Shown here: positions 1 through 64,000 of the stretch, in pieces | How the letters are laid out: each line of letters opens with the position of its first letter | How positions within the stretch are numbered: the stretch's first letter is position 1 | Source: an uncultured bacterium | GTDB taxonomy: Bacteria > Babelota > Babeliae > Babelales > Vermiphilaceae | Assembly: GCA_963707655.1 (NCBI GenBank) | Contig: OY970172.1 | Coordinates: 992,001-1,056,000 of the forward strand | Length of the DNA: 64,000 bases | Direction of reading: 5' to 3' | Program-made: the position numbers and the translations under genes | Notes under the pieces: generated by a model | Database searches by the model: none | What the model was told of the DNA's origin: nothing | Seen by the model: the letters and a program-made list of their open reading frames with translations, nothing else

Positions 1-2
1 CG

Positions 3-320
3 CAAGGGTTATATCATAACACGGTCCCGGCGAACGGGCTCTTTTCAAAGAGACTGTTTCCGCAATACCCACAAGTACATCAAATAAAAACAAAACTGGG
101 CAACCGTGGACTGGCTCATATTGAATTTCTTATGATTAAATTTTTGCGTCACATGCCCACCATTATGAAAGAAATTGCTGAGAATCACGGTGACCAAAAT
201 AACTTCCTGTCCGTTTCAATACAAACAAAAAAAATTGGAGCCTTTCACCGGCACCATGCGAGTAAGATCATAGTAACCGACGAATGGCAGCAACAATCGC
301 CGAAGCATCAATCTGCTTAA
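3..320 (+). CDS. 3' part of alpha/beta-hydrolase-like protein (5' truncated by window), paralog of 463..1497
   Basis: Frame from nt 3 reads QGLYHNTVPANGLFSKRLFPQYPQVHQIKTKLGNRGLAHIEF, matching QGLYHNKMTAHGLFSSRLFPQYSHVCQIKSRLGNRGLAHIDF of the next ORF. Confidence 0.8.
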   Translation, partial: QGLYHNTVPANGLFSKRLFPQYPQVHQIKTKLGNRGLAHIEFLMIKFLRHMPTIMKEIAENHGDQNNFLSVSIQTKKIGAFHRHHASKIIVTDEWQQQSPKHQSA

Positions 321-385
321 ACGCAAGAAGTTCACTAGATTTTTGCCTGAGCGGGCAAGCTTGTTAACTGCTAAACATTCAATAA
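268..385 (-). pseudogene. Relic of transketolase 3' end
   Basis: Minus strand reads IECLAVNKLARSG/(frameshift)KSSELLAFKQIDASAIVAAIRRLL* versus Tkt C-terminus VECLAVSMLPRSGKAAELLAFEHIDAAAIVAAVHKLE*. Confidence 0.75.
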
Positions 386-462
386 TGCACAACATGAGCT
401 AAAAACTAGCATTCATTTTACTTTTTATATAATAATACAGAGTAATTACTGAGGAGTTTGTT

Positions 463-1497
463 ATGAAAATGTTTTCTTATAAAAACTTTACCAGTCTATT
501 GCTCGCTGTTTTGGTGCTCATTCTCTTGGTCGGCTGCAAAGGTCCCCTGAAAAATAACATCTTAGGACAGCCGCAGACCACTCTTGATACTACTGCCGAA
601 TTAGTACAATCGACAAAAATACCCACGGAAGTCACGGTGTGGGTTCATGGAACCGCTCTGGTTCCGCAGATTATGCCAAATTTTTTTTATCGCAAACAGG
701 GCTTCCACTCTGCACTCATCTATGAAGGGCGGTATCACCTGCGCAAAATCGTCAATAGCTTGCACGCTCAGGCTCCTGAGCTTTTCCCCCTTGAGCATTT
801 TTATATTTTTGGCTGGAACGGCAAACTTAATTTTGAAGAAAGAAGAAAAGCAGCGCAAGAGCTCTATTATGAACTTATGAATCTTCACGATCTTTATCGC
901 GAAAAATGTGGGGTTGCGCCGCGAATTAAAATGATTACCCACAGCCACGGCGGTAATGTTGCCCTTAATTTGGCAAAAGTAAAAGAGAAGAATCAGGATT
1001 TTGTGATATCGGAATTAATCATGCTTGCCTGCCCCGTGCAGGCAGAAACAATGCATCTGGTGAGTGATCCACTTTTTAAAAAGATCTACTCGTTTTATTC
1101 AGAAAGCGATTTAATTCAAATTATTGATCCCCAGGGACTTTATCACAACAAAATGACAGCGCATGGGTTATTTTCAAGTCGACTGTTTCCACAGTATTCA
1201 CATGTGTGCCAAATTAAAAGCAGACTGGGGAATCGTGGGCTGGCTCATATCGATTTTCTTCTGATGAGATTCATTAGCAATATGCCCGCCATCATGAAAG
1301 AACTTGCCCAAAGACAGAAGACTGATCAAAGCGGTTTTTATGCACTTTCAATACCAACAAGAAAAAACGGGCCATTTCATAGACGCAAAGTAAATAAATT
1401 TACTCTAGCTTGTGAACAGCTGCCACAATCGCCGCGGCATCAATGTGCTCAAACGCTAGCAGCTCGGCAGCCTTGCCCGAGCGGGGTAGCATGCTGA
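463..1497 (+). CDS. Putative lipoprotein, alpha/beta hydrolase fold
   Basis: Lipobox-like LVGC after a hydrophobic stretch; VHGT and HSHGG nucleophile-elbow-like motifs. Confidence 0.7.
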   Translation: MKMFSYKNFTSLLLAVLVLILLVGCKGPLKNNILGQPQTTLDTTAELVQSTKIPTEVTVWVHGTALVPQIMPNFFYRKQGFHSALIYEGRYHLRKIVNSLHAQAPELFPLEHFYIFGWNGKLNFEERRKAAQELYYELMNLHDLYREKCGVAPRIKMITHSHGGNVALNLAKVKEKNQDFVISELIMLACPVQAETMHLVSDPLFKKIYSFYSESDLIQIIDPQGLYHNKMTAHGLFSSRLFPQYSHVCQIKSRLGNRGLAHIDFLLMRFISNMPAIMKELAQRQKTDQSGFYALSIPTRKNGPFHRRKVNKFTLACEQLPQSPRHQCAQTLAARQPCPSGVAC

Positions 1498-3283
1498 CAG
1501 CCAAGCATTCAACAGAAATATTGGTGTCTTTGAGCGCGTATACTACCGCCTGTCCCAGACCACCTTCCAGGTAATGGTCTTCAACAGTGATAATACGTGA
1601 ACCGGCCTGTGCAGCAACTTTTTTTATTGTTTCACCGTCGAGTGGCTTGATGCTATATAAATCAATCACGGCGACTGCTATTCCTTGTGCGGCCAATTGG
1701 GCATATGCTTTTAATGCTTCAAAAAGAGTTACTCCTGCACCGATAATGCAGGCCTTGTCCTGTTCGCTTTGACGCAGTACCTTGCAACCGCCAATAACAA
1801 AATTTTCGCTCTCATCGTAGAGCACAGGGGTATCCATGCGTGTTGTTCGCAGATAGGAAATGCCCTGGTTATATTCTACCATGCATGTCACCAAGCGGGC
1901 GGTGCTCACCGCATCTGCCGGATATAAAATTGCCGAGCCGGGCACGGTGCGCATAAATGCAATGTCTTCCAGCGCCATCTGCGAAGGGCCATCTTCACCA
2001 ATAGAAACTCCCGCATGTGAGCCCACCAAGCGTAATTTTGATTGGCCAATTGCAGCCATTCTGATCTGGTCGGCTGCACGACTAAAAAATGCACCGAATG
2101 TTGAAATAAATGGCACGGCGCCACGCTTTTCAAAACCAACCCCCATGTCTACCATGTTCTGCTCAGCAATAAAACATTGCACAAAACGTTCGGGAAATTT
2201 TTCTTCAAAAATATCGGCAAATGTTGAATTGGCAACATCTCCGTCCAAAGCAACAATTTTTTTGCACGCTGTTCCCAATAGAGCCAATGTTTTGCCATAT
2301 GCTTTGCGCGTGGCGATCATTTCATTTTTTCTGTAGCCGGGCGTCGGCAACTGAAATCCTACACATCCATGTTCTTCTACTGCATCGGGTGAAGGGGGTA
2401 ATTCTTGCTGCAACTTAACGGTGTCCGGATTAAACGAGGCAGCAAAATGAAAAAATCCCTTCAGTTGAGTCAAGATGCCGGGTAGTTCATCTTTTTTAAA
2501 TGCTTTGCCATGATAACCTTGTTTGTCGGCAACTTCAGGAACCCCATAGCCTTTTATTGTCTTGGCGATGATAACGGTTGGATGGGAGTGTTCAAGCGCT
2601 TCTCGCGCTTTATCAAGAGCAGACATAATTTGTTGCATGTCATGACCATCGATCACTAAGGATTTCCATCCAAAAGCAGTAAACTTATCTGCGTAACGCT
2701 GTGCATGGTGAGCGTGCATTGTTTCGCTGCTTTGGCCCAGTCTATTGCAATCAATGATAGCTACCAAGTTATGTAATTTATAAAATGCGGCCAATTCTGC
2801 TGCTTCCCAGACAGAGCCTTCAGCAATTTCCCCATCTCCCAATAATACATAGGTAGTAAAAGGAATTTTGAAGCGATTTGAATAAAGGGCCATACCGGCA
2901 CCAATAGAAAGGCCGTTGCCCAATGATCCCGTTGCGGCTTCCGTGTAGGGAAAGCGGGGGGTAGGATGCCCCTCAAGGGGAGAATTAAATGTTCTGTATC
3001 CCATTAATTCATCTTTAGGGAACGCGCCTGCTTCTGCCCAGGCTGCGTATAAAAGAGGGGCCGCATGCCCTTTTGATAGAATAAAGCGATCATTAGTGGG
3101 GCAATTAAAGTTGGCCGGGTTGTAGCGCATCGCATAAAAAAAAAGCGCTGAAATTAGATCAGCGGCTGAAAGACAGGAAGTTGGATGGCCGGAACCGGCT
3201 TCGCTTGTCACCTGCAATGAAGAAACGCGAAGTTTGTACGCCTTATGTTCTAAAACATTTCTGATCTGATGCTTATTAGGCAT
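1400..3283 (-). CDS. tkt: Transketolase
   Basis: SGHPTS, DRFILSKGHA, LEGHP, TPP motif GDGE, IAEQNM, SHAGVSIGEDGPSQMALED. Confidence 0.97.
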   Translation of the reverse strand: MPNKHQIRNVLEHKAYKLRVSSLQVTSEAGSGHPTSCLSAADLISALFFYAMRYNPANFNCPTNDRFILSKGHAAPLLYAAWAEAGAFPKDELMGYRTFNSPLEGHPTPRFPYTEAATGSLGNGLSIGAGMALYSNRFKIPFTTYVLLGDGEIAEGSVWEAAELAAFYKLHNLVAIIDCNRLGQSSETMHAHHAQRYADKFTAFGWKSLVIDGHDMQQIMSALDKAREALEHSHPTVIIAKTIKGYGVPEVADKQGYHGKAFKKDELPGILTQLKGFFHFAASFNPDTVKLQQELPPSPDAVEEHGCVGFQLPTPGYRKNEMIATRKAYGKTLALLGTACKKIVALDGDVANSTFADIFEEKFPERFVQCFIAEQNMVDMGVGFEKRGAVPFISTFGAFFSRAADQIRMAAIGQSKLRLVGSHAGVSIGEDGPSQMALEDIAFMRTVPGSAILYPADAVSTARLVTCMVEYNQGISYLRTTRMDTPVLYDESENFVIGGCKVLRQSEQDKACIIGAGVTLFEALKAYAQLAAQGIAVAVIDLYSIKPLDGETIKKVAAQAGSRIITVEDHYLEGGLGQAVVYALKDTNISVECLAVSMLPRSGKAAELLAFEHIDAAAIVAAVHKLE

Positions 3284-3394
3284 TACGTATCACCTTTTTT
3301 AATGGCACAATAAAAATCTATTAAATATTGTTTTCACGCTAGCAATAGATCAGCAAAATTGCAAGATGCGGTGTGTGGCCAAGAGATGGCATTA

Positions 3395-3760
3395 TTATAA
3401 GGTTAACCTGCGGCTTCTGCCACTATGTTTTGGTTTCGATCGGTTTGGTATAGGTTGTTTCGCTTGCTTTTTTTCACGCATAGAAAAAATCAGATAGCTA
3501 TATTCCATTTTGTTATAGTGAAATGCTTCAGGGTTGTTTTTTATAGCTGCATCACCCATGTTGGCATACCAAAACGTCAAGGCATTGATCTGTTCGATTG
3601 AAATGTTCCTTTTTCTGTGCTCAGACACAAACTCACTCACTACAATTTGTGGGTCCGTGTTTTTAAAATAGTCCTGTGCTGCGCGAAAGTCTTCGTCATC
3701 CATAGCATAAATGTTAACAAAACAGAAAACGGGAAGGAGGAGTATTACATACCATTTCAT
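3395..3760 (-). CDS. Hypothetical secreted protein
   Basis: 121 aa ORF with N-terminal signal-like segment and basic C-terminus. Confidence 0.6.
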   Translation of the reverse strand: MKWYVILLLPVFCFVNIYAMDDEDFRAAQDYFKNTDPQIVVSEFVSEHRKRNISIEQINALTFWYANMGDAAIKNNPEAFHYNKMEYSYLIFSMREKKQAKQPIPNRSKPKHSGRSRRLTL

Positions 3761-4005
3761 GAAAAAAACCTTATGTATAAGACTTCAGCGAATGAATGAA
3801 AAATCTGTCAAAACCTTACGTTTGAATAAGAAAGACTCCGATTCTGCTCATTACTCAAAAAAAGTCTTTTATATTCGAGCAAAAGAATAATTTACCCAAC
3901 CTCGCTGTTCTTGTCCATTCCTGAAATAAGAACGAGGACAAATATTGAGATGAAATTAATAATAGTCTATACTATCCAAATATCATCTTATTTTGACTTA
4001 TCTTT

Positions 4006-4082
4006 GTGCCCGTAGCTCAGCTGGATAGAGCGACAGACTTCTAATCTGTAGGTCGTAGGTTCGACTCCTACCGGGCACACCA
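4006..4082 (+). tRNA. tRNA-Arg(UCU)
   Basis: GTGCCCG/CGGGCAC acceptor stem, D arm AGCTCAGCTGGATAGAGC, anticodon arm ACAGA-CTTCTAA-TCTGT, GGTTCGACTCC T arm, encoded CCA. Confidence 0.97.
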
Positions 4083-5537
4083 CTTTCCAGTTTTTACTGT
4101 TTCCAATATCTCATTAAATACCGGTTTCAGCTGTATATCGAGCTTTTCATCTTTATAAGAGCAGTTCGAAACTAGAATATTGATCAATCGGCGTTTTTGT
4201 TCCGCATCTTGCTTTTGAAACAGTACAATCGCCTTTCTTGAGAGTTCTAAGACCAGATTCGCATTTTCAAGATAATTCTTATCGGCTCTTTGAAGCGCCA
4301 GAAGCTTTAAAGCTAAACGCTCTTTTTCTTCTATCCATTTTGATGCATGAGACTGCCAGAATTCTTCACTAATTTTTTTATCAATTTTATCCAGATATGC
4401 TTGATCGATTCTGTTCTGAAGAAATTTTATTTGTCGCTCTGTTTGTTGAACCAGCTTATTATGATAATCAACCTTTTCCTTTAAGCTCGATCGAAGACTC
4501 TCCATAATGATTTCCCGAGCTTGCTCTGAAATAGCTATATTTCTTAATATCCCCTCAAGCTGCGTTTCAAGAATCTCTTGCTTCAAATAAACCTGCTGAC
4601 AGTTGCCTTTATGACCGGTACATCTGTAGTAGATATATTTCTCTTTTTTTATTTCGGCAGTTAAAGAACAACCGCATATACCGCATCTGATTAAATTGGT
4701 ATAAGGAAATAGGCCTTTTCTTGATTTGTTTTTGTATGGATTCTTAAGCATTGTCTGAACTTTATGAAATAGCTCCTTACTCACAATAGCTTCATGAGAG
4801 GCATTTTCATACCGTTTCCCTCTCCAAGAAAAAACCCCGGTATAGAAATCATTTTTTAAAATGATTTCTACATTGCTGCTGTAAAAATTTTTACCATTTC
4901 TATAGATCATGCCATCAGCAAGCATCTTTTTGCGTAAATTGAGTAAAGAGTAAGATCCTGTTGCATATAATTCAAACATTTTCTTAATGAATAGTGCAGC
5001 ATCAGGGTCAACAACGATAACCTTTTTACCATCAACTTTGGCATTCAAATAACCATAAGGAGCAATCGATGGGTAAGTTCCCTGAGCAGCTTTTTCCTGC
5101 ATACCCTTTTTCACTTCTTCTGAGAGATTATCGATGTAATTTTTGGCCATCAAGGCCTTGATGCCAAAAATGAATTTTTCATTAGAGCGAGATTCTCGGC
5201 TTAGAGTAGAGTTTTCTTTCACAAGGTGAATTGTAATATCCGTTTGTGAAGTCAACTTATCAATTAAAGCATAATCAGACATGTTACGTGTAAGTCGATC
5301 TGTTTTTTCAACAAGAATGTGTTTTATGGACTGATCTTCATGAATAAGATTCAGCATTTTGTTGAACTGTGTACGCCCGGTCTTTTTTGCAGTTTCAACA
5401 TCAGTAAATTTCCCCACAACCGTATAGCCATTCTTTAGGGCATACTCATTCAAGATCTTGAGTTGGGCGGGTATGGAAAACCCTTCGGCTTCTTGGTCTT
5501 TAGAGGAAACTCGAGCATAAATGAGCGCTTTGTTCAT
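4068..5537 (-). CDS. Large serine recombinase (integrase)
   Basis: YARVSS catalytic motif, DRLTR, recombinase domain (PYGY), zinc ribbon CGICGC..YYRC..C, coiled coil; last codons WCAR* overlap the tRNA 3' end. Confidence 0.95.
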   Translation of the reverse strand: MNKALIYARVSSKDQEAEGFSIPAQLKILNEYALKNGYTVVGKFTDVETAKKTGRTQFNKMLNLIHEDQSIKHILVEKTDRLTRNMSDYALIDKLTSQTDITIHLVKENSTLSRESRSNEKFIFGIKALMAKNYIDNLSEEVKKGMQEKAAQGTYPSIAPYGYLNAKVDGKKVIVVDPDAALFIKKMFELYATGSYSLLNLRKKMLADGMIYRNGKNFYSSNVEIILKNDFYTGVFSWRGKRYENASHEAIVSKELFHKVQTMLKNPYKNKSRKGLFPYTNLIRCGICGCSLTAEIKKEKYIYYRCTGHKGNCQQVYLKQEILETQLEGILRNIAISEQAREIIMESLRSSLKEKVDYHNKLVQQTERQIKFLQNRIDQAYLDKIDKKISEEFWQSHASKWIEEKERLALKLLALQRADKNYLENANLVLELSRKAIVLFQKQDAEQKRRLINILVSNCSYKDEKLDIQLKPVFNEILETVKTGKWCAR

Positions 5538-5548
5538 AGCTGTATACC

Positions 5549-5716
5549 TTATTTGCTCAAAATTCCTATTTTTTTGTCCTCTTCCAGGTGGTTTTTGATC
5601 GCTTCAACCACCAATTCCTTCATAGTTTTACCTTTAATGGCGGCAAAAGCTTTAAACTTTTTATGGTCTTCTTCAGGGATATCAATGGTAATTCGAGATA
5701 AATTTTGTTTTTGCAT
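5549..5716 (-). CDS. Small ribbon-helix-helix (ParG-like) DNA-binding protein, not in ORF track
   Basis: Manual translation MQKQNLSRITIDIPEEDHKKFKAFAAIKGKTMKELVVEAIKNHLEEDKKIGILSK*; directly upstream of and co-oriented with the recombinase. Confidence 0.75.
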   Translation of the reverse strand: MQKQNLSRITIDIPEEDHKKFKAFAAIKGKTMKELVVEAIKNHLEEDKKIGILSK

Positions 5717-5800
5717 AAAAAAATCCAATATTTACGAGACATTTTAATAGCTAATGATACAATAAAGATATAAAGAAATAAAGAAATACTTGGGGGTTTT

Positions 5801-6664
5801 GTGAATATATTCAGATATATATCGAATTTATTTGATAAGGGCGTCAATTTAAAGCCCTCTATTGAGAAAAAAATCACTATCAATAATGAACCTGATTCTA
5901 AAGAGACACGCAAAAAGAGTGCTCAAAGGGTCAGAAATATCTATGATCCCTTGTCTACCAAGCCTTATAAGCTAAGTCGTAGCAAAATAGAGCTTTTCAT
6001 GCGTTGTAAGCGTTGTTTTTATATTGATCGTCGATTAGGAGTTGGGCATCCTGACGGATATCCATTTTCTCTAAATATTGCAGTCGATGAACTTTTGAAA
6101 AAAGAATTCGATATTTTTCGTCTAGAACAAAAGCCGCACCCTCTCTGCCTCGAAAATAATGTAAATGCGATTCCATTTAAGCACGAAAACTTAGAAAGCT
6201 GGCGTAAATCGCTCCATGAGGGCGTTCAATACCATGTTCCTAATACAAATCTTCTCATCCATGGTGGCCTTGATGATGTTTGGATTAATCAGGATACTGG
6301 TGAACTTCTAGTCGTTGATTACAAAGCTACCTCAAAAAACGGAGAAATAACTCTAGATGCCGATTGGCAAATTGGTTATAAGCGCCAAGCTGAAATCTAT
6401 CAGTGGCTTTTACGTAAAAATGACTTCACGGTATCTAATACTGCCTATTTTGTTTACTGCAATGGTAAAAAAGACATGCCACTGTTTGATAAAAAACTGC
6501 ACTTTGAGGTTACCTTACTGCCTTATGTAGGGAACGATTCGTGGGTGGAAGAAGCAGTTAATGGAGCTTACAGATGTCTTCAAACTAACACTATCCCTGC
6601 AGCAGAAAAGTCATGTGACTATTGTCAGTATTGGAACGGTGTCACTAACCACTTAATAAAATAA
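5801..6664 (+). CDS. PD-(D/E)XK nuclease family protein (Cas4/AddB-like)
   Basis: LSRSKI..CKRC, GGLDD, VVDYK, QAEIY, C-terminal CDYC cysteines. Confidence 0.85.
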   Translation: MNIFRYISNLFDKGVNLKPSIEKKITINNEPDSKETRKKSAQRVRNIYDPLSTKPYKLSRSKIELFMRCKRCFYIDRRLGVGHPDGYPFSLNIAVDELLKKEFDIFRLEQKPHPLCLENNVNAIPFKHENLESWRKSLHEGVQYHVPNTNLLIHGGLDDVWINQDTGELLVVDYKATSKNGEITLDADWQIGYKRQAEIYQWLLRKNDFTVSNTAYFVYCNGKKDMPLFDKKLHFEVTLLPYVGNDSWVEEAVNGAYRCLQTNTIPAAEKSCDYCQYWNGVTNHLIK

Positions 6665-6699
6665 CCATCAAATTTAAAAGATGTATTGATAAAGTAAAT

Positions 6700-9600
6700 A
6701 TGATCTCTCCAAAACACCTCAAAGCTACTTATTTTTCCTCAAAAGGACTATTTCATAACCTTTCTAGCTTTACAAGCTTGGAAAATCGGATAGCCAATCT
6801 TCCTGAAATTGAACGTGGAGATGCCTTTGAAGTCTTTGCTGAGGCCTATCTCAAAACCCAATCCCTTCATCAAGTCGAGGAGATATGGCCAGAAAAGTCG
6901 CTGCCTCAAAGTCTACGTGAATTACTTAATATTCCTTCTGACGCTGGTATCGATGGGGTTTTTAAGACATCTTCTGGTCATTATAAGGCTTACCAGGTTA
7001 AGTTTAGGTCGAACAGAGGCTCTCTAAGCTGGGGTGGTGATAGTTTGGGTAATTTCTTTGGTCAGGCTGATAGAGTGAGTGAGCGAATACTTTTTACCAA
7101 TTCAATGGATTTATCCGATCTAGCTGCCTCTCGCGTCAATTTTTATTCTATCAAGGGGAATGAGCTAGATTGCCTTGAGCCTTCAGATTTTAAAACCATA
7201 GAAGATTGGCTTAAAACGGGAGTTGCTCGACGAGAAAGGCTAAAGCCCAAAGACCATCAGCAACAAGCTATAAATGCGATTATAGATGAACTTAGCGTAA
7301 AAGATCGAACGACGGCTATTATGGCGTGCGGAACTGGCAAAACCCTTGTCGCGCTTAGAGCTGCTGAAAAACTTCAAGCCAAGACGATCCTGGTTCTGTT
7401 GCCATCACTTGCCTTAATAAGGCAGACGCTTCATGATTGGGCGCGGGATCATGGCTGGGAGAAATTTCACTTTTTATGTGTTTGTTCTGACCATACTGTC
7501 GTTAATGATGAAAGCGAAATGATCTTGTTTCAGCGAGATTTAGATTTTGCTGTTACAACTCAACCGGAAGAAATTGCAGCTTTTCTCAACAATGGTAATG
7601 TAGCGCCTAAAATTATATTTTCTACCTATCAATCCTGTCGAATGGTAGCCCAAGCGATGCCAGGCAATTTTGCTTTTGATCTAGCTATTTTTGATGAAGC
7701 ACATAAAACAGCTTCTCGTTTGGCGACAAATCATGCTTTTGCGTTAAGCGAAAACAATATTGCAATCAAGAAGAGATTATTTTTAACTGCAACACCCCGA
7801 CACTATAACATTGATGTAAAAGACAAGTTTGGGGATAACCAGCTAGTTTTTTCGATGGATGATGAGACTATTTATGGCCGTGTCGTGTATAAACTTTCAT
7901 TTAGAGCTGCCGTTGAGCAGGGCCTCATCTGTGATTACAAAGTACTTATCTCCGTAATCACCTCTGATATGTTGAATCGCGAGCTGCTTAAGCGTGGCGA
8001 GGTATTGATTGATGGTGATATCATCAAGGCGCAACGCATTGCAAATATTTTAGCGATACAAAATGCCGTAGAACAATATGGCGTTAAGCGAATCTTCTCC
8101 TTCCATAGTTCGATATCAGCGGCTAAATCATTTACCGCTAAAACCAATGAAGGCGTAGGCGCATACCTGACTGATTTCGCGACGATGCATGTGAGCGGTG
8201 AGATGTCGTCAAGCAAGCGAGATGCTATTTTGAGTGAATTTCGCGATGCAGAGAAGGCACTAATTTCAAACGCTCGTTGTTTAACTGAGGGTGTAAACGT
8301 ACCAGCAGTTGACATGGTTGTTTTTGTTTCACCTAAGAGAAGTAAAGTTGATATTGCACAGGCTGCCGGTCGTGCAATGCGTAAGCATCCAGGCAAAGAG
8401 CGTGGCTATATTTTGATCCCATTATTCATGCAAGACGCAGGACAAGAAGAGCTAGAGCAGGCGCTTGCAAAAACAAAATTTGATACAGTCTGGGACGTGC
8501 TTCAGGCAATGTGCGAACAGGATGAGAGTTTAGTGGAAATTATCGCTAAGCTCAGAGAAGCTCGTGGCAGGATACTTGGTGTTAATGATAGTAGGCTGAG
8601 GGAGCGCGTAGAGATACTTGGACCAGAACTCGCCTTAAAGAGCTTGCGTGATGCAATTACAACAAGGATGATTGATAGGCTTGGTTTATCTTGGGATGAA
8701 AGATTTGGACAACTGGTTAGATTTAAAGAAGAGAGTGGCCATTGTTTGGTCCCTAATCGATATCCAGAAAATCCTGGTCTTGGGCAATGGGTACAAAAAA
8801 ATCGATGGGATTACAAAAAAAATGCGCTGGGATCTGAGCGTATTAAAAGATTAAACGAGATAAATTTTGCGTGGGATTATGAGGAGGCAATATGGAATAC
8901 ACGATACTTAGATCTTTGTCATTTTCAACAAATTAACGGTCATTGTAATGTGCCTCGTAATTATCATGATAGGCAGTTGGAATATTGGGTAGGCACTCAG
9001 CGAGTTTCCTATAAAAAAGGTAAGTTATCCAGTATTCAGATAAAACAGTTAGAAAAAATAGGGTTTGTCTGGGATTGTATTGAGGAAAACTGGCATAGCA
9101 ACTATTCGATGCTCGCTGAATTCAAACAAAAAAATGGTCATTTTGTCGTTCCAAAAGATACGCGCGAGAATAAGCAATTAGCTACTTGGGTTTCTGCTCA
9201 GAGAAAACTTCAGAAAAAAGGTAATCTATCTTCAGAAAAAATTTATTTACTTGAACAAATTAACTTTATGTGGGATCCGGTAAAGGCAATCCTCGAGGAG
9301 AGATTTTCCCAAATACTAAGTTTTTTTGAAAAAAATGGACACTGTAATGTTCCCGACAGCTATGACGAGATAGTTCCTGGATTGTGTTCCTGGCTTCGGT
9401 CTAGAAGAAATTTATATCGGAAAAATTTGCTAGATATTGATCAGATAAAACGCCTAGAGGAAATGAAAATTAAGTGGGACCCTTTTGATGCTAATTGGGA
9501 AGAGCAATTCGAAGCTTTAGTTCTTTACAAGTCGAAGAACGGCCATACCTCTGTGTCTAAAAAATATCATGAAAGCCCATCTTTGGGATTATGGGTGTTA

Positions 9601-11160
9601 CGTCAACGATCAAAATATCGTGAGGGAAGCCTAGCAAAAGAACGCGTTGAGCGACTAAATAGCTTGGGCTTCGAGTGGGAATTGCCTAAATTAAAAAAGG
9701 ACGTTGTAGCACAAGAAAGAAAGTCATATTCTGAGATTTGGGAAGAAAGATTTATCTTGTTGCAGCAATATAGAGATATCCATAATCATTGTAATGTACC
9801 TCAAAATTATCAAGATAAATCGCTTGCCATGTGGGTTGGAACGCTGCGTACACTCTATAACAAAAGGAGTCCACGACTTTCGGCTGAAAAAATCAAGAAG
9901 CTTGATGCCATTGGATTCGACTGGGAGCCTACGACATCTCAGTGGGAAAATATGTTCTTAAAATTGCGTGAATTTAAACGCGTTTACGGACATTGTAATG
10001 TGCCGAGAAGCCAACGGCTTCTTGCTACATGGGTGGGCGTGCAACGTAAGCAGCATAAGAAAAATAGCATGATCCCTACCCGCATAAGTAGATTGAATGA
10101 AATCGGTTTTATATGGGACGTTAAAAAAGAATACTGGCATAAAATGTTTCATGAATTAAAGAAATTTATTGAAATTAATGGGCACTGTAATGTTTTTAGA
10201 ACAGGCAAGCTGGGCAATTGGGTTGCAAACCAGAGAGGTAATTATAAACGAGGAACGTTACCGTCTGCTCAAATTAACAAACTTAATGAAATAAATTTTG
10301 TTTTTGTCCCCTATGCTACAGCTTGGGAGAAAAATTATAGTGATTTATGCCTGTTTGTTAGGGAAAATGGGCATTGCATAATTACGTCTGAAACCCTTGT
10401 GAGTTCCCCACTCCTTACTTGGGCTCATAACCAACGTTCTGATTACAAAAATGGGAACCTATTCATAGAACAAATTAAAAAACTTAATGATATTGGTTTT
10501 GTTTGGGATTTCTTGGCTTATAAATGGGAAAAAAACTTTGAGGAGTTGCTGAAATTCAAAAGTGTTCATGGGCATTGCAACGTTCCTGGTAAGTTCAAAG
10601 AAAACATTTCCTTATCTCATTTCGTTGTTGCACTTCGTAAAAATTATAAAAAGGGAATTTTGTCTAAAGAACAGGTTAAACGGCTAAATGATCTCGGCTT
10701 TATTTGGGATGTTTTAGAAGAGCAATGGGAAAAGAAATATCAAGACTTAATCAAGTTCCATGAAATTTATAGCCACTGCAATGTTCCAAATGATTATAGT
10801 GATCAAGGGTTACTCTCTTGGATAAAAAATCAACGTACTTATAAAAAATTAGGCAAGTTATCTCCAGAGCGAGTTTGCAAACTAGATGCAATTGGGTTTG
10901 TTTGGTATGTATTAGATACTTCTTGGGATGATGCATTTACAGCTTTATGTTTATTTAAGAACACTTATGGGCACACTAAAGTTCCTGCAACGCGCGTTAT
11001 TAACAATATTGCTTTAGGTAATTGGGTCAGAACGCAACGTGCAGCTCATCAAAATAATAAGCTTACTAAAGAACGTTTTGAAAAATTACAGAGCATAGAT
11101 TTTTCTTGGGCCATTATGGCACGATCTCAAAAACAAACATCCAAACTATCTATGGAGTAG
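6700..11160 (+). CDS. Mrr-like nuclease / SF2 helicase / 12x helicase-associated (HA) repeat protein
   Basis: GDAFE..DAGIDG..QVK nuclease motif; MACGTGKT, DEAH, TAT, QAAGRAMR helicase motifs; 12 repeats of W....L..F....GHC.VP...L..W...QR. Confidence 0.9.
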   Translation: MISPKHLKATYFSSKGLFHNLSSFTSLENRIANLPEIERGDAFEVFAEAYLKTQSLHQVEEIWPEKSLPQSLRELLNIPSDAGIDGVFKTSSGHYKAYQVKFRSNRGSLSWGGDSLGNFFGQADRVSERILFTNSMDLSDLAASRVNFYSIKGNELDCLEPSDFKTIEDWLKTGVARRERLKPKDHQQQAINAIIDELSVKDRTTAIMACGTGKTLVALRAAEKLQAKTILVLLPSLALIRQTLHDWARDHGWEKFHFLCVCSDHTVVNDESEMILFQRDLDFAVTTQPEEIAAFLNNGNVAPKIIFSTYQSCRMVAQAMPGNFAFDLAIFDEAHKTASRLATNHAFALSENNIAIKKRLFLTATPRHYNIDVKDKFGDNQLVFSMDDETIYGRVVYKLSFRAAVEQGLICDYKVLISVITSDMLNRELLKRGEVLIDGDIIKAQRIANILAIQNAVEQYGVKRIFSFHSSISAAKSFTAKTNEGVGAYLTDFATMHVSGEMSSSKRDAILSEFRDAEKALISNARCLTEGVNVPAVDMVVFVSPKRSKVDIAQAAGRAMRKHPGKERGYILIPLFMQDAGQEELEQALAKTKFDTVWDVLQAMCEQDESLVEIIAKLREARGRILGVNDSRLRERVEILGPELALKSLRDAITTRMIDRLGLSWDERFGQLVRFKEESGHCLVPNRYPENPGLGQWVQKNRWDYKKNALGSERIKRLNEINFAWDYEEAIWNTRYLDLCHFQQINGHCNVPRNYHDRQLEYWVGTQRVSYKKGKLSSIQIKQLEKIGFVWDCIEENWHSNYSMLAEFKQKNGHFVVPKDTRENKQLATWVSAQRKLQKKGNLSSEKIYLLEQINFMWDPVKAILEERFSQILSFFEKNGHCNVPDSYDEIVPGLCSWLRSRRNLYRKNLLDIDQIKRLEEMKIKWDPFDANWEEQFEALVLYKSKNGHTSVSKKYHESPSLGLWVLRQRSKYREGSLAKERVERLNSLGFEWELPKLKKDVVAQERKSYSEIWEERFILLQQYRDIHNHCNVPQNYQDKSLAMWVGTLRTLYNKRSPRLSAEKIKKLDAIGFDWEPTTSQWENMFLKLREFKRVYGHCNVPRSQRLLATWVGVQRKQHKKNSMIPTRISRLNEIGFIWDVKKEYWHKMFHELKKFIEINGHCNVFRTGKLGNWVANQRGNYKRGTLPSAQINKLNEINFVFVPYATAWEKNYSDLCLFVRENGHCIITSETLVSSPLLTWAHNQRSDYKNGNLFIEQIKKLNDIGFVWDFLAYKWEKNFEELLKFKSVHGHCNVPGKFKENISLSHFVVALRKNYKKGILSKEQVKRLNDLGFIWDVLEEQWEKKYQDLIKFHEIYSHCNVPNDYSDQGLLSWIKNQRTYKKLGKLSPERVCKLDAIGFVWYVLDTSWDDAFTALCLFKNTYGHTKVPATRVINNIALGNWVRTQRAAHQNNKLTKERFEKLQSIDFSWAIMARSQKQTSKLSME

Positions 11161-12228
11161 TTTTTTAAGCGCAACAATTTCTTCTGGCGCTAAATCGAAT
11201 TCTTTGTTTTTATCTAATGATCTCATTATTTCTCCCTGCCTATATTCATCTACGCTGCCATAGCTGGTGAATGTTGTTAATGGATTATTATGACCTATAT
11301 TTTGACTCCATACCTTAAATTCTTCAGGAGTTTTGCACAACTTGTAACCTAATTGAGCTACGGTGTGACGAAATGAATGCGGATTGTAGTAGGTTAGTCC
11401 AGCATTGTGAAATGCCTCTTCTATCACTTTTCTCAATGATGTAGTTGATTTCCATGGAGTCGAACCAAGCAGCGTCCTGCTGAATTTATCATTAGCGCCC
11501 AGTGACAATGCGGTACAAGGAAATAATGGAGCTTCATCATCAAATAGCTTTTCCTTCTTTAAGAAATTTACCCACTCAATGAAGATTTGCTTAAGGAAAT
11601 CGCCTACAGGAAAAAAGTAGGTAATAATCATCTTGCTGTTTTTTGTTTTTACCTCGTCCGGACGTTGCTCTATGCGTTGCTCGTCCAAAAGTATGTGCTT
11701 AAGTTTGAATGAAGCTACTGCCTGAATTCTTGCGCCACTAATGGCCATAAAAGCTATGAGAGCACGGTTCCTTTTTTGAATCTCAGTTTCTGCCGGCATG
11801 CTTTTTACCACATGTTCTATTTGTTCCAAGGTAGGGTAACGTTTAGGTTTTTGAGTTCTTGCTATTCTGATGTCTTTATCTTGTAATTTGAAATACGCAA
11901 TTTCACATGAGCGTATTCTGCTTCTGTACCCAGGCTGCGTCACCAGCCACTTGAAAAAGTCACTTAGGCTTCTTGTGGCATGTAGCAGGTAGGTTTTACT
12001 GACAAGCGTTTCCGTGCGTTTTGATTTCTTTTGCATAAGATGTTTTTTGAATCCGATAGCGTCATTCTTGTTAAATAACTTGAAGCTTTTAAAGCCTGTG
12101 TATTCCTCATAAATATACAGGTAATTTTGGATGTTAATAGCAGTTGAGCTGCTCTTGCCATTAGCCTCCTTTTCCCATTCCAAATACTTACGTTTAATTC
12201 GTTCGTTTTCAGCGTTATATTTGATCAT
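11146..12228 (-). CDS. Tyrosine recombinase/integrase
   Basis: SGAR, KTK, HSFRH, IGH and SY catalytic-type residues. Confidence 0.9.
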   Translation of the reverse strand: MIKYNAENERIKRKYLEWEKEANGKSSSTAINIQNYLYIYEEYTGFKSFKLFNKNDAIGFKKHLMQKKSKRTETLVSKTYLLHATRSLSDFFKWLVTQPGYRSRIRSCEIAYFKLQDKDIRIARTQKPKRYPTLEQIEHVVKSMPAETEIQKRNRALIAFMAISGARIQAVASFKLKHILLDEQRIEQRPDEVKTKNSKMIITYFFPVGDFLKQIFIEWVNFLKKEKLFDDEAPLFPCTALSLGANDKFSRTLLGSTPWKSTTSLRKVIEEAFHNAGLTYYNPHSFRHTVAQLGYKLCKTPEEFKVWSQNIGHNNPLTTFTSYGSVDEYRQGEIMRSLDKNKEFDLAPEEIVALKKLLHR

Positions 12229-12240
12229 TTTAGTCTCCTT

Positions 12241-12732
12241 TTATTTGATGGTGGTAGCGGGGGTGTTGTCACACTCTATTAAATTTTTTTGCTCTAGCCC
12301 TTCTATATGGAAAATTTTCGTAAAGGTATCTATTTTTGAAGGCGATATTGTTCTATTGATGCTCGATCCACATATCTCACATATACCAACGAGATTTGTT
12401 CGTTTATTGTTATGGTGAATACGGACTTTGTTATCTTTGGTGTACCTTGCCTTCTGGCATTTGCAGCAGAACAATTGGTTTTCAGCGCAAGGTTTTTTTC
12501 TGCCAGCATTTCTTACACTTAGAAAGTCGATTAAATCTTGTCCCCATATCAAGTACGGTAGTTGATCATCTATTTTCTTGAGCCCCGTCTTTAACCAGTC
12601 GCTAATGGTACCTTTATCAACCTTGAGAAGCTCTTTGATCTCTTCTATGGAATAGGAGTTTGCGCTTCTGATGATTCTTGTATTAAATCTTTTCCGAAAC
12701 TTCTTTACGTTTTTCTGCTTTTTCTTGTACAT
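12241..12732 (-). CDS. HTH protein with C-terminal Cys pairs (possible excisionase-like partner)
   Basis: YSIEEIKELLKVDKGTISDW HTH-like segment; CCKC and CEIC. Confidence 0.65.
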   Translation of the reverse strand: MYKKKQKNVKKFRKRFNTRIIRSANSYSIEEIKELLKVDKGTISDWLKTGLKKIDDQLPYLIWGQDLIDFLSVRNAGRKKPCAENQLFCCKCQKARYTKDNKVRIHHNNKRTNLVGICEICGSSINRTISPSKIDTFTKIFHIEGLEQKNLIECDNTPATTIK

Positions 12733-12863
12733 CTTTCATATCCCACTCGAGCAATAAATCAAAAAGATCAATTAATGGCTGGATATCAGATTTGATTTCT
12801 AGCCTATCTCCTTGCTGAGTTATGCTTTGCTTTTTTATGTCCATCGGTACTACTCAACAAAAT

Positions 12864-13136
12864 TTAGAATGCGCTATTAATGATTGCTTCATATTTGCGT
12901 ATGACAACATCTTCAATTGCTGTCGCAATCTCTTTGTTGATAGGATGAAAAATGGGCATACTACTGTTTAATGTTTTTCGAGTTGGGTAGGTCAACCTAT
13001 AACCACCTTGTGGGCGTGTATATATTCCTATGGAAGCAAAATAAAATAAGCTATCGAACGTGAAGCTTGCAAACGCTACAAGGCCGTCCTTTGGCTTGAG
13101 TGGAATTATTTGTATTTCTGATACCTTGTCTTTCAT
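12864..13136 (-). CDS. SpoVG-family nucleic-acid-binding protein
   Basis: GLVAFASFTFD..IGIY..GGYRLTYP..IFHPINKE pattern typical of SpoVG. Confidence 0.7.
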   Translation of the reverse strand: MKDKVSEIQIIPLKPKDGLVAFASFTFDSLFYFASIGIYTRPQGGYRLTYPTRKTLNSSMPIFHPINKEIATAIEDVVIRKYEAIINSAF

Positions 13137-13218
13137 AATCTTTACCTTTTGGGTTAAGGGTTAAGCTTTAACTGAAGACAAGGTAATAAAAAGGGTTCGG
13201 GCCCGGCTGGGCCCAGAA

Positions 13219-14235
13219 TTAACAGAGATATTTTGGATTAATTTGAACAGTATCATCCTTGATAAGAAGAAATTCTGGATGACCCAACTTGGCTACATTC
13301 TTGTTTATGCTACGACAAATCTCATAAATATCCGGACCTTCCTTTGCGTGATCGTTGTTCATAATCTTTTCGCTAATAGTTTCAAATTTTAAGGCTCTTT
13401 TTTTGATAAAGCTGTCGCCAGGAATTAGCATTTTCAAAACGATACGCGAATCACTATTTTTTTTGAAATTCGTTGATCCATCATTAATTTTAAGCTTGCC
13501 ATTATTAGGGTCATAAGAAATTGTGTATTTCACTTTTTCTTGAGTTACAGCTAATTGCCTCTCAAAAAAATCAATCGTATATCTTAAAATACGATTCATA
13601 TGAACTCGCAAATCAGGAATATTTTCTTTCTTTAGTTCTTGCTTGCCTTGACCATAATTGATATAGATGCGTGCTAGCTTATCCCAGCTATACCAAATGC
13701 GAGTTTGTTGAATATCTTCAAGGCGATTTTTTTCGCTATTCCACAAATAGAAACTTGGTGTAAAAATACATTCTTGCACTCTCCCTTCTTCATCTAAAAC
13801 TGCGCTTTTTTTGAGAAGACATTTTGCCTCTTTCGAGTGATTTTCTGCCAATGACCAAACAAAATCTCTTAATATTCTGTATTTAGCTATCATAGGATTA
13901 CTAATTGCCGCCATGTTGCTATCGCGATATAGTTCGAAAGCAAAAACATCATTGAATATAGGGTGGTAGTTTTTGCCATATTTTTTTGTTTGGTAATCCC
14001 TATATTCATAATATGCCAACTCCATTTCATATTCTGCTGCTTCCGTTAGATCTTGTAATAGCTGAGCATTATTTTTTGCTTCCCCGAGTATTTTTGTATT
14101 TATATGCCCCAGGTCGACATTTTTATCGTACTCAGCCATAAAGTCATAGATGAGCAACCCAAATAAGTTAGGATCATCGATCTGATTATTGCAGAGTGAT
14201 TGTAGTTTATTAACATTAGACTGGTTTTGTTGCAT
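13219..14235 (-). CDS. Hypothetical protein, possible C-terminal winged helix
   Basis: 338 aa ORF; C-terminal DIYEICRSINK..INPKY. Confidence 0.6.
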   Translation of the reverse strand: MQQNQSNVNKLQSLCNNQIDDPNLFGLLIYDFMAEYDKNVDLGHINTKILGEAKNNAQLLQDLTEAAEYEMELAYYEYRDYQTKKYGKNYHPIFNDVFAFELYRDSNMAAISNPMIAKYRILRDFVWSLAENHSKEAKCLLKKSAVLDEEGRVQECIFTPSFYLWNSEKNRLEDIQQTRIWYSWDKLARIYINYGQGKQELKKENIPDLRVHMNRILRYTIDFFERQLAVTQEKVKYTISYDPNNGKLKINDGSTNFKKNSDSRIVLKMLIPGDSFIKKRALKFETISEKIMNNDHAKEGPDIYEICRSINKNVAKLGHPEFLLIKDDTVQINPKYLC

Positions 14236-14290
14236 CTTCTTTACCTCTTAAAATACGTTTTTTATATTCTAATCGGTAAAAGTAGATTCT

Positions 14291-14584
14291 CTAAGCAAAA
14301 AGTACCTGTTCTATCGCATTTATGTTAGTCTGTTCGAAGGTAAAAGTTCTAAAATAGTCCGATAGGGCACACCAGCCTTCGCTTATTAGTCGCCAAGGCT
14401 ATGGCGGACAGGCCGGGGGCAAGATAGAGCTCGGCGAAAGCCTGAAGAAGCTCGTGAGAGCGAAGACAGGCAAGCTTCGTCTGGCTGCCGCCAGCAACTT
14501 TTTCACCCATTCTTTGCATCTTCATAAATCCTTGGTATATCTACTAAGACTTTTTTTATAGGAATCTGACCTTTAGGGAGAACT
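14291..14584. repeat. Junction repeat 1: recombinase-tail arm, core GGGCACACCA (14365-14374), structured leader and RBS
   Basis: Homologous to junctions with cores at 17330, 20183, 22680, 25439 and 27919. Confidence 0.9.
14514..14541 (+). promoter_or_regulatory. Putative sigma70-type promoter, repeated before each toxin gene
   Basis: TTGCAT-N16-TATATC followed by GGGAG RBS; identical in all four toxin units. Confidence 0.4.
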
Positions 14585-16489
14585 ATGAAGATTATCATTC
14601 TGATCAGTATCTTACTACAAATAGTGGCTATCCAAGCGGTATATCCCAATCGAGAGTTGACGACAAACTGGGATACCTCAACGCGAAATCGAGGCATATC
14701 ACAAAATAGTCTTGCTAAGATGAACCGTGCTCAATATATAAAAAATATTGCCGGTATCAACAGCCATTCTTCTTTCACTCCCTCTCACATTACATCCGGA
14801 ACACCTGCATACACGATGCTGCATGAGCCGCACAAATGCGCATCGTGGCAGGGGAGTGACTATTGGAATGCAATTGTCCAGGCATTCGGGCTTAAAGCAT
14901 CAATAGACAAGAATTATTATATTCCGTTCGGACTGCGTGAGTATGGCTATACTAGTGATTCACAGATTTTGTATATTCATGACGACAATATAATCCGCAT
15001 TATGCAGCAGGGGAAACTTTATGATTACGACAATTTCTGGTGCTTTATTAGCCAGTTTGATTCGTATGAATCAACACTGTTGCAACTGTTTAACAATGGC
15101 ACGCAGCGCAGCCAGCTTTCTCAAAAAGCGCGGCAGAAAATGCAACAAGAATGCACTCGCATTACTGAAAAACAACTGACAAAAGAGCGGGAGCAACAGC
15201 AGCGGTATCAGGAAGAATCGGTACGAAAACATTTTCAAGGAGAGCTTCCAGTAATTGAAGATTCAGTTGATGAGCAACAAGAATTGCATGATATTGCCCA
15301 TACATATAATTTGCATAACAAAAATCATTATGAAACGCGTCTGGCTGCCCTTGAAGATGTGGTAAGTAATAGCAGATATACCCGTGACGTGTACACTCTC
15401 GATGATGATGTGATAAGGATTCTGTCACAATCAGAATGCGATGCCAAACAATATACGACCAATTATGGCAATCAATTGCAGCAAGTCATTCACCGTGAAT
15501 GCATCGATATTGTCTCGCAAACAGCGCAACTCTCTGTCCGCTCTCCTCTTTATGATTATAAAAATTCATTAGCTAATTTTACCGATTCGGCGCGTTCATA
15601 TAACCAGGAAGGCTCATCTGGCAAAGCGATGCAAATCAATGATTTTTGCTATGCATTGCTCGATTATGGCTCAGCCATTGTTGAGGGCATTGCCTGCGGT
15701 GTCATTGGTGCAGCCAAAGATATGATTAACCATCCAGTTCAAACAGCATTGTGCGTGGTGGCCAGTGAATATGTGTTGGCCTATCAATTACTTAAAGTCA
15801 CCACCAACCTTGCCTCCATCGGTATATGCTATGCCTTTGATAAAGAAGCCGGCGCGCAACAATGGCATGATTATATTGAGCCAATAACGAATGTGATCAG
15901 CGCTATCAACAATAAAGAGGTAACGCTGCGAAACGGCATTAAAGGAGTTGTTGCCGTTGGCACCGGCATATATGCGCAAGGCAAGATGCTGAAAGGTCTA
16001 AACTCTTTTTATAGCACAACAAAAGCAAAGGCTTTTGAGTTTGTCAAAAACAATCCGTTGGTAACTCCGACTGAATATATGTCCACTCCTGAGGGAGTAT
16101 TATTTAAGGCTATACGCAATGCTCAAGAAGGATTGAATGATATTTCAGGAGAGGTTAAATCAGCATTAGATGGTATCAAAAATGACTTGAAGATGCGTTT
16201 CGAACAGCGAAGCTTGCAGCACATGTTTAGTCGGCATGCAAAGGATTTTGGAATATGCAAAGCGTGGAACAAGGCCACAGCCGTCGAGTTTGAAAAAATA
16301 ATTTTTGACCACATAAACACTGTTCACCCGATTAAAGGTACTTATCGTGGTGTACAAGAGGTTTTGCATTATTTTGATAAAAACAGCGGCCTTAATGTTA
16401 TGACGGATAAGGCCGGATCTCTTATTGGCGGATGGAAGTTAAGTGAAGATCAAATTAAATATCTCTTGTCGACTGGAGCGCTAAAATAA
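14585..16489 (+). CDS. Secreted polymorphic toxin 1, colicin D-like C-terminal tip
   Basis: Signal peptide; core shared with three paralogs; tip HAKDFGI..EFEKII.DH..KGTYRG..YFD..GLNV..G.LIGGWKL resembles the colicin D tRNase domain. Confidence 0.82.
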   Translation: MKIIILISILLQIVAIQAVYPNRELTTNWDTSTRNRGISQNSLAKMNRAQYIKNIAGINSHSSFTPSHITSGTPAYTMLHEPHKCASWQGSDYWNAIVQAFGLKASIDKNYYIPFGLREYGYTSDSQILYIHDDNIIRIMQQGKLYDYDNFWCFISQFDSYESTLLQLFNNGTQRSQLSQKARQKMQQECTRITEKQLTKEREQQQRYQEESVRKHFQGELPVIEDSVDEQQELHDIAHTYNLHNKNHYETRLAALEDVVSNSRYTRDVYTLDDDVIRILSQSECDAKQYTTNYGNQLQQVIHRECIDIVSQTAQLSVRSPLYDYKNSLANFTDSARSYNQEGSSGKAMQINDFCYALLDYGSAIVEGIACGVIGAAKDMINHPVQTALCVVASEYVLAYQLLKVTTNLASIGICYAFDKEAGAQQWHDYIEPITNVISAINNKEVTLRNGIKGVVAVGTGIYAQGKMLKGLNSFYSTTKAKAFEFVKNNPLVTPTEYMSTPEGVLFKAIRNAQEGLNDISGEVKSALDGIKNDLKMRFEQRSLQHMFSRHAKDFGICKAWNKATAVEFEKIIFDHINTVHPIKGTYRGVQEVLHYFDKNSGLNVMTDKAGSLIGGWKLSEDQIKYLLSTGALK

Positions 16490-16490
16490 C

Positions 16491-16961
16491 ATGCCTGAAT
16501 ACTTTGACATCTCACTTATCATCGGAAAAAGTGAACTACAAAAACAGCAATTACAGGATTTTTTATTACACACCTTTAATCTACACGAAGAAGAAAACGA
16601 TAGCCTTCGCAATGAAATTTCAGCATTCAAAAATGTTATTCTTACCATCTATGAATCAGAGGAAATTAATTTTATAGAGTTTGGTATAAGTATTCCGAAA
16701 TGTGTTTTTCATAAAAAATCATTTGATAGAGAGTTTAATCCTATTGATTTATTTATTACGCGTTGTCTGAAAGAATGCAAATTCATTCGATTCGCTTTAT
16801 GTAGTTATGAAATGAATGCATACTATATCGGCAAATTACAAAGAATTGAAGATTTCACCCCGCTTTTTTTAGCGCATTTTCCTATCACTTACTCAAAAGA
16901 CCTGCACAATGAGTCATTTTCAAAAATAATTAATACAACGGCGCAGGACATTTTTGTTTAA
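16491..16961 (+). CDS. Putative immunity protein 1
   Basis: Starts 1 nt after the toxin stop; small; unique to this unit. Confidence 0.7.
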   Translation: MPEYFDISLIIGKSELQKQQLQDFLLHTFNLHEEENDSLRNEISAFKNVILTIYESEEINFIEFGISIPKCVFHKKSFDREFNPIDLFITRCLKECKFIRFALCSYEMNAYYIGKLQRIEDFTPLFLAHFPITYSKDLHNESFSKIINTTAQDIFV

Positions 16962-17002
16962 TGTGTTCAATAAAATGGTTGCTTATGTAGCGAGGTAAGG
17001 CC

Positions 17003-17209
17003 ATGCAAAATAGATTAACGAATGAAGAAGCTTTTAATTCCATGAGGCTTTTTTTGGAAGAATATTACAAACGAACATCATCCGATGATATTGGTTCGCT
17101 GTTGGGGGATTTAATTCTTTTAGCAGACCAAACAACAGCAGATCCAGCCGCTTGGGAAGATTGGATGGACTGCGTTAAAAAAGTTAAAGAGAAAGAATAT
17201 CCATTGTGA
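17003..17209 (+). CDS. Putative orphan immunity protein
   Basis: LT..AF..M..LE.Y.K.TSSD.I..LL......TTAD...W.DW shared with 62784..63161. Confidence 0.7.
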   Translation: MQNRLTNEEAFNSMRLFLEEYYKRTSSDDIGSLLGDLILLADQTTADPAAWEDWMDCVKKVKEKEYPL

Positions 17210-17246
17210 TGGAGGCATTTTTGAAGAGCATCTGTATTTAGTAGCT

Positions 17247-17551
17247 TTAGATACCTATCGCAAAAAGTATTTGCTTAATCTGACTTATGCTCAAGTCTTC
17301 ATAACAAAAGTTGCTGAAATAGTCCGATAGGGCACACCACTCTTCGTTTATTCCGCCGTCGCCAAGGCTATGGCGGACAGGCCGGGGGCAAGATAGAGCT
17401 CGGCGAAAGCCTGAAGAAGCTCGTGAGAGCGAAGACAGGCAAGCTTCGTCTGGCTGCCGCCAGCAACTTTTTTACCCATTCTTTGCATCTTCATAAATCC
17501 TTGGTATATCTACTAAGACTTTTTCCAGGAATCTAACTTTCAGGGAGAACT
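17247..17551. repeat. Junction repeat 2 (core 17330-17339)
   Basis: AAAAGTTGCTGAAATAGTCCGATAGGGCACACCA plus leader nearly identical to junction 1. Confidence 0.92.
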
Positions 17552-19483
17552 ATGAAGATTATTATTTTGATCGGCATTCTACTACAATCAGCAGCTATCC
17601 AAGCCGTGTATCCCACTAGAGAGTTAACAACAAACTGGGATATCTCAACGCGAAGTCGCGGCATATCACAAAATAGTCTTGATCACATGAACCGTCCTCA
17701 ATATGTAAAGGGCATTGCCTGCCTTGACCAGTGTCATGCGAAGCGCGACTCTGCGCGACCATCTTCTATACTTTTCACTAATCCAAAACAATGTGCTTAT
17801 TGGACATCATCTGATTATTATGCCGCTCTAGCCCATGACTATGGCATACCAATTACCATTGAAAACGCAGGGAGCATAGCAGAAGAGTTGCGTTATTACC
17901 ATTGCCCTCATGATCAAAGAAATTTTTTGTATATCCCCGAATACGTCATTACCAATATTATGCATCAAGAGAAGCTGTACGCTCATAAAAATTTCATCGA
18001 TTTTATAAAAAAATTTGATTGGTATGAGGATGAGTTATTGGCTCTGCATGATAAAGTTATGCACAGACACGATTCTTGGAAGTCATTTTTTAAAAAGAAG
18101 TTTTCAGATCAGGTGATAGCTGCACTAGTATCTGAGCGCAATCGAATTGTTAACGCAAGAAGAGACAAAAGAAAGCGCGAAGTTGAAGCCACCGTCATAA
18201 AAAATAATTTTCAAAGCGAGTTACCTGGCATCCAAGGGATGGTCAATGAGCAACAAGAGTTGCATGAGATTGCCAATACATATAACTTGCATAACAAAAA
18301 TCATTATGAAACTCGTCTGGCCGCGCTTGAAGATGTTTTGAACAGCAGAAGCTGCACGCAGCAATCGTACAGCTTCAACAATGATGCATTGACCTTGCTT
18401 TCACAAGTAGGGTGCAGTGCTGAACAGTATAAAACCAATTGCGGCAATCAACTGCAGCAGGTTATTCACCGTGAATGCATCGATATTGTCTCACAGGCAG
18501 CGCAACTTTCTGTGCATTCTCCCCTCTATGATTATAAAAATTCATTAGTTAATTTTACCGATTCGGCTCGTTCATATAATCAGGAAGGCTCGTCTGGCAG
18601 AGCGATGCAAATCAATGATTTTTGCTATGCATTACTCGATTATGGCTCGGCCATTGTTGAGGGCATTGCCTGTGGTGTCATTGGCGCAGCCAAAGATATG
18701 ATTAACCATCCAGTTCAGACAGCGCTGTGCGTAGTGGCCGGTGAATATGTGTTGGCCTATCAATTGCTTAAAGTCACCACTAACCTTGCCTCCATCGGAA
18801 TATCCTATGCCTTTGATAAAGAAGCCGGCGCGCAACAATGGCATGATTACATTGAGCCAATAACGAGCGTGATCAGCGCCATTACCAACAAAGAAATAAC
18901 CCTGCGTGACGGGATTAAAGGAGCAGTCGCTCTTGGCACCGGTATGTATGCGCAAGGCAAGATGCTTAAAGGACTGAACTCTTTTTACAATACAACAAAA
19001 ACAAAAGCTCTTGAATTCGTTAAAAATAATCCTTTGGCAACTCCTGCCGAATACATGACTACTTCTGACGGGGTATTGTTTAAAGCAACACAAGAGTCTT
19101 TATGCAATAAGTCTCAAAAGAACATCGAAAGTCATTTTAAGCAAGAAGTAGGTCAAACACAGACGTCGCTAGGTAGGCCTGCTTATTCTCTTCCTGCCAA
19201 GGTTGAACAAGCAATAGCATATGCCACAAATGATACAAAATTAAAACATTTTTTTGTTAACGAAATGCACGGATTTGAGCCATTGCTTGAGAAAATGAAT
19301 GGTGATCAAAAAAAACTTATCAGAGAAATCGTAAATGCCTTAACCAGAAACGCAATATTACCTACAGCTGGAGAATTCAAAAATATTCCGGTCAGCCTTG
19401 ATGGACAAGTTATACATGTTAGAGGTTTTGTGCATAATGACATTATTAAAATTGGTACTATGTTCATTCCAGAAGGAAAATAA
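17552..19483 (+). CDS. Secreted polymorphic toxin 2
   Basis: Signal peptide, conserved core, distinct tip (KHFF..MHG..VHVRGFVHNDIIKIGTMFIP-type). Confidence 0.8.
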   Translation: MKIIILIGILLQSAAIQAVYPTRELTTNWDISTRSRGISQNSLDHMNRPQYVKGIACLDQCHAKRDSARPSSILFTNPKQCAYWTSSDYYAALAHDYGIPITIENAGSIAEELRYYHCPHDQRNFLYIPEYVITNIMHQEKLYAHKNFIDFIKKFDWYEDELLALHDKVMHRHDSWKSFFKKKFSDQVIAALVSERNRIVNARRDKRKREVEATVIKNNFQSELPGIQGMVNEQQELHEIANTYNLHNKNHYETRLAALEDVLNSRSCTQQSYSFNNDALTLLSQVGCSAEQYKTNCGNQLQQVIHRECIDIVSQAAQLSVHSPLYDYKNSLVNFTDSARSYNQEGSSGRAMQINDFCYALLDYGSAIVEGIACGVIGAAKDMINHPVQTALCVVAGEYVLAYQLLKVTTNLASIGISYAFDKEAGAQQWHDYIEPITSVISAITNKEITLRDGIKGAVALGTGMYAQGKMLKGLNSFYNTTKTKALEFVKNNPLATPAEYMTTSDGVLFKATQESLCNKSQKNIESHFKQEVGQTQTSLGRPAYSLPAKVEQAIAYATNDTKLKHFFVNEMHGFEPLLEKMNGDQKKLIREIVNALTRNAILPTAGEFKNIPVSLDGQVIHVRGFVHNDIIKIGTMFIPEGK

Positions 19484-19485
19484 AT

Positions 19486-20040
19486 ATGCATTGGAAACAG
19501 AAGCTTGGAACGCTGGAGAAACAGAAAAAATGGGATGCTGCCATAGAATTAATGATCCATGTTATTGATGAGAATTCTGGGTCTATAGATCCGTATATTT
19601 ATATGAATTATTTACTTATGAATCTTTTGGTAGAAGAAGATTATGACAATGATAAATATAGCTATTACAAATTATTAATAAAAAAATATTTTGACGAATC
19701 TTATGCTAAATTTTCTGATAATGCTGAGTATCTTTTTTTCACTGCTTCCACCGCTCTAATGTCTGAGTGGCATTTTGATATTGATGTAAAAGATTATGAT
19801 GCAATGTTTAAAAAAGCTCTAGTCTTAGAACCCGATAATCTTCTTTATCAAGACTATTATTACACTATGCTAGATAAAACTATCCCAAGCAATAAAAAGG
19901 CCGCAGTAGAATATGCAAAAAAAATACTGGAACCAAAGTCTTCTATTCAAATAATATTGAATTCCAAAGGCGCTATAGGAGAACGCCTTTTGGGATTAAT
20001 GACAAATTGGAGCTTAAGGATTCTTGGCATGAAGCCTTGA
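19486..20040 (+). CDS. Putative immunity protein 2 (helical/TPR-like)
   Basis: 2 nt after the toxin stop; paralog of 24795..25355. Confidence 0.72.
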   Translation: MHWKQKLGTLEKQKKWDAAIELMIHVIDENSGSIDPYIYMNYLLMNLLVEEDYDNDKYSYYKLLIKKYFDESYAKFSDNAEYLFFTASTALMSEWHFDIDVKDYDAMFKKALVLEPDNLLYQDYYYTMLDKTIPSNKKAAVEYAKKILEPKSSIQIILNSKGAIGERLLGLMTNWSLRILGMKP

Positions 20041-20102
20041 GGCTCTTCCAAGCACACCTTAACAAAGTATATAGGGATAAAATATCCTTGATGGCTTTTT
20101 TG

Positions 20103-20404
20103 CTAATGACCAATATCACCCAAAGACCATATTGCCAAAACTAACGAATTGTCCACAGAGAAGTTGCTGAAATAGACCGATAGGGCACACCACTCTTCGT
20201 TTATTCCGCCGTCGCCAAGGCTATGGCGGACAGGCTGGGGGCAAGATAGAGCTCGGCGAAAGCCTGAAGAAGCTCGTGAGAGCGAAGACAGGCAAGCTTC
20301 GTCTGGCTGCCGCCAGCAACTTTTTTACCCATTCTTTGCATCTTCATAAATCCTTGGTATATCTACTAAGACTTTTTCCAGGAATCTAACTTTCAGGGAG
20401 AACT
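20103..20404. repeat. Junction repeat 3 (core 20183-20192)
   Basis: AAGTTGCTGAAATAGACCGATAGGGCACACCA plus leader. Confidence 0.92.
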
Positions 20405-22303
20405 ATGAAGATTATTATTTTGATCGGCATTCTACTACAATCAGCAGCTATCCAAGCCGTGTATCCCACTAGAGAGTTAACAACAAACTGGGATATCTCA
20501 ACGCGAAGTCGCGGCATATCACAAAATAGTCTTGATCACATGAACCGTCCTTAATATGTAAAGGGCATTGCCTGCCTTGACCAGTGTCATGCGAAGCGCG
20601 ACTCTGCGCGACCATCTTCTATACTTTTCACTAATCCAAAACAATGTGCTTATTGGACATCATCTGATTATTATGCCGCTCTAGCCCATGACTATGGCAT
20701 ACCAATTACCATTGAAAACGCAGGGAGCATAGCAGAAGAGTTGCGTTATTACCATTGCCCTCATGATCAAAGAAATTTTTTGTATATCCCCGAATACGTC
20801 ATTACCAATATTATGCATCAAGAGAAGCTGTACGCTCATAAAAATTTCATCGATTTTATAAAAAAATTTGATTGGTATGAGGATGAGTTATTGGCTCTGC
20901 ATGATAAAGTTATGCACAGACACGATTCTTGGAAGTCATTTTTTAAAAAGAAGTTTTCAGATCAGGTGATAGCTGCACTAGTATCTGAGCGCAATCGAAT
21001 TGTTAACGCAAGAAGAGACAAAAGAAAGCGCGAAGTTGAAGCCACCGTCATAAAAAATAATTTTCAAAGCGAGTTACTTGGCATCCAAGGGATGGTCAAT
21101 GAGCAACAAGAGTTGCATGAGATTGCCAATACATATAACTTGCATAACAAAAATCATTATGAAACTCGTCTGGCCGCGCTTGAAGATGTTTTGAACAGCA
21201 GAAGCTGCACGCAGCAATCGTACAGCTTCAACAATGATGCATTGACCTTGCTTTCACAAGTAGGGTGCAGTGCTGAACAGTATAAAACTAATTATGGTAA
21301 TCAATTGCAGCAAGTCATTCACCGTGAATGCATCGATATTGTCTCACAGGCAGCGCAACTTTCTGTGCATTCTCCCCTCTATGATTATAAAAATTCATTA
21401 GTTAATTTTACCGATTCGGCTCGTTCATATAATCAGGAAGGCTCGTCTGGCAGAGCGATGCAAATCAATGATTTTTGCTATGCATTACTCGATTATGGCT
21501 CGGCCATTGTTGAGGGCATTGCCTGTGGTGTCATTGGCGCAGCCAAAGATATGATTAACCATCCAGTTCAGACAGCGCTGTGCGTAGTGGCCGGTGAATA
21601 TGTGTTGGCCTATCAATTGCTTAAAGTCACGACTAACCTTGCCTCCATCGGAATATCCTATGCCTTTGATAAAGAAGCTGGCGAGCAGCAATGGCATGAA
21701 TATATTGAGCCGATAACGAGCGTGATCAGCGCTATCAAAAACAAAGAGCTGACTCTGCGAGATGGCATTAAAGGAGCCGTCACCCTTGGCACCGGTATGT
21801 ATGCGCAAGGCAAGATGCTTAAAGGTCTGAATTCTTTTTACAACACGACAAAAGCAAAAGCTCTTGAATTCGCTAAAAATAATCCGTTGGTCACTCCTTT
21901 TGAGTATATGACCACTCAAGAGGGAGTGTTGTTTAAGGTTACCGATAAAACAAGTAAAACTGGTCCTTGGCAACAAAATGATATCGAATGGATTCCTTAT
22001 GGCCACAAGCACATTGCTAGTAAAAAAATGAGTTGGAAAGATATTCTTCAATTCACAAAAAATGGCCCTGCCAAATATAAACCAGAAATTAATGTTGAAC
22101 TCTTAGAAACAATGGCATGGCAAAAGGGAACAATGATTCCTGGTAAGAACTGGAAAATTTATCAATGTGAAGACATAATTGGTGCAAACAATGGCATTGA
22201 AACTAACTTTATGATAGTAAAAAATAGTATGGCTACAATTCATGGACATCCAATAACCCCGCAAGAATTTAAACAATACATGAATATGATAGGAAAATTA
22301 TGA
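20405..22303 (+). pseudogene. Polymorphic toxin 3 with nonsense codon at codon 50
   Basis: ATG at 20405 as in toxin 2; CAA>TAA at 20552-20554; frame continues as ORF 20741..22303 with a distinct tip ending IHGHPIT. Confidence 0.8.
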
Positions 22304-22614
22304 AACTTAATATAAACCTGAATAATGGGATTATTGTCTATGATGAATTTAATATTGATCCCAATCTCCCGCTAAAAGATCAAATTATGGAATTGCAAGA
22401 AGATCTTCTACAAATACAATATGATAATAATGTAGTTATTGACGTTGGATGGTATCCTGAACTTGATCCATCCGGAAGCTTTATTATTAATATAATAAAA
22501 GATTCTGATTGGTCTCATCCTATATATAAAAAAACAGTTAAATTAAAAAATATTGTTGCTGAACTACAAAAAGCAATTGATTTGGCTCTCACATTAAATG
22601 GTCGATCTATCTAA
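22300..22614 (+). CDS. Putative immunity protein 3
   Basis: ATGA overlap with the toxin stop; EDLLQIQY..IDVGWYP motif; acidic, 104 aa. Confidence 0.72.
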   Translation: MKLNINLNNGIIVYDEFNIDPNLPLKDQIMELQEDLLQIQYDNNVVIDVGWYPELDPSGSFIINIIKDSDWSHPIYKKTVKLKNIVAELQKAIDLALTLNGRSI

Positions 22615-22864
22615 ACACAATTTCTTGACCTGATTGAGAACATCAGCTTCAAAAGAAAAGTTGCTGAAATAGACCGATAGGGCACACCAGCCTTCGCTTA
22701 TTCCGTTGTCGCCAAGGCTATGGCTGACATGGCCGGGCAAGAGAAGACTCGGCAAGCTTCGTCTGGCTGCCGCCAGCAACTTTTTTACCCATTCTTTGCA
22801 TCTTCATAAATCCTTGGTATATCTACTAAGACTTTTTCCAGGAATCTAACTTTCAGGGAGAACT
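22594..22864. repeat. Junction repeat 4 (core 22680-22689, shorter leader)
   Basis: AAAAGTTGCTGAAATAGACCGATAGGGCACACCA plus leader lacking an internal segment present in junctions 1-3. Confidence 0.92.
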
Positions 22865-24788
22865 ATGAAGATTATTATTTTGATCGGCATTCTACTACAA
22901 TCAGCAGCTATCCCAAGCCGTGTATCCCACTAGAGAGTTAACAACAAACTGGGATATCTCAACGCGAAATCGCGGCATATCACAAAATAGTCTTGATCAC
23001 ATGAACCGTCCTCAATATGTAAAGGGCATTGCCTGCCTTGACCAGTGTCATGCGAAGCGCGACTCTGCGCGACCATCTTCTATACTTTTCACTAATCCAA
23101 AACAATGTGCTTATTGGACATCATCTGATTATTATGCCGCTCTAGCCCATGACTATGGCATACCAATTACCATTGAAAACGCAGGGAGCATAGCAGAAGA
23201 GTTGCGTTATTACCATTGCCCTCATGATCAAAGAAATTTTTTGTATATCCCCGAATACGTCATTACCAATATTATGCATCAAGAGAAGCTGTACGCTCAT
23301 AAAAATTTCATCGATTTTATAAAAAAATTTGATTGGTATGAGGATGAGTTATTGGCTCTGCATGATAAAGTTATGCACAGACACGATTCTTGGAAGTCAT
23401 TTTTTAAAAAGAAGTTTTCAGATCAGGTGATAGCTGCACTAGTATCTGAGCGCAATCGAATTGTTAACGCAAGAAGAGACAAAAGAAAGCGCGAAGTTGA
23501 AGCCACCGTCATAAAAAATAATTTTCAAAGCGAGTTACCTGGCATCCAAGGGATGGTCAATGAGCAACAAGAGTTGCATGAGATTGCCAATACATATAAC
23601 TTGCATAACAAAAATCATTATGAAACTCGTCTGGCCGCGCTTGAAGATGTTTTGAACAGCAGAAGCTACACGCAGCAATCGTACAGCTTCAACAATGATG
23701 CATTGACCTTGCTTTCACAAGTAGGGTGCAGTGCTGAACAGTATAAAACTAATTATGGTAATCAATTGCAGCAAGTCATTCACCGTGAATGCATCGATAT
23801 TGTCTCACAGGCAGCGCAACTTTCTGTGCATTCTCCCCTCTATGATTATAAAAATTCATTAGTTAATTTCACCGATTCGGCGCGTTCATATAATCAAGAA
23901 GGCCTGTCTGGCAGAGCGATACAAATCAATGACTTTTGCTACGCATTACTCGATTATGGCTCAGCCATTGTTGAGGGCATTGCCTGTGGTGTCATTGGCG
24001 CAGCCAAAGATATGCTTAACCATCCAGTTCAAACAGCGCTGTGCGTAGTGGCCGGTGAATATGTGTTGGCCTATCAATTGCTTAAAGTCACCACCAACCT
24101 TGTATCTATTGGCATAAGCTATGCTTTTGATAAAGAAGCTGGGGCGCAACAGTGGCATGAATATATTGAACCAATCACCAATGTTATAAGCGCCATTACC
24201 AACAAAAAATTGTCCCTGCGTGACGGCTTTAAAGGAGCCGCCGCCCTTGGCACCGGTATGTATGCGCAAGGCAAGATGCTTAAACGACTGAACTCTTTTT
24301 ACAATACAACAAAAACAAAAGCTCTTGAATTCGTTAAAAATAATCCTTTGGCAACTCCTGCCGAATACATGACTACTTCTGACGGGGTATTGTTTAAAGC
24401 AACACAAGAGTCTTTATGCAATAAGTCTCAAAAAGACATCGAAAGTTATTTTAAACAAGAAGTACCGCAAGGCCAGTCAAACTTGCCTACTTATTCTCTT
24501 CCATCTAAGATTGAACAAGCCGTAAAATATGCTACAACCAATGAAAAACTTGAATATTTTTTTAAAAAAGAAATGCATGGGCTTGAGCCATTGCTAAAAA
24601 CAATGGATAACAACAAAGAAAAAGTTGTTCGTGAAGTTATCGGGTTGTTGTCAATTAACAATGATATGCCTAGATTTGGTAAGTTTGATGGAATACCTAT
24701 AAATATAAATGGATATATTGTTCATGCACGGGGATTTGTTCATGATGATGTTATTAAACTTGGCACTATCTTTATTCCGCAAGGGTAA
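22865..24788 (+). pseudogene. Polymorphic toxin 4 with +1 frameshift in the signal-peptide region
   Basis: GCTATCCCAAGCC (22912-22914 CCC) versus GCTATCCAAGCC in toxins 2 and 3; remainder is ORF 22920..24788; tip paralogous to toxin 2. Confidence 0.75.
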
Positions 24789-24794
24789 ATAACT

Positions 24795-25355
24795 ATGTCT
24801 TGGAAAGAGAAGCTTAGAACATTAGAGCGACAAAAAGAATGGGACGCTGCTATAGAACTAATGATCCATACCATTAATCACAACCCAGATGACATGGATG
24901 CATATATATATATGAATTATTTACTCATGAATCTTTTGGTAGAGGAAGATCATACTAGCATTGATGAAAACAAGTTTGCTTATTATGAAACGCTGACCAA
25001 GCATTACTTCGATGAGTCTTATGCTAAATTTTCAAATAATGCAGAATATCTTTTCTTCACTGCAACAACAGCTGTCATGTCTGAGTGGTTTTTTGGCATT
25101 GATGTGCCGGACTATGAAGCTATGTTTCAAAAAGCTATGCTTCTCGAGCCCAACAACCTCCTTTATCAAAGAATTTACTATATGGATCTTGATAAAACTA
25201 TCCCTGGTAATAAAAAGGCTGCAATGGAATATGCTAAAAAAATTTTAGATAAAGATTCTCCTATTCAAAAAACATTGAAGTCTAAAGGCGCTGTTGGCGC
25301 GTATTTGCTAGAATTGATGACAAATTCAAGTTTGGAGATGCTCGGCATGAAATAA
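24795..25355 (+). CDS. Putative immunity protein 4
   Basis: Follows toxin 4; paralog of 19486..20040. Confidence 0.72.
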   Translation: MSWKEKLRTLERQKEWDAAIELMIHTINHNPDDMDAYIYMNYLLMNLLVEEDHTSIDENKFAYYETLTKHYFDESYAKFSNNAEYLFFTATTAVMSEWFFGIDVPDYEAMFQKAMLLEPNNLLYQRIYYMDLDKTIPGNKKAAMEYAKKILDKDSPIQKTLKSKGAVGAYLLELMTNSSLEMLGMK

Positions 25356-25470
25356 CTAATAACTTGTAGCAAAAAGTATCTGCTGATCCTGATTCATGCT
25401 AATCTGGTCAAGTAAAAAGTTGCTGAAATAATCCGATAGGGTACACCAGCTTTCGCTAAAGCTTCAGCTG
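25356..25470. repeat. Junction repeat 5 (core variant GGGTACACCA 25439-25448)
   Basis: AAAAAGTTGCTGAAATAATCCGATAGGGTACACCAGCTTTCGCT. Confidence 0.85.
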
Positions 25471-25682
25471 GCAGACAGGTCGTCTGTACCATTGTAGAAA
25501 AACTTTAATAGTAAATAGCGAAGACGGTCCGAAGAAGCCGCGGGTATAGACGGACTTTTTCCAAAAAAGTAAATCTCTAGCAATTTTTGTCCGTAACTTA
25601 TTAGTCTTACATTGATCAGCAAGGTCACAAAACATCGGCATAATGAACCCTCACATTGTACTTGGATGAGGCATTGTGATCG

Positions 25683-26189
25683 ATGAAAAACTGGCAACAA
25701 CACTCTATACTTGAGGTCTTATGTATGTTGATACGCATTAATGCTTTTACCCAAAACCATAGTAATACAATACCTAAAAAATATACCTGTGATGGTGAAG
25801 GAATTTCCCCCGAAATTAGTTGGGATGAAGTACCAGAAAAAACAGAAAGCTTTGCGCTTATTATGGAAGGTCTTGATGTTCCCAATAGAAGCAATGCTTT
25901 GGTGTTATGGGTTATCTACAATATTCCTGGCGCTCTACGAACCATTGCCTCAAACTCTATTCCCGAACAAGCTAAAGTTGGCATTAATGATTTGGGGAAA
26001 AAGCGATATAGCGCCCCATGCCCAAAACCGGGACCGCATCCTCAAAAATATCAAATTACCTTATATGCTCTCGATACAACATTGATATTCTTGCCCGATG
26101 AGACAACAAAGGAAGATTTAGTGAAAGCCATGAAAAAGCATGTTTTGGCAACAGCAGAAAATATTGGTTTTTGTGAAAGACATGGATAA
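25683..26189 (+). CDS. YbhB/YbcL (PEBP/Raf kinase inhibitor-like) protein
   Basis: IPKKYTCDGEGISP, FALIM.GLD.P, WVIYNIP, APCP, YALD; start uncertain. Confidence 0.88.
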   Translation: MKNWQQHSILEVLCMLIRINAFTQNHSNTIPKKYTCDGEGISPEISWDEVPEKTESFALIMEGLDVPNRSNALVLWVIYNIPGALRTIASNSIPEQAKVGINDLGKKRYSAPCPKPGPHPQKYQITLYALDTTLIFLPDETTKEDLVKAMKKHVLATAENIGFCERHG

Positions 26190-26226
26190 ATTGCATCTAA
26201 GTTGAGAGTGCTAAGAAGGCTGTTGT

Positions 26227-26784
26227 TTACCTATTGGTATCCACTGAGTACCCAAAAGCTCTTAATATATCTTTGGTCTGAGTTTCTGGTGTAACATTAT
26301 CAATAATGTATACGATAATTCCTTGCTCATTAATCAAAAAAGATTTGCGCAACGCATAGAGGTTGCCCATTGCATGTTGATCAGTGCCATACATATGCGC
26401 GACTTCATGCTTCATATCTGATAATAAGATGAATGGGAGTCTTTCTTGTTCTTTAAATTTTTTGTGTGATTCAGGAGAATCATAGCTGACCCCAATGACT
26501 ACGATGTCATGTTGCTTGAACTGATCAAAAGAATTGCGCAACTCGCATGCCTCTTTCGTACAGCCCGGCGTTCCATCTTTTGGATAAAAATAGAGAACTA
26601 TTTTTCTGCCCTTGAATGAGGCAAGTGAGCGTGAAGCTCCTGTTTCATCAGGTAGGGTGAATAAAGGAGCCGCATCACCAACTTTAACTTTTTCAGCCGG
26701 TGTACGTTTGTATTTCCCCAACATAAAAATACAGGCTATTGCAATCAAGCCCAAGATAATGAGCGACATTAAAAGAGTATTCAT
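26227..26784 (-). CDS. bcp: Peroxiredoxin BCP/PrxQ with N-terminal anchor
   Basis: LYFYPKDGTPGCTKEAC motif. Confidence 0.92.
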   Translation of the reverse strand: MNTLLMSLIILGLIAIACIFMLGKYKRTPAEKVKVGDAAPLFTLPDETGASRSLASFKGRKIVLYFYPKDGTPGCTKEACELRNSFDQFKQHDIVVIGVSYDSPESHKKFKEQERLPFILLSDMKHEVAHMYGTDQHAMGNLYALRKSFLINEQGIIVYIIDNVTPETQTKDILRAFGYSVDTNR

Positions 26785-27104
26785 ACTATTTTCCTCTGCA
26801 TCAGCTCAGCTATTTTTCAATATTTTCTTTAACTCATCTTACCAATGGTTTCTGTTTTTAAAAATGGTTCTCAAAGCAACTTTAATGGAAAGTTATAATT
26901 AAAATCAACAACATTCATAAGTATTTCATGGTTCGCAGGAACAATCATGAGAATCCGCAGAAATGATCACATATCTCTAGCAAGTAGTATTCGCCTGATG
27001 TCGAATAAATTAATATTTTTCTGTACAGAAGTTGGGTGAAATAAGCCGACAAATGCATAATAATCTGCGCAGAAATATCGAGTGACTTTTTTTGATTTCT
27101 GTGT

Positions 27105-27130
27105 GGGAACTATGAAGATTATTATCCTGA
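27105..27130 (+). pseudogene. Relic of a toxin gene start
   Basis: GGGAACTATGAAGATTATTATCCTGA versus GGGAGAACTATGAAGATTATTATTTTGA at toxin starts (MKIIIL), followed by an early stop. Confidence 0.55.
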
Positions 27131-27252
27131 ATTGAAGATTCTCTATATTGGCTTTTAAATGGCTGACAATTTTAGTGCGTTCATGGAAACTCTTTATTTT
27201 TCACTTCAAAAATATGTATAAGATATAAAATAATATTTATAGAGGAGTTTAC

Positions 27253-27807
27253 ATGAAAAAACAATTAGAAGGACTCAAAGTCGCGATCCTTTGCGATACC
27301 GGTTTTGAACAAAATGAAATGACAGAACCTAGAAAAGCATTAGATCAAGCCGGTGCTGAAACAGTGCTTGTTTCTCCTGTATATGGGAAAATAAGAGGCT
27401 GGATTGATGACCAATGGAGAGATGAATTTCCTGTCGACCTTGATTTGAATAATGCAAATCCAGATGATTATGATGCTCTACATCTTCCGGGTGGGGTAAT
27501 CAATCCTGATAAACTACGCAGATTTGAATCGGCAATTGCTTTTATTAAAGCATTTGTTGACGCTAAAAAACCAATCGCAGCCATTTGCCACGGGCCTTGG
27601 ACCCTCATTAATGCACATGGCGTGAAAGGAAAAACCCTCACTTCATGGCCCTCGATTAAAATCGATCTCGTCAATGCCGGTGCAAACTGGGTCGATAAGC
27701 CAGTGGTTAGAGATGGTCTTTTGGTAACGAGCAGATGGCCCGCAGATATAGCTGCATATAACCCCGTGATGATAGAAATGTTCGCGGAAGTACTAAAGAA
27801 AAAATAA
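27253..27807 (+). CDS. PfpI/DJ-1 family (YhbO-like) protein
   Basis: GFEQNEMTEP, LPGGVINPDKLR, AAICHGPW, VTSR. Confidence 0.93.
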   Translation: MKKQLEGLKVAILCDTGFEQNEMTEPRKALDQAGAETVLVSPVYGKIRGWIDDQWRDEFPVDLDLNNANPDDYDALHLPGGVINPDKLRRFESAIAFIKAFVDAKKPIAAICHGPWTLINAHGVKGKTLTSWPSIKIDLVNAGANWVDKPVVRDGLLVTSRWPADIAAYNPVMIEMFAEVLKKK

Positions 27808-27820
27808 GAAAGATCATCAC

Positions 27821-27945
27821 TAAAAGTATCGGCCCAACCTGACTCATGTTGACCTGATCACAATCACAACAAAAGTTGCTCAAGTAGTGCGCACATAAGT
27901 GCCCCGATAATCCAATAGGGGCACACCAGTTCTCGCTAAGGCTTG
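27821..27945. repeat. Degenerate junction repeat 6 (core 27919-27928)
   Basis: AAAAGTTGCT at 27871; ATAATCCAATAGGGGCACACCAG..CGCTAAGGCT. Confidence 0.75.
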
Positions 27946-28030
27946 CTATGTTCTCTGTATTATTGAACTTTGCGTAGCACTTCAGGAAAAATTATGAAAT
28001 TATTCAAACTGAGTTTGTTGATTGTGTTTA

Positions 28031-28339
28031 TTAACTGAGATATTTTTCAATATTTTGCTTCAACTCACTCTCCGGCATTTCTCCCAATGTTCTTCCCGTT
28101 TCTTTCTTATTTTTTATAAAAATAAAAGTAGGAAGAGAGACAACATTAAATTGCTCAGTGAGTTCGGGAAATTTATCAACATCAAACTCAGCGAACATAT
28201 ATTTTTGACCCAGCTCTTTTTCAAGCGCTTCAAAAATCGGTTTCATCTTTGCGCAGTGCGAGCACCACGTTGCAAATGCTTTTATAATAATTGGCTTAGC
28301 TGATTCTTTGACAGTATTTTGTATGAGTTGTGTAACCAT
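28031..28339 (-). CDS. Thioredoxin family protein
   Basis: ATWCSHC CxxC motif, VSLPT. Confidence 0.9.
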   Translation of the reverse strand: MVTQLIQNTVKESAKPIIIKAFATWCSHCAKMKPIFEALEKELGQKYMFAEFDVDKFPELTEQFNVVSLPTFIFIKNKKETGRTLGEMPESELKQNIEKYLS

Positions 28340-28745
28340 TAAAATCTCCTTATTTTTCTTTAAGATCCAATCTAAAACTGAAGATCAATCATTCTTGCTG
28401 ATTGCCGGAAAGTTCCGCAAATCATGTAAGCGGTGGGAACTTTGGAGAAATTGGAATCTCGACTTCACGCAGAAGCGGATGCGTAACCTCTCTCACATTT
28501 TTAGTTTTAGCGCTCATTTTAATTCCTTATCTTCTTTAAAAATGAATTTTTATTGCGTGCATAAAGTCACTATTATTCACTTGTTATGAGTATTGTTACT
28601 ATTTAAAGCAAATGTTTATGCCCCAGGTCAAGAGCTTAATCGGCTATCGGCGATAAAGTTGAACAGCCGATCGAGCTGCATGGCACGACTGCATGAAACG
28701 TGTAAAAAAATTGAACGTAAGGAATACTTTGATAGTTTTTTTGGC

Positions 28746-28862
28746 TAAAGAATAATATTGCCTAAGGATCGTATTGCCAAAACTAACGAATTCTCTATAA
28801 AAGAGCTGCTGTACTCAATAGGAAAAATACAATAACCTACGGAGAAGTATTTTAATAGATAA
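28746..28862 (+). repeat. ~117 bp direct repeat, copy A
   Basis: TAAAGAATAATATTGCCTAAGG...TTTTAATAGATAA near-identical to 32115..32232. Confidence 0.92.
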
Positions 28863-29198
28863 GGCTGTTCTCTCTTTTAACCGCTCCGCTGCAAATCGAA
28901 TTGATAATATTAATCCATAATGCTAAAAGTATTTTTTTTCTAAAAAATAAGTCCTTTCATGACTTGCTCAGATTTAGACTAGCAAATTTATTTTTTTTTA
29001 ATATAATGATCAAAAAATTAGAATCTTGAGGCCTTTATAATTCCTAACATTTTAGGTTTTTAGTAGTTGAGCGTTATTAACAGAGCGCGCTGTATCTTTA
29101 CGATTAAACGCAGTGGTCTGTAATTTTTAAAAATCATGATCTTATAAATCATGAAAATTCATCATATTTAAAGACTTACTAATTAGGAATGTATACTT

Positions 29199-30863
29199 AT
29201 GATTTCCAAAAAAATATTCTGTGTAATTACTATTATGTGGTTCTTCCTTCAGGCAAGTGACCATGACAATGGGTCCGTTGAACATAAGAGTGCTAATATA
29301 GATCAATATCTAAATGAAATAAGTTCTGAACAAGAAGAAAAAACCCAAATATTAGAACATATATTAAACAATTCAGCTGGGACTTACATAGATCTAGGAA
29401 CCGGCGGGGATTCGATTTCTTATCTAATTAATAATATTCCCGATCACTTACCAGTCACGCTCATTGGATCTGACATTGATAGCACTATACTCAATGCTAT
29501 TCCACAAAGACATCAAGCAATAGTCCCTTATATGCGAAGTTGTGATACTAGTAAATTACAATGCAAATTGGTTCGAATGGATGCAACCAATATGTATCCA
29601 ATCAGCAATAACTCCATAGATGGCGTCTCAGCTTCAGCCTTAACACACGAGATTTTTTCTTATGTCCCTACTAAAAGTTCATTAGATCAATTTTTCATCG
29701 AATTGATAAGGGTTTTAAAAGAAGGCGGCGTTTTTGTTTATCGAGATCCAAAATGGGATAGTAATCCCGAACAAGATTGTTTGGTTATTTTAAAGGATAA
29801 ATTGGCGAAATTTTTTGCTGTTCTATTTATTCCACGTTTTCTTGACAGAAAATTTACGGAACGCACAGATTACAAAAACCAATGTATAAAGCCAACCCTT
29901 TATAACAATTCTCACTTTAGAATCAACTACTTTAACAAAGGACTTAATAAAAGTAAAAAATCAAAGATAGAGGATTTTATTAATGTTCCTTTAACAGACA
30001 TAGATTTCAGTAGAAATATTTCTATTGAAGCCCCTAGAGGATTTATTAGTGAAATTCAAAGACATTATATCCTTTTCCTAAAGAATGTTTTTTTAACGGA
30101 ATTGATTGATAAAAACTTCTTTGATCGAGAAATTATAAACATTGATAATTTGCCTCTGGAAGAAGGAGCTATATTTAGAAACTTCTTGCAAAGTCATCAC
30201 ATAGATGACAGTTTAATTTCTACCTCCGCAGATCTTTTTCAGAAGATACTTCAAGAGAAAAAGCGTTTCTATAATTTTTTAGAAAATGGGTTATGGTGTA
30301 AAATCACCGACATGGAAAAAGCGCATAAATTTTGCTCCCATTTGTATGCCAATGGCATTAATAAAAATGTCATATGTATTCAGGATAATCATCTATGGGC
30401 AGACGCAAAAATAGCAACTTTACTGTTTCAAGATTGTCAGAAAGGACTTTTTGAGTTTCTCGATCAGACAACATCTTCAATACCGGTGAATGCTCTAGAA
30501 TGGATGAAACGAGAAGGCGAAGAATACTATTTTTATAAGACAACCGATGAATTAATTACGTATATAGGTCAGCTCACCAAGTTCCATTTAAAAGGAACCG
30601 ACAAAGATGGGTATTTGTTGTGTCCCGTGAGCCCTAATCATGTCAAGACAATTTCTCGAAATTTATATAAAAACATAGTCCGCGCACATACTGAAGTAAT
30701 GGATATAGACGGTAACCAGGAAGATATAATTTTCGATAAAAATATAATTCATTTTAAGCTAATGAAAACATCCGATGCATTAGCAGTATATAAAGAGTTG
30801 TGTAAAAAAAATGATCATATTTTTGTTCAATTAAATCAATGGATTCAAAATGGCTTACGATGA
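29199..30863 (+). CDS. Class I SAM-dependent methyltransferase domain protein
   Basis: IDLGTGG, IGSDID, RMDA, LTHEIFSY, RVLKEGG. Confidence 0.8.
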   Translation: MISKKIFCVITIMWFFLQASDHDNGSVEHKSANIDQYLNEISSEQEEKTQILEHILNNSAGTYIDLGTGGDSISYLINNIPDHLPVTLIGSDIDSTILNAIPQRHQAIVPYMRSCDTSKLQCKLVRMDATNMYPISNNSIDGVSASALTHEIFSYVPTKSSLDQFFIELIRVLKEGGVFVYRDPKWDSNPEQDCLVILKDKLAKFFAVLFIPRFLDRKFTERTDYKNQCIKPTLYNNSHFRINYFNKGLNKSKKSKIEDFINVPLTDIDFSRNISIEAPRGFISEIQRHYILFLKNVFLTELIDKNFFDREIINIDNLPLEEGAIFRNFLQSHHIDDSLISTSADLFQKILQEKKRFYNFLENGLWCKITDMEKAHKFCSHLYANGINKNVICIQDNHLWADAKIATLLFQDCQKGLFEFLDQTTSSIPVNALEWMKREGEEYYFYKTTDELITYIGQLTKFHLKGTDKDGYLLCPVSPNHVKTISRNLYKNIVRAHTEVMDIDGNQEDIIFDKNIIHFKLMKTSDALAVYKELCKKNDHIFVQLNQWIQNGLR

Positions 30864-31356
30864 AATTTTAGATATAGTATCACCTCTTGATGAAGTGATC
30901 GGTCAAGAAAAAAGAAGCATTGTATACTCTCAAAAACTCTATTTTAGGGTTATTAACGCCTTTGTATGTAATTCACAAAAACAACTATGGATCCCACGTC
31001 GTCACCCAAACAAGAAATTATTTCCATTATTTCTGGATTGCAGTGTGGGAGGTCACGTTGCTGCAGGAGAAGATTACGATCATGCTTTTGTGCGCGAGAC
31101 AGCAGAAGAGTTGAATGTTGATATCGATACGATTCCATTTAAAAAAACCGCACGATTAACTCCAATCACTCATGGAACCTCTGCATTTATGTGGGTTTAT
31201 ATTATTTATTCTGATATTGCGCCTATGTTTAATAGAGATGATTTTGTTGAGTATTATTGGCTAAAACCCGAAGAAATAGTCCATCGTTTAGAAACTGGTG
31301 ATCAAGCCAAAAGTGACTTGCTGCCAATATTAAATGAAATTAAGGATAAATTATGA
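30850..31356 (+). CDS. NUDIX hydrolase (YfcD/IDI-like)
   Basis: GGHVAAGEDYDHAFVRETAEEL Nudix box. Confidence 0.9.
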   Translation: MAYDEILDIVSPLDEVIGQEKRSIVYSQKLYFRVINAFVCNSQKQLWIPRRHPNKKLFPLFLDCSVGGHVAAGEDYDHAFVRETAEELNVDIDTIPFKKTARLTPITHGTSAFMWVYIIYSDIAPMFNRDDFVEYYWLKPEEIVHRLETGDQAKSDLLPILNEIKDKL

Positions 31357-31997
31357 GATTTTTATTTGTTTTATTGATCTGTTCATTTATCAATGCAGAA
31401 CATTATGTTTTAATAGGTCCACCGGGATCCGGTAAAGGAACCTTCTCTCACAAGTTAGTACGAGAACAAGATTATTGCCAAATTTGTCCTGGAGATATAG
31501 TAAGAACTCATATAAAAAACGAGACTGAGCTCGGAAAAGTCATCAAGCCAATAGTGGAAAGCGGTGATTATATAAATGACGGAATAATTTACAAAATCAT
31601 TGAAGCCCAGATAACAGAATGCGTAAAAAACAAAATTTCATTCATTTTAGATGGCTTTCCGAGGCATGAAAACGGATATTTGTTCATTAAAGATCTTTTC
31701 AAACGATTAAATATTGAGGCTGAGATAACTTTCGTTCATTTTCTCGTTGATGACTCAACTTGCATTGAGAGAATATCCAATCGAGTTGTATGTTTTGAGT
31801 GTTATAATGTTTATAATCTAAAAACCAAGCGACCTTTGATTGAAATGACATGCGATGAGTGCTATAAGCCTTTGGAAATAAGGCTGGGGGATACGATTCA
31901 AAACACCAAAAAAAGATTGCTGTATTTTAGAGAAATTATCGAGCCAATAGTTGAATTGGCACAAAAAGATTTTAAGGTGCTTATCATACAAAGTTAG
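31353..31997 (+). CDS. Adenylate kinase-family NMP kinase
   Basis: GPPGSGKGT, ILDGFPR, zinc lid CFEC..CDEC. Confidence 0.9.
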   Translation: MRFLFVLLICSFINAEHYVLIGPPGSGKGTFSHKLVREQDYCQICPGDIVRTHIKNETELGKVIKPIVESGDYINDGIIYKIIEAQITECVKNKISFILDGFPRHENGYLFIKDLFKRLNIEAEITFVHFLVDDSTCIERISNRVVCFECYNVYNLKTKRPLIEMTCDECYKPLEIRLGDTIQNTKKRLLYFREIIEPIVELAQKDFKVLIIQS

Positions 31998-32114
31998 TAA
32001 AAATTGAGTTAGTAAACTAAAGAGTTGCTGACTCAATTTCTTATATCTAAGCCAATTCTTATATCTAAGCCAAGGCCACCAGCTCCACTACCATCCTTTT
32101 CTACTCGAGCTCGA

Positions 32115-32232
32115 TAAAGAATAATATTGCCTAAGGATCGTATTGCCAAAACTAACGAATTCTCTATAAAAGAGCTGCTGTACTCAATAGGAAAAAATAC
32201 AATAACCTACGGATAAGTATTTTAATAGATAA
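32115..32232 (+). repeat. ~118 bp direct repeat, copy B
   Basis: Matches 28746..28862 apart from one extra A and one substitution. Confidence 0.92.
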
Positions 32233-32245
32233 AAGAGGAGTAAAA

Positions 32246-32590
32246 ATGACGATAGAAAGATCTATGATCACAACCACTTTTGAGCTACCCAATTGCAAAG
32301 TGGTAAAAACTATTGGCATCGTAAGAGGAATTTCTGTTCGCTCTCGAAGTGTAATTGGCTCATTTGGTGCAGGAATACAGATACTGTTTGGTGGCAATAT
32401 TACTTTGCTCACTAAATTATGTGAACAAACACGCCAAGAAGCGTATGAAATTGCAATACGGCAAGCTGAAGAATTAGGGGCAAATGCCATCGTTGGTTTT
32501 CGGTACGATGCAAACGAGGTTGCCAGTGGTGTTACAGAAGTTCTTGCCTACGGAACGGCAGTTGTCGTAGAAAAAATTTCCTCGCATTAA
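32246..32590 (+). CDS. YbjQ/UPF0145 family protein
   Basis: GIVRGISVRSR, AEELGANAIVGFRYD, EVLAYGTAV. Confidence 0.92.
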   Translation: MTIERSMITTTFELPNCKVVKTIGIVRGISVRSRSVIGSFGAGIQILFGGNITLLTKLCEQTRQEAYEIAIRQAEELGANAIVGFRYDANEVASGVTEVLAYGTAVVVEKISSH

Positions 32591-32668
32591 GCTTTATCTG
32601 ATCGGCAGGTGTTGATTTAACATTGATTATGACAACTGGAGACGGTCCATATAATTTTTGAGCTTTTT

Positions 32669-33481
32669 TCATATATCCAAAATAAGTTGTCCGGCTTCTA
32701 TCGCATAGCCGCCAACTTTTATGCCATTGCTTGTATCAACGTGAATTTGTCCCATTTTGCCAAGCATGTGTCCCTGTTCAACAATAATAGGGGTCTCAAG
32801 CGAATAATGTTTTTTAAGATATGCGCCAAGCGCACCCGCAGCTACCCCCGTAACAGGATCTTCATGTACGCCGGTTGAAGGATTAAATTGTCGCGCATTG
32901 TAAAAATGATTATTTATTTTTACAAAAGCATATATACCTGTCGGAACCAGCTCTTTTATTAAGTCAAAATTTGGCATCAAGTTCCATAGCGCTGCTCTAT
33001 CTTTTAACTCTACCAATAGTTTTGGTGTTCCCGTGGACACACGTATAGGGGTGTTAATTATTAATGCGGGGGTAACGCCAAGCAATTGAGCAATGTCATT
33101 AATAGCGCATTCTTGTTGATAAAATATTGGATTTGCTTGCTCCATTTCTATCATGCCATCATCTTTTTTTGAGACGGATAAGATACCTGCCAGGGTTTCT
33201 TGCGTTAACGTTTTTACCGATCCACCATGGCCCAACAAGTGGAACAAGGCTATCGTGGCGTGCCCACAAAGAGCCATTTCTTTTTTTGGGCTAAAAAACC
33301 GTACTTTGACCGTGGCAATAGCCGATTTTTGAATAAAAGCACACTCTGAATAGCCAGTTTTATGGACAATGCTCATCATCTGTTCAGCGGTTAAATCATC
33401 AGCATCAAATACAATGCCTACCGGGTTTCCCTGGAAACTATCGTTGGTAAATGATTTTAAAATATGTACTTTGATTTGCAT
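32669..33481 (-). CDS. PhzF family epimerase/isomerase
   Basis: GNPVG, SECAF, LCGHAT, EDPVTG. Confidence 0.92.
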   Translation of the reverse strand: MQIKVHILKSFTNDSFQGNPVGIVFDADDLTAEQMMSIVHKTGYSECAFIQKSAIATVKVRFFSPKKEMALCGHATIALFHLLGHGGSVKTLTQETLAGILSVSKKDDGMIEMEQANPIFYQQECAINDIAQLLGVTPALIINTPIRVSTGTPKLLVELKDRAALWNLMPNFDLIKELVPTGIYAFVKINNHFYNARQFNPSTGVHEDPVTGVAAGALGAYLKKHYSLETPIIVEQGHMLGKMGQIHVDTSNGIKVGGYAIEAGQLILDI

Positions 33482-33517
33482 ATTATGGATCTGTTCTTGA
33501 AAATAAGGGGCGCGTTT

Positions 33518-34408
33518 TTAAAAAGAGATTTTCCATGCTGTCCAGAGAGTAAGAATATGCTTATTGCCAAATATTTTTGGTTTGTGGTCAAAGCCATAGG
33601 CAATGTTGAATAACAGCCTACTGGAAAGATTGTGAATCAAAAAATTATACTTATATACCAGGTAAAAACTACTTCTTTGGTAATTAGTTTTTGCAACGGT
33701 ATCATCAAGATGCGGATAAATGTGCGCGCCAAAATTTGCACGTGCGGTATATCCACCTTCCAGGCCATGTTTGGTCCAACTATTTTTACACGCAACAAGT
33801 AAGTCGCCAAGATTACCGATAGTGAAGCGATAATTGATTCCGAGATTGTCCTGCGCGGTTCGCGGTAAAAAATGTATATAGCGCGCTGCGTATAAAAGAG
33901 CAGTCGTATGATTTAAAGCGTATGAACCATCGATTTGAGCGCCGGCTCCTACTTCGCCATACCCAAAACTTACGTGCTGCAAGCTCAAAATCTTATGAGT
34001 CGGAATGCCAAACAACCCTGAAAGGGTCAATAGTGCCCGATCATTCATCTTAAAATTATAGCCACCGGTAAAAAGAATATCATCCGTTTCTGTGCCAGAA
34101 AAAGGAGTTGCGCCGCCCCCCTCCTGGTGTATGTGTGATGCCGCAGCATCAACACGAAAATAACAGGATTTAAAATTGTAAATAAAGGTGCCCAAGCCGC
34201 CAATAAAATTTTGCCGAATTCCATTGTATTTTTTTTGATATTGATCAAAAAGGAGCATTACGGTTTCATATGTATCACGTTTATCATTTGATAATGGTTG
34301 CTTGGTGATCTGTGCAATGCGCAGGTTGTAGACTATTGATATTGCCGACACATTGGCGCAGAACAGGGCGATGAAAATTAGTATCCATGCGTATATTGTA
34401 TGGTTCAT
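33518..34408 (-). CDS. Putative outer-membrane beta-barrel protein
   Basis: Signal peptide, alternating beta pattern, terminal Phe. Confidence 0.6.
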   Translation of the reverse strand: MNHTIYAWILIFIALFCANVSAISIVYNLRIAQITKQPLSNDKRDTYETVMLLFDQYQKKYNGIRQNFIGGLGTFIYNFKSCYFRVDAAASHIHQEGGGATPFSGTETDDILFTGGYNFKMNDRALLTLSGLFGIPTHKILSLQHVSFGYGEVGAGAQIDGSYALNHTTALLYAARYIHFLPRTAQDNLGINYRFTIGNLGDLLVACKNSWTKHGLEGGYTARANFGAHIYPHLDDTVAKTNYQRSSFYLVYKYNFLIHNLSSRLLFNIAYGFDHKPKIFGNKHILTLWTAWKISF

Positions 34409-34586
34409 TATATCCTAACTCATAACATATGCTCACTCTTATTTTACGGCAATGATGAAATCAAAATAAAGATTAATTGTTGCTTGCGGAACAATTTTAG
34501 ATTCTTGTTGCATTTCACCCATAGGTTATTAGAACATTTATACGAAATAAAATCATATAACAAAAGATTTTAATCTAAGGATTGCG

Positions 34587-37244
34587 ATGAAGAAGTTTCT
34601 TTTTTTATTGTTGTTAACTCCCGCTTCTCTTTGGGGCAGCACCTTTGTAGTAACAAATACTAATGATACCGGTACAGGATCATTGCGTCAGGCGATGCTT
34701 GATGCGCAAACTGATGTAACGCCACCAAGCTTAATACAATTTAATATACCCGGCGGAGTCCCGCAAACCATCACACCTCTATCAACTCTTCCTACCATCC
34801 AGACCACTACAACAATTGATGGTACCACTCAACAACCGGGATGGGTTTCCGGTGATGATATGCCTATTGTTATTGATTGTACTCAATTAGCCATAGTCGT
34901 GCCGACCGGTTTTTGCTTTCTTATTGACAGCGCGAGCAACTGCTTAATTAAAGGCTTGGCCATCAAAAGCTATGTTGGCGGCTCAGTAAATGGCAATGCT
35001 ATCAGAATCAGAAGTACAACAGCTGTAGCCAATAACAACCAAATTAATAACTGCTTTTTTGGCTGCGAGGCAGATGGTAGCGTTCTTATGACCTTTACTG
35101 ACAATACACGTTCCATCGTCGTTGCAGGAAATACGACCTATGCGGTAACAAACACCATTATTGGTGGACCAAATGCGGGTGATGGAAACCTGCTGGTCAA
35201 CACGAGCGTTAATGCTGTAGATCTACAATTTAATGTACTGAATACTCTTATTCAAAACAATTTTTTTGGTACCGACAAAACCGGTATGATTGCTGTTGGA
35301 GAAAATCCCTATGACATTGCCATATTTGGTGAACTCAACGGGCCATGCAACAATACTATTATAAGAGCCAACGTTTTGGCAAATAATTCCGACTCTACTG
35401 CGGCTGCTATTAACCTTGTTCAAAACGTTAATGACACTATTATTGATAATAACAAAATTGGTACTAATGCCGCCGGAACAGCGGCGTTGGCAAATGTTGG
35501 CATGGGAATAAACACTTTTGGTTCAACCGGCTTAGACGTTAACGGTACTCAAATAATTAATAATATTATCTCCGGTAACCCCACAGGCGGAATTGTTCTT
35601 AATGATTTGACTAATAATTCCGTAATACAGGGCAACTACATTGGTGTTGATATAACCGGTGCTTTCGCAATACCAAACAACCCGGGGATATTAATACAGG
35701 CCGATACAGCCGGCACCGGCTTTTCTTGCTCCAACAATCTCATTGGGGGAACAACAAGCGCTGAGGGAAATCTTATATCAGGAAACACGACTGCCGGTAT
35801 TCAACTCGCCGATGATGTCATTGCAACTACCATTGAAGGAAATCTCATTGGCGTGAATGCCGTTGACACAAGTGCATTGCCAAATGGTGCGGGAATCCAG
35901 CTTTTAGGAACTGAGAGTGTGTTGTTAACGGATGCGCTTCTGCATTCTCTGGTTACTGGCCTTACCGGCTTGCCGGTAACAGGAACCGTTATACAAAATA
36001 ACGTTATTTCCGGCAACACCGCTGAAGGGATCAGTTTGACTTCAGGTACAGTCAATAGCATAATCCAAGCAAATTTCATTGGTACCAATAGCTCGGGAGC
36101 TTCGCTGGGCAATGGTGGTTCGGGAATAATAATAGAAGGAACCGCCGGATTTCCTTGCACCAATAACCTTATTGGCGGTACGACGAGCACAAGCGATGGC
36201 AATACTATCGAATTTAACGGGGCATATGGCGTGGAAGTAGATGGAAACGCAACTACTCCCGATATTCTTAATCCTATTTTAGGCAATAGTATATTTTTAA
36301 ATGCTGACAATGGTATTGAGCTTCTTGATGATGGTAATGATGATCAAGAACCACCCACCATTGATAGCGCTGCAGTATGTGCAATGGGAGGTAACACGGT
36401 CACCATAGGGGTAACAGCTCCGGCAACACCGGCCGCATCTAATTTTAGGTTAGAATTCTTTTTAAATACGGTAAACCGCAATCCGATAACAGAAGGTCAA
36501 ACTTTTATTGGTGCTATAGCTTCTGTGTCCTCCGGCCAAACAGTAATACAAAGTTTTACCTTGCCAGAGGGTACTGTTTCTGCCGGTGAGTGGGTGAGCG
36601 CTACTGCTACTAATTTGAATGGGGCCGGCGGTACACCGGGAGACACTTCTGAGTTCAGTTTAAATACCGTCTTCAGCGCATTTACTCCGCCGACAATAAC
36701 TTCATTTACTGCCAACACTACATCAATACATACCGGCGGCTCAGCAACATTTACCGTTGCTTTCACGCAAGGCTCAAATCCTGGGCCATTTGATGCAATG
36801 TGGTCTGATGGTGCTACCCAAATGAATGTGACTTCACCCTTTATGCGCACCGTGAGCCCGACCTCAACAACAACGTATACCGTAACAATAATTGATAGCG
36901 TTGGTTGCACGGATACATCTTCACCAATTACTATTACCGTAACGGGCCCTGTTCTTCCTCCAAATTCAGTGTCAGGAAATGCGGTACGAAATATTTTTCT
37001 TACGCAAATAGATTTCATTAATATAATTACTTGGACAGCCCCAACGAGTGGAGCCGCGCCAGTCACCTATAAAATCTATAGAGATGCTGCGTTAACAGAA
37101 CTGCTTGCAACAATTCCTGCAAACGGCCCACTGCAGTACTACGATCACGACCGCCAGCCAGGAGTAACCTATAGTTATTATATCGTTTCAATTGATTCAC
37201 TTGGTAATGTTTCAGCACCTATCAATATCAACATAACTTCCTAA
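34587..37244 (+). CDS. Secreted parallel beta-helix repeat protein with C-terminal Fn3-like domain
   Basis: Signal peptide, VTNTNDTGTGSLRQA, repeated GN.IG/NLISGN, WTAP..Y.IYR..Y.YYIVS. Confidence 0.85.
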   Translation: MKKFLFLLLLTPASLWGSTFVVTNTNDTGTGSLRQAMLDAQTDVTPPSLIQFNIPGGVPQTITPLSTLPTIQTTTTIDGTTQQPGWVSGDDMPIVIDCTQLAIVVPTGFCFLIDSASNCLIKGLAIKSYVGGSVNGNAIRIRSTTAVANNNQINNCFFGCEADGSVLMTFTDNTRSIVVAGNTTYAVTNTIIGGPNAGDGNLLVNTSVNAVDLQFNVLNTLIQNNFFGTDKTGMIAVGENPYDIAIFGELNGPCNNTIIRANVLANNSDSTAAAINLVQNVNDTIIDNNKIGTNAAGTAALANVGMGINTFGSTGLDVNGTQIINNIISGNPTGGIVLNDLTNNSVIQGNYIGVDITGAFAIPNNPGILIQADTAGTGFSCSNNLIGGTTSAEGNLISGNTTAGIQLADDVIATTIEGNLIGVNAVDTSALPNGAGIQLLGTESVLLTDALLHSLVTGLTGLPVTGTVIQNNVISGNTAEGISLTSGTVNSIIQANFIGTNSSGASLGNGGSGIIIEGTAGFPCTNNLIGGTTSTSDGNTIEFNGAYGVEVDGNATTPDILNPILGNSIFLNADNGIELLDDGNDDQEPPTIDSAAVCAMGGNTVTIGVTAPATPAASNFRLEFFLNTVNRNPITEGQTFIGAIASVSSGQTVIQSFTLPEGTVSAGEWVSATATNLNGAGGTPGDTSEFSLNTVFSAFTPPTITSFTANTTSIHTGGSATFTVAFTQGSNPGPFDAMWSDGATQMNVTSPFMRTVSPTSTTTYTVTIIDSVGCTDTSSPITITVTGPVLPPNSVSGNAVRNIFLTQIDFINIITWTAPTSGAAPVTYKIYRDAALTELLATIPANGPLQYYDHDRQPGVTYSYYIVSIDSLGNVSAPININITS

Positions 37245-37313
37245 AAGATAAGGTATTTATTTAAAAAGTTGAGTAAAAGTTATACAAAAATATTAAGTTA
37301 TTAGAGGAAAAAA

Positions 37314-37979
37314 ATGGTGATTTCAAAATTATTAAAACAAGTCATGCTGGTATTAGTTTTCATGAGTACATCTCTCATTGCCCATGACATTTTGCTCGAG
37401 TTCAAGGGAGCTTATTTTCTCTCTACCGGTTCACACTTTAAAAAAATTTATAATCATGGGGGAGCATTATGCGGCCCAGAGGTAACGTTTAGCTTATCTG
37501 ACGAAGAAGATTGGTGCGAAGATTGGTATGGATTTGCAAGTATTGACTTCTTGACTAAAAAAGGACATTCAATTGGTCTATGTACTCCAACAAAAGTTTA
37601 TATGGTGCCGCTTGCCTTCGGTGCAAAATATCTTGTACCCTTTCGTTGTGGCGATTTCTACGTAGGCTTGGGATTGCAGGCAGTCTATTTGAAAACTAAA
37701 AACTTTTCCCCCTTTGTCATACCGTGTACTTCAGAATGGGGAGTGGGTGGTATAGCAAAAATCGGTAGCTATTTTGATTTGCCTCACGATTTGTTCATCG
37801 ATCTTTTTATTGATTACAGCTTTGTCAAAGTGGGTCAAAAAAATAATTATTCAAACATTATCGATTTTGTACCTAACCCGGCCCCCATCAATGGTGCCAG
37901 TCCGCTTGTCGTGGAACCAATCAGAGCCAATCTTAGCGGTGCGGTGTTTGGTATTGGATTTGGCTATCGCTTTAATTAG
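37314..37979 (+). CDS. Putative outer-membrane beta-barrel protein
   Basis: Signal peptide; C-terminal GIGFGYRF. Confidence 0.7.
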   Translation: MVISKLLKQVMLVLVFMSTSLIAHDILLEFKGAYFLSTGSHFKKIYNHGGALCGPEVTFSLSDEEDWCEDWYGFASIDFLTKKGHSIGLCTPTKVYMVPLAFGAKYLVPFRCGDFYVGLGLQAVYLKTKNFSPFVIPCTSEWGVGGIAKIGSYFDLPHDLFIDLFIDYSFVKVGQKNNYSNIIDFVPNPAPINGASPLVVEPIRANLSGAVFGIGFGYRFN

Positions 37980-38034
37980 TTTGTTGTGGCAAAGTACCGG
38001 GTAGATGAAGCAGGGAGTTCAAATCACCGGTTAC

Positions 38035-38565
38035 TCATTCTTTTGGGGAGCGTCTAAATAGATTCAAAACATGTTGAGCATTTTGTATAACTCTTTTCTC
38101 GGCGTTAAAGCCGAGTGCTTGCACAAGATCAACAGAAGAGGGCTCATCTTCCCAATCTGTGTGGTATGGGTCCGCACCCGCATTAAGCAGCAGTATCAAA
38201 GAATTAAAGTTTCCTTCGTGTATTGCGTGTGCCGCGTAGATATCGAGCAATTTTATATTTTCTGATGCCAAGCAATTTATATTAATAAGTTTTGATCGCG
38301 TAAGAAAGAGCAATCTTTGTTGCGCTTCAGCCTGCTGCTCAGAATATTGTATGACGGTATTTATACAATATGCCGATGGGTCAAAGTTTCTAACAAGGGT
38401 AAACAATTGTTGCATTCCAAAGCAGAAGAGATGAAGATTTGGTTGCGAGCAGCGCCAGGAGAATTGTTGTTTGAAATACGCAGCCATAGCATGAGAGTCG
38501 CTCATGGCGCATGTACTACTGACTGTTAAAAGTATCGATATTAATAAGAATATTTTTTTACACAT
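38035..38565 (-). CDS. Secreted hypothetical protein with ankyrin-like segment
   Basis: Signal peptide; AIHEGN..LLLNAGADP. Confidence 0.55.
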   Translation of the reverse strand: MCKKIFLLISILLTVSSTCAMSDSHAMAAYFKQQFSWRCSQPNLHLFCFGMQQLFTLVRNFDPSAYCINTVIQYSEQQAEAQQRLLFLTRSKLININCLASENIKLLDIYAAHAIHEGNFNSLILLLNAGADPYHTDWEDEPSSVDLVQALGFNAEKRVIQNAQHVLNLFRRSPKE

Positions 38566-38756
38566 CAGGCGCGCCCTCTTGTTTGTAGTAAAGTGTCCTA
38601 TAGTCTATTTAAAAATAGTTAAAAATCAAAGTGTTTTACTATAAGCCCATCAGGGGCACCAAAACAGAAAAAATATTCAAAATTGACATTTTTTTTAAAA
38701 ATGCTATAGTCAGTCATATAAGTAATAAAATCGGTGAAAAGCGGAGAGTATTTTCT

Positions 38757-39416
38757 ATGAATAACCTGATAAAAACTACCATCTTTGTTCTTGTTGCGGC
38801 GATCGCTTCAGGATCAGTGGCGAATCACACAGCCAAAGCTGTGATCTTTGATATCACTGCAAAAACAAAGCTGATTATCGAGCAAGGGGATATCACTCAA
38901 AGTAACGTTGAGGCAATTGTAAATGCGGCAAATAAAGAGCTTGAAGGCGGAGCCGGTGTATGCGGTGCTATTTTTAAAGCGGCCGGTGCGCAACAACTAC
39001 AAGCTGAATGCAATACCTATAGCGTGGATAACGGTGTTCGATGCCCGACAGGCGAGGCAAAAATCACCTCAAGTTGCGCATTGGAGGATCGAGGAATCAA
39101 TTATATTATACACGCCGTTGGCCCCGATTGCAGAGTTATTAAAGATGAGATCAAGCAAGATAATCTTTTGCATCAGGCATATTATAATGCTCTTGTTTTG
39201 GCTGATCAAAATAAAGTTACGTCTATTGCATTCCCCTTTATAAGTTCTGCTATTTATGCCTTTCCCAAGCAACGCGCAGCGCAGATTGCCCTAAACGCAA
39301 TTGTGGGCTATGCTCGTTCTCATCAGGCGACAACAACAATTTCTGCCGTCCATTTTGTTCTGTTTAGTGTTGAAGATTATGATTTGTTTTGTACCATGTT
39401 AAAGAAAGAATTGTAA
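38757..39416 (+). CDS. Macro domain protein (ADP-ribose binding/hydrolase) with signal-like N-terminus
   Basis: QGDIT, AIVNAAN..L.GGAGVCGAIFKAAG, IIHAVGP, IAFPFISSAIY. Confidence 0.9.
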   Translation: MNNLIKTTIFVLVAAIASGSVANHTAKAVIFDITAKTKLIIEQGDITQSNVEAIVNAANKELEGGAGVCGAIFKAAGAQQLQAECNTYSVDNGVRCPTGEAKITSSCALEDRGINYIIHAVGPDCRVIKDEIKQDNLLHQAYYNALVLADQNKVTSIAFPFISSAIYAFPKQRAAQIALNAIVGYARSHQATTTISAVHFVLFSVEDYDLFCTMLKKEL

Positions 39417-40777
39417 TGATCAAGAGAATACAAAAATCAACAGTTAGCCTTTCTCTGTTAATCGCCTTTTTCCCGCTATACGCTGCTTTTTACGCTGATT
39501 CGATCAAAGATATACATGCCCCAAAAGATTTTATATGGGGTGCAGCTCTTTCCGAATATCAAGTTTCAGGAGCCGATTGCTGTATCAAAAGCAATTGGTC
39601 TGAGTGGGAAGGTACGCTGAAAGAAAAGTCTGCCGATGCGTGCCAATTTTGGAGTCGATATAAAGAAGATATTCAATTGATGAAGCAATTGGGAATACAG
39701 TCACTGCGCTTTTCTGTGGAATGGTGCACGATAGAGCCGGAAGAGGGCAATTTTGATCATGAGGCTATACAGCATTATAGTGATGTGTGCCAAGAATTGA
39801 TCAATGCCGGTATAACGCCTATGATCACCTTGCATCATTTTGTTCATCCCGCTTGGTTCGAAGAACGTGGCGGTTTTTTAAATTCAGAAAACAACCATTA
39901 TTTTGTGCGTTTTTGCGCCTATGTCTTTGAGCACCTTTCAGACAAAGTGCATTTATGGTGCACTATTAATGAGCCAACTATTTTTGCGTTTCAAGGATAT
40001 GTGCGGGGCGTATTTCCTCCGGGAAGAAAAAATATAATGAGTTCTTGGAGAGTTTTAAGAAACCTGATAAAGGCTCACACGCAGGTATATAGAACATTAA
40101 AAAAGATGGAAAATGGATCAGATGCGCAGATAGGATTGGTGCACCAATATCTTAAATTTCAATCATATAGTTCATGGAACCCCCTTGAAAAAGTACCCGG
40201 CCTGCTTTTTAATCATTTGCTTAATGATGCAGTAATAGAATTTTTACAAACGGGTTGTTTCAACGGTTGGTTCAGCATGCGCTATAAAGCAAATAAAGGT
40301 GAAAAAATAACTGACTTTATTGGTCTGAACTACTATTCTCGCGCCTTGATTAAGGCACAGGCAGATCTGGGGAATGTTTTGGTTCCGGCATGCTACCCTG
40401 ATGAAGTGATGACCGATATGCCTTACGCGGTCTATCCACAAGGATTTTACGATGCACTCATGCATTTAAAAAATTTAGAAATTCCTATTTACGTGACGGA
40501 AAATGGCATCGCCGATGCTGCCGATGATCGTCGAGATTTATATATCCGCAGCTATTTGGCGGCCATGAGTCAAGCAATTGCCGATGGTGCCGATGTGCGG
40601 GGCTATTATTATTGGTCCATTATGGACAACTTTGAATGGGACATGGGGTATGGTATGAAATTCGGTCTCTTTGAGGTTGATCGCCAGACTCAAATGCGTA
40701 CTTTGCGATCCGGAGCACAGTTTTACAAAGAGCTGCTTGCGGCAGTAAAGCCGCAAGAGAACAGAACAATGCTTTGA
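39416..40777 (+). CDS. Glycoside hydrolase family 1 (beta-glucosidase-like)
   Basis: FIWGAA..YQ, RFSVEW, TINEP, VTENG, WSIMDNFEW. Confidence 0.95.
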   Translation: MIKRIQKSTVSLSLLIAFFPLYAAFYADSIKDIHAPKDFIWGAALSEYQVSGADCCIKSNWSEWEGTLKEKSADACQFWSRYKEDIQLMKQLGIQSLRFSVEWCTIEPEEGNFDHEAIQHYSDVCQELINAGITPMITLHHFVHPAWFEERGGFLNSENNHYFVRFCAYVFEHLSDKVHLWCTINEPTIFAFQGYVRGVFPPGRKNIMSSWRVLRNLIKAHTQVYRTLKKMENGSDAQIGLVHQYLKFQSYSSWNPLEKVPGLLFNHLLNDAVIEFLQTGCFNGWFSMRYKANKGEKITDFIGLNYYSRALIKAQADLGNVLVPACYPDEVMTDMPYAVYPQGFYDALMHLKNLEIPIYVTENGIADAADDRRDLYIRSYLAAMSQAIADGADVRGYYYWSIMDNFEWDMGYGMKFGLFEVDRQTQMRTLRSGAQFYKELLAAVKPQENRTML

Positions 40778-40842
40778 GTTTCTTCGGCAGCGTCTTACGA
40801 TTTTTTAATAACCTAGAGACGCTTGCCTGCTCAACGCATAGA

Positions 40843-41025
40843 TTATTTGCTGCTCTTCTTTGGCGCTTTTCCGCCCATTGCTCGAGCTTCTGATAATCCT
40901 ATGGCAATAGCTTGTTTACGACTCGTTACCCTTTTGCCCGATTTACCACTTTTTAAAGTACCTTTTTTCCGTTCTTCCATGGCGCGTTTTACTTTTTCTT
41001 GTGCCAATTTTCCATATTTAGCCAT
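40843..41025 (-). CDS. Small basic protein (DUF6496-like)
   Basis: KGTLKSG..KRVTSRKQAIAIGLSEAR. Confidence 0.75.
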   Translation of the reverse strand: MAKYGKLAQEKVKRAMEERKKGTLKSGKSGKRVTSRKQAIAIGLSEARAMGGKAPKKSSK

Positions 41026-41254
41026 TACATGCTCCTTTGAGTTTGTTATCAAAAAATGCTTAAAGTACTAGGTTAATTTACTATTATGGTATCGAAATAC
41101 ATATTCTTTTTGCAATAAAATAAAGAAGTTGGAAAAGGGGATTTGTGGAATTAAATAGAGTATTTATTTCCAGTACAAATTATTGTTATGATAGTTATAC
41201 TTACAACAGGGGTATTTGCCTAATATACTTTTTTCACCTTAAAAGGAGATAATC

Positions 41255-41488
41255 ATGGCTAATGATTATAAGAACAATAACAACGGGTTTAACAAAAACA
41301 ACGGATTTAATAAACCTGAGAACAAACAAGAGAGAAATGAGCAACATGGTCAAAACAACCAACAACATGGTCAGCATAAAAAAGAAGGTCATGCGGGCAA
41401 CAGAAACGAGCAACATGGTCAAAACAAACACCAACATGGTAAACAAGAAAATAACAAACAAGAAGATAGACAAAATAAAAAATGGTAA
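41255..41488 (+). CDS. Small N/Q/H/K-rich hydrophilic protein
   Basis: AGGAG RBS; repeats of RNEQHGQN. Confidence 0.6.
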   Translation: MANDYKNNNNGFNKNNGFNKPENKQERNEQHGQNNQQHGQHKKEGHAGNRNEQHGQNKHQHGKQENNKQEDRQNKKW

Positions 41489-41577
41489 CATTTTTTGTTC
41501 TTGTTAAAATAATTTGCTTAAGGCACACTTTACGGTGTGCCTTATTCATGTAAAAAATTATTACAGAGATCATAGCA

Positions 41578-42162
41578 ATGATGACATGCAGGATTTTTTT
41601 ATATACGTTCGTTGTTGCATGTGTATATACTGCGCCATCGTTAGCAATGACAGAAATAAAAAAACCTATCGAAATTCAAATCATCTCCCCAGAGAAATCA
41701 TATTCAAGAGTTACCACTATCGTCGCATATGAATACGATGACACAGATAAAAAACGGGTCGGTTACTTGCAATATGCGGTGAGGCCCAATGACATGTCTC
41801 ATGAGCACGCAGATGTACCGATTGGGGTGACGCATTATATGACATGGCTCATGAAACTCGGCGAAAAAAATGAGCGAAATTTTTATATAGGTGACATTGG
41901 CAGTTTCGAGATTGAAAAGCCTGACACGGACAATCAATTACTTAAAAGATTGTTTAAAACAGCAATAATGCATATGAAGACTCGTCGCGTACCGTGCACA
42001 ATAGATAAAGTACAATGGATCGCTGACAGCAAAGAACAAGAGAATTTTTTTGCAACAAACTTTGGCGCGATCAGCTTAATGCAGTTGTACCCCAACGAAA
42101 ACAGTCTTGGATCTGATTCTTTTTCTTTACGAAAAAGCTCTTTCATGCAAATTAATCTGTGA
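41578..42162 (+). CDS. Hypothetical secreted protein
   Basis: Signal-like N-terminus, 194 aa. Confidence 0.6.
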   Translation: MMTCRIFLYTFVVACVYTAPSLAMTEIKKPIEIQIISPEKSYSRVTTIVAYEYDDTDKKRVGYLQYAVRPNDMSHEHADVPIGVTHYMTWLMKLGEKNERNFYIGDIGSFEIEKPDTDNQLLKRLFKTAIMHMKTRRVPCTIDKVQWIADSKEQENFFATNFGAISLMQLYPNENSLGSDSFSLRKSSFMQINL

Positions 42163-42354
42163 CATCCACAGAGTTTATTTTTGCCAGAATCGGCGCTTTG
42201 CTTGCAGGCGCAAGCCTCCGCATTACCCACTGAATCAACTCCATTAATTTCTAACAGAAATGATTTGCTATTGATAAGTTCTGTTGATAGTATAATAATA
42301 TCTTTTTTAGTGTAGTTAGATACTAAGTCATTTTATTACGTAGGAAATATTATT

Positions 42355-43485
42355 ATGATATCTATTCGACAAGCGCTGCAAAATTCCGTTTTGCTGACTC
42401 TTTTTCTGGTGAGTTCTTCCTCTTATTCCTATCCCAATGATTATTATAAAAAAAGTTCTTTTGATGATGCAGGCGCCATCGCATTGGTTGTTGGCGGCAT
42501 TGCTGCCGGTGCATATGGATTGTACAAATTGATTGATTGGTGTTGCACTCCTTCCAACGAAGCTCTTTTGAATTCAGGCAATGATCTTTTTCAGCAGGCG
42601 AACTATCGTTTTCAATCTATCATGACACACACGCACGCGATTCAAGCGGTATATCCTTGTGAATATTATTATGATCCCCAATGGATACATCATAATGAAA
42701 CTGTTTTGTTTAATATAACATCGCACTGCTTCAGAGAAGAATCAATCCATCATTATATAGACACTCTTAATAATTTTACCTACCAGACGCGCAATAAAAC
42801 AGCTGAAATTAATAGCCGCATTCTCAAGCTGAAAGCAGATAAGCAGTACAGCAAATATGTGGGCATCTGTGATCAATTACAGCAAACGGCCGATAAACTT
42901 TCGGCAATCAATACAAATCTGGAAACAATATATAATTATTTAAAAAGTCATAGAAAATACATAGATTTATGGCAAGCCGTGCGTAAAGTTTCTCACTGTT
43001 ATGCGCGTGAAAATGAGTTTGTGCAATTTCCTTTTTCTGCAGGCATTACTCCAACACTGATGGCGTTGGCAATGACTCACGCAGATGTTTCTTGCGCGAA
43101 ATACCCAATATTGAAATATGTTGAAAAAGTAAGCCAGGCGCGCACAGATTTAAGTGGTGCATTGGTTGATACGGGACTTTGTTCTCATCTACATCAAGAA
43201 GCAACGCTGTTTTTAAAGAAAATTGAAACAATCAAAGGTTGTATTGTATCGAGTGATCGTTATATACAAGAGCGAGCTATGGCAGAAAAAGAGCGTCGTG
43301 AGCAAGCGCTCATTGCCTTGCAACAACAACAATTATTGGTACAACAGCAGCAATTACTTGAAGCGCAAAAACAAAATGAGTTAAAGTTACAAGAATTAAA
43401 ACAGCAACAAGCTCAGCAATGGTATGAAAATGTATACGGCAAGCCGGTCCAACAGCACAATGTCGTGGTAAATATTCGGCAATAA
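42355..43485 (+). CDS. Hypothetical secreted/membrane coiled-coil protein
   Basis: Signal peptide, TM segment, Q-rich C-terminus. Confidence 0.7.
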   Translation: MISIRQALQNSVLLTLFLVSSSSYSYPNDYYKKSSFDDAGAIALVVGGIAAGAYGLYKLIDWCCTPSNEALLNSGNDLFQQANYRFQSIMTHTHAIQAVYPCEYYYDPQWIHHNETVLFNITSHCFREESIHHYIDTLNNFTYQTRNKTAEINSRILKLKADKQYSKYVGICDQLQQTADKLSAINTNLETIYNYLKSHRKYIDLWQAVRKVSHCYARENEFVQFPFSAGITPTLMALAMTHADVSCAKYPILKYVEKVSQARTDLSGALVDTGLCSHLHQEATLFLKKIETIKGCIVSSDRYIQERAMAEKERREQALIALQQQQLLVQQQQLLEAQKQNELKLQELKQQQAQQWYENVYGKPVQQHNVVVNIRQ

Positions 43486-43518
43486 AAAAGTAAGTCTTGT
43501 TTCAAAAAAAGAGGTAGT

Positions 43519-44361
43519 GTGATGATCAACAAAAAACAAATCATTTTAAGCGGATTGCTCTTGGCAATTCCTGCACAAGCGATACAAGCGTCCCCCTACG
43601 AAAAATTAATTACTGCGGCAGGGACCATAGCTACAGGAATTGCTACATATTGTTACTTCAGGCAAAATCCTGATTTCTATGCAATGGCTATACTCGGTAT
43701 TCCTCTTGTAGCAGTGGGGAACTATATAGCTGTGGGAGCATTTGCGGAATTATCAGATCAGAGCCTCATTAAATCTGCGTGCACATTGGCTTTAAGAGCA
43801 GAAGCACAATATGAGAGTATTGTTGCATATCATCAACAACTTACGCAAAGCAATCAGATAATCGATGCTGATCTATTGCCAATGATAAACCTGGTCAATG
43901 AGCCAATTGATGCATATTTATGCACCATGAAAAAAACGATTCGCGCATTACATGATCAAAAGAAGTCTCTTGGGCTTCGCATTGCGCAAGGATTTAATGA
44001 TGATCATGACCAAGAAGTCTTTAAGCAAATACTCTGCGATGTTTCTACCATGATCTCCATGCTCAAGCAAGTGTATGGATTCTTGAAAGCAAACAAAGAA
44101 TTTTTTATTGCCGCCGCTGTGTACGAGCAAGACGAATGTTTGCCTCAAACAGAACAGTCACAGCAGAGCAATGATCAAACAAATCAGCAGGAAGAAGACG
44201 AATACCTAGATGAAGAACGTTCACCTTTCCCTGTATTCGTGCCGGTAGTAACAAATCATCAATTTCAAAAACAAGAAGCAGCTTCGGTAGTTCCTAATGA
44301 ACAAGCGCACGACCGTATTTTAGAATCCTATCGTAAAGATTTTCTCTTTGGTGAATTTTAA
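43519..44361 (+). CDS. Hypothetical membrane protein, loosely similar to upstream ORF
   Basis: Signal plus TM segments; S(N/D)..L..S and Y..LK motifs shared with 42355..43485. Confidence 0.65.
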   Translation: MMINKKQIILSGLLLAIPAQAIQASPYEKLITAAGTIATGIATYCYFRQNPDFYAMAILGIPLVAVGNYIAVGAFAELSDQSLIKSACTLALRAEAQYESIVAYHQQLTQSNQIIDADLLPMINLVNEPIDAYLCTMKKTIRALHDQKKSLGLRIAQGFNDDHDQEVFKQILCDVSTMISMLKQVYGFLKANKEFFIAAAVYEQDECLPQTEQSQQSNDQTNQQEEDEYLDEERSPFPVFVPVVTNHQFQKQEAASVVPNEQAHDRILESYRKDFLFGEF

Positions 44362-44381
44362 AAATTAGCAGTATAATTACA

Positions 44382-44418
44382 AAAAATAGCCGGTGACTTA
44401 AAATCGCCGGCTATTTTT
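44382..44418. terminator. Intrinsic terminator
   Basis: AAAAATAGCCGGTGA..TCGCCGGCTATTTTT hairpin with A/T tracts. Confidence 0.8.
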
Positions 44419-44562
44419 GTTTGTTGATGACTCCGTGCCTCAACCGATCCATGAAGCATTTTGTGAGTTAAGACTCGTTTTTATAGACAGGGTTGATCCC
44501 ATTTTTGATAAACTTATTGGGTTAAATAAGTAAAAACCTTATACAATTCAAAAGAGGTTTGC

Positions 44563-45156
44563 ATGCAATTAAAAAATATTTTATGTGGATCAATCATCGC
44601 TTTAACACTGCCAATAGTTGCGGTGCAATGGCCGGAGGATCTATATAATAACGGAAAAGCAGCAATACAAAACAATGATTTTGCAACAGCCAAAAAAGCC
44701 ATTGCTGATTTAAAGGCCATGGTAATTACTTCTAAACAACGCACCGGTCCACAACAGCGTCTGAATGGATTCATACAAGATCTACAAGCACAGTTAGATG
44801 CAAAAAATAAAGAAGCTTCCTCTCCATTGCCAGCTCCCGTACAATCAGCTCCCGTACAATCAGCTCCCGTACAATCAGCTCCCGTACAGCCAGCTGAGCC
44901 GGAACGATCCGAGCAAAAAGAAGATAATGCATTGCAACGGCAACTGGCTCAACAACAAGCAAGAAATGAAGCATTACAAGAAGAATTAACGGGCGCACAT
45001 CAAAAAATTGTAGAACTGGAAACAACCATTAACGCCACCGTTAAAGAGCTTGCAGCCAAAGTAGATAATGATAGGCAGCGGATTACTCACAAGCTTGGCG
45101 AGATGGAAAATAAAGTTAAAGAGCTCGCGGAGCAATTAGAAAGACTAAACAACTAA
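44563..45156 (+). CDS. Secreted coiled-coil protein with APVQS repeats
   Basis: Signal peptide; four 15-bp CAGCTCCCGTACAAT-type units at 44831-44890. Confidence 0.7.
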   Translation: MQLKNILCGSIIALTLPIVAVQWPEDLYNNGKAAIQNNDFATAKKAIADLKAMVITSKQRTGPQQRLNGFIQDLQAQLDAKNKEASSPLPAPVQSAPVQSAPVQSAPVQPAEPERSEQKEDNALQRQLAQQQARNEALQEELTGAHQKIVELETTINATVKELAAKVDNDRQRITHKLGEMENKVKELAEQLERLNN

Positions 45157-45173
45157 TAAAGGTTGATTAGTCT

Positions 45174-47742
45174 CTACATACCTTGCCCATGGCATTTTTT
45201 ATATTTCTTACCCGATCCGCAGGAGCATGCATCGTTGCGTCCTATTTTTTCAACATGACGTGGCTCTTGAATAGTTGATTCATCAGCAATCGAGCTGACT
45301 TGCATTTGCGCTAGTTCTTGTTGGCGTCGTCTTTCAAGATCATGCTCATTGAATCGTTCAAGATTCAAATGGAATATGTGATGAACAATGGCATGGCGCA
45401 CACCCATCATCATTTCTTGGAACATAGCAAATGCTTCTCGTTTATATTCAATAAGCGGATTTTTTTGTCCCCATGCTACGCAAACCAATACCTTCTTTTA
45501 AATGATCAAGATTAAGCATATGTTGCTTCCATGCCTGATCAATTGTTTCAAGCATGAGCCATTTTTCTGCGTTATGAATAAGCTCTTCATTTTGTGTGTT
45601 CGAGACGATGCTCATTGTATTCATCAAGCAAGAAATTTACTAAGATCAGTTTCAAATGTTTCGCGATTTGCTGTGCTTAAGTTGTGCAGTTTCAAAATCT
45701 GCTCAGTTTTTAATCCGGTCATTTGATGCAGCTCTTCAAATAATTGCTTGTATCTGTTCATTCATTAATTGAACGATCAGGGCAATGATGCGCAATCACA
45801 TCTTCAACGCTTTTGCAATCATATCACGCACCAAGTTCATAAATATGTTCTTCACCTTCAAGAACATCGCGGCGAATAGCGATAAACAACAATTCGTTGT
45901 TGATTAAGCACATCATCATATTCAAGTAAATGTTTACGAATTTCAAAGTTATGTTTTTCAACCTTTTCTTGTGCGCGTTCAATGGTTTTAGAAAAAAACG
46001 ATGATTCAATAATCTCATCTTCTTTCATGCCAAAACGTTCCATATTTTTCTTGAGATGTATCGCCCGCAAAAATACGGATTAAGATCATCTTCAAGAGAA
46101 ATATAAAAACGAGATTCTCCCGGATCCCTTGACGGCCTGAACGTCCACGCAACTGATTATCAATACGTCGACTTTCATGGCGTTCAGTACCTAAAATATA
46201 AAACCGCCCGCTTTAATTGATTCGGGAGTTAATTTAATATCAGTACCACGGCCAGCCATATTGGTTGCAATGGTAATGCGTCCCAGGTTCACCCGCATGC
46301 GCAACAATTTCTGCTTCGCGCTGCGTGTTGTTTTGCATTAAGAACATCATGAGGAATACCATTTGCGGTTAAAACATGCACTTAAAAATTCAGATGTTTC
46401 AATAGCAATGGTACCAATCAAAACCGGTTGGCCTTTTTTATGGCGTTCTTTAACATCTTCAACAATTGCTTTATATTTTGCATTTTTAGATAAAAAAATA
46501 AGATCCGGCTTATCATCACGGATCATAGTGCTGATTGGTTGGAATGGAAACAACATCAAGCTTATAAATTTTATGAAATTCTTCTGCTTCAGTTGCAGCC
46601 GTACCGGTCATACCAGCAAGTTTTTTATACAATCTAAAATAATTTTGCAAAGTAATGGAGGCGAGTGTTTGCGTTTCTCGTTCAATCTCAACACCTTCTT
46701 TTGCTTCAAGTGCTTGATGCAATCCATCGCTATAACGACGCCCTGGCAAAATACGACCGGTAAATTCATCAACAATTAAAACTTCACCATCTTTTACCAC
46801 ATAATCAACATCACGCTTAAATAATGCATGCGCTCGCAATGCTTGATTAATATGATGCAATAAGTTGCAGATTTTCAATAGCATAAAGATTTTTAATATC
46901 AAAATGCTTTTTCAACTTTATCATTTCCAGCTTCGGTAAAATGTACAGTGCGTGCTTTTTCATCAACTTCATAATCTTCGTTTTTTTCTAATCGTTGCGA
47001 CCACTTTGATCTGCATTCAGCATATAATTTGACTACTTTCATCAGAAGATCCAGAAATAATAAGCGGCGTTCGCGCTTCATCAATCAAAATAGAGTCAAC
47101 TTCATCCACAATGGCAAAATAAAGATCGCGTTGCACATAATCTTCCAAGCGAAATTTCATGTTATCGCGCAGATAATCAAAGCCAAGTTCATTATTGGTT
47201 GCATAGACAATATCGCATGCATATGCCTTTTTGCGTTCTGCATCACTCATATGATTTTGTAGAGCAGCCAACTGCTAGACCCAAGAAGGTATAAATATGG
47301 TACCCATCCATTCAGCATCACGTCGCGCCAAATAATCATTTACCGTAACAAGATGTAGCTCCTTTGCCGGCTAAGTGCATTGAGATAAAGCGGCAATGTT
47401 GCGGTGAGTGTTTTACCTTCACCGGTTTTCATTTCAGCAATTTTGCCTTGATGAAGTACAATACCACCAATCAGTTGCACATCATAATGGCGTTGGCCCA
47501 AGATCACGCTTTGCTGCTTCTCGCACAACGGCAAATGCTTCAGGCAAAATATCATCAAGATGTGTGCCGTTGCTTAAGCGTTCGCGAAATTCATTCGTTT
47601 TGTTGGCGAGATCAGCATCGCTCAATGCACTAATCTTGGGTTCAAACTCGTTAATGGTCTTAACAATAGGTTGGAGTTGACGGAGTTGACGGGCATTGTT
47701 TGTACCCAGAACAATCGCTAAAAGTCGTGCAATCATGCTCAT
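45174..47742 (-). pseudogene. secA: Preprotein translocase SecA, broken by many frameshifts (possible consensus errors)
   Basis: Fragments with [76 protein letters not shown] in different frames. Confidence 0.92.
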
Positions 47743-47987
47743 CCTTATGCTATGCGTATTAAATTATTTGTAGGGTAGTTTAATCTGATGCGAATGTAAA
47801 AGTAAATAAATTCGATCATCAAGAAATAATGATAAAAATGTATCATAAAATCTCTTCCTGAACAAACATTTGTCCCGGTTCACTCTGTGCGGGAAAAATG
47901 TGAGGGACTAATAATTGGAAATAATGTTACACAGGGATAACGCGTCGTAAGGCGGGATGGGGGGGTGTTAAGAGTCAAATTTATGAC

Positions 47988-48017
47988 AAAAAGCCGAGTA
48001 GCGAGCCTCGGCTTTTT
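47988..48017. terminator. Intrinsic terminator
   Basis: AAAAAGCCGAG..CTCGGCTTTTT. Confidence 0.75.
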
Positions 48018-48066
48018 TGTCTGAATTTCACAAGCTTTTTTAATATAAAAATTTGATAATAAACGC

Positions 48067-48279
48067 TTATTTTTTCTTGCGTTTGAACAATGTATTACAC
48101 ACATCCATAATAAAAGCGTAACCGTCAGCCAGTACAAAGCCCCAGGCAATCGCACCAATTGCAGCAACGATCAAAATAATATTAATGCCCCAGCCTAAAG
48201 CATGCAATGTATTGAGTAATACCAAAAGACCAGCGACCATGAGTAATATACCTTTGTGGTGACGTGTAATTTTCATCAA
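48067..48279 (-). CDS. Small membrane protein
   Basis: Two hydrophobic segments, AGGAG RBS. Confidence 0.7.
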   Translation of the reverse strand: MMKITRHHKGILLMVAGLLVLLNTLHALGWGINIILIVAAIGAIAWGFVLADGYAFIMDVCNTLFKRKKK

Positions 48280-48383
48280 ATTTCTCCTTTATTTATTCAC
48301 TATTTTTATTTGGTGTTGCACATATACCATTTAATGCAAGTATAAAATATTGAAAATAAATAAATCAAGACTTTAATGAAGGA

Positions 48384-49745
48384 TTAAAAATAGAAGTAAA
48401 TCCCCAATTCAAAGCGGACAACGTTTTTTGGTGAGGTATTAACAACTGTTCCTTGATTGGTCAGTGTTCCCCATGCTGCGCGTGTGTATTCAATTTCAGT
48501 GCCAATTACTACCGGGTCAATGTTATAGCGCAGTCGCGGGGATACGCGTAGCACAGTATCAACATTTGCGGCGAAGTCGTAAACAAGGCTCGTGGTAACA
48601 CCATCAACGGTGATTGAAGGGATGATGTTTTTTGTGGTTCCCAGATTTTTTAGCACGCCGCAAAATAAGCCCGGCTCAAGAATGCCATCTCTTTTTGTGT
48701 CGATATAGAAAGAAATAGTATTAAAATTTGTGTATGTACGGTGGTCAGTGACCGGATTGATAGATGATACGGCATAGCCACCGGTTAAATCATAATCAAC
48801 CCCATTTTGTGCCCATACTCCTTTAAGTAAGAGGTAATAGCGCTCCCACTCAAATTTGAGGTGAGCGAACGCCGCGCCACTATAAAGGTGCTCATTTGCT
48901 TTCACGTTATTGTCCGTCATTAAACGCGGCACTATGCGTTTGACATCGAGCCCCAGCCCTAGGCTGACAAGTTCATTAGCCTGAATGCGTGCTTGTGCAT
49001 GGAGATTGGGCAATATGCCGTTACGAATGTATTGGGTAATAAAATTATAGGGACCGTTAGATTGCCAATTTAATTCTGATGTTGCCGCAAAAATAAGATC
49101 GGCTTTTGATGCATGATAGGTAAAACGCACTTGCGGACTAAATGCGAACGGTACAATTGGCATCCCCACATTGTAGCATACGGTATCGGGTACATCATGC
49201 GCAATGGGGTGCGTTGTTTGACCTGCCAACAATGCAAAGTCCGGCCACTCAAGTTGTAAATAGGCATGATCCATAGTAAGCATATTTATACTAAGGTTTG
49301 GGGTTTCATTACCAAAACTCAAGACCGTCTGGCCCCAAAAACTTGCTTCTATCGCACCTGATGTTTTCATACAATTAAGCTCAGGACCCATAAAATCAAA
49401 TCTTATCATTGTCTCAATTGGCATAATGTTATAAGCGCCGTGCGCTTCTGTGTCTTGGCCAAAAACATCATAGGCAGGTTCTGCGGGTAAGAGCAGGATA
49501 TTTCCTTCTTGCAAGGATACTATTTGCCTTGTTTGCCAAAAAACATCATTTTTTACATAACCCGACATGATCATATCAATAGGGGCCGTGTGCTGACGAA
49601 AAAATGATCGGTAGAGTTTGCTGTTTTCAGGGACGTCATTCATTGCTTTTGAGTCTGAAAGCCTGACTTGTGCATATGCGCATTGAGTTATTGAGAAACA
49701 TGTTATTGCAAGCGTTACTATTTTTTTTATCATTGCGTGCTTCAT
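48384..49745 (-). CDS. Outer-membrane porin-like protein
   Basis: Signal peptide, GYVKND, LLAGQT, PQVRF, terminal FYF. Confidence 0.75.
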   Translation of the reverse strand: MKHAMIKKIVTLAITCFSITQCAYAQVRLSDSKAMNDVPENSKLYRSFFRQHTAPIDMIMSGYVKNDVFWQTRQIVSLQEGNILLLPAEPAYDVFGQDTEAHGAYNIMPIETMIRFDFMGPELNCMKTSGAIEASFWGQTVLSFGNETPNLSINMLTMDHAYLQLEWPDFALLAGQTTHPIAHDVPDTVCYNVGMPIVPFAFSPQVRFTYHASKADLIFAATSELNWQSNGPYNFITQYIRNGILPNLHAQARIQANELVSLGLGLDVKRIVPRLMTDNNVKANEHLYSGAAFAHLKFEWERYYLLLKGVWAQNGVDYDLTGGYAVSSINPVTDHRTYTNFNTISFYIDTKRDGILEPGLFCGVLKNLGTTKNIIPSITVDGVTTSLVYDFAANVDTVLRVSPRLRYNIDPVVIGTEIEYTRAAWGTLTNQGTVVNTSPKNVVRFELGIYFYF

Positions 49746-50031
49746 AAGTGCCTTTTTAGTGGGTATGATATCCGAAAATTATCTCCCCGTTTTAACATAT
49801 TTTTTCTTTTTTTTAAAGAACTTCTTTAGTTCTACGGCAGAGCTGCTAAGCATTCCAATTTTTCGTGTAGAACCGACATTCGGAATACACTAGTATCCGA
49901 ACTGCACTGATTGATTTGATTAAAAGGCCTTTGCGGCTGCGCACAGTGGCGCCGATTTATTTTAAATATCGATTTCGCCTGATGAATTCATGTATCGGCC
50001 CCCTCAGTGCGTTCTGAATGCGTTAAAAATA

Positions 50032-50724
50032 TCACTCGTCTACGCTCTTAGCGGGTTTAAAAAATGGTGGGGGAGTTTGAGGTCGTGCAGGTAAAGATTC
50101 GTATCGTGAAAAATTTATCGAGCGCAATGGCGAACAGTTGTTATGAACTCGAGTCAATATTTTATGAGCAAGTAACGCGCTTTCATGCACGTAAATAGCC
50201 GCTTCTATTGCTGGGGGCATCTGTTTGTGTTGCTCGAGGCAGTACTTTAGTGACATTAAAGGAATCTCGTTTTGATATGCCAATTCGCATTGCATAAGAT
50301 TTTTTATGTGACGACATCCAGTGAGTTTTTTTAGGCGAAGATAAAATAAAGCAAAAGCAGCTTTTTTAAACTCTTCTTGAAAGTGATCTGCCAATGAAAT
50401 TGGTCCGATAATTACAGTTTCACTGAAGTAATTCTGAATTGCTGCGATGATCTTGGATGGTGCAACGTGTCCTTTATTAAACTTTCTTGTGAATTTTTTT
50501 TGTGATATTAATTTTCGTTTTACATCGAAAATAAAATTATGATTTTCTTTATTAGCGAGCAATAAGTTAGCCAGAGGTTCAGCGAAATCTTGATAAGCAG
50601 TTTCAGGTAAATGTGTTGCAGCAAATCGATCGGGCCATGACTCCTCAGCTGCCTGTATCGCGCCAAAATAAGCAAAACATGCCATATACATAACAGATTT
50701 TATGTGCATACAATGTACTCCCAA
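50032..50724 (-). CDS. Hypothetical secreted protein
   Basis: Signal-like segment, 230 aa. Confidence 0.6.
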   Translation of the reverse strand: MGVHCMHIKSVMYMACFAYFGAIQAAEESWPDRFAATHLPETAYQDFAEPLANLLLANKENHNFIFDVKRKLISQKKFTRKFNKGHVAPSKIIAAIQNYFSETVIIGPISLADHFQEEFKKAAFALFYLRLKKLTGCRHIKNLMQCELAYQNEIPLMSLKYCLEQHKQMPPAIEAAIYVHESALLAHKILTRVHNNCSPLRSINFSRYESLPARPQTPPPFFKPAKSVDE

Positions 50725-51066
50725 GGTTTAAAATTTCGTTTGAGATTACCCACGGATTAAAAAATTAGCAACTTTATTGTGAGCGCTAAATGCGGGCAAT
50801 CCCTTTTTCCCCACTCAAAAAAAACGTTTTTAAAATTATTGATTTTTATTACAAATAAGTATTATTATTGTAGATGAGAGTAAGGTGTAAGATTTGTTTT
50901 CGGTTTGCTGAAGATTGATAACTGAGTTTGTGCACCTTTTTCTCGTAAAGAATTTGATTTAAAAGTTGAGTATAAAGATGCGTATTTTCCCTTGGACTTA
51001 AGGTTTTTTGGTTAAAAGTATGCATCTTTTGCTCTTAAGTGATTGATTAAAAAAAGGAAGTAGTTA

Positions 51067-51246
51067 ATGAAGAAATCTATAAAACATGGATTGCCAAAAA
51101 CTCTCCGTGATGAATGGCGCCGTTTGTATGATCACTCAAATCACCATAATATAAGCCGTGGTGCTGAAAATCGCGCTACGAGCAGACATTCTTCTCACGG
51201 TGAAGAGTGGCGCGCCCAAGAAAATAAGCATAGAAAAGCAAAATAA
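51067..51246 (+). CDS. Small basic hypothetical protein (59 aa, below track cutoff)
   Basis: MKKSIKHGLPKTLRDEW...KHRKAK* preceded by AAGGAAG. Confidence 0.4.
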   Translation: MKKSIKHGLPKTLRDEWRRLYDHSNHHNISRGAENRATSRHSSHGEEWRAQENKHRKAK

Positions 51247-51342
51247 TTTTTTATAAATTATGATATGAAGTTTTGATTGTGCAAAGATACTTCGCAATGA
51301 TCTCTCTTGGAGGCTTACAAGGTAATTCCTTTTTTTAATGCT

Positions 51343-52398
51343 TCATAACCAATATAATTTTCTAATCTTTACTTCAATTTTTTCTGCTGCATCTTTTTCT
51401 TTTGTTTTTACTAATTCAATAATAGCGAGCAATTTATCTGTTGTTTTACCAAATGTCCCGTAAGAGAGCACGGAGAATATTTTTGGCTCGAATTTTGTGT
51501 CGAGAATTGAATCTACATCTTTAGGCAAGCTACTAAAGTTTTTTCCATACAAGGGAAAAAAGATTTTATCCCATGCAGTTTTCCACTGCATTGTTTTTTT
51601 AAATTCTTTTAAAATTGGTTCCAAATCTTTTTTTTGCTCATTTTTTTTAAAATCAAAAATCTGTTGCCACCCGGAAGACAAGAGCCATGGATTTATTTTT
51701 TTGTTGCCGGTCCAAATAGTAAAAAGATCGGTCAAATAGAGAACAGGTTCTTTTTTTTGATTTACAGACTGCTCATAAAAAAGATGTTCGGCAAATTTTT
51801 TATATTCTTTGATTAACACTAATTCAGTAACATCATTTATCAGATAGCCACGTTCTTTGATAAATTTTTGTAAACTGACAAATCCATCGCTTATTCCCGT
51901 TCGTTTGTCAATGCGGCTAAATAATTCTGCATATAATTTCTTTTTGTTTTCCTGTTTTTCAAAGGCAAGTTGATTGTTCTTGAAATCCCACAATTGATTA
52001 AGATCAAGTTTTCCTTCTTCGCTGCCAATGTATATTTTGATGGTGCCATCAACACTGTCAATATTCTTTTTTAAATCAAATGTCTGCCATGTGTTCAAAC
52101 GCGGCAATAATTTTGCCAAAAATTGTCTATCCTTATCATCAGGATTAGGCTTTTTTTGCTGGGGATCAGCTTCTTTTTGTTTTTTCTCCGTAGCAAAGTC
52201 TGCCAGTTGTGCCATGCCCACTTGCACGCCGCCGAGCGCCAAAAGGCGGGACCGCATGGTGCTTTCAGCCTGCAGCGTCGCCGGATAATAGATTTGAACA
52301 CGAGTAACAATAAAAGTAATCAAAACCGTCAGAAGAGCGATCATTACCAGAGTAAACACCATGATATAACCGGATGATGTATGATTTTTGTTATGCAT
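51343..52398 (-). CDS. gspK: Type II secretion minor pseudopilin K-like
   Basis: GYIMVFTLVMIAL N-terminus, EEGKLDLN, KINP; last gene of the gsp cluster. Confidence 0.75.
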   Translation of the reverse strand: MHNKNHTSSGYIMVFTLVMIALLTVLITFIVTRVQIYYPATLQAESTMRSRLLALGGVQVGMAQLADFATEKKQKEADPQQKKPNPDDKDRQFLAKLLPRLNTWQTFDLKKNIDSVDGTIKIYIGSEEGKLDLNQLWDFKNNQLAFEKQENKKKLYAELFSRIDKRTGISDGFVSLQKFIKERGYLINDVTELVLIKEYKKFAEHLFYEQSVNQKKEPVLYLTDLFTIWTGNKKINPWLLSSGWQQIFDFKKNEQKKDLEPILKEFKKTMQWKTAWDKIFFPLYGKNFSSLPKDVDSILDTKFEPKIFSVLSYGTFGKTTDKLLAIIELVKTKEKDAAEKIEVKIRKLYWL

Positions 52399-52403
52399 GT
52401 GAG

Positions 52404-53834
52404 CTACCTCGACGTTGGTGATGATGGTGTTGTCGCTTGATTCCATGTTTTTGGCTGTAATGAAGCGGGAACTTGCAACCCGGCAGAATCGAACATGGAT
52501 CCCGTGCTTCCTGGCGATTGGGGTGGCTTTTGCTGTTTCACTTGTGCGTTTGGCATCGGTGTTTTAGCAGCTTCTGGCTGCTCTTCTTTAACCTGCGGTA
52601 CACTCATCATGAAATCAGGCAAAATGGGGATTGTAAAATTAAAAGTTTCTGTACGTTTCATTCCGGCATCAGCAAAAGTTACTTTTATTTCCACTGAGTG
52701 GGGAACCGGTCGCTCTTGTTCCTGTTCTTTTTGTGTATTTTTTTCTTTCTTTTCAACGTCCCAATCACTATTTTTCACTACTTCAAAATCTTTTTTATTC
52801 TTGTTCTCATTCTCTTTTTTTAATGTCACAAAGGTGCAAGCAAACTCCACAATTCCGCTCACCAGTTCATACTCGCGAATAGTGCCGCCTTCATTAAATG
52901 CTTCAAAAGAAAGATCTGAAGATTCTTGCCACCACAACGTATATGTCGGCATTTTATTGCGCAGACTTTTTTCTTCTTTCAAGCGATACACAACACGCGC
53001 AAGAGCAGGTGCAGGGGTAGCGCCGGTCAACCATGCCGCGGTAGGCAGTGGATTGTTGGTAATGCAGGTCAAGAGACCGGACTGTTTTTCTTTTGTTGTG
53101 GCATAAAAAATTTTTTCAATTTTCGGCGCTTTTTTCTGCTCTTTTTCGCTTTGTTGTGGTACGCGTGTATCTGTTTTTTTCTCCTGTTTTTTTTCTGGAT
53201 TCAATTGTTCAAGAGCAGTAAATGGTATGCAGACTCCGGAAAGATCACGTTCAAGCTGGCGTTGCAAAAGCATTGCCTTCAGTTGAAGATCTGTGACTGC
53301 ATCAATTGATCTGGTTGTTCTGTTTGTTTGTTGAACAATGGCAAATAAAAATGAAGCAAGAAATGCCGCGATCGCTGTTGCTATCAAAAATTCAATTAAA
53401 GAAAAACCGCTCCGTACGTGCATATTATTTTTTCTCCCCATCTTTTTTTCTTCAGGCGGATTAAAAACAACTGTTACCAGCTGCTCATTTTTTTTCTTGC
53501 GTCGTTCTTGCCATGAAAAATTAACACGCGTGAGCATTATATGAGGAATATCTTTGAGTGAAGAAGAATCAGAAACAGCGGATGCTGTATAATCAATGCG
53601 CAGATTAGGGTCAGTGAGTTGCATACTTGTGTCTTCTGCTTGGAAAGGCACGAGTTTTTGCAATAAAAATGCATAGGCAGCTGAAAAGCGAGCATATACT
53701 CCCGATGCGTTTTTCACCGAATAACTGCTCTGGCTTTGCAAGATGAGCAGGGGAGCGATTGCCATAGAGATAATGGCGATAGCAAACAAAACTTCAATCA
53801 TGGTGAATCCGGATCTATTTCTGAAATGCATCAT
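52404..53834 (-). CDS. Pseudopilin GspI-like and GspJ-like in a single frame
   Basis: Two prepilin motifs: RSGFTMIEVL and RSGFSLIEFL. Confidence 0.75.
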   Translation of the reverse strand: MMHFRNRSGFTMIEVLFAIAIISMAIAPLLILQSQSSYSVKNASGVYARFSAAYAFLLQKLVPFQAEDTSMQLTDPNLRIDYTASAVSDSSSLKDIPHIMLTRVNFSWQERRKKKNEQLVTVVFNPPEEKKMGRKNNMHVRSGFSLIEFLIATAIAAFLASFLFAIVQQTNRTTRSIDAVTDLQLKAMLLQRQLERDLSGVCIPFTALEQLNPEKKQEKKTDTRVPQQSEKEQKKAPKIEKIFYATTKEKQSGLLTCITNNPLPTAAWLTGATPAPALARVVYRLKEEKSLRNKMPTYTLWWQESSDLSFEAFNEGGTIREYELVSGIVEFACTFVTLKKENENKNKKDFEVVKNSDWDVEKKEKNTQKEQEQERPVPHSVEIKVTFADAGMKRTETFNFTIPILPDFMMSVPQVKEEQPEAAKTPMPNAQVKQQKPPQSPGSTGSMFDSAGLQVPASLQPKTWNQATTPSSPTSR

Positions 53835-54372
53835 ATTCTTTGAATCGAGCAGTAAAAGGGTTAAGAACCAAACTAATCTGACGCGCTCTGCCGGTGCCAA
53901 CCTTGTCTTTGACGTCATTCATATTGATAGTCACGTGTTGCGTAAGGCCATTAGGCATAATATAAAAATAGGCAGTCTCCAATTTTCCTTTGCTTGCCTC
54001 ATCATACCCCTCAATAATAAAATTTTTTATCTGGAGGTTCTTAGGGATTGCAATGCTCGTATTCAAATATGCTCTCTTGACCGGCTGCAAAATTATTTTA
54101 CCAGAACTATCACGCTGGCCGGAATCAATCTGTACATGCACCAGGTGATTTTTGTCATCAAACAAAATAGACTGAATTTTTCCTGTTTCTTGGGCATTGC
54201 GCCACGCAAAGCTGGTGAGCCTGTCTAACTGCACCAAAAATTTTTTACGATCAGCGCCGGGAAATAGGGCTCTATAACTTGGAAAGCCGATGGTTGCCAT
54301 GAGCCCAATAAGAGCTATGACAACCATCAACTCTATGAGCGAAAATCCCGACTTATTCAAGGTTCCAGGCAT
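53815..54372 (-). CDS. gspH: Pseudopilin GspH-like
   Basis: KSGFSLIELMVVIAL prepilin motif; follows gspG. Confidence 0.7.
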   Translation of the reverse strand: MPGTLNKSGFSLIELMVVIALIGLMATIGFPSYRALFPGADRKKFLVQLDRLTSFAWRNAQETGKIQSILFDDKNHLVHVQIDSGQRDSSGKIILQPVKRAYLNTSIAIPKNLQIKNFIIEGYDEASKGKLETAYFYIMPNGLTQHVTINMNDVKDKVGTGRARQISLVLNPFTARFKEYDAFQK

Positions 54373-54793
54373 CCAGGTACTCATTTCTTTTTGCCTTCTT
54401 GCCTTTTGGCCCGAAAGAATACAATTCAAATGGATGTTCTTCTTCATCGGGAGTTAACTGATAATGATATTTATTTTTCCATGGATCTTTAGGGATAGCT
54501 TTTTTCCCGCCAAAATAACCGCCATGGCGCCATTTCCCGGCTAATTTTTCGTTTGAAGGTGATTGTACTAAATCATTCAATGTTTCAGGGTATTCACCAA
54601 GCTCCAGATCATAATTTTCTATTGCATTCTTTAAAACACGCAATTCTCCTTCTGCCTTGGCTTTTTTCCCCGCTTCGCGACCACCGCCGACAGAAAGAGC
54701 TATGATACCACCAATGATCCCGATAATAAGGATAACCACCATTATTTCAATCAGAGAAAATCCTTGCTGCGCATGGCGAGCAGATAATTTCAT
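54353..54793 (-). CDS. gspG: Type II secretion major pseudopilin
   Basis: QGFSLIEIMVV, YP..L..L, KDPW..Y.Y, LYSFGP. Confidence 0.92.
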   Translation of the reverse strand: MKLSARHAQQGFSLIEIMVVILIIGIIGGIIALSVGGGREAGKKAKAEGELRVLKNAIENYDLELGEYPETLNDLVQSPSNEKLAGKWRHGGYFGGKKAIPKDPWKNKYHYQLTPDEEEHPFELYSFGPKGKKAKRNEYLDAWNLE

Positions 54794-54803
54794 AATTAAA
54801 CTC

Positions 54804-56018
54804 CTATATTGTTATAGTTTGCATCAACTGTGTCATTGGCAATACAATTGACAAAATAATAAAGCCAACAATTATACTCATAAAAATTAATAAAACAGGT
54901 CCTATCAAGCCGGTAAGTCTGTCGGCCCATTCAGCCAAATCCTCCTCATAGTTTTGTGCTACCGTCAGCAGCATTTTATCTAACTGTCCTGATTGTTCTC
55001 CCGTATTGATCAAATAAATGGCAATAGGAGGAAATATATCAGTCTGCTTAAGATATTGTGAAATTTTACCTTGTTTAATAATTTTATCGCGCGCATCACT
55101 CAATGCTTGTGCCAAAACGCGATTGTCTATAATTTTAACCACAATATCAAGTGATTCGGCTAAATTTACTCCGCCTTCAAGCAGCAATCCGAGTGTGTAA
55201 CAAAACTGCACTATCGCATTCATGCGTACAAAATAACTTAAAATTGGTATGCGGAGCTTGATGACATCAAGAAGATAAGCGCCGCGCTTGGTTGATCGCC
55301 AATACAGAAAAGCAGATATAAGAACTATTATTACTGGCGCAACGATCCATATATAAGAAGTAAAGAGCGCAGAGATGGCCATTAACATTCTGGTTGGCAG
55401 TGGAAGTGGTTTATCGCTCATTTCTTTAATAGAGGCGGTCATCCCCGGCACTACCCAATAGAGCAAAGCCCCCACAATGAGTACAGAAAAACCAAGCTGC
55501 ATTACCGGATAGGTGAGCGCCCCGGTTATTCGTTTTCTCAATTCTTCGCGCCGCTCCAAATAAGAGGTTAAGCGTTCAAGAATCAGTTCTAATTTGCCGC
55601 TTGCTTCACCTGCACGCACCAACTGCACATAAATTTGATCAAACGATTTTGGATACTGCTTAAGCGCATCAGCAAGTGATGTACCTTGTTTTACTTCGTC
55701 TTTGATGCTCACCAGCATTGATCGGGCGCTGCCGGTGAACTGTTCTACCAATAATTCCAGTGATTGCAATAAAGGAACTCCTGCCTTGAGTAAGACAGCA
55801 AGTTGACTTGTAAAAAGAATTTTTTCTTTTACTGAAATAGTACGAACAAACAGCGAACGCCACCAGGAAGAACCATGTTCTTGTGCCGGCACTATGGAAA
55901 TGGGGTATATACCTTGCTGCATGAGTTTTTCTCTCACGCCAACAGACGACGCCGCATCAAGATATCCGCTTACTTTTTTACCGTCCTTGGAAAATGCCTG
56001 GTAAAAATATAACGCCAT
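54804..56018 (-). CDS. gspF: Type II secretion inner-membrane platform protein
   Basis: LLKAGVPLLQSL, AGEASGKL, ALTYP, GEQSGQLD. Confidence 0.93.
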   Translation of the reverse strand: MALYFYQAFSKDGKKVSGYLDAASSVGVREKLMQQGIYPISIVPAQEHGSSWWRSLFVRTISVKEKILFTSQLAVLLKAGVPLLQSLELLVEQFTGSARSMLVSIKDEVKQGTSLADALKQYPKSFDQIYVQLVRAGEASGKLELILERLTSYLERREELRKRITGALTYPVMQLGFSVLIVGALLYWVVPGMTASIKEMSDKPLPLPTRMLMAISALFTSYIWIVAPVIIVLISAFLYWRSTKRGAYLLDVIKLRIPILSYFVRMNAIVQFCYTLGLLLEGGVNLAESLDIVVKIIDNRVLAQALSDARDKIIKQGKISQYLKQTDIFPPIAIYLINTGEQSGQLDKMLLTVAQNYEEDLAEWADRLTGLIGPVLLIFMSIIVGFIILSIVLPMTQLMQTITI

Positions 56019-56132
56019 TTACAATCCTTTACGATACTTTTATTCTTGATATACCATGTATTGAATAAAGCGGTTTGCTCATGTTAGCTTTCAACAACAA
56101 GTCAAATATCACCTTATCAAAAGGAATGCCCA

Positions 56133-57119
56133 ATGCAAGAAATAGTTTCCCTCATTTTATTTTTAACCCTCTTCATTCCTCTTTATAGCGATGCAGCGCC
56201 GGCCACGACAAAAGCAGCACCAATTATAAAAAAAGGCCAAAAAACATCTGATAATCTCATGGGGCTTCATATGCCCATTATATTCACCAATAACGGGATT
56301 CAAAATTTTTTTAAACAAACATATAGCCATCCGCGCTACGCGCAAGAGATTCTCGCGCATGATTTTTCACATATGCTGCAATTCTTACACTATGGCAAGA
56401 AAATGGGCCAAAAGCGGGCTTATGCAAAATCGGTGCTTAGACTTTTTACCAATAAATTAAAATCTACTCCATTCTTAAATGGCTATGCTTTTCTTCAGAT
56501 GCTTCAGCAGCTACCGCCATTATTGGGGGATTATTTTATTGTTTTTAAACTAGACGATCTTGACCCGGCAAAATCAGCAATAAATGATTTGCTTCATTCA
56601 ACATTCATTAATCAGTTTGATTCATTTAAAGAAGATCCAAAAATATTTTTCAATTCTTTATCCGCGCAAATTGTTGAATCACTTAACTCACGCTATCAGT
56701 TCATTGAAGATGTATCGGCGGATGAATTGCGCAAATCATTAATTCTTTTGATTGAGATCGGGCTGAGTAAATTAGTTTGGGCCCCACAAGAAGAAGTAGA
56801 GACATGGGAGCTCTGCAAAAAAATTGGCAATGAAGTGGCGACATTGATTGATTTAAATATAGTCGCCGATCCTGATGATCTTAACGATCTGTATATATCC
56901 TTGATAGAGCGCTATTGTTATTTCCTTGATATTGCCAATAATGATTTATCAATAGACTTCTTTGATAAAGTTAAGCACAGCATCTTCAGCGACTCTCTGC
57001 TTATGCTTGATATGGAAGAGCAAGAAGTGGGCATAGAAACAAAAGCAGAACGGCTCATGCGCGCGCTCTCAGAGGGTGAAGCAAAAGTTCGTGCGCGAGA
57101 AATGGGTCTTTTGGTTTGA
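56133..57119 (+). CDS. Hypothetical secreted protein
   Basis: Signal peptide, 328 aa helical. Confidence 0.7.
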   Translation: MQEIVSLILFLTLFIPLYSDAAPATTKAAPIIKKGQKTSDNLMGLHMPIIFTNNGIQNFFKQTYSHPRYAQEILAHDFSHMLQFLHYGKKMGQKRAYAKSVLRLFTNKLKSTPFLNGYAFLQMLQQLPPLLGDYFIVFKLDDLDPAKSAINDLLHSTFINQFDSFKEDPKIFFNSLSAQIVESLNSRYQFIEDVSADELRKSLILLIEIGLSKLVWAPQEEVETWELCKKIGNEVATLIDLNIVADPDDLNDLYISLIERYCYFLDIANNDLSIDFFDKVKHSIFSDSLLMLDMEEQEVGIETKAERLMRALSEGEAKVRAREMGLLV

Positions 57120-57123
57120 TCTG

Positions 57124-57453
57124 TTATACGGTGATCACTATATCTTCGGGCATATATGATGCGACGATGAGTACTATCACTGCCCCCGCAGATAGTATCA
57201 TAAGCTCAGTCGTATCCGTGTGATAGTTCGCAAGATTATTTTTTTCTGCTGCGCGAATAAGCTTGTTTCTTTTTTCGTGAGAAGGTTTATTTTTCATGGC
57301 AAGCATGCATTTGTTCGCTTGTTTGGACGATCTGGTCACTTTTGGTGAGATGATTGCTTGGTTGCGAGATCTTGTTGACACCGTCGAACGTTTATGTGCG
57401 TCCATGGCCATGACCGAAGAAGCAAACAACAATAAAAATAATATTTGTTTCAT
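57124..57453 (-). CDS. Small secreted basic protein with C-terminal TM (paralog 3)
   Basis: MKQILFLLLFASSVMAMDAH. Confidence 0.65.
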   Translation of the reverse strand: MKQILFLLLFASSVMAMDAHKRSTVSTRSRNQAIISPKVTRSSKQANKCMLAMKNKPSHEKRNKLIRAAEKNNLANYHTDTTELMILSAGAVIVLIVASYMPEDIVITV

Positions 57454-57466
57454 GATTATTCCTTTA

Positions 57467-57817
57467 TCATAAAGGTACCGTTTTGTTGCAAAAATAACGG
57501 CCTGATCCATGTCGAGGGTCACATACATTATTAAGACAACAATCCCGGTAATCAGTAAATACTATTACGGCTAGCATCGTTGTCATAACTATTACATTTA
57601 CCTTGGCATAATGGCAACAACGATCCTCTCTTTCGTTTTTATCACGGTAATGAACGGCCTTTTTTGTTTTTAATCCCTCTGAAATACTCTTTTTAGGAGA
57701 TGAGCTTTGTTGTTTATTTCTTTGTTGACGAGCTTTTGTCGCTCGCAGCGGATACTTGTATGCATCCATAGCAATCGTTACAAGAGGTAGTAACAATAAA
57801 AATAATCCGCGTTTCAT
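57467..57817 (-). CDS. Small secreted basic protein with TM (paralog 2)
   Basis: MKRGLFLLLLPLVTIAMDAYKYPLRATK. Confidence 0.65.
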   Translation of the reverse strand: MKRGLFLLLLPLVTIAMDAYKYPLRATKARQQRNKQQSSSPKKSISEGLKTKKAVHYRDKNEREDRCCHYAKVNVIVMTTMLAVIVFTDYRDCCLNNVCDPRHGSGRYFCNKTVPL

Positions 57818-57828
57818 ACCAGTTCCCT

Positions 57829-58146
57829 TTATCTGTATCCCAATTCCCTTGAGAGGACTAGGGTAAGGCAAGACGCATTTCTCTGTTCTGTATGTTTTTG
57901 TCGTACAGTATTGAGTATTGTATTTTGCTGATGCCAAATCCAAATTGTTCCTACCATAAGCACCCAGCAACACGCTTCCATGTTTTTTATTCTTTTTGCT
58001 TCTTTTCTAAATTCCGTTATCTCAATAGAGCGGTTGCGTTTTTCGTTGCGTTGCTGACGCACTTTTGTTGCGCGCAATGGATAGCGGTGTGCATCCATGG
58101 CAATCATTGAAATAGGCAGTAATAATAAAAACAATACGCGTTTCAT
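57829..58146 (-). CDS. Small secreted basic protein (paralog 1)
   Basis: MKRVLFLLLLPISMIAMDAHRYPLRATK. Confidence 0.65.
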   Translation of the reverse strand: MKRVLFLLLLPISMIAMDAHRYPLRATKVRQQRNEKRNRSIEITEFRKEAKRIKNMEACCWVLMVGTIWIWHQQNTILNTVRQKHTEQRNASCLTLVLSRELGYR

Positions 58147-58370
58147 AAAACACCCTCATAATTTATACGGTTTAATTGGCTACCTCATTGCATTTGCGAG
58201 GAAAATTCCTGCTCAATCATATCTTTCGCGCTATAAAAATCAACAAGCGTCAACATGATCACACTTCCAATCATGCGAACTAAAAAAAGAAAATGAGCTT
58301 TTGACAAACAACGCTCTGCGTGGCATTAATAGGTGAACTGTTTCTTTAAATTATTAAAAAGGTTAATCAT

Positions 58371-59444
58371 ATGCATCTGTTTTTTCTCTTTGTTCTTATG
58401 ACATTTCTGCAACCATCTACTTTTGCAAGCGAGAGCGCAACAGAAAACTCATTGTCACAGGAAAGTTATATTTCTGATGAGCAACGAGAAAATATGCTCG
58501 ATGACATGGAGCAAGAATTTAACCGATTATTGGCAGAAGCAGAAAAAAGCAGACTAGAACAATCATCGCAGGAAAACAGCGAGTCTGAACGTTCCACAAC
58601 AGATAAAGTTGATGAAAGGTTGGCTGATATTATTTTAGAAACAAATCCTAAACTTAAAAAAATTCTTGAGTCACATGAATTGGCCAAAAAAACTGGTGAT
58701 AAAAGCGTCAAAATAACGGCAATTTTATTAACAGGCGAGCCTGGTTTGGGAAAAAGTCTAGCAGGAAAAGTATTAGCACAAAAATTGGGCTTGGATTGCA
58801 CCTTTATTCAAGCGTCGGGACTGGGAAATGAGTATCAAGATTCAGCGTCAAGTAACTTGGACAGAGAATTTAAAAAAGTTATTAACTCTGACGCGGAACA
58901 GGTTGTTGTTATTGATGAAATACATACTTTGATGAATAGCAAAAAGCAAGATCATCGATCAGATATGGATCCGGCAACGCGGCTTTGCCAAATAATGGAC
59001 AACAATAGTGATAAAAAAATTACTATCATTGCCACGGCAAATGATATAAAAAATTTATCGGCCCCTTTGCAAACAAGGTTTGATAGAAATAAAATACAGT
59101 TCGCCGCTTTAGATGAGCGAGCGCGCGAAAAAGTTGTACGTTTTTACGCGGGTGACATGGCCGATAAGGCCTGTGTCGACAAAGCGGTAAAAAAAACGAA
59201 AAAAATGTCTATAAGACACATTGATGCCGTGATTCAAGAGGCAAAATTAAATGCATATCGAAGAGATGCTACCAGAATATCGCCAGAAGATCTTGATAGC
59301 GCAGTAAATGAAATCACAGGCAATATGAAGCTTTCTAAAGAGGGCTGGTGGGATTGGACCACGCGTAAGTCCGAGGCGGCCTTGCCAGCAATTGATGTTG
59401 GTGTTAAGGTTGTCAGACTTTGTAAAGATCTAATGGGTTACTAA
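58371..59444 (+). CDS. AAA+ ATPase with signal-like N-terminus
   Basis: GEPGLGKS Walker A, VVIDE Walker B, IATAN sensor, LQTRF arginine finger. Confidence 0.9.
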   Translation: MHLFFLFVLMTFLQPSTFASESATENSLSQESYISDEQRENMLDDMEQEFNRLLAEAEKSRLEQSSQENSESERSTTDKVDERLADIILETNPKLKKILESHELAKKTGDKSVKITAILLTGEPGLGKSLAGKVLAQKLGLDCTFIQASGLGNEYQDSASSNLDREFKKVINSDAEQVVVIDEIHTLMNSKKQDHRSDMDPATRLCQIMDNNSDKKITIIATANDIKNLSAPLQTRFDRNKIQFAALDERAREKVVRFYAGDMADKACVDKAVKKTKKMSIRHIDAVIQEAKLNAYRRDATRISPEDLDSAVNEITGNMKLSKEGWWDWTTRKSEAALPAIDVGVKVVRLCKDLMGY

Positions 59445-59476
59445 TATATTGATTAAAAAAGTTTCAAGGGAAATAC

Positions 59477-60028
59477 ATGAAAACAAAGTATATCGTTTTT
59501 TTACTGTTACTATCTTTGGCTACTCACGCATCAACCATGTACGTGCCGGTTGTTATTGTTTCACAACACACCGAGAAAGCCCCCAATCACCTTTCGCTAG
59601 AATGGCTGTATGAATTGATACAGTATTCACCCGACTCTATTGAAACAAAAGAAGTGAGAGAAAATCTTTCTTATTACACGCGAATGGTAGAATTTGATAT
59701 TAAGTGTTTAGAGGTCTTACGAGAGTCTCAAGATTCCGTGCAAAACCAGTGCATGCTCAAGGGTCTTATGAAAACGGTTGCATTTCCTCTGTTATTTACG
59801 GGCGCATGCTTGTTGGCTGCTTCACACAGACAGCCTTATTATTATTTTAACAGAGATGAAGAAGATTTTTATTTCGGTTGCGCATCAATTTTAGCGGGCA
59901 TAGGCATTTTTTTTGGTGCCACTGGAGCACGGGATGTTGTTAATGCATTGCAATATACAAAAGATTTAAATGAGCGTTTACAAAAAGATAGGCGCATTCT
60001 CAGACTGCTCAACGATATTGCGGTATAA
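59477..60028 (+). CDS. Hypothetical membrane protein
   Basis: Signal peptide plus two TM segments. Confidence 0.65.
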   Translation: MKTKYIVFLLLLSLATHASTMYVPVVIVSQHTEKAPNHLSLEWLYELIQYSPDSIETKEVRENLSYYTRMVEFDIKCLEVLRESQDSVQNQCMLKGLMKTVAFPLLFTGACLLAASHRQPYYYFNRDEEDFYFGCASILAGIGIFFGATGARDVVNALQYTKDLNERLQKDRRILRLLNDIAV

Positions 60029-60055
60029 AAACTATGGGAGCTATTGTAATCTTAT

Positions 60056-62779
60056 ATGAAGAAGAATAGTATTAAGCGCCTTTTAATTGGCCTTTGCCTT
60101 ACTCTTTTACTGCATACAAATGGTATGCAGGTTGCCCTGCAGCAGGCGTTGGTGCAGTTGGATAAAATTATCGCTGTTACCACGGCGATTGCCTCGACGC
60201 TGTATTCAAACTATTATCTGCATGAGTCCGTCTGCCCTTTAGACATACGCTGTATTCAAGCGATGTTGCAGAGTGAGGCTAAAGAATGTGCTCAGAGCAA
60301 TAAAATTGAAATCTCTTTTAATAATCAGGATGCGGTTGCCTGGTTTAATCAACACGAAAAAACTGTTCAAGTTTCTTGTGATCAATCCGCTATTTTAGCG
60401 CAGTCTCAAACTAAAGAGGCAACGTCTAATGGCACGGTTATGGCGGTCAATCAGCATAAGCAGCAGAGCCTTGCAAATTTTAAGCCGAGCATTTTACGCC
60501 CGTTGCATGAATTGGGGCCAAAGCGCAGTCGCGATAGCTATGACTTAAAACGATCGCATGAAAAACAGCTTGAACTTTCTGCCGCTGAACAGGTGGGCAC
60601 GTATGTCGATGCCCAGCAATGCGTTGCGCATGCCACGCCGGGCGCCAGGCTTGACTCACATGAATATGTGCTGCAAGAGGGACAAAAAAATGCGATTGCC
60701 GCGGACCAAGCAACGCATTGCGGCACTGGCCATGCGCGATCTGATTTTGATCGCAATATTATGGCTTTATCACGCATACGCAACTCTGCGGCATTAGCAG
60801 CAGAATTTGATGCGCAATATAATAATTTTCAACATGACATCTCGAGCTGCATCGATTTAAAAGATAAAGCAGCTATTTTTCAGGCACTGCAAAAATTAGC
60901 TGACCCTGCCAGATACACGCTCTTAAAGCAGGTTCCTTATCTGGAACAGCGCTTTGATAATGCAGTTGGCGCATTGCATTATTTATGCCTCAATACCGAT
61001 GGTTCGCTACGCGCTGGCGGCATAGTCGGCCATGAAATTGAAGTTGCGCGCATCATTGCCGAATTTAATACCCCGTTGAATGGTGAGCATCAGTTTGCCA
61101 GCATTGTTACGCAAATGGTTGATCTGAACATTCTCGGTTCTCGTGGTCTGGCACAAGAAATTAAAGAATATTATGAACAACCTTATATCGGGCAATTTCT
61201 TGATAGTTTTCAGACAAAAGAAAAACATCCAAACCTGACGCAGCAATTTTTGGCCCACCCGGTTAATCAGCGCATGCAGCAATTAATAGATGCATGCAAA
61301 CATAAAAAATGGGATGAAGCAAAGCAGCAGGTTGATGCCTACCAAGCCTTGGCGACGCAGAAAAAACATGACGCGAATATACAAAATCAGTACGTTGTTT
61401 CGCGTGATATTTTATATGCCTTGGGTTATGAAAATGGGGTGTTTAAAAAGTATGCGCAACATCCTTGGTATCAACAGTATACCCACCGCGACTATCCACA
61501 TCGCATAGCTGATGCGCAGATCAATAGCCTCTTTGAGCAACACGCTATAATTAAAGAAGCTATTCTTGAAAAATTGGGTGTTACACAACCCTCACCCCTG
61601 GTTGAGCGCGTGGCCTATGAATTGGCCCCAGTATTTTATAATCCATTGGCAGTGAACCAATGTCTATCGGGTCTCTGCCAAGACCATGCTGACCCAAAAG
61701 TGCGCGAAGCGTATCATGTTTTCTTTGACGAATCGGGCATATACCGCTTGTTGTCTCATGATGCAAAAAAACTTGAAGGTATCAGTATCCCCACCAGCAT
61801 TGGGGATGCCTGCAATGTGCAGGCGCGGGCACTGCTTAACACACTACTTAAAATCAGTACGCCGCATGAAAAAGCGGCACAAGACGTGTGTCTTGCGCTT
61901 AAATATATCGAATCTGCTTGTGCATATCCTGCATTGAAGTCAAGCTATTGTATCCTGAGCCAATCGCTGTGCAATGCGCTCATTCTACCTAATGCAGAAA
62001 CCATTGTTACCTCGCTTGGTGATTTCACGCTGCTCAACCAAGATGAACATCAGCTCAAGCTGCAACAGGGTCTGGTGGCTACTGCAGCACAATTATGCAA
62101 TGCACTCAATGATAAAGCATTATCAGCAACGCAGCGCCAAGAAACGCGCGAAGCACTTATTGCGCTGGGAGCAGCGCGACGAGCCGCTCTGGCATATAAA
62201 AACAGTGCGCGTTATACCGTTGATCAATTTATTAAATTCTATCGCGATGTGGTGCGACCACGTATTACCAAAGTTGCCAAATATACCCCTGCAGTGTTGG
62301 CAGGAGCGATTATTGTAGAGGAAGCCACTAAAGATATCTATGAGTATGATAGGCTTCACAATGAGGGCAATCAACAAACAACTCCTCAGGTCAAAAAAAT
62401 AATAGCCACTGAACAAGAACGAGCCGGTGGCGCCCCCGATCCTAATGATCCGAGTGATCCCGAAAAAAATAAACACAATGAATTAAAATCAGTTCAGATT
62501 AGCGAGCAGGATGCCAGCCATATGTTTGGCGACAGGCCAGGACATATGGCAGACACCCCAACAAACAGAGAACTTCTCATCGGCCTTGCATCTAACGCAT
62601 CAAATTTTCTTGGTTGCGATAAATATGGGTCCGAGTGGTACGCAAAAATTTTAGAGAACGGAAGACAGCTCTGGGTTGTTGTAAGAGATGGTCTAATCAG
62701 AAATGGAGGAATAAATGATTTGCCAAAGATATTTAACTCCGAAACGGGCCTATGCCGTCAATTGTTAAAAAAGAAGTAA
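60056..62779 (+). CDS. Large secreted protein with putative C-terminal toxin domain
   Basis: Signal peptide; acidic Pro linker GGAPDPNDPSDPEK, then HMF..PGH..DTP.NR..WY...G.QLWV..R.G.I.NGG tip; small downstream ORF. Confidence 0.7.
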   Translation: MKKNSIKRLLIGLCLTLLLHTNGMQVALQQALVQLDKIIAVTTAIASTLYSNYYLHESVCPLDIRCIQAMLQSEAKECAQSNKIEISFNNQDAVAWFNQHEKTVQVSCDQSAILAQSQTKEATSNGTVMAVNQHKQQSLANFKPSILRPLHELGPKRSRDSYDLKRSHEKQLELSAAEQVGTYVDAQQCVAHATPGARLDSHEYVLQEGQKNAIAADQATHCGTGHARSDFDRNIMALSRIRNSAALAAEFDAQYNNFQHDISSCIDLKDKAAIFQALQKLADPARYTLLKQVPYLEQRFDNAVGALHYLCLNTDGSLRAGGIVGHEIEVARIIAEFNTPLNGEHQFASIVTQMVDLNILGSRGLAQEIKEYYEQPYIGQFLDSFQTKEKHPNLTQQFLAHPVNQRMQQLIDACKHKKWDEAKQQVDAYQALATQKKHDANIQNQYVVSRDILYALGYENGVFKKYAQHPWYQQYTHRDYPHRIADAQINSLFEQHAIIKEAILEKLGVTQPSPLVERVAYELAPVFYNPLAVNQCLSGLCQDHADPKVREAYHVFFDESGIYRLLSHDAKKLEGISIPTSIGDACNVQARALLNTLLKISTPHEKAAQDVCLALKYIESACAYPALKSSYCILSQSLCNALILPNAETIVTSLGDFTLLNQDEHQLKLQQGLVATAAQLCNALNDKALSATQRQETREALIALGAARRAALAYKNSARYTVDQFIKFYRDVVRPRITKVAKYTPAVLAGAIIVEEATKDIYEYDRLHNEGNQQTTPQVKKIIATEQERAGGAPDPNDPSDPEKNKHNELKSVQISEQDASHMFGDRPGHMADTPTNRELLIGLASNASNFLGCDKYGSEWYAKILENGRQLWVVVRDGLIRNGGINDLPKIFNSETGLCRQLLKKK

Positions 62780-62783
62780 TCCG

Positions 62784-63161
62784 ATGAATATGATATTAAC
62801 ACCACTTCAAGCATTTTTTGCAATGCAAGCTTTACTAGAAGCCTACTTCAAAAAGACATCATCAGACAGCATCGCCGTTCTTTTGAGCTGTTCAGAATTT
62901 TTAGAAGATGGGACGACGGCAGATACTGTACTGTGGATAGATTGGGCGAATCTTGTTAACAGGCAAGAAGAATTAACCCCGCTTCAAGCCTTTGTTATTA
63001 TGAATATTTATCTAAGAAATTACTTTGAAGGCAGAGTCACAAAAAACGTAAAAATATTACTTGATGATATCGCATTAACCCCCGACCAAAAGCCTATATC
63101 CCAAACAACTTGGAATTTGTGGATTGAATGCATTAAAACAGTCATGCTTTCTCAACATTAA
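62784..63161 (+). CDS. Putative immunity protein with tandem-duplicated domain
   Basis: 4 nt after the stop; LTPLQAF..M..L..YF occurs twice; homologous to 17003..17209. Confidence 0.7.
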   Translation: MNMILTPLQAFFAMQALLEAYFKKTSSDSIAVLLSCSEFLEDGTTADTVLWIDWANLVNRQEELTPLQAFVIMNIYLRNYFEGRVTKNVKILLDDIALTPDQKPISQTTWNLWIECIKTVMLSQH

Positions 63162-63258
63162 GAGTCATGCCGAGGCTGCAGATAGCGAAAAATCTTCTTT
63201 ATGGTAAACTACTCATAAAAATGACATGTTTTAAACCATTTCAGGCGTGATAAGTTTT

Positions 63259-64000
63259 ATGGATAAACAATACGATTCCTCGATTCATGAAAAAGTAGTT
63301 CAACAGCTCTGGCATGATGAGCAAACGTATGCCGCCAGCAACAATCCCGGCAAACTTTATAGCATTGATACTCCTCCCCCAACCGTATCGGGCAGCTTGC
63401 ATTTGGGTCATATTTTCTCCTACACACAAACTGATATTATCGCTCGCTATAAAAGAATGAGCGGCTTTTCAGTGTTTTACCCCTTTGGCTTTGATGATAA
63501 TGGTTTACCTACCGAGCGTTTTGTTGAAAAGAAACGTGAAATAAGCGCCCATAGCATGTCGCGCTCTGATTTTATTAAAATCTGTCTGCAAGAAACTGAG
63601 CAGGTAGAAGAGCAATTTAAAAACTTATGGCAGCGCATGGGGCTCTCTGTTGATTGGAACGCCTGCTATTCAACCATTTCTCCTGAAGTGAGAAAAATAT
63701 CACAAGAATCATTTATCAGATTGCTGGCCAAGGGCTACGCATATCGCAAAAATGAGCCGGCGCTCTATTGTACCACGTGCCGCACATCAGTAGCGCAAGC
63801 AGAGCTGGAAGACAAAGAAGAGGGGTCATTTTTTAATGACATCGTATTTCAAGATGAGCAGGGCAATGATCTGATTATTGGCACCACGCGTCCGGAATTA
63901 TTACCCTCATGCGTAGCGTTGCTGTATCACCCGGAAGACACCCGCTATCAACATTTGGCAGGGAAAAAAGCAGTTGTGCCCTTGTTTAATTTCACCGTGC
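63259..64000 (+). CDS. valS: Valyl-tRNA synthetase (3' truncated by window)
   Basis: IDTPPPTVSGSLHLGH, FDDNGLPTE, GTTRPELL. Confidence 0.93.
   Translation, partial: MDKQYDSSIHEKVVQQLWHDEQTYAASNNPGKLYSIDTPPPTVSGSLHLGHIFSYTQTDIIARYKRMSGFSVFYPFGFDDNGLPTERFVEKKREISAHSMSRSDFIKICLQETEQVEEQFKNLWQRMGLSVDWNACYSTISPEVRKISQESFIRLLAKGYAYRKNEPALYCTTCRTSVAQAELEDKEEGSFFNDIVFQDEQGNDLIIGTTRPELLPSCVALLYHPEDTRYQHLAGKKAVVPLFNFTV

Follow-up and report, generated by a model that had tools for sequence, protein, structure and literature searches.

A tRNA-Arg(UCU)-anchored array of recombinase-less units behind a large serine recombinase element in a Babeliales genome

Introduction

Phage-type serine integrases integrate a phage once, by attP x attB, and stacking or action on attR-type sites would be unusual for them. 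To our knowledge, canonical phage-type large serine recombinases (LSRs) recombine attP with attB only, and attL with attR only with a directionality factor; because of these rules an array of attR-type sites would offer them no obvious substrate. Polymorphic toxin loci with orphan modules, such as those of the Rhs and CDI systems, are a further known point of comparison. In staphylococcal cassette chromosome (SCC) islands, Ccr LSRs are reported to excise tandem recombinase-less cassettes, singly or in groups (PMC11470126; PMC6222049). In tycheposons and tandem tRNA islands, elements integrate serially at tRNA 3′ ends with partial tRNA copies between them, and older elements are pushed outward, decay and leave scattered remnants (bioRxiv 10.1101/2020.12.28.424599; Islander, PMC4383910); tyrosine recombinases are used by 910 of 937 such elements (bioRxiv 10.1101/2020.12.28.424599).

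Here we describe an array in a window of 64,000 nucleotides from the genome of a small obligate intracellular Dependentiae bacterium (Babeliales), labelled G000 in comparisons. An earlier note on this DNA did not recognise a described system in it; composite SCC islands (PMC11470126) and tycheposons (bioRxiv 10.1101/2020.12.28.424599) are close analogues.

The array and its boundary sites

The 3′ end of tRNA-Arg(UCU), GGGCACACCA, recurs exactly at positions 4073, 14365, 17330, 20183, 22680 and 27919 of the window and with one mismatch at 25439, always on the plus strand. These positions, and the core-to-core spacings of 2965, 2853, 2497, 2759 and 2480 bp, are as the earlier note had given them. 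At up to one mismatch the window holds 10 matches against 1.71 expected, a number reached by 0 of 100 shuffles, and the 1,091,075-nt (1.09 Mb) genome has no exact copies other than the 6 inside the window. Searching with nhmmer for the longer site, an inner arm followed by this core, gave 8 significant sites in G000, 6 in the window and 2 at tRNA-Arg(UCG), all on the plus strand. The uniform orientation claimed earlier is real; the uniform context holds only in part. At 14365 the arm is of a variant type (AAGTTCTAAAATAG), unlike the cassette arms, that at 27919 contains an insertion, and the same “leader” follows the core in only four of the six downstream copies (14365, 17330, 20183 and 22680), other trailers following at 25439 and 27919. 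Site erosion grows with distance from the tRNA, from the mismatch at 25439 through the variant arm at 27919 to a decayed site at 28738-28830. This seventh boundary, near 28.8 kb, had been missed.

The 10.3 kb element beside the tRNA (Table 1) encodes a full-length LSR with all three domains present (Pfam Resolvase, PF00239, 2.5e-27, residues 4-154; Recombinase, PF07508, 5.5e-17; Zn_ribbon_recom, PF13408, 8.2e-09), in agreement with the first identification of the adjacent gene. Its N-terminus reads YARVSS, which we take to be the catalytic motif, residues 183-428 can be aligned to the A118 serine integrase (4kis), and alignment to the G024 orthologue is gap-free over 489 aa at 67% identity. 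Its last four codons (WCAR) and stop overlap the tRNA 3′ end on the opposite strand. Scores against the NCBIfam Ccr models lie well below cut-off (CcrB 90.7 bits, cut-off 900; CcrA 73.3, cut-off 700; CcrC 47.4, cut-off 900), as does that of the element's tyrosine recombinase against the XerA/integron-integrase model (53 bits, cut-off 220). The unit ORFs tested with Pfam gave no recombinase domain, as had been proposed.

Table 1. Features of the array (window positions unless stated otherwise).
Feature	Position	Strand	Description
tRNA-Arg(UCU)	4006-4082	+	ARAGORN; Rfam tRNA 74.2 bits; last 10 nt (4073-4082) are the core
Intact LSR element, 10.3 kb	4083-14364		Bounded by tRNA core and arm + core (14343-14374); Pfam, NCBIfam
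LSR, 489 aa	4068-5537	-	Pfam
PD-(D/E)XK nuclease	5801-6664	+	Pfam/NCBIfam
Helicase, 1486 aa	6700-11160	+	12 HA domains; Pfam/NCBIfam
Tyrosine recombinase	11146-12228	-	Weak Pfam match, 31.9 bits
HTH_17 protein	12241-12732	-	Excisionase-like; Pfam/NCBIfam
SpoVG-like protein	12864-13136	-	Pfam/NCBIfam
338-aa ORF	13219-14235	-	
Site 1	14343-14374	+	Inner arm variant AAAGTTCTAAAATAGTCCGATA + core; attR of intact element; nhmmer E 8.8e-17
Unit 1	14375-17307	+	Type-1 trailer, toxin 1, ORFs 16491-16961 and 17003-17209 (putative immunity)
Toxin 1	14585-16489	+	C-terminus Colicin_D, Pfam 5.7e-22
Site 2	17308-17339	+	Inner arm + core; E 1.5e-18
Unit 2	17340-20160	+	Leader, toxin 2, putative immunity 19486-20040, outer arm 20096-20160
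Toxin 2	17552-19483	+	643 aa, intact
Site 3	20161-20192	+	Inner arm + core
Unit 3	20193-22657	+	Leader, toxin 3 (broken), ORF 22300-22614
Toxin 3	20405-22303	+	TAA at codon 50 (20552-20554)
Site 4	22658-22689	+	Inner arm + core; E 2e-19
Unit 4	22690-25416	+	Leader with internal deletion, toxin 4 (frameshifted), putative immunity 24795-25355
Toxin 4	ATG 22865; open frame 22920-24788	+	+1 C at about 22911-22914; frame shifts after codon 16
Site 5	25417-25448	+	Inner arm + core with one mismatch (GGGTACACCA); E 3.3e-17
Unit 5	25449-27863		Type-2 trailer, PEBP, AhpC/peroxiredoxin, DJ-1/PfpI; Pfam
PEBP (unit 5)	25683-26189	+	
AhpC/peroxiredoxin (unit 5)	26227-26784	-	
DJ-1/PfpI (unit 5)	27253-27807	+	
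Site 6	27864-27928	+	Variant arm with insertion + core; E 5.2e-05
Unit 6 and decayed site 7	27929-28830		Short trailer, thioredoxin, outer arm, eroded inner arm and core
Thioredoxin (unit 6)	28031-28339	-	Pfam
Second array (locus 2), tRNA-Arg(UCG)	genome 312098-318600		2 arm + core sites, both on the plus strand

The structured leader, at first read as a feature of the cassettes, is homologous to the ordinary tRNA trailers of this genome, an identity that had been overlooked: it belongs to a trailer family found 3′ of 20 of the 38 real tRNAs. All four leaders end in a terminator-like hairpin according to a terminator scan (14481-14494 in unit 1, 17450-17463 in unit 2), and the type-2 trailer of unit 5 features a compensatory helix, CCAGCU/AGCUGG. 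In G000, all six downstream cores pass directly into trailer-type sequence, with no LSR relic there; taken together, unit left ends are heterogeneous, with two trailer types, LSR relics, or neither. Every boundary is made of an element end, a tRNA end and a trailer, and is thus an attR-type junction. Units 2, 3 and 4 have outer arms from different subfamilies despite near-identical 5′ parts. The outer arm of unit 6 (28738-28811) matches the end of unit 2 at 77% identity and leads into an inner arm and core that are eroded. Contigs of sequencing run X3 span site 3 (20116-20426, 1 difference) and site 6 (27744-28002, 0 differences).

An LSR element family of the Babeliales

A search of 80 family genomes, i.e. 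79 besides G000, revealed LSR orthologues (56-70% identity) in 12 of the 79; the same-genus genome G001 gave no LSR match, but is fragmented. All 11 orthologue loci fetched adjoin a tRNA 3′ end (5 Arg(UCU), 2 Ala(GGC) and 4 Glu(UUC)), with the LSR gene running into that tRNA end in each. The far-end arm is present in seven; in the other four (G007, G068, G019 and G066) a search of the fetched regions at E<=1 gave none. The far-end core is the end of the local tRNA, i.e. TCCACCA at Ala (G080), GGGACGCCA at Glu (G093) and GGGCACACCA at Arg; in other genera the arm is retained while the core follows the choice of tRNA (Arg, Ala or Glu). The arm is the conserved right end of the LSR element, and the core switches with the target tRNA, which upholds the view of the repeats as att-type junctions. 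Conservation over 21 sites does not extend beyond about 48 nt (positions -30 to +8 relative to the core), matching an LSR att site in length, and outside this stretch lie unrelated outer-arm subfamilies. A recombinase beside a tRNA, a distal boundary marked by a directly repeated tRNA 3′ end, and presence/absence polymorphism among relatives (12/79 genomes; three different tRNAs), all hallmarks of tRNA-integrated islands, are evident.

Sharing of boundaries by units with unrelated cargo, in line with the earlier note's interpretation, is seen in several genera. Recombinase-less units with the same boundaries carry MepB-like and Cass2 genes (G024) or PhnA and MepB-like genes (G077), and further unrelated cargo within shared boundaries includes a PT-HINT toxin (G080) and ParE with PhzF (locus 2). 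In G005, LSR-type sequence follows the tRNA and the LSR gene is absent. A second LSR family is represented in G085, by a degenerate second tRNA copy and then a recombinase relic, and in L121 and G017, where arm and core are followed by the 3′ end of such a gene.

Toxin units

Four units each encode a signal-peptide protein of 620-645 aa with small ORFs downstream; the remaining units carry redox/stress genes. Of the gene order first proposed, the signal-peptide toxin genes, the small ORFs and the stress genes of the fifth unit stand, but the unit promoter lacks support, a consensus scan giving no detection. Toxins of this system combine a shared N-terminal scaffold, which has no Pfam family, with C-terminal domains that are unrelated in an identity profile (Colicin_D, Ntox17 and the Rhs toxin domain 8qjc). 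The C-terminus of toxin 3 is related to the Rhs toxin domain (PDB 8qjc_A, E 2.8e-19, query residues 22-119). The C-termini of toxins 2 and 4 are related to each other and have no domain assignment, that of toxin 2 having no PDB match better than E 0.18; the ORFs behind these two toxins are mutually related in parallel. Every toxin is followed by a small ORF with a putative immunity role and no family match in Pfam or NCBIfam. Two of the four toxin genes (toxins 3 and 4) are broken at present. As judged from sequence, the four units are polymorphic toxin/immunity modules, with a Sec-signal scaffold, variable C-termini and putative immunity.

Second array, contigs of relatives and homologous recombination

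The second array (locus 2, Table 1), also missed in the earlier note, shares homology with the window array that runs from inside the leader to the promoter of the following unit and does not have its limits at the cores. Metagenome contigs of close relatives, 83-97% identical to G000, could be mis-joined at the 45-nt repeat if short k-mers were used in assembly. These contigs link different left and right units at the ~45-nt site, as predicted from a variable unit order with joins at the core. The module GGGCGCACCA + trailer + GIY-YIG + toxin has a different left partner in each of G000 locus 2, L123 and L124, and PhzF + arm lies before two different right partners (in G000 and in L125/L127). 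Core position 5 goes with the right partner, the -8/-7 dinucleotide mostly with the left, and the N-terminal types of the toxins form a mosaic across loci and contigs. In L122, arm and core are followed by a C-terminal LSR remnant (aa 433-488), the two matches to G000 overlapping by the exact 10-nt core, and a decayed LSR stands where the unit 5 trailer lies in G000; L128 has arm, core and an LSR remnant of aa 1-60. These two decayed genes behind the site make some units, at a minimum, remnants of complete elements and not cassettes that were non-autonomous from the start. Together, the contigs joining different units and the decayed LSR genes support serial site-specific accretion and shuffling.

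Contigs of four runs (150-585 nt, depth 2-7, none long enough to cover a unit) contain a sole clear joint, 15310->18287, in one contig at depth 3.3. It lies inside the conserved toxin core, not at a site, and links toxin 1 to toxin 2 at homologous positions, omitting 2976 nt. Breakpoints of this kind had been named as evidence against site-specific joining, and this one contig shows such a break. Units 2-4 share 99-100% identity over 1.7 kb from the inner arm, with a sharp break at the toxin C-terminus; this identity suggests duplication or gene conversion, not separate arrivals. The toxin-core break and this near-identity indicate that homologous recombination also shapes the array.

Origin of the array

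We regard the locus as a tRNA-Arg(UCU)-anchored accretion array of the Babeliales LSR element family, shaped by site-specific and homologous recombination, a reading to which we give about even credence. At the tRNA, an intact 10.3 kb LSR element is backed by at least six recombinase-less units, each ending in the right-end half-site of the family (an inner arm of ~22-30 nt) fused to the last 10 nt of the tRNA, and starting with trailer-type sequence that closes in a terminator-like hairpin, whence the attR-type boundaries. Units would be deposited and reshuffled by site-specific recombination within a ~10-nt window at the arm/core border, and homologous recombination between toxin genes would homogenise the first 1.7 kb and delete or duplicate units. 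The anatomy, the arm as the end of the element, the dependence of the core on the tRNA and the combinatorial junctions in relatives are observed; we infer this crossover position, the circularisation of units, and the LSR as the enzyme, the likeliest agent being the LSR acting in trans in the manner of Ccr recombinases on SCC-like cassettes. Several points weigh against this reading: the sole clear joint inside the toxin core, the near-identity of units 2-4, the heterogeneous left ends, the limits of the locus 2 homology away from the cores, the lack of an arm in the fetched regions of four of the 11 orthologue loci, the chance of mis-joined metagenome contigs, the tyrosine recombinase of the element as another candidate enzyme, and the canonical LSR rules, under which attR-type sites are no obvious substrate.

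Alternatively, the units may be immobile relics of complete LSR elements, pushed outward by newer arrivals, strain differences then reflecting separate integration and deletion histories plus homologous recombination and not mobilisation in trans. The decayed LSR genes immediately behind arm and core in L122 and L128, the LSR-type sequence lacking its gene in G005, the degenerate tRNA copy and recombinase relic in G085, the erosion of sites away from the tRNA and the two broken toxins out of four would all fit, and tycheposons show tandem elements with remnants at tRNAs (bioRxiv 10.1101/2020.12.28.424599). We nevertheless consider this explanation unlikely, if a serious contender: all six downstream cores of G000 lead directly into a trailer with no LSR relic, where random deletions would not stop each time, and one right-hand module with three left partners calls for more than one exchange at the site. 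A second integration into an occupied site is also barred by the canonical LSR rules as we know them, which we count against this explanation.

Two further explanations are weaker still. Amplification of one toxin/immunity unit beside attR by unequal homologous recombination, with attR carried along, C-terminal toxin/immunity modules swapped later and cores as passengers devoid of recombination function, would yield the near-identity of units 2-4 with its sharp end at the toxin C-terminus, the contig that skips from toxin 1 to toxin 2 and the mosaic N-terminal types. It becomes improbable in view of toxin-free units with the same boundaries (units 5 and 6, unit 1 of locus 2, and those of G024 and G077), of the different outer-arm subfamilies of units 2, 3 and 4, of the element's own arm being another variant than the cassette arms, and of joins between different partners, which need crossovers confined to some 45 nt. 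Instead of the LSR, the element's tyrosine recombinase (11146-12228) might act on the 10-nt core: exact identity blocks of this size at tRNA 3′ ends are typical of tyrosine integrase att cores (Islander, PMC4383910), the gene and its HTH_17 neighbour lie near the right end, and contig L121 has a homologue close to its arm. That the arm co-occurs with the LSR, that Phage_integrase is found in 0 of 9 scanned ORFs of the G024 element, where arm and core are identical in kind, that the LSR gene runs into the tRNA end at 11/11 loci and that the Pfam match is weak make this highly improbable.

Comparison with known systems

The LSR shares with the phage-type integrases A118 and TP901-1 a three-domain architecture, its C-terminal region being alignable to A118. 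Like Rhs and CDI loci, the array combines a conserved N-terminal scaffold, abruptly variable C-termini and a small putative immunity ORF for each, in tandem copies with recombination at the scaffold/toxin border; unlike Rhs/CDI orphans, its copies are full-length, with their own signal peptide and upstream region, and bounded by att junctions, and the scaffold lacks a Pfam family. The likeness to integrons, of recombinase-less cassettes beside one recombinase gene with a repeated boundary site, is functional only. The array lacks an IntI-type integrase with folded attC sites and a shared Pc promoter, and its units, 2.5-3 kb long, have their own terminator-like and promoter-like regions. The label “integron-like” does not extend to membership: the anchor recombinase is an LSR, the sites consist of arm and tRNA end, and leaders end in terminator-like hairpins. 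Tycheposons resemble the array in the traits given above, from which it differs by its recombinase family (LSR), by a repeat of 7-10 nt of tRNA plus a conserved element arm, and by most units beginning with trailer-type sequence, not recombinase relics.

SCC/SCCmec islands and the Enterococcus cassette chromosome, like the array, feature an LSR element at the 3′ end of a conserved gene, and share with it tandem recombinase-less cassettes, repeated att boundaries and accessory or conflict cargo. The target differs, being the rlmH 3′ end in SCC and the tRNA-Arg(UCU) 3′ end here, as does the enzyme, a CcrAB pair as opposed to a single non-Ccr LSR; polymorphic toxin cargo and an obligate intracellular Dependentiae host also set the array apart, and mobilisation of its cassettes is only inferred. 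On balance, the arrangement is closer to the staphylococcal cassette chromosome than to a new type of system.

Core repeats and boundaries

The array at tRNA-Arg(UCU), the only tRNA that ARAGORN finds in the window, consists of a 10.3-kb element with a large serine recombinase (LSR) followed by at least six units, delimited by copies of the last ten bases of the tRNA, GGGCACACCA (the core). All copies, five exact and one with a single mismatch, lie on the plus strand. At up to one mismatch the core occurs 10 times in the window against 1.71 expected, with 10 reached in 0 of 100 shuffles, and in the single 1,091,075-nt contig of this genome (G000, 41% G+C) all six exact cores, that of the tRNA included, fall inside the window. 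The repeated cores of the earlier note are confirmed, and its unit lengths are correct. Its claim of one context at every core holds in part: the common leader follows four of the six downstream cores, and the sequence before the core (the arm) is variant at 14365 and 27919. An eroded seventh boundary lies outside the end it had given the array. A profile search of the genome returned exactly eight arm+core sites, in the window and in a second array at tRNA-Arg(UCG) (locus 2); five weaker matches (E 0.3-1.8) covered only the core and trailer portion of the model. A one-mismatch core at 10969, within the helicase gene and with no arm, was taken as chance, as was a match in a Lachnospiraceae MAG (1 of 8 contig pattern matches).

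Locations of the features discussed (window or genome positions of G000 unless a fetched locus is named)
Feature	Location	Strand	Remark
tRNA-Arg(UCU)	window 4006-4082		
LSR gene	window 4068-5537	-	
LSR codons supplied by tRNA	window 4068-4082		arm/core 14339-14374
SF2 helicase gene	window 6700-11160		
Exact cores	window 14365, 17330, 20183, 22680, 27919	+	
One-mismatch core	window 25439	+	
Eroded boundary	window 28738-28830		
Read-confirmed junctions	window 20116-20426; 27744-28002		
Toxin 1 gene (Colicin D domain)	window 14585-16489		in unit nearest element
TAA in toxin 3	window 20552-20554		codon 50
Extra C in toxin 4	window ~22911-22914		
Open frame past toxin 4 frameshift	window 22920-24788		
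Trailer examples	window 14375-14500; 25449-25560; genome 110949-111073; 271921-272051		
tRNA-Arg(UCG), locus 2	genome 312098		
Locus 2 arm+core sites	genome 315530-315561; 318536-318567		
GIY-YIG gene	genome 315721-316086		L001 12721-13086; 121 aa
Second-family LSR	genome 250758-252188	+	tRNA-Asp c[252201-252278]
G024 replication genes	L013 6574-9625		
G080 tRNA-Arg(UCU)	L080 5419-5494		

At locus 2 the tRNA is followed by a type-2 trailer and then by two arm+core sites, which enclose a ParE/PhzF unit and a unit of GIY-YIG, Ntox17 toxin and immunity genes; no recombinase was found at this locus. Its cores, GGGCGCACCA and GGGTGCACCA, have G at position 5, as in the local tRNA end AGGCGCACCA, and position 5 is A in all seven window cores. 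The GIY-YIG gene lies upstream of the toxin, where the first half of a type-1 leader would be, and accompanies this toxin module in metagenome contigs L123 and L124, there as a two-frame match, possibly frameshifted.

The LSR element and its arm

The recombinase (Pfam) has the same three domains as phage-type serine integrases and falls far short of the NCBIfam cut-offs for Ccr and XisF; among the unit ORFs tested, Pfam found no recombinase domain. Orthologues with 56-70% identity occur in 12 others among 80 genomes of the family, and in 11 of 11 fetched loci the LSR gene runs into a tRNA 3' end, that of Arg(UCU) in five, Glu(UUC) in four and Ala(GGC) in two. The LSR of relative G024 is 67% identical to that of the window across all 489 residues, and both terminate in WCAR, whose codons lie on the strand complementary to the tRNA end. 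The arm profile matches at the distal end of the element in seven of the 11 loci; the sequence fetched for G007, G068, G019 and G066 gave no match at E<=1. The core tracks the tRNA: the tRNA-Ala element has TCCACCA, the tRNA-Glu element has GGGACGCCA, and the window core is found at tRNA-Arg. Since the arm is conserved and the core varies with the tRNA, the arm is the right end of the element itself and the core a copy of the target 3' end; arm, core and trailer together form an attR-type junction. Conservation over 21 sites is confined to ~48 nt (-30 to +8), with unrelated subfamilies outside, and this is the expected size of an LSR att site. Derivation of the ~80-nt arm from a decayed tRNA 5' part was rejected, as inspection gave no positional similarity to tRNA-Arg.

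The tRNA supplies the last four codons and the stop of the LSR. Were the element circular, the reading frame would continue into the arm and give an altered C-terminus, which might link the form of the recombinase to the state of integration. The 1486-aa SF2 helicase of the element has 12 tandem HA (helicase-associated) domains (Pfam HA, E 4.3e-211); NCBIfam has no families for the HTH_17 protein or the 338-aa ORF. In G024 the nuclease and helicase of G000 are replaced by a primase-like gene (CHC2 zinc finger and Toprim) and a DUF5906/VapE-like gene, so replication modules are exchangeable within the family. In relative G080 the tRNA-Arg(UCU) adjoining a PT-HINT toxin unit reads GGGCACAA followed by TAGG, CCA not being encoded; the arm copy 2.5 kb downstream retains the window core, and only GGGCACA is common to the two.

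Leaders as tRNA trailers

The toxin leaders, which the earlier note took for a structured feature of the cassettes, match (blastn against G000) sequence directly 3' of many real tRNAs, including Tyr, Phe, two Ser, Lys, Arg(UCG), Leu, His and Thr. Trailers beginning [GACT][CT]CT[TAG][CT]G directly follow 20 of the 38 tRNAs of the genome; they are of two types, GC-rich, conserved, and 75-86% alike between unrelated tRNAs. Core plus leader is therefore an ordinary tRNA 3' end and flank of this organism, and the leader loses its standing as a cassette feature. In ten type-2 trailers the CCA end of the tRNA pairs with a downstream CTGG (CCAGCC/GGCTGG), and the helix is kept at array copy 25439 through a compensatory change (CCAGCU/AGCUGG). 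A terminator-like hairpin with a T-run, common to all four, closes the toxin leaders; folding of a single leader gave a z-score of only -2.2. An Rfam scan of 1-34000 (E<=1) returned the tRNA and one antisense chance match only, and no known RNA family for leader or trailer. A closing stem, AAAAGTTGCTG/CAGCAACTTTT, was set aside because the arm, as a DNA site, is conserved also where the leader is absent. The promoter scan gave 50 sites against 46.1 +/- 6.5 expected, and a promoter proposed earlier (TTGCAT ... TGGTATATC, upstream of GGGAGAA-ATG) is absent from them. In sequencing run X4 a 33-nt trailer piece is found in numerous contexts (depth 28.9). Candidate roles of the trailer are 3' processing, termination or a part in the integration target.

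Toxins and other cargo

Units 2, 3 and 4 share 99-100% identity over ~1.7 kb starting at the inner arm, a block comprising leader, upstream region and 500 N-terminal toxin residues, and then diverge abruptly; unit 1 is more distant. Units 2 and 4 are 61-79% alike in most windows of toxin C-terminus and downstream ORF, and these C-termini are one domain without family assignment (best match of toxin 2 to PDB sequences only E 0.18). Toxin 1 ends in a Colicin_D domain (Pfam) and toxin 3 in an Rhs-type toxin domain (PDB 8qjc, E 2.8e-19). With a common scaffold and differing C-termini, the predicted proteins have polymorphic toxin architecture. NCBIfam has no families for the four putative immunity ORFs. 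Unit 5 encodes PEBP, AhpC and DJ-1 (Pfam). Toxin 3 contains an early stop codon, and the extra C in toxin 4 shifts the frame after codon 16. The open frame beyond it has a GTG start one residue ahead of the predicted cleavage site of the signal peptide (between AIQA and VYP) and would encode toxin 4 minus signal peptide. Colicin D cleaves anticodon loops of tRNA-Arg; its domain here lies in an array anchored at tRNA-Arg genes, possibly by coincidence.

Of the 80 family genomes, 25 carry the toxin scaffold, which repeatedly lies close to LSR genes belonging to two families. Other cargo within the same boundaries includes MepB-like and Cass2 genes (G024), PhnA and MepB-like genes (G077), a PT-HINT toxin (G080) and ParE with PhzF (G000 locus 2). 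The arm of the tRNA-Ala element in G080 is flanked by two Ntox17 toxins.

Joints in relatives

Parts of the window were present in 20 sequencing runs (best share 0.30), the four best giving short, shallow contigs; read contigs confirmed two junctions. The sole clear read joint, 15310 to 18287, connects homologous positions within toxins 1 and 2 and is a homologous-recombination product; a breakpoint inside the toxin core is what the earlier note had named as refuting its reading. A joint from 20194 to 22780 (side 33, one contig) was too weak for use, and comparison with the fragmented genome G001, of the same genus, was abandoned, its tRNA-Arg(UCU) contig stopping 425 nt past the tRNA.

A scan of metagenome contigs with inner arm and core gave eight that are 83-97% identical to G000, and these bear out the variable joining of units at the core. 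The module of core GGGCGCACCA, type-2 trailer, GIY-YIG and toxin has three different left partners: PhzF and arm iii in G000, an unknown toxin and arm iv in L123, and an Ntox17 toxin, immunity gene and arm ii in L124. The PhzF and arm iii module precedes two right partners, that of G000 and that of L125 and L127 (two samples); in L126 a Colicin-D-type immunity pair, at locus 1 in G000, adjoins the flank of locus 2. Core position 5 tracks the right partner (3/3 for the GIY-YIG module) and the dinucleotide at -8/-7 mostly the left, which places the exchange point where arm and core meet, within CCGATAGGG(C), with CCGATAGGGC as candidate crossover stretch. Because left and right partners are otherwise without homology, the joints need crossovers within ~45 nt; joints at such a site favour site-specific recombination, with the reservation that an assembler using short k-mers could create false joins in a repeat of this kind.

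Stacking and decay

In contig L122 a unit-4-type module end (arm and core) continues into the final 56 codons of an LSR gene, and the overlap between the two G000 matches is the 10-nt core exactly; PEBP, a unit-5 gene, comes ~270 nt after the LSR remnant, at whose place G000 has a type-2 trailer. Contig L128 has arm, core and the first 60 codons of an LSR, L121 and G017 have arm and core and then the 3' end of a second LSR family, and G005 has LSR-type sequence after the tRNA, the LSR gene being absent. This second family, 32% identical, also ends at tRNA 3' ends and is more widespread in the bacterial family; in G085 (L119) it has a tRNA-Arg(UCG) copy on either side, and the outer copy is degenerate, with a recombinase relic behind it. 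Toxin scaffold genes adjoin second-family LSRs in G010, G080 and G085. The remnants behind sites in relatives show that elements of both families stack at tRNA ends and that older ones decay. Tycheposons likewise stack at tRNA ends with older elements decaying (bioRxiv 10.1101/2020.12.28.424599, in excerpt).

Mechanism and comparison with known systems

In the best-supported reading, to which we give an even chance, the LSR family integrated serially and site-specifically at the tRNA end, with recombinase-less units kept and reshuffled at the arm/core site. By analogy, the neighbouring LSR would probably act in trans on the units; trans action of Ccr recombinases on SCC-like cassettes has been shown experimentally (PMC11470126, in excerpt). 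Homologous recombination among toxin genes acts in addition. Over ~15 nt just past the core the element left end (CTTTCCAGTTTTTAC) is similar to type-1 trailers (CTCTTCGTTTATTCC), so an occupied tRNA may stay a target, and the arm-core-trailer sequence may act like attP. A tRNA still open to integration would explain stacking, which canonical serine integrases are not known to allow. A bolder and rather doubtful version is a serine-recombinase "cassette chromosome" on tRNA 3' ends, in which the occupied tRNA stays usable, every arm-core-trailer junction is attP-like, and one LSR could excise, stack and reorder toxin/immunity and stress cassettes, also between both tRNA-Arg loci.

That the units are relics of decay only is unlikely: recombinase remnants and damaged toxin frames are what such a history might leave, and the exchanged partners at the arm/core site speak for continued joining. 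Plain tandem duplication could account for the near-identity of units 2-4 and sits easily with the read joint inside the toxins; beside modules joined to partners of unrelated sequence, we regard it as improbable. The element also carries a tyrosine recombinase, and a role for it as the enzyme is very improbable; it is the LSR gene that meets the tRNA end at each fetched orthologue locus.

If the LSR does move the units, the SCC principle, a stack of recombinase-less cassettes serviced by one serine recombinase, would no longer be confined to Firmicutes and rlmH but would take in tRNA genes and a little-studied intracellular phylum, and polymorphic toxin/immunity genes would be exchanged by a route besides homologous recombination. 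A cassette chromosome, if true, would be an exchangeable toxin arsenal for an obligate intracellular Dependentiae lineage. The orthologous LSRs at tRNA-Arg, -Ala and -Glu, with matching core and conserved arm, form a data set on serine integrase target change, of practical interest for genome engineering. In the literature searched, "Dependentiae" was not found with "serine recombinase" or "polymorphic toxin", nor was a Dependentiae system that combines an LSR, a tRNA 3' end and polymorphic-toxin cargo found in print. The array is not an integron; it would work like SCC composite islands and like tRNA-anchored tandem islands, yet is a member of neither.

Follow-up and report, generated by a model that had tools for sequence, protein, structure and literature searches.

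Positions 4083–14374 of the window (the whole 64,000-nt stretch of DNA that was analysed) very probably form a 10.3-kb integrative element of a Dependentiae (Babeliales-like) genome, which was inserted at the 3′ end of tRNA-Arg(TCT) by its own large serine recombinase (LSR) and whose attP lies within the 3′ end of the LSR gene (Table 1). In the integrated state the LSR ends in ...KTGKWCAR*, where the final 15 nt of the gene are the antisense of the tRNA 3′ end and the stop codon (4068–4070) falls inside tRNA-Arg. An orphan LSR 3′ end is found at the other end of the element, and the coding sequence joined by coordinates contains a single stop, which is terminal, and specifies 512 aa (489 + 23). 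A sequence-only reading had proposed that the recombinase gene spans its own attP and has its C-terminus replaced on integration, and the continuation of the frame at 14374 to 512 aa upholds this proposal. Integration exchanges a conserved 27-residue LSR tail for 4 residues from the antisense tRNA.

Table 1. Features of the integrative element and of the units downstream of it (positions in the window).
Feature	Position	Strand	Basis or remarks
tRNA-Arg(TCT)	4006..4082	+	ARAGORN; Rfam tRNA 74.2 bits; B arm of attL
tRNA T-loop word GTTCGAC, candidate zinc-ribbon-domain motif of B arm	4059..4065	+	coding-strand positions 18–24 from T of TGG
LSR gene, integrated form, 489 aa	4068..5537	-	ORF; Pfam
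Core copy 1, GGGCACACCA, attL	4073..4082	+	direct sequence comparison
PD-(D/E)XK / Cas4-like nuclease	5801..6664	+	Pfam PDDEXK_1 2.9e-12; PADLOC Cas4 1e-07
SF2 helicase, 1486 aa, 12 helicase-associated (HA) repeats	6700..11160	+	Pfam HA 4.3e-211, ResIII, Helicase_C
Tyrosine recombinase, 360 aa	11146..12228	-	Pfam Phage_integrase 1.4e-07
Three genes, co-directional with LSR in the circle	12241..14235	-	163 aa (weak HTH match), SpoVG-like 90 aa (12864–13136), 338 aa without family
Orphan LSR 3′ end, WCALSDYFRTFTFEQTNINAIEQVLFA*	14291..14374	-	translation 14374→14291; joined to the gene only in the excised circle
Second, perfect TTCGAAC	14332..14338	-	coding positions 37–43; encodes F-E
T-loop-like word TTAGAAC, candidate zinc-ribbon-domain motif of P arm	14346..14352	-	coding positions 23–29; encodes part of F-R-T
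Core copy 2, GGGCACACCA, attR of the LSR-bearing unit	14365..14374	+	direct sequence comparison
Four further core-ended units	14375..27928	+	cores 17330–17339, 20183–20192, 22680–22689, 27919–27928

The target tRNA-Arg(TCT) is present as a single copy in the whole genome (ARAGORN), and the element supplies its last nucleotides at attL. Identity between the two core copies that bound the element ends exactly at both edges, and the crossover would lie somewhere within these 10 bp, where two estimates of its position differ by 2 bp. The 10-mer occurs six times in the window, always on the + strand, against 0.06 copies expected (100 shuffles), and is thus more than a chance repeat; core identity amounts to 10 nt for this element versus only 6 nt for a second element of the same genome. 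Neither an excised circle nor an empty site of the 4083–14374 element was seen, and the DNA beyond tRNA-Arg in the nearest same-genus genome is unrelated to that of the window, so that it offers no empty-site comparison. Among the cargo genes, the helicase resembles, over its N-terminal 600 aa, the N-terminal part of type IIG / type I restriction enzymes (PADLOC REase_MTase_IIG 2.4e-95).

By its domains the window enzyme, and by its modelled fold a homologue 74% identical to it (P0008), are members of the LSR class, and cofactor-independent attP x attB recombination is predicted for them. The window enzyme contains the Pfam domains Resolvase (PF00239, 2.5e-27, residues 4–154), Recombinase (PF07508, 5.5e-17) and Zn_ribbon_recom (PF13408, 8.2e-09). 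The catalytic residues R9, S11 and S12 are invariant both among 38 and among 125 aligned relatives, and the zinc-ribbon cysteines C285, C288, C306 and C313 are invariant in alignment A1. The AlphaFold2 model, which was made of P0008 rather than of the joined 512-aa form of the window, has the helices (338–385 and 391–442) of the long coiled coil that is set into the zinc-ribbon domain and aligns with the solved LSR structures 9dxh_A (VIA-align Z 19.1, 456 residues aligned), 9iu2_A of Bxb1 (Z 16.6) and 4kis_B (Z 16.4), with a Foldseek E of 5e-18.

In the proposed mechanism the P′ arm of attP would comprise the codons ...VKTGK-W-C-A and contain a copy of the tRNA 3′ end, whereby the antisense of CCA would give the Trp codon. 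The P arm would comprise the following ~10 codons (L-S-D-Y-F-R-T-F), and the first ~10 codons of the orphan 3′ end double as this arm. Integration would cut the last 23 codons off the LSR gene and leave them at attR, after which the frame would enter the antisense tRNA and terminate after WCAR, while excision would restore the 512-aa LSR. The long form is presumably the one that performs integration.

The same kind of tail is present in 10 of the 120 homologues listed (P0008, P0012, P0019, P0029, P0046, P0082, P0120, P0066, P0073 and P0080), four of which are exactly 512 aa in length, as is the joined form of the window; the expectation that homologues would carry such a tail is thereby borne out, with a W..L.D.FRT-type tail of equal length, the tail being present in only 18 of 125 aligned sequences. 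One of these long forms (P0082) is encoded by L016, a 9811-bp metagenomic contig with an exact terminal overlap of 127 nt, which suggests that it is a circle. L016 has the core TGGTGTGCCC in common with the window, the same attP-in-LSR layout, a primase and a SpoVG homologue 52% identical to that of the window element, and no tRNA adjoins its recombinase gene. Window and L016 are identical at 9 of 26 tail residues versus 303 of 485 body residues. In another Dependentiae genome (L095) the identical 10-mer lies 10.7 kb from the LSR and is followed by an open tail (WCALSEYLRNF...VASA*). Of the 54 integrated relatives for which 3 kb or more of upstream flank was available, with flanks examined up to 10 kb, only L095 and L167 have a core copy of at least 10 nt that leads into an open frame, and only L095 of these two has a convincing tail.

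The LSR stop within an antisense tRNA is a clade-wide layout. Among 160 related loci, 19 run off the contig and 141 have a complete LSR 3′ end; in 91 of these 141 loci, which come from many phyla, the LSR frame reaches its stop within an antisense tRNA called by ARAGORN, and in 6 more it runs through a tRNA or stops near one. ARAGORN called no tRNA at the LSR stop of the other 44 loci, many of which still have W..DSN..RP tails, and some of these contigs end within 100 nt. In 85 of the 91 loci the tRNA end is TGG, with an in-frame Trp in 83 of the 85, and the tRNA dictates the tail of the integrated forms, which is arbitrary and ranges from 3 to more than 20 residues. The genome of the window also encodes a paralogous LSR (32% identical) whose stop falls within a single-copy tRNA-Asp, and a tail-like frame (WRYLIDAFGTH...) lies 7.3 kb from it.

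Both the tRNA and the P arm contain a T-loop word at a fixed distance from the core (counted from the T of TGG). Of 85 integrated relatives, 84 have their best match to TTCGAAC starting at position 18. The word at position 23 is the best match in 8 of the 11 attP-form loci, L178 being counted here although its anchor fell one codon too early; in the window and L016 it ranks second or ties, and L184 lacks it. The word thus stands 5 bp farther from the core in attP than in the tRNA. A shift of this kind is known for the Listeria LI integrase, whose attB half-sites have the zinc-ribbon motif 5 bp nearer to the centre than its attP half-sites (Rutherford et al. 2013, PMC3783163), and the spacing of 23 versus 18 agrees with it; on this ground the word is inferred from spacing to be the zinc-ribbon motif. 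Only a weak copy (TTTTTAC), read directly from the sequence, occurs in the P′ arm of the window. The codons for F-R-T of the tail lie on TTCGAAC or TTAGAAC, which copies the tRNA T-loop; the Arg codon is CGA in 6 and AGA in 3 of 10 tail loci and completes TTCGAA or TTAGAA. Most likely, the enzyme finds tRNA genes through recognition of the near-universal T-loop word TTCGAA by its zinc-ribbon domain; this would explain why the clade has so many tRNA targets and why F-R-T is conserved. Because the word that encodes F-R-T is T-loop-like and has a fixed place in the attP arm, conservation of these residues alone is no proof of a protein function. The conserved tail predicted earlier is real in homologues, but its F-R-T part reflects a constraint on the DNA. 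A TTCGAAC-like word (6/7 match) also occurs at coding positions 37–43 in L071.

There is an appreciable chance, somewhat below even, that the tail is a passive by-product of an attP overlapping the gene end, its conservation owing only to the DNA site and to weak constraints against harm, and that the 489-aa and 512-aa forms are alike. The best-conserved residues (W, C-A, L, D and F-R-T) sit on the core and P arm, the Arg codons complete the T-loop word, divergence is faster in the tail than in the body, and solved LSRs align to model residues 1 to ~481 only (two phiC31 rows reach 496). The arbitrary, tRNA-dictated tails of the integrated forms also imply that catalysis cannot depend on one tail. 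The distal part, however, lies beyond any ~25-bp half-site, yet its length is kept (512 aa in four homologues and the window). Protein-level conservation is confined to these distal ~15 tail residues (I-x-x-h-h-x-A), which appear from the aligned sequences to be selected as protein, the pattern being kept through synonymous changes across GC contents of 33–59%; L181 and L185 have the same residue by a different codon at 9 distal positions versus identical codons at 7, and the window and L016 keep A, I and Q, each by a different codon. In the orphan tails at 20192 and 22689 the P arm is kept but the distal pattern is gone. Ala is the last residue in 15 of 22 long forms from several distant lineages, often within LLxA, LCA, LAA or MAA, while the other 7 end in I, I, I, C, Y, R and Q. 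Two tail helices (486–495 and 503–511) are predicted in P0008, with a block mean pLDDT of 83–87 over residues 491–512. The sequence-only reading suggested that the short and long forms may differ in activity, directionality or stability, and the hints of this are the protein-level conservation of the distal tail, the confident helix prediction for P0008 and the terminal Ala. That the distal ~15 residues make the two forms differ functionally is put forward tentatively, at below even chance.

Downstream of the element, the cores at 17330, 20183 and 22680 are each preceded by an orphan LSR-like tail, the tail at 27928 being diverged, and each of the four units contains a polymorphic toxin-like gene (520–643 aa) and a small ORF. 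The assignment of attR to 14365–14374 stands in one respect and not in another: the tail at 14374 is of the FRTF type, as in the closest long-form relatives P0008 and P0012, which suggests that this attR belongs to the window LSR, but the junction is not unique, as four more core-plus-tail junctions follow it. It is rather unlikely, though conceivable, that the mobile unit is not 4083–14374 alone, excision using 17339, 20192, 22689 or 27928 as well, so that the LSR module would gain or drop toxin-immunity cassettes and the regained tail would depend on the junction. The sixfold occurrence of the 10-mer and the orphan tails at four cores, 14374 included, speak for such exchange, as do the ~25-nt P arm and the ~55–110 nt to the right of the cores, which are nearly identical at 17339, 20192 and 22689, and the cassette proteins, which are 59–96% identical over the N-terminal ~400–550 aa and differ in their C-termini. 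On the other hand, unequal homologous crossing-over between the repeats could equally have built the array, the 14374 tail is of the FRT type versus the FSN type of the other three, which probably came with other elements, and the distal parts of two of the three FSN-type tails have decayed.

Two active roles may be considered for the tail. By analogy, it could be a stability switch, an episomal C-terminal degradation signal (non-polar ...L-h-A or ...AA) that is removed by integration; the frequent terminal Ala in distant lineages would fit this, and the long-form ends may resemble ssrA-type tags, but the terminus is predicted to be helical and ordered, unlike a free tag, and seven long forms have other ends. 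This role is quite unlikely. The tail could also set directionality by favouring attP x attB synapsis or blocking attL x attR, as a substitute for or partner of a directionality factor. The tail comes after the zinc ribbon and coiled coil, through which LSRs control directionality (PMC3783163), it is ordered in the P0008 model, and a Pfam search of the element revealed no recognisable directionality factor, such factors being too diverse to be excluded in this way. Integrated tails are nevertheless free to vary in length and sequence, and known LSRs control direction without such a tail, so that this role is quite unlikely. It is extremely improbable that the 10-bp repeat is due to chance or is the footprint of the tyrosine recombinase, with the LSR unrelated to integration here, for although the element encodes such an enzyme and tRNA 3′ ends are classic targets of tyrosine integrases (PMC4383910), homologues agree residue by residue with the continued frame, the circular L016 has attP in its LSR and no tyrosine recombinase among the 10 ORFs scanned, the stop of 91 among 141 LSR relatives falls within a tRNA, and the 5-bp offset agrees with LSR site logic.

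Integration by the LSR at its own attP resembles that by known attP-spanning integrases: the crossover lies inside the LSR ORF, the C-termini of the integrated and excised forms differ, and the circular L016 carries the long form. Myxophage Mx8 (IntP/IntX) and the Sulfolobus virus SSV1 reportedly have attP inside the integrase gene, where integration alters or splits the gene. These integrases are tyrosine recombinases with another chemistry and site architecture than the window LSR, and the SSV1 gene is split into two parts, whereas the window LSR swaps a short tail. The sequence-only reading compared the window with the layout of SSV1 and Mx8, but its list omitted a serine precedent, dsiB of the Dehalococcoides ssrA islands, whose reading frame ends beyond the island, antisense to a tRNA-like 3′ end (McMurdie et al. 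2011, PMC3146451). These islands are tandem, and their authors suggest that dsiB is perhaps fully functional only on the circular element. Both systems have a serine recombinase that stops in the antisense of an RNA-gene 3′ end; they differ in the target (tmRNA, ssrA, for DsiB versus tRNAs for the window clade), in the second small serine recombinase DsiA beside DsiB, which is absent from the window element, and in the C-termini, which are reported to be divergent in DsiB, whereas the window clade has a conserved fixed-length tail and the T-loop offset (PMC3146451 for DsiB). The 5-bp shift of the motif in Listeria LI (A118-type; PMC3783163) corresponds to that between the TTCGAAC-like words of the window clade, at 18 in the tRNA and 23 in attP. 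For the window, however, the T-loop of the tRNA would serve as the motif, a tRNA gene contains the site, and attP consists of coding sequence. In mycobacteriophage BPs and its relatives, which use a tyrosine integrase, attP lies in the repressor ORF and integration removes a demonstrated degradation tag (PMC3694055). BPs-type immunity is similar to the window in that attP is located within an ORF whose product is altered on integration by the loss of a C-terminal segment; the ORF is a repressor in BPs (PMC3694055), whereas in the window it is the LSR itself, whose tail is by analogy a candidate degradation signal.

A wider and more speculative picture, which we consider unlikely to hold as a whole, is that of a bacteria-wide LSR clade specialised on tRNAs through T-loop reading by the zinc ribbon, where retargeting would take a few acceptor-stem nucleotides of attP, tRNA mimicry would lock attP in the gene, the tail would act as a state sensor (a 512-aa episomal form with an ordered tail versus a tail-less chromosomal form, acting through stability or directionality), and toxin-immunity cassettes would be exchanged in an integron-like manner in this genome. 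A large LSR clade in many phyla has a simple site logic, with the T-loop word at 18 in attB and 23 in attP. If true, this logic would explain the retargeting of one integrase family among tRNAs, and genome engineers would gain integrases aimed at sites in every cell. For annotation, gene callers should expect false, tRNA-derived C-termini on these integrases.

The window contains a single tRNA, tRNA-Arg(TCT), called with ARAGORN, which is single-copy among the 38 tRNAs of the 1.09-Mb one-contig genome. The 489-aa protein encoded by the minus-strand ORF is identified as a large serine recombinase (LSR), because Resolvase, Recombinase and Zn_ribbon_recom domains are present, and the antisense of the tRNA 3' end forms its final five codons (K-W-C-A-R-stop), where the Trp codon TGG is the antisense of the tRNA CCA. 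The core GGGCACACCA stands at 4073–4082 and again at 14365–14374, and minus-strand reading onward from 14374 gives WCALSDYFRTFTFEQTNINAIEQVLFA followed by a stop codon. The coding sequence joined by coordinates encodes 512 aa with one stop, at the terminus, so the frame continuation across attP described in the sequence-only reading is exact. The structural interpretation, in which the LSR gene spans attP and integration swaps its C-terminus, is well supported.

Coordinates of features in the window and of the second element in the same genome
Feature	Position	Strand	Content
tRNA-Arg(TCT)	4006-4082	+	
LSR ORF, integrated form	4068..5537	-	489 aa
Core, left copy	4073-4082	+	GGGCACACCA
Cargo genes	5801-11160		Cas4-like PD-(D/E)XK nuclease; 1486-aa helicase with 12 HA repeats
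Tyrosine recombinase gene	11146-12228		
Second perfect TTCGAAC	14332-14338		
Core, right copy	14365-14374	+	GGGCACACCA
GC-rich segment, copy 1	14375-14490		~110 nt
GC-rich segment, copy 2	17340-17455		~110 nt
GC-rich segment, copy 3	20193-20308		~110 nt
Downstream stack	14375-27928		four units
Whole stack with LSR element	4083-27928		23.8 kb
Second element, ~7.3 kb	G000:C1:244946-252212 (= L216 947-8213)		LSR, DUF2779 protein, several ORFs of unknown family

A protein search gave 5689 matches at E <= 1e-20, and C-termini were compared in all of the best 120 (57–85% identical; P0001 is the window's own LSR), whose names include Chromulinivorax, Babeliales and Dependentiae and so assign the organism to the Dependentiae. 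Three kinds of C-terminus are found among these 120 homologues: short ones such as NWCAR, NWCAQ, NWWS or NWRP; ones continuing into WCARQDSNLRPTD, which is the antisense of a tRNA acceptor and T arm; and long tails alignable to the rebuilt tail of the window. The last kind, sought as the conserved W.....D.FRT tail that the sequence-only reading had suggested, occurs in 10 of the 120 (P0008, P0012, P0019, P0029, P0046, P0082, P0120, P0066, P0073 and P0080), four of which have a length of exactly 512 aa. The gene for P0082 lies on a metagenomic contig of 9811 bp (L016) with the same 127 nt at both ends, which suggests a circle of 9684 bp, of which such an overlap is the usual mark, while a tandem repeat is also possible. 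No tRNA adjoins the recombinase gene on this contig, the core (TGGTGTGCCC) is identical to that of the window, and the gene content includes a primase and a SpoVG homologue 52% identical to that of the window. The long form thus occurs naturally, in an apparently excised or episomal state.

The LSR frame was extended to its stop, and tRNAs were called, in 160 related loci of 36–75% identity (80 metagenomic and 80 from species-representative genomes); in 19 of them the frame runs off the contig. The stop lies within an antisense tRNA in 91 of the 141 loci with a stop, another six run through or stop near one, and at the remaining 44 no tRNA is called, many of these tails still being W..DSN..RP or lying less than 100 nt from a contig end. 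The commonest targets are Asn-GTT (27), Gln-CTG (24) and Asp-GTC (10), with Arg, Ala, Ile, Pro, Ser, Glu, His, Trp and Leu tRNAs being rarer, and the hosts, by record title, include Alphaproteobacteria (Mesorhizobium, Caulobacter, Rhodopseudomonas), Acidobacteriota, Planctomycetota, Myxococcota, Melainabacteria and others. The tRNA end is TGG in 85 of the 91 loci, in frame as Trp in 83 of these 85, and the other six tRNAs do not encode CCA. The stop-in-tRNA layout is a property of a large LSR clade. The phage-like viral contigs L178 (with an internal stop in its LSR gene) and L180 carry the attP form of an LSR sub-clade (..KWW..VRTF/L..), whose integrated members (L078, L082, L094 and L148, from gut Melainabacteria-type genomes) end in ..KWWRLGDSNS and a stop within tRNA-Ala(TGC).

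On a scale of the coding strand where the T of TGG is position 1, the antisense T-loop word of a standard tRNA, TTCGAAC, occupies positions 18–24, encoding the D-S-N of integrated tails, and 18 is the place of the best match in 84 of 85 integrated loci. The attP form is represented by 11 loci: the window, L016, L020, L055, L071 and the viral contigs L178, L180, L181, L185, L184 and L202. In eight of them the best match to the word starts at position 23, with 7/7 nucleotides in L071, L180, L185 and L202, 6/7 in L055, L178 (where the anchor is one codon early, so that printed position 26 corresponds to 23) and L181, and 5/7 in L020. In the window, the word at 23 is TTAGAAC (6/7), second to a perfect copy at 37; in L016 it is 5/7, tied with another site, and in L184 no such word is present at 23. 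By our own arithmetic, the chance of at least 5/7 at one fixed place is ~0.013 per sequence. The zinc-ribbon-domain motif of the Listeria LI integrase occupies half-site positions 16–24 in attP and lies 5 bp nearer the centre in attB, as shown by Rutherford et al. 2013 (PMC3783163), and the present offset, 23 on the attP side versus 18 on the tRNA side, is exactly this shift. From this spacing, the proximal tail L-S-D-Y-F-R-T-F can be read as the P arm of attP, and the T-loop as a putative motif by which the LSR recognises tRNA genes. The F/L/I/V-R-T codons correspond to NTT-CGA-ACN, the tail Arg codon being CGA in six, AGA in three and CGC in one of ten loci from genomes of 33–59% GC. Just inside the word, the P and B arms of the window agree at 8 of 12 positions, as read from the sequence; binding of both arms by the recombinase domain would predict such agreement. 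The conserved F-E of the tail is encoded by a second perfect TTCGAAC, 14 bp past the P-arm word, and L071 has a 6/7 match at the equivalent place.

The genome encodes a second LSR, 32% identical to the first, which stops (WRS-stop) within the single-copy tRNA-Asp(GTC). At a distance of 7.3 kb, a 6-nt copy of the core is followed by a tail-like frame (WRYLIDAFGTHDVEFSFSLQSIQTVFSLL), and on these two features the attR at G000:C1:244946 is a candidate; a search by core identity found no upstream core copy of at least 8 nt. L095, which comes from a different Dependentiae genome, carries the 10-mer of the window at a distance of 10.7 kb from its LSR, with WCALSEYLRNFNSDMSTMFAVKSLVASA and a stop after it. 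Both cases support the model of attP within the LSR gene. Counting against it, an attR search in 54 relatives with flanks of up to 10 kb gave mostly 7-mers or no copy; a core of at least 10 nt followed by an open frame is found in two, and L095 alone has a convincing tail. Beside a tRNA-Arg(TCT) in L006 (G005:C9), a SpoVG-like frame continues straight into KETRNWCARQDSNLRPTD, and this locus looks like the degraded remains of another such element, most of whose LSR gene is gone. As for the crossover, the estimates differ: the TTCG symmetry of the B and B' arms points to 4075|4076 and the LI-integrase spacing to about 4077|4078, and given just 6 nt of identity in the second element, it would have to fall within the last 6 nt of the core.

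The 10-mer core has six copies in the window, all on the plus strand, versus 0.06 expected in the chance control. Downstream of the LSR element, four units are each bounded by a copy and consist of a 520–643-aa protein followed by a small variable ORF. The large proteins have the N-terminal ~400–550 aa in common at 59–96% identity and differ in their C-termini, the first containing a Colicin_D domain (5.7e-22), so the units resemble, in sequence, an arrayed set of polymorphic toxin-immunity cassettes. PEBP, AhpC and DJ-1/PfpI genes are additionally found in the last one. LSR-like tails are present on the minus strand behind the cores at 17339, 20192 and 22689 (WCALSDYFSNFCYEDLSISQIKQILFAIGI, WCALSVYFSNFSVDNSLVLAIWSLGDIGH and WCALSVYFSNFSFEADVLNQVKKLCLDRSTI, each followed by a stop), and that behind the core at 27928 has diverged. 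The first three share a near-identical ~25-nt P arm of FSN type, the distal pattern being lost in two of them with decayed ends. The tail at 14374 is of FRT type, as in P0008 and P0012, the long forms most closely related to this LSR. The attR placed there by the sequence-only reading therefore most likely belongs with this LSR, whose element is most likely the latest arrival in the whole stack. Growth of the stack may reflect successive integration events, gain and loss of units via alternative attL x attR pairs, or unequal crossing-over.

Directly right of the respective core stands a GC-rich segment of ~110 nt, nearly identical in three copies and retained for about its first 55 nt at junction 22690. 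It starts with NNNTTCGC, stands upstream of each toxin-like gene, folds better than 200/200 shuffles (z -3.2) and matches no Rfam family. TTCG at +4 to +7 after the core is found here, at the attR of the second element and in L095, and the segment may be the B' arm. The tRNA is the sole match in an Rfam scan of 3800–28600, an antisense 'Plastid-ycf2' match being rejected at 38.2 bits, below the gathering score of 65.7. Within the LSR element, the N-terminal 600 aa of the helicase match the N-terminal part of type IIG or type I restriction enzymes (PADLOC 2.4e-95), and the nuclease and helicase may form a defence module. The tyrosine recombinase gene, situated within this serine-recombinase-integrated element, may serve circle-multimer resolution or be a remnant of another element.

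The distal ~15 residues of the tail are encoded over 30 bp away from the core, therefore beyond a half-site, and appear to be under selection as protein. A pattern I/L-x-x-h-h-x-A is kept in this region, with the terminal Ala in 15 of 22 aligned long forms. In L181 and L185, which have QHSVTI..H.ALCA in common, the aligned tails contain nine positions with the same residue and a different codon, seven with identical codons and 12 replacements. Between the window and L016, A, I and Q of the distal tail are each preserved with different codons, and all five identical tail codons are among the first six (core and inner arm). Counting against selection, the tail diverges faster than the body (9/26 residues the same versus 303/485). 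P0008 shares 74% identity with the LSR of the window, and its AlphaFold2 model (alignment n = 125, tails in 18) has a mean pLDDT of 90.6, with tail helices at 486–495 and 503–511 and block means of 83–87 over residues 491–512. Solved LSRs align to residues 1 to ~481 only, with the exception of two phiC31 rows reaching 496, and the tail is thus an addition to the canonical LSR fold. Since the tails of integrated forms are arbitrary, no single tail can be a requirement for catalysis; a role in stability, in directionality, or none, are each possible. A functional switch between the short and long forms, as the sequence-only reading had proposed, may exist, though this is rated somewhat less likely than not.

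Among public sequencing runs, the best match contains 0.18 of the sampled words, and four runs were examined as Logan contigs, which are pieces of 150–350 nt at depth 2–7. One 180-nt contig (3964–4143) spans attL, and neither the 14374–4083 nor the 4082–14375 junction is present, a depth of 2–7 being uninformative on excision. For an empty-site comparison, the flanks of the element have no DNA-level conservation, and the same-genus genome G001 has unrelated sequence beyond its tRNA-Arg, with the contig ending 425 nt later. The last 68 residues of P0008, used as query in a word-based search, returned three proteins only, and this search was too insensitive to extend the long-form set. In phage and plasmid collections, the best matches are at most 32% identical, and no named close relative is found.

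Mx8 and SSV1 are tyrosine-recombinase analogues of this arrangement. Among serine recombinases, DsiB of Dehalococcoides, located at ssrA, is arranged in this same way at a target resembling a tRNA, and is perhaps fully functional only on the circle, as suggested by McMurdie et al. (PMC3146451); the idea of a gene spanning attP is hence already known for serine recombinases. Neither this tRNA-targeting LSR clade nor the T-loop offset was found described in the non-subscription literature covered. The T-loop offset is an added mechanistic lead beyond the known layout, and T-loop recognition, if true, would account for the movement of the clade among tRNA species.

Follow-up and report, generated by a model that had tools for sequence, protein, structure and literature searches.

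Behind a tRNA-Arg gene of an uncultured, protist-dwelling bacterium, toxin cassettes are lined up one after another, and at each cassette junction the minus strand can be read into a frame. The question raised by this locus is what these frames are, and whether they still serve the recombinase encoded at its edge. The window analysed here is the whole stretch of 64,000 nucleotides. A large serine recombinase (LSR) with matches to the Pfam families Resolvase (2.5e-27), Recombinase (5.5e-17) and Zn_ribbon_recom (8.2e-09) overlaps the tRNA gene. Its C-terminus, KTGK-WCAR before the stop, lies on TGGTGTGCCC, where the gene's final five codons run antisense to the tRNA-Arg(TCT) 3' end. The structural model of a homologue (P0056) resembles serine-integrase, Bxb1 and PhiC31 structures. 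The features of the LSR element are as follows, with the genes of its body assigned by Pfam.

4006 to 4082, plus strand: intact tRNA-Arg(TCT) (ARAGORN; Rfam tRNA 74.2 bits)
4068 to 5537, minus strand: LSR, 489 aa (Pfam and translation)
4073 to 4082: core GGGCACACCA, the last 10 nt of tRNA-Arg(TCT) in the sequence, on the attL side and common to all junctions
4073 to 14374: whole LSR element, 10.3 kb from core to core, at the extreme 3' end of tRNA-Arg(TCT)
4083 to 14364: element body without the cores
5801 to 6664, plus strand: PD-(D/E)XK nuclease
6700 to 11160, plus strand: helicase with HA repeats
11146 to 12228, minus strand: tyrosine-recombinase-like gene
12241 to 12732, minus strand: HTH gene
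12864 to 13136, minus strand: SpoVG
13219 to 14235, minus strand: unknown protein of 338 aa

The element of one related genome (G029) has the same LSR, tyrosine-recombinase-like, HTH and SpoVG genes, and SpoVG is also present in G003, G024, G027 and G050.

Translation of the minus strand from each core, with TGG as codon 1, reproduced exactly the strings and coordinates given for J1 to J6 in the first-pass annotation. J1 to J5 stay open for 27-31 codons as it had stated, and J6 is degenerate. The frames of all six are in phase with the LSR frame through the common TGGTGTGCCC.

14291 to 14374, minus strand: J1, the element's own attR; tail WCALSDYFRTFTFEQTNINAIEQVLFA followed by a stop, 27 codons, YFRTF type, core 14365-14374
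17247 to 17339, minus strand: J2; 30 codons ending QILFAIGI, YFSNF type, core 17330-17339
20103 to 20192, minus strand: J3; 29 codons ending SLGDIGH, distal half diverged, core 20183-20192
22594 to 22689, minus strand: J4; 31 codons ending LDRSTI, core 22680-22689, sister to J8
25356 to 25448, minus strand: J5; 30 codons, from WCTLSDYF to QILFATSY, core 25439-25448 with one change (TGGTGTACCC)
27707 to 27928, minus strand: J6, degenerate; begins WCAPIGLSGHLCAHYLSNF and runs for 73 codons, core 27919-27928 intact
Genome positions 315561 and 318567: J7 and J8, at a second locus outside the window, behind tRNA-Arg(TCG)

A search with nhmmer revealed eight such sites in the genome and none further. 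The canonical length, the canonical stop and the LFA end occur together in the J1 tail only. In J6 the P arm is broken by a net 21-nt insertion and the canonical stop is absent, and it scored 20 bits with nhmmer against 58-69 for the other junctions.

Each junction has the anatomy of an attR site, composed of a conserved P arm of ~33 nt, the 10-nt core from the tRNA 3' end and a trailer with a terminator-like hairpin. The P arm is conserved while its surroundings are not. J2 and J3 are identical right of position -33 and at random level left of it; between J2 and J5, 16-18 of 20 positions agree throughout the P arm, against 9 of 20 immediately past the core. The right flanks were identified as tRNA trailers by alignment with the tRNA-Tyr trailer, by nhmmer (91-160 bits) and by a terminator scan. 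The trailer copy after J1 (14375-14511, plus strand) is closed by a terminator-like hairpin at 14481-14494. Trailers of the same family follow J2 (17341-17480), J3 (20194-20333) and J4 (22691-22793), and the one after J5 resembles that after the single clean attR of G024. Core position -6 matches the tRNA of its own locus in all eight junctions, being A at TCT and G at TCG. This match extends to the sister tails J4 and J8, J4 being 88% identical over 77 nt to the end of the second-locus cassette.

The tails encoded at the junctions are homologous to real LSR C-termini and are not chance frames, as judged by sequence comparison. A tail profile was built solely from 13 tails of foreign genomes and searched against 42,411 six-frame peptides of the present genome. 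The top seven peptides were J2, J1, J3, J7, J8, J4 and J5 at 49.0-27.6 bits (J2 49.0, J1 44.5, J3 32.1, J4 28.0 and J5 27.6), the eighth scored 16.4 bits, and J6 was absent from the 25 best of these peptides. Within the first 90 nt of every junction, one to four stops interrupt each of the other five frames, a single sense frame of J8 excepted. The seven tails J1-J5, J7 and J8 have no indel across 27 codons. Under neutral decay from the consensus, the probability that all seven stay open is ~0.008 assuming independence; since J4 and J8 are sister tails, this value makes the case look stronger than it is. Ten of the 13 foreign tails are 26-28 codons long. Intact metagenomic homologues carry the tail as their true C-terminus (P0011 with 515 aa; P0013, P0020 and P0056 with 512 aa) and end in W(C/H)(A/S)L(S/A)(D/V)YF(R/G/S)(T/N)F...(I/L)(K/R)Q(L/I)L(F/I/Y/L)(A/I). 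The 485 codons of the resident gene and the 27 of J1 add up to 512 aa, equal to these homologues. The motif L-x-D-(Y/D/E)-(F/L/I)-R-(T/N)-(F/Y) is kept in relatives of ~45% identity targeting other tRNAs (WLPLSDDIRNYF, LPLLDELRNF). Two short helices are predicted in the tail (pLDDT 74-80). A terminal alanine was observed in 14 of 33 tails not adjacent to a tRNA and in 4 of 96 ends read from a tRNA, against a background of 6.7%; this excess gives a lead, and only a lead, that the tail may act as a degron.

The same arrangement recurs in related genomes. At 11 of the 12 best loci the LSR reads into a tRNA (Arg, Ala, Asn or Glu), the exception (L018) being a broken copy. Among relatives of 42-70% identity from many phyla, a tRNA lies at the LSR stop in 62 of 80 genome loci, and in metagenomes it does so in 43 of 80. 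When nine relatives were examined for a tail at the far end of the element, it was found in frame in six (G029, G024, G003, G027, G019 and G050), it was not found within 40 kb in G007 or G025 (tRNA-Ala), and G017 was ambiguous. The tail is thus present both in intact homologues and at far element ends, which argues that attP lies inside the LSR gene and that integration swaps the tail. The first-pass annotation had proposed that the right ends of the cassettes derive from attP arms of related elements, and these homologous C-termini and attR ends support it well. It is further backed by the tail types, as J2-J5 are of the YFSNF type, which belongs to another LSR clade than the YFRTF type of J1 and the resident enzyme. 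LSRs with YFRTF tails, the resident enzyme included, form one clade (support 98/95) and those with xNF tails another (90/90), in a tree with nine labelled LSRs among 18 rows chosen by us, where relatives share labels.

The units between the junctions carry no recombinase. They hold either a polymorphic toxin with a presumed immunity gene or stress genes.

14585 to 16961, plus strand: cassette 1; toxin 1 (14585-16489, 634 aa) and a gene presumed from its position only to confer immunity (16491-16961)
17552 to 20040, plus strand: cassette 2; toxin 2 (17552-19483, 643 aa, intact) and presumed immunity gene (19486-20040)
20405 to 22614, plus strand: cassette 3; toxin 3 (20405-22303, broken) and presumed immunity gene (22300-22614)
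22865 to 25355, plus strand: cassette 4; toxin 4 (22865-24788, broken) and presumed immunity gene (24795-25355)
25449 to 27918: cassette 5, without toxin; PEBP-family gene (25683-26189, plus strand), AhpC/peroxiredoxin (26227-26784, minus strand) and DJ-1/PfpI (27253-27807, plus strand), all by Pfam

Toxin 1, intact like toxin 2, has a C-terminal Colicin_D domain (PF11429, 5.7e-22; colicin D chains in PDB at ~1e-6), and toxin 2 gave weak leads only to polymorphic-toxin families (Atlas). A stop codon interrupts toxin 3 prematurely at codon 50, and in toxin 4 the frame shifts by one base near codon 16. Cassettes 2 and 4 share 87% identity across ~2.6 kb. The DJ-1 gene of cassette 5 shares 91-93% identity with copies in two other genera, whose LSRs are merely 64-66% identical. 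Cassettes at secondary junctions in relatives also carry small unrelated cargo, MepB and Cass2 in G024 and PhnA in G029. Cass2 is an integron-associated protein.

The reading which we consider probable is that an LSR with an internal attP inserted the element at tRNA-Arg(TCT) and that the cassette array grew by accretion. The attP would lie ~27 codons before the natural stop of the LSR. In the free form, the gene would comprise 485 codons, W-C-A from the 10-nt core identical to the tRNA and a tail of ~24 residues, in total 512 aa. On integration it would run from the core into the antisense tRNA and end in WCAR, leaving the tail as the attR P arm (J1) at the opposite edge of the element. The recombinase-less cassettes would have been inserted successively at the tRNA by LSRs of the sister clade, each bringing its own core and trailer as left end, so that the tRNA and its terminator are rebuilt on insertion. 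Older units would be displaced outward, the present LSR element would be the last arrival, and the inner tails would be relics of the 3' ends of other LSR genes. Profile bits peak at the two junctions closest to the tRNA and are lowest at the most distant, and the outer toxins 3 and 4 are broken; these signs of an age gradient are not strictly monotonic (J2 exceeds J1) and come from junctions of one array, which are non-independent samples. We infer the crossover position, the order of insertion, mobilisation in trans and any function of the tail, as well as the origin of units with a left trailer and a right P arm. Standard serine integrases recombine attP with attB only, therefore reinsertion at an occupied tRNA would need an attB-like site supplied through the trailer-like left end, or a promiscuous enzyme.

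The closest published cases are the Dehalococcoides ssrA islands (DsiB), Mx8 IntP and SCC/CIME accretion. Staphylococcal SCC composite islands (CcrAB/CcrC) have att repeats and recombinase-less units, and their target is rlmH, not a tRNA. Like the present array, ICESt1/CIME accretion places same-orientation att repeats at one target and recombinase-less beside recombinase-bearing units, although the ICESt1 recombinase is of the tyrosine type. As in ICESt1/CIME and SCC, alternative site pairs could release single or composite circles, but junctions of neither supply alternative recombinase ORF ends. In integrons, too, small cassettes whose cargo is unrelated are stacked on one side, and each of them ends in a recombination site. 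The present array, in contrast, lacks an IntI tyrosine recombinase, its sites are of attR type and derive from tRNA, and its toxin cassettes sit after a terminator-like hairpin and not a common promoter, according to the terminator scan. McMurdie et al. 2011 (PMC3146451), who also cite CIME and accretion, describe a serine recombinase, DsiB, at the attL edge of Dehalococcoides islands, with an ORF always overlapping the att core. These islands stand in tandem behind the tDNA with direct repeats of its 3' end between them, and many units without an integration module were interpreted as cis-mobilisable elements gained via accretion. The edge recombinase overlapping the core and the tandem recombinase-less units behind one RNA gene are common to both systems. 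However, the Dehalococcoides target is tmRNA with a 20-bp repeat in the T-loop region, in place of the last 10 nt of a tRNA, and DsiB partners a small recombinase, DsiA, none of which was seen in the present element. A conserved tail was not shown in that paper, whereas the present tail occurs intact in homologues and at attR in other genera. In Mx8 IntP/IntX, attP lies inside the integrase ORF and integration gives a new 3' end, a change that is reported in a review to alter site use and not to inactivate the enzyme (PMC6070905). Mx8 and SSV integrases are both listed by Islander as spanning attP (PMC4383910). As in these phage and SSV-type archaeal integrases, integration here would renew the 3' end of the gene; theirs are tyrosine recombinases, unlike the LSR, and spare tails arranged in an array have not been described for these enzymes. 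In mycobacteriophage BPs, attP likewise lies in a coding region and integration removes a C-terminal stretch ending in an ssrA-like degradation tag; the integrase also has a C-terminal proteolysis signal (PMC4557955). The gene split there is however the repressor, and the BPs integrase is a tyrosine recombinase.

It was also proposed in the first-pass annotation that excision from the tRNA core to any junction gives a circle with a different tail and toxin content. As geometry this is correct, since joining the tRNA core with J1 to J5 would yield circles of 10.3, 13.3, 16.1, 18.6 and 21.4 kb carrying zero to four toxin cassettes and encoding an LSR of 512-516 aa. It is possible, if doubtful, that the resident LSR can use every one of J1-J5 as a functioning attR, so that the choice of junction sets cargo and tail and the tails are preserved as alternatives with a function. 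At J2-J5, J7 and J8 the P arm and core hardly vary while flanks diverge on both sides, and the seven open, in-phase tails without indels agree with this idea, given the neutral expectation above. The Mx8 case, as reported in the same review, is a precedent for an altered integrase tail changing site use (PMC6070905). The same idea was put forward for DsiB, which was suggested to be fully functional maybe only on the circle, or downstream of a neighbour island supplying the 3' gene fragment (PMC3146451). Against it stands the codon-based comparison which the annotation had proposed. Codons 1-11, coinciding with the ~33-nt P arm, have a pN/pS of 0.28, whereas the distal tail gave 0.78 against 0.73 and 1.23 in control frames, showing no clear purifying selection. 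Moreover, none of the six inner tails retains the canonical stop that follows codon 27, their type is that of another LSR clade, toxins 3 and 4 are broken, and J6 and the secondary junctions of G024, G029 and G003 are degenerate. No attP/attB joints, circles or empty sites were found in sparse public contigs, which are too thin to inform either way. The inner tails resemble ageing relics more closely than they do tuned alternatives. With tails open and P arms near consensus, the inner junctions may perhaps still be competent for recombination, yet they are drifting.

In a tandem-duplication scenario, unequal crossing-over between conserved toxin 5' regions would have multiplied a single attR (J1) together with its trailer and toxin gene, and the inner junctions would have been carried along by gene duplication instead of arising through site-specific insertion. 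A block of ~1.7 kb spanning trailer, leader and the N-terminal part of the toxin is indeed 95-97% identical among cassettes 2, 3 and 4, and in one metagenome contig toxin 1 runs into toxin 2 at homologous positions, with 2976 nt left out. This origin of the junctions is nevertheless improbable, since the identity does not continue outward past the P arm, the distal parts of the J2, J3 and J4 tails all encode tails of LSR type although their DNA is no more alike than random sequence, and the J1 tail type is unlike that of J2-J5. In addition, cassette 5 and the cassettes of relatives carry unrelated genes between the same kind of junctions, and the sister tails J4 and J8 stand behind different tRNAs with locus-matched cores. 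It is highly improbable that the junction frames are never translated and, being DNA-binding arms of att sites, owe their openness only to chance and to constraint on the DNA. Such a reading would fit the low pN/pS over the P arm and the near-neutral distal codons within this genome. Against it speak the intact 512-515-aa ORFs in independent metagenomes, the motif kept at other target tRNAs, the regular length of foreign tails, the terminal alanine excess and the two modelled helices.

On the reading that the array accreted through LSRs with an internal attP, the tail copies between the toxin cassettes would be a record of repeated insertion at one tRNA gene.

The only tRNA gene of the window and the recombinase gene which reads into it are the following.

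4006-4082, plus strand: tRNA-Arg(TCT), sole tRNA of the window
4068-5537, minus strand: recombinase gene, 489 aa, ending in ...KTGKWCAR

The last five codons of the recombinase are situated inside the tRNA 3' end, and the TGG codon of its tryptophan is the complement of the tRNA CCA. Pfam analysis found Resolvase (PF00239, 2.5e-27 over residues 4-154), Recombinase (PF07508, 5.5e-17) and Zn_ribbon_recom (PF13408, 8.2e-09) domains, which identify the protein as a large serine recombinase (LSR). It possesses a catalytic resolvase domain with a serine nucleophile, and a Recombinase and zinc-ribbon part with a coiled-coil insertion, as serine integrases do. R9, S11 and S12 were invariant among 57 homologues, and the resident protein (P0001) reads YARVSSKDQ at this place. 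The AlphaFold (AF2) model of a 512-aa homologue, P0056 (mean pLDDT 83), has long helices at 338-385 and 391-419 and was matched by Foldseek to full-length serine-integrase, Bxb1, PhiC31 and LI integrase chains (E 1e-18 to 5e-12). A search of the genome with the resident protein as query recovered its own gene and a single other LSR gene. This second one, a distant paralogue (genome 250758-252188, 32% identity), ends 13 nt before a tRNA-Asp on the opposite strand; it shows the geometry of the resident LSR and belongs to another branch of the family. The resident element also carries a 1486-aa helicase with twelve HA (helicase-associated) repeats (6700-11160) and a PD-(D/E)XK nuclease. A compact version of the element in the related genome G029 lacks both.

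The tRNA 3' end contributes a 10-nt core, TGGTGTGCCC, to a series of junctions named J1 (14291-14374) to J6 (27707-27928). In the 1.09-Mb genome this 10-mer occurs only at the tRNA and at five sites to its right, always on the minus strand; the core of J5 differs from it by one change. Chance occurrence of a 10-mer was rejected, as the copies are confined to the tRNA and the junctions. Two further junctions, J7 (genome position 315561) and J8 (318567), follow tRNA-Arg(TCG) and have another toxin cassette between them. A site profile searched with nhmmer recovered these eight junctions and nothing else. Six same-strand cores are thus present within 24 kb of tRNA-Arg(TCT) and two behind tRNA-Arg(TCG), and several att cores of the same orientation behind one target gene is the arrangement of an accretion array. 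Retranslation from each core reproduced exactly the minus-strand strings listed in the first-pass annotation. The frame stays open for 27 codons in J1, 30 in J2, 29 in J3, 31 in J4 and 30 in J5, while in J6, which has gained a net 21 nt by insertion, it reads on through 73 codons. At the second locus, a GIY-YIG endonuclease gene (genome 315721-316086, L117:4721-5086 of the second-locus region) has been inserted behind J7, ahead of the trailer/leader of the toxin there.

These frames, here called tails, were compared with 70 database homologues of the LSR. Most homologues end in residues read antisense from a tRNA, for example WCAR, WCARQDSNLRPTD, WWS or WLPGQDSN. Four have other ends, namely P0011 (WCALSDYFRTFSFENMQLLEIRQILLI), P0013 (WHSLADYFRTFSFEGLQLSAIKQLLIA), P0020 (WCALSVYFGNFSFQDVNLFGIKQLLFA) and P0056 (WCALSDYFSNFLYENINFFALKQLLYA), and are 512-515 aa long; the 485 window codons before the tryptophan plus the 27 of J1 make 512 aa. 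In nine related genomes, the flank of the orthologous LSR was also retrieved, over at most 40 kb. A far-end core repeat with an in-frame tail was present in six of the nine (G029, G024, G003, G027, G050 and G019, the last at tRNA-Glu), and no such tail was seen in G007 or G025 (tRNA-Ala) within the at most 40 kb fetched; G017, the ninth genome, gave an ambiguous picture. A profile HMM built from 13 foreign tails only was run on 42,411 six-frame peptides of the genome. Its top seven hits were J2, J1, J3, J7, J8, J4 and J5, from 49.0 down to 27.6 bits, and the eighth scored 16.4 bits. Homologue ends, attR tails of relatives and profile ranking together place attP inside the LSR gene, and give good support to the earlier proposal that the tails derive from attP arms of LSR elements. 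The gene has a target-derived end when integrated and a different, conserved end when free, as expected of an ORF spanning attP. On integration, the tail is exchanged for codons that come from the tRNA. The sequence upstream of the cores showed no alignment with an LSR 3' end, so its reading as a decayed one was rejected.

The junctions share a composite organization. With the cores superposed, J2 and J3 show no difference to the right of about -33 and random-level identity to the left of it. Between J2 and J5, 16-18 of 20 positions agree within the P arm, the stretch left of the core, and only 9 of 20 just past the core. The ~33-nt P arm and core therefore form an island of conservation. The right flank of every core is a member of a tRNA-trailer family common to about twenty of the tRNAs of the genome. 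After J1-J4 this trailer is ~140 nt long, closely resembles the tRNA-Tyr trailer and ends in a terminator-like hairpin. Its copies are the following.

14375-14511: trailer copy, window
17341-17480: trailer copy, window
20194-20333: trailer copy, window
22691-22793: trailer copy, window
110950-111086 of the genome: tRNA-Tyr copy

A GC-rich trailer precedes every toxin gene, with 85-90% identity to the tRNA-Tyr trailer by eye. It forms hairpins, one with a GAAA loop, has a terminator-like stem at its end, and has shorter relatives after about twenty tRNAs. It folds marginally better than its shuffled versions (z -1.93). In Rfam (E<=1, 3500-29500) the tRNA was the only match, and the trailer matched no family. 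All six junctions of the TCT locus have A at core position -6 and both junctions of the TCG locus have G, in each case as in the local tRNA. The tails of J4 and J8 are sisters (88% identical over 77 nt), yet their -6 position is locus-matched, as predicted by site-specific insertion at two tRNAs. The anatomy of the att site comprises a 10-nt shared core, a conserved P arm of ~33 nt and a locus-matched -6 position; the 2-bp crossover and attP x attB directionality of serine integrases are putative here.

The first-pass annotation had regarded the inner tails as alternative ends of the recombinase. Some observations favor their maintenance. None of the seven tails outside J6 has an indel, and all are open and in phase; under neutral decay the probability that all stay open is ~0.008, a figure which overstates the case because the tails are related. 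Other observations speak against maintenance. The codon-based analysis proposed in that annotation, performed as pN/pS, gave a clear signal in codons 1-11 only. Over 27 codons pN/pS was 0.66, where the shifted frames gave 1.02 and 1.07. In codons 1-11 it was 0.28, and this signal coincides with the P arm. In codons 12-27 it was 0.78, against 0.73 and 1.23 in the shifted frames, with the distal part saturated (pS 0.64-0.79) and therefore uninformative. J1 and the primary attR of relatives retain the canonical stop at 27-28 codons, which none of the six inner tails has any longer. J6 is broken, as are the secondary junctions of G024, G029 and G003. The tail profile gives its best scores at the two junctions closest to the tRNA and its poorest at the outermost one. 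The evidence on upkeep is thus mixed, and on balance the inner tails are less likely to be working alternatives than relics. As to their source, J1 has a YFRTF-type tail, and J2-J5, J7 and J8 have the YFSNF type. In a tree of 18 chosen LSRs, comprising those with known tails and a few others, YFRTF-tail enzymes clustered with the resident LSR (98/95) and xNF-tail enzymes formed a separate group (90/90). This separation of tail types makes a sister lineage of elements the most likely origin of the inner tails.

Public reads gave five low-share sources, all of them Logan contigs, four of which were compared with 3901-23900, a 20-kb span that takes in J1-J4. These sparse contigs are short pieces; one of 180 nt spans the integrated tRNA/LSR joint, and no attP (circle) or attB (empty-site) joint was present in these few short pieces. 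One soil-metagenome contig joins toxin 1 (15310) to toxin 2 (18287) at homologous positions, skipping 2976 nt. It represents either a natural variant shorter by one cassette or an assembly chimera. In G001, of the same genus, the site is unoccupied; a plain trailer stands behind tRNA-Arg(TCT), and the contig stops 425 nt farther on.

The units between the junctions carry cargo and no recombinase of their own, as in accretion arrays. No recombinase domain was found in the ORFs of 14375-27928 or in the inter-junction units of relatives. Each of units 1-4 contains a ~630-codon gene with a signal-like start, a conserved 5' part and a variable 3' part, followed by a small ORF. The 5' parts share 84-97% DNA identity over ~0.8-1.7 kb, while the 3' parts are divergent. 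A conserved N-terminus, swapped C-terminal toxin domains and a small ORF next to them characterize polymorphic toxin-immunity systems and are all present here; the immunity genes are presumed. Toxin 1 ends in a Colicin_D domain and the second-locus toxin in Ntox17, and for toxin 2 the Atlas offered leads to polymorphic-toxin families, all of them below 0.9. Two of the genes are disrupted, that of toxin 3 by a premature stop (codon 50) and that of toxin 4 by a frameshift of one base near codon 16. A simple promoter scan of the plus strand ahead of toxin 1 found no sigma-70-like site. Unit 5 encodes PEBP, AhpC and DJ-1, and the units between the first and second junctions of relatives encode MepB and Cass2 (G024) or PhnA (G029). 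The colicin D-type domain of E. coli cuts tRNA-Arg anticodon loops. The presence of a colicin D-type toxin 1 (14585-16489) in an array at a tRNA-Arg gene is probably a coincidence. The proteins of the DJ-1/PfpI (27253-27807) and NUDIX (30850-31356) genes are 91-93% and 85% identical, respectively, to copies in other genera, where the LSRs are only ~65% identical. In G025, which has an LSR at tRNA-Ala, DJ-1/PfpI and NUDIX genes are likewise found next to that LSR, past homologues of the toxins. This disparity and arrangement suggest that these cassettes have spread horizontally in recent times.

The layout of tRNA and LSR is widespread. The LSR reads into a tRNA at 11 of the 12 best loci of relatives, and a tRNA is situated at the LSR stop in 62 of 80 genome loci from many phyla and in 43 of 80 metagenome loci. 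Viral contigs show both forms, with some LSR copies cut at a tRNA near contig ends and others in mid-contig with long tails. The tail was modelled as two helices. Its motif L-x-D-(Y/D/E)-(F/L/I)-R-(T/N)-(F/Y) is kept in relatives of ~45% identity which target other tRNAs, a sign that the peptide is under constraint and not the DNA alone. Alanine is terminal in 14 of 33 distinct ends not adjoining a tRNA, compared with 4 of 96 tRNA-read ends and 6.7% of the long frames of the genome, as counted by an automatic rule which set aside 65 loci and left some misread frames in the free set. This excess is only a lead towards a possible ssrA-like degron on the tail. It may be likened to phage BPs, where integration removes an ssrA-like degron (PMC4557955).

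Among known systems, the nearest published case found is that of the tandem ssrA islands of Dehalococcoides (McMurdie et al. 2011, PMC3146451). That paper describes a serine recombinase gene which always overlaps attL and many islands without an integration module, and proposes that the enzyme is possibly complete only on the circle or beside a neighbouring island. Mx8 and SSV are precedents for an integrase ORF across attP with tyrosine recombinases, whereas the window enzyme is of the serine type. According to Islander in 2014, no serine recombinase was known with a tRNA gene as its target (PMC4383910). In the literature outside subscription journals and supplements, an LSR family that targets tRNAs and has its tail across attP was not found, nor was one found after 2014. 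The array differs from an integron, which has the IntI tyrosine recombinase, attI, and attC on its cassettes. Here the adjacent enzyme is a serine recombinase and the junctions consist of P arm, tRNA core and trailer.

In the likely history proposed here, J1 is the attR of the present 10.3-kb element, and J2-J6 are attR-type footprints left when cassettes without a recombinase inserted earlier at this tRNA. Every such cassette would have carried its own core and trailer, so that tRNA and terminator were rebuilt and the site stayed usable. Repeated insertion by a serine integrase at an occupied site is the step we infer. The second locus shows the order intact tRNA, trailer, cassette, J7, trailer, cassette, J8, and has no LSR. 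It supports accretion, being the state expected without a recombinase-bearing unit or after its loss. A bolder and rather doubtful idea is that the array is a serine-recombinase counterpart of the integron. Cassettes with hybrid sites (P arm, tRNA 3' core and tRNA terminator) would be captured serially at tRNA-Arg and be releasable, the junction used would set both the cargo and the integrase C-terminus, and the self-editing gene would report the state of the element. The J1 tail alone ends in the usual hydrophobic-Ala terminus of the family. If the counterpart reading were true, this end could be an ssrA-like degron, and the other junctions would yield a differently regulated enzyme.

Serine integrases are the main tools for insertion of large DNA, and their directionality is usually credited to a separate factor. 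If the tail governs activity or stability, it would be a built-in directionality switch. The window enzyme belongs to a very widespread LSR family, found in many phyla, which targets the tips of tRNA genes and rewrites its own C-terminus on integration. The spare tails of the array would serve as datable footprints of past insertions. The arrays show how the small-genome, host-dependent Babeliales may, with no integron involved, gather genes for toxin-immunity and stress at a tRNA.
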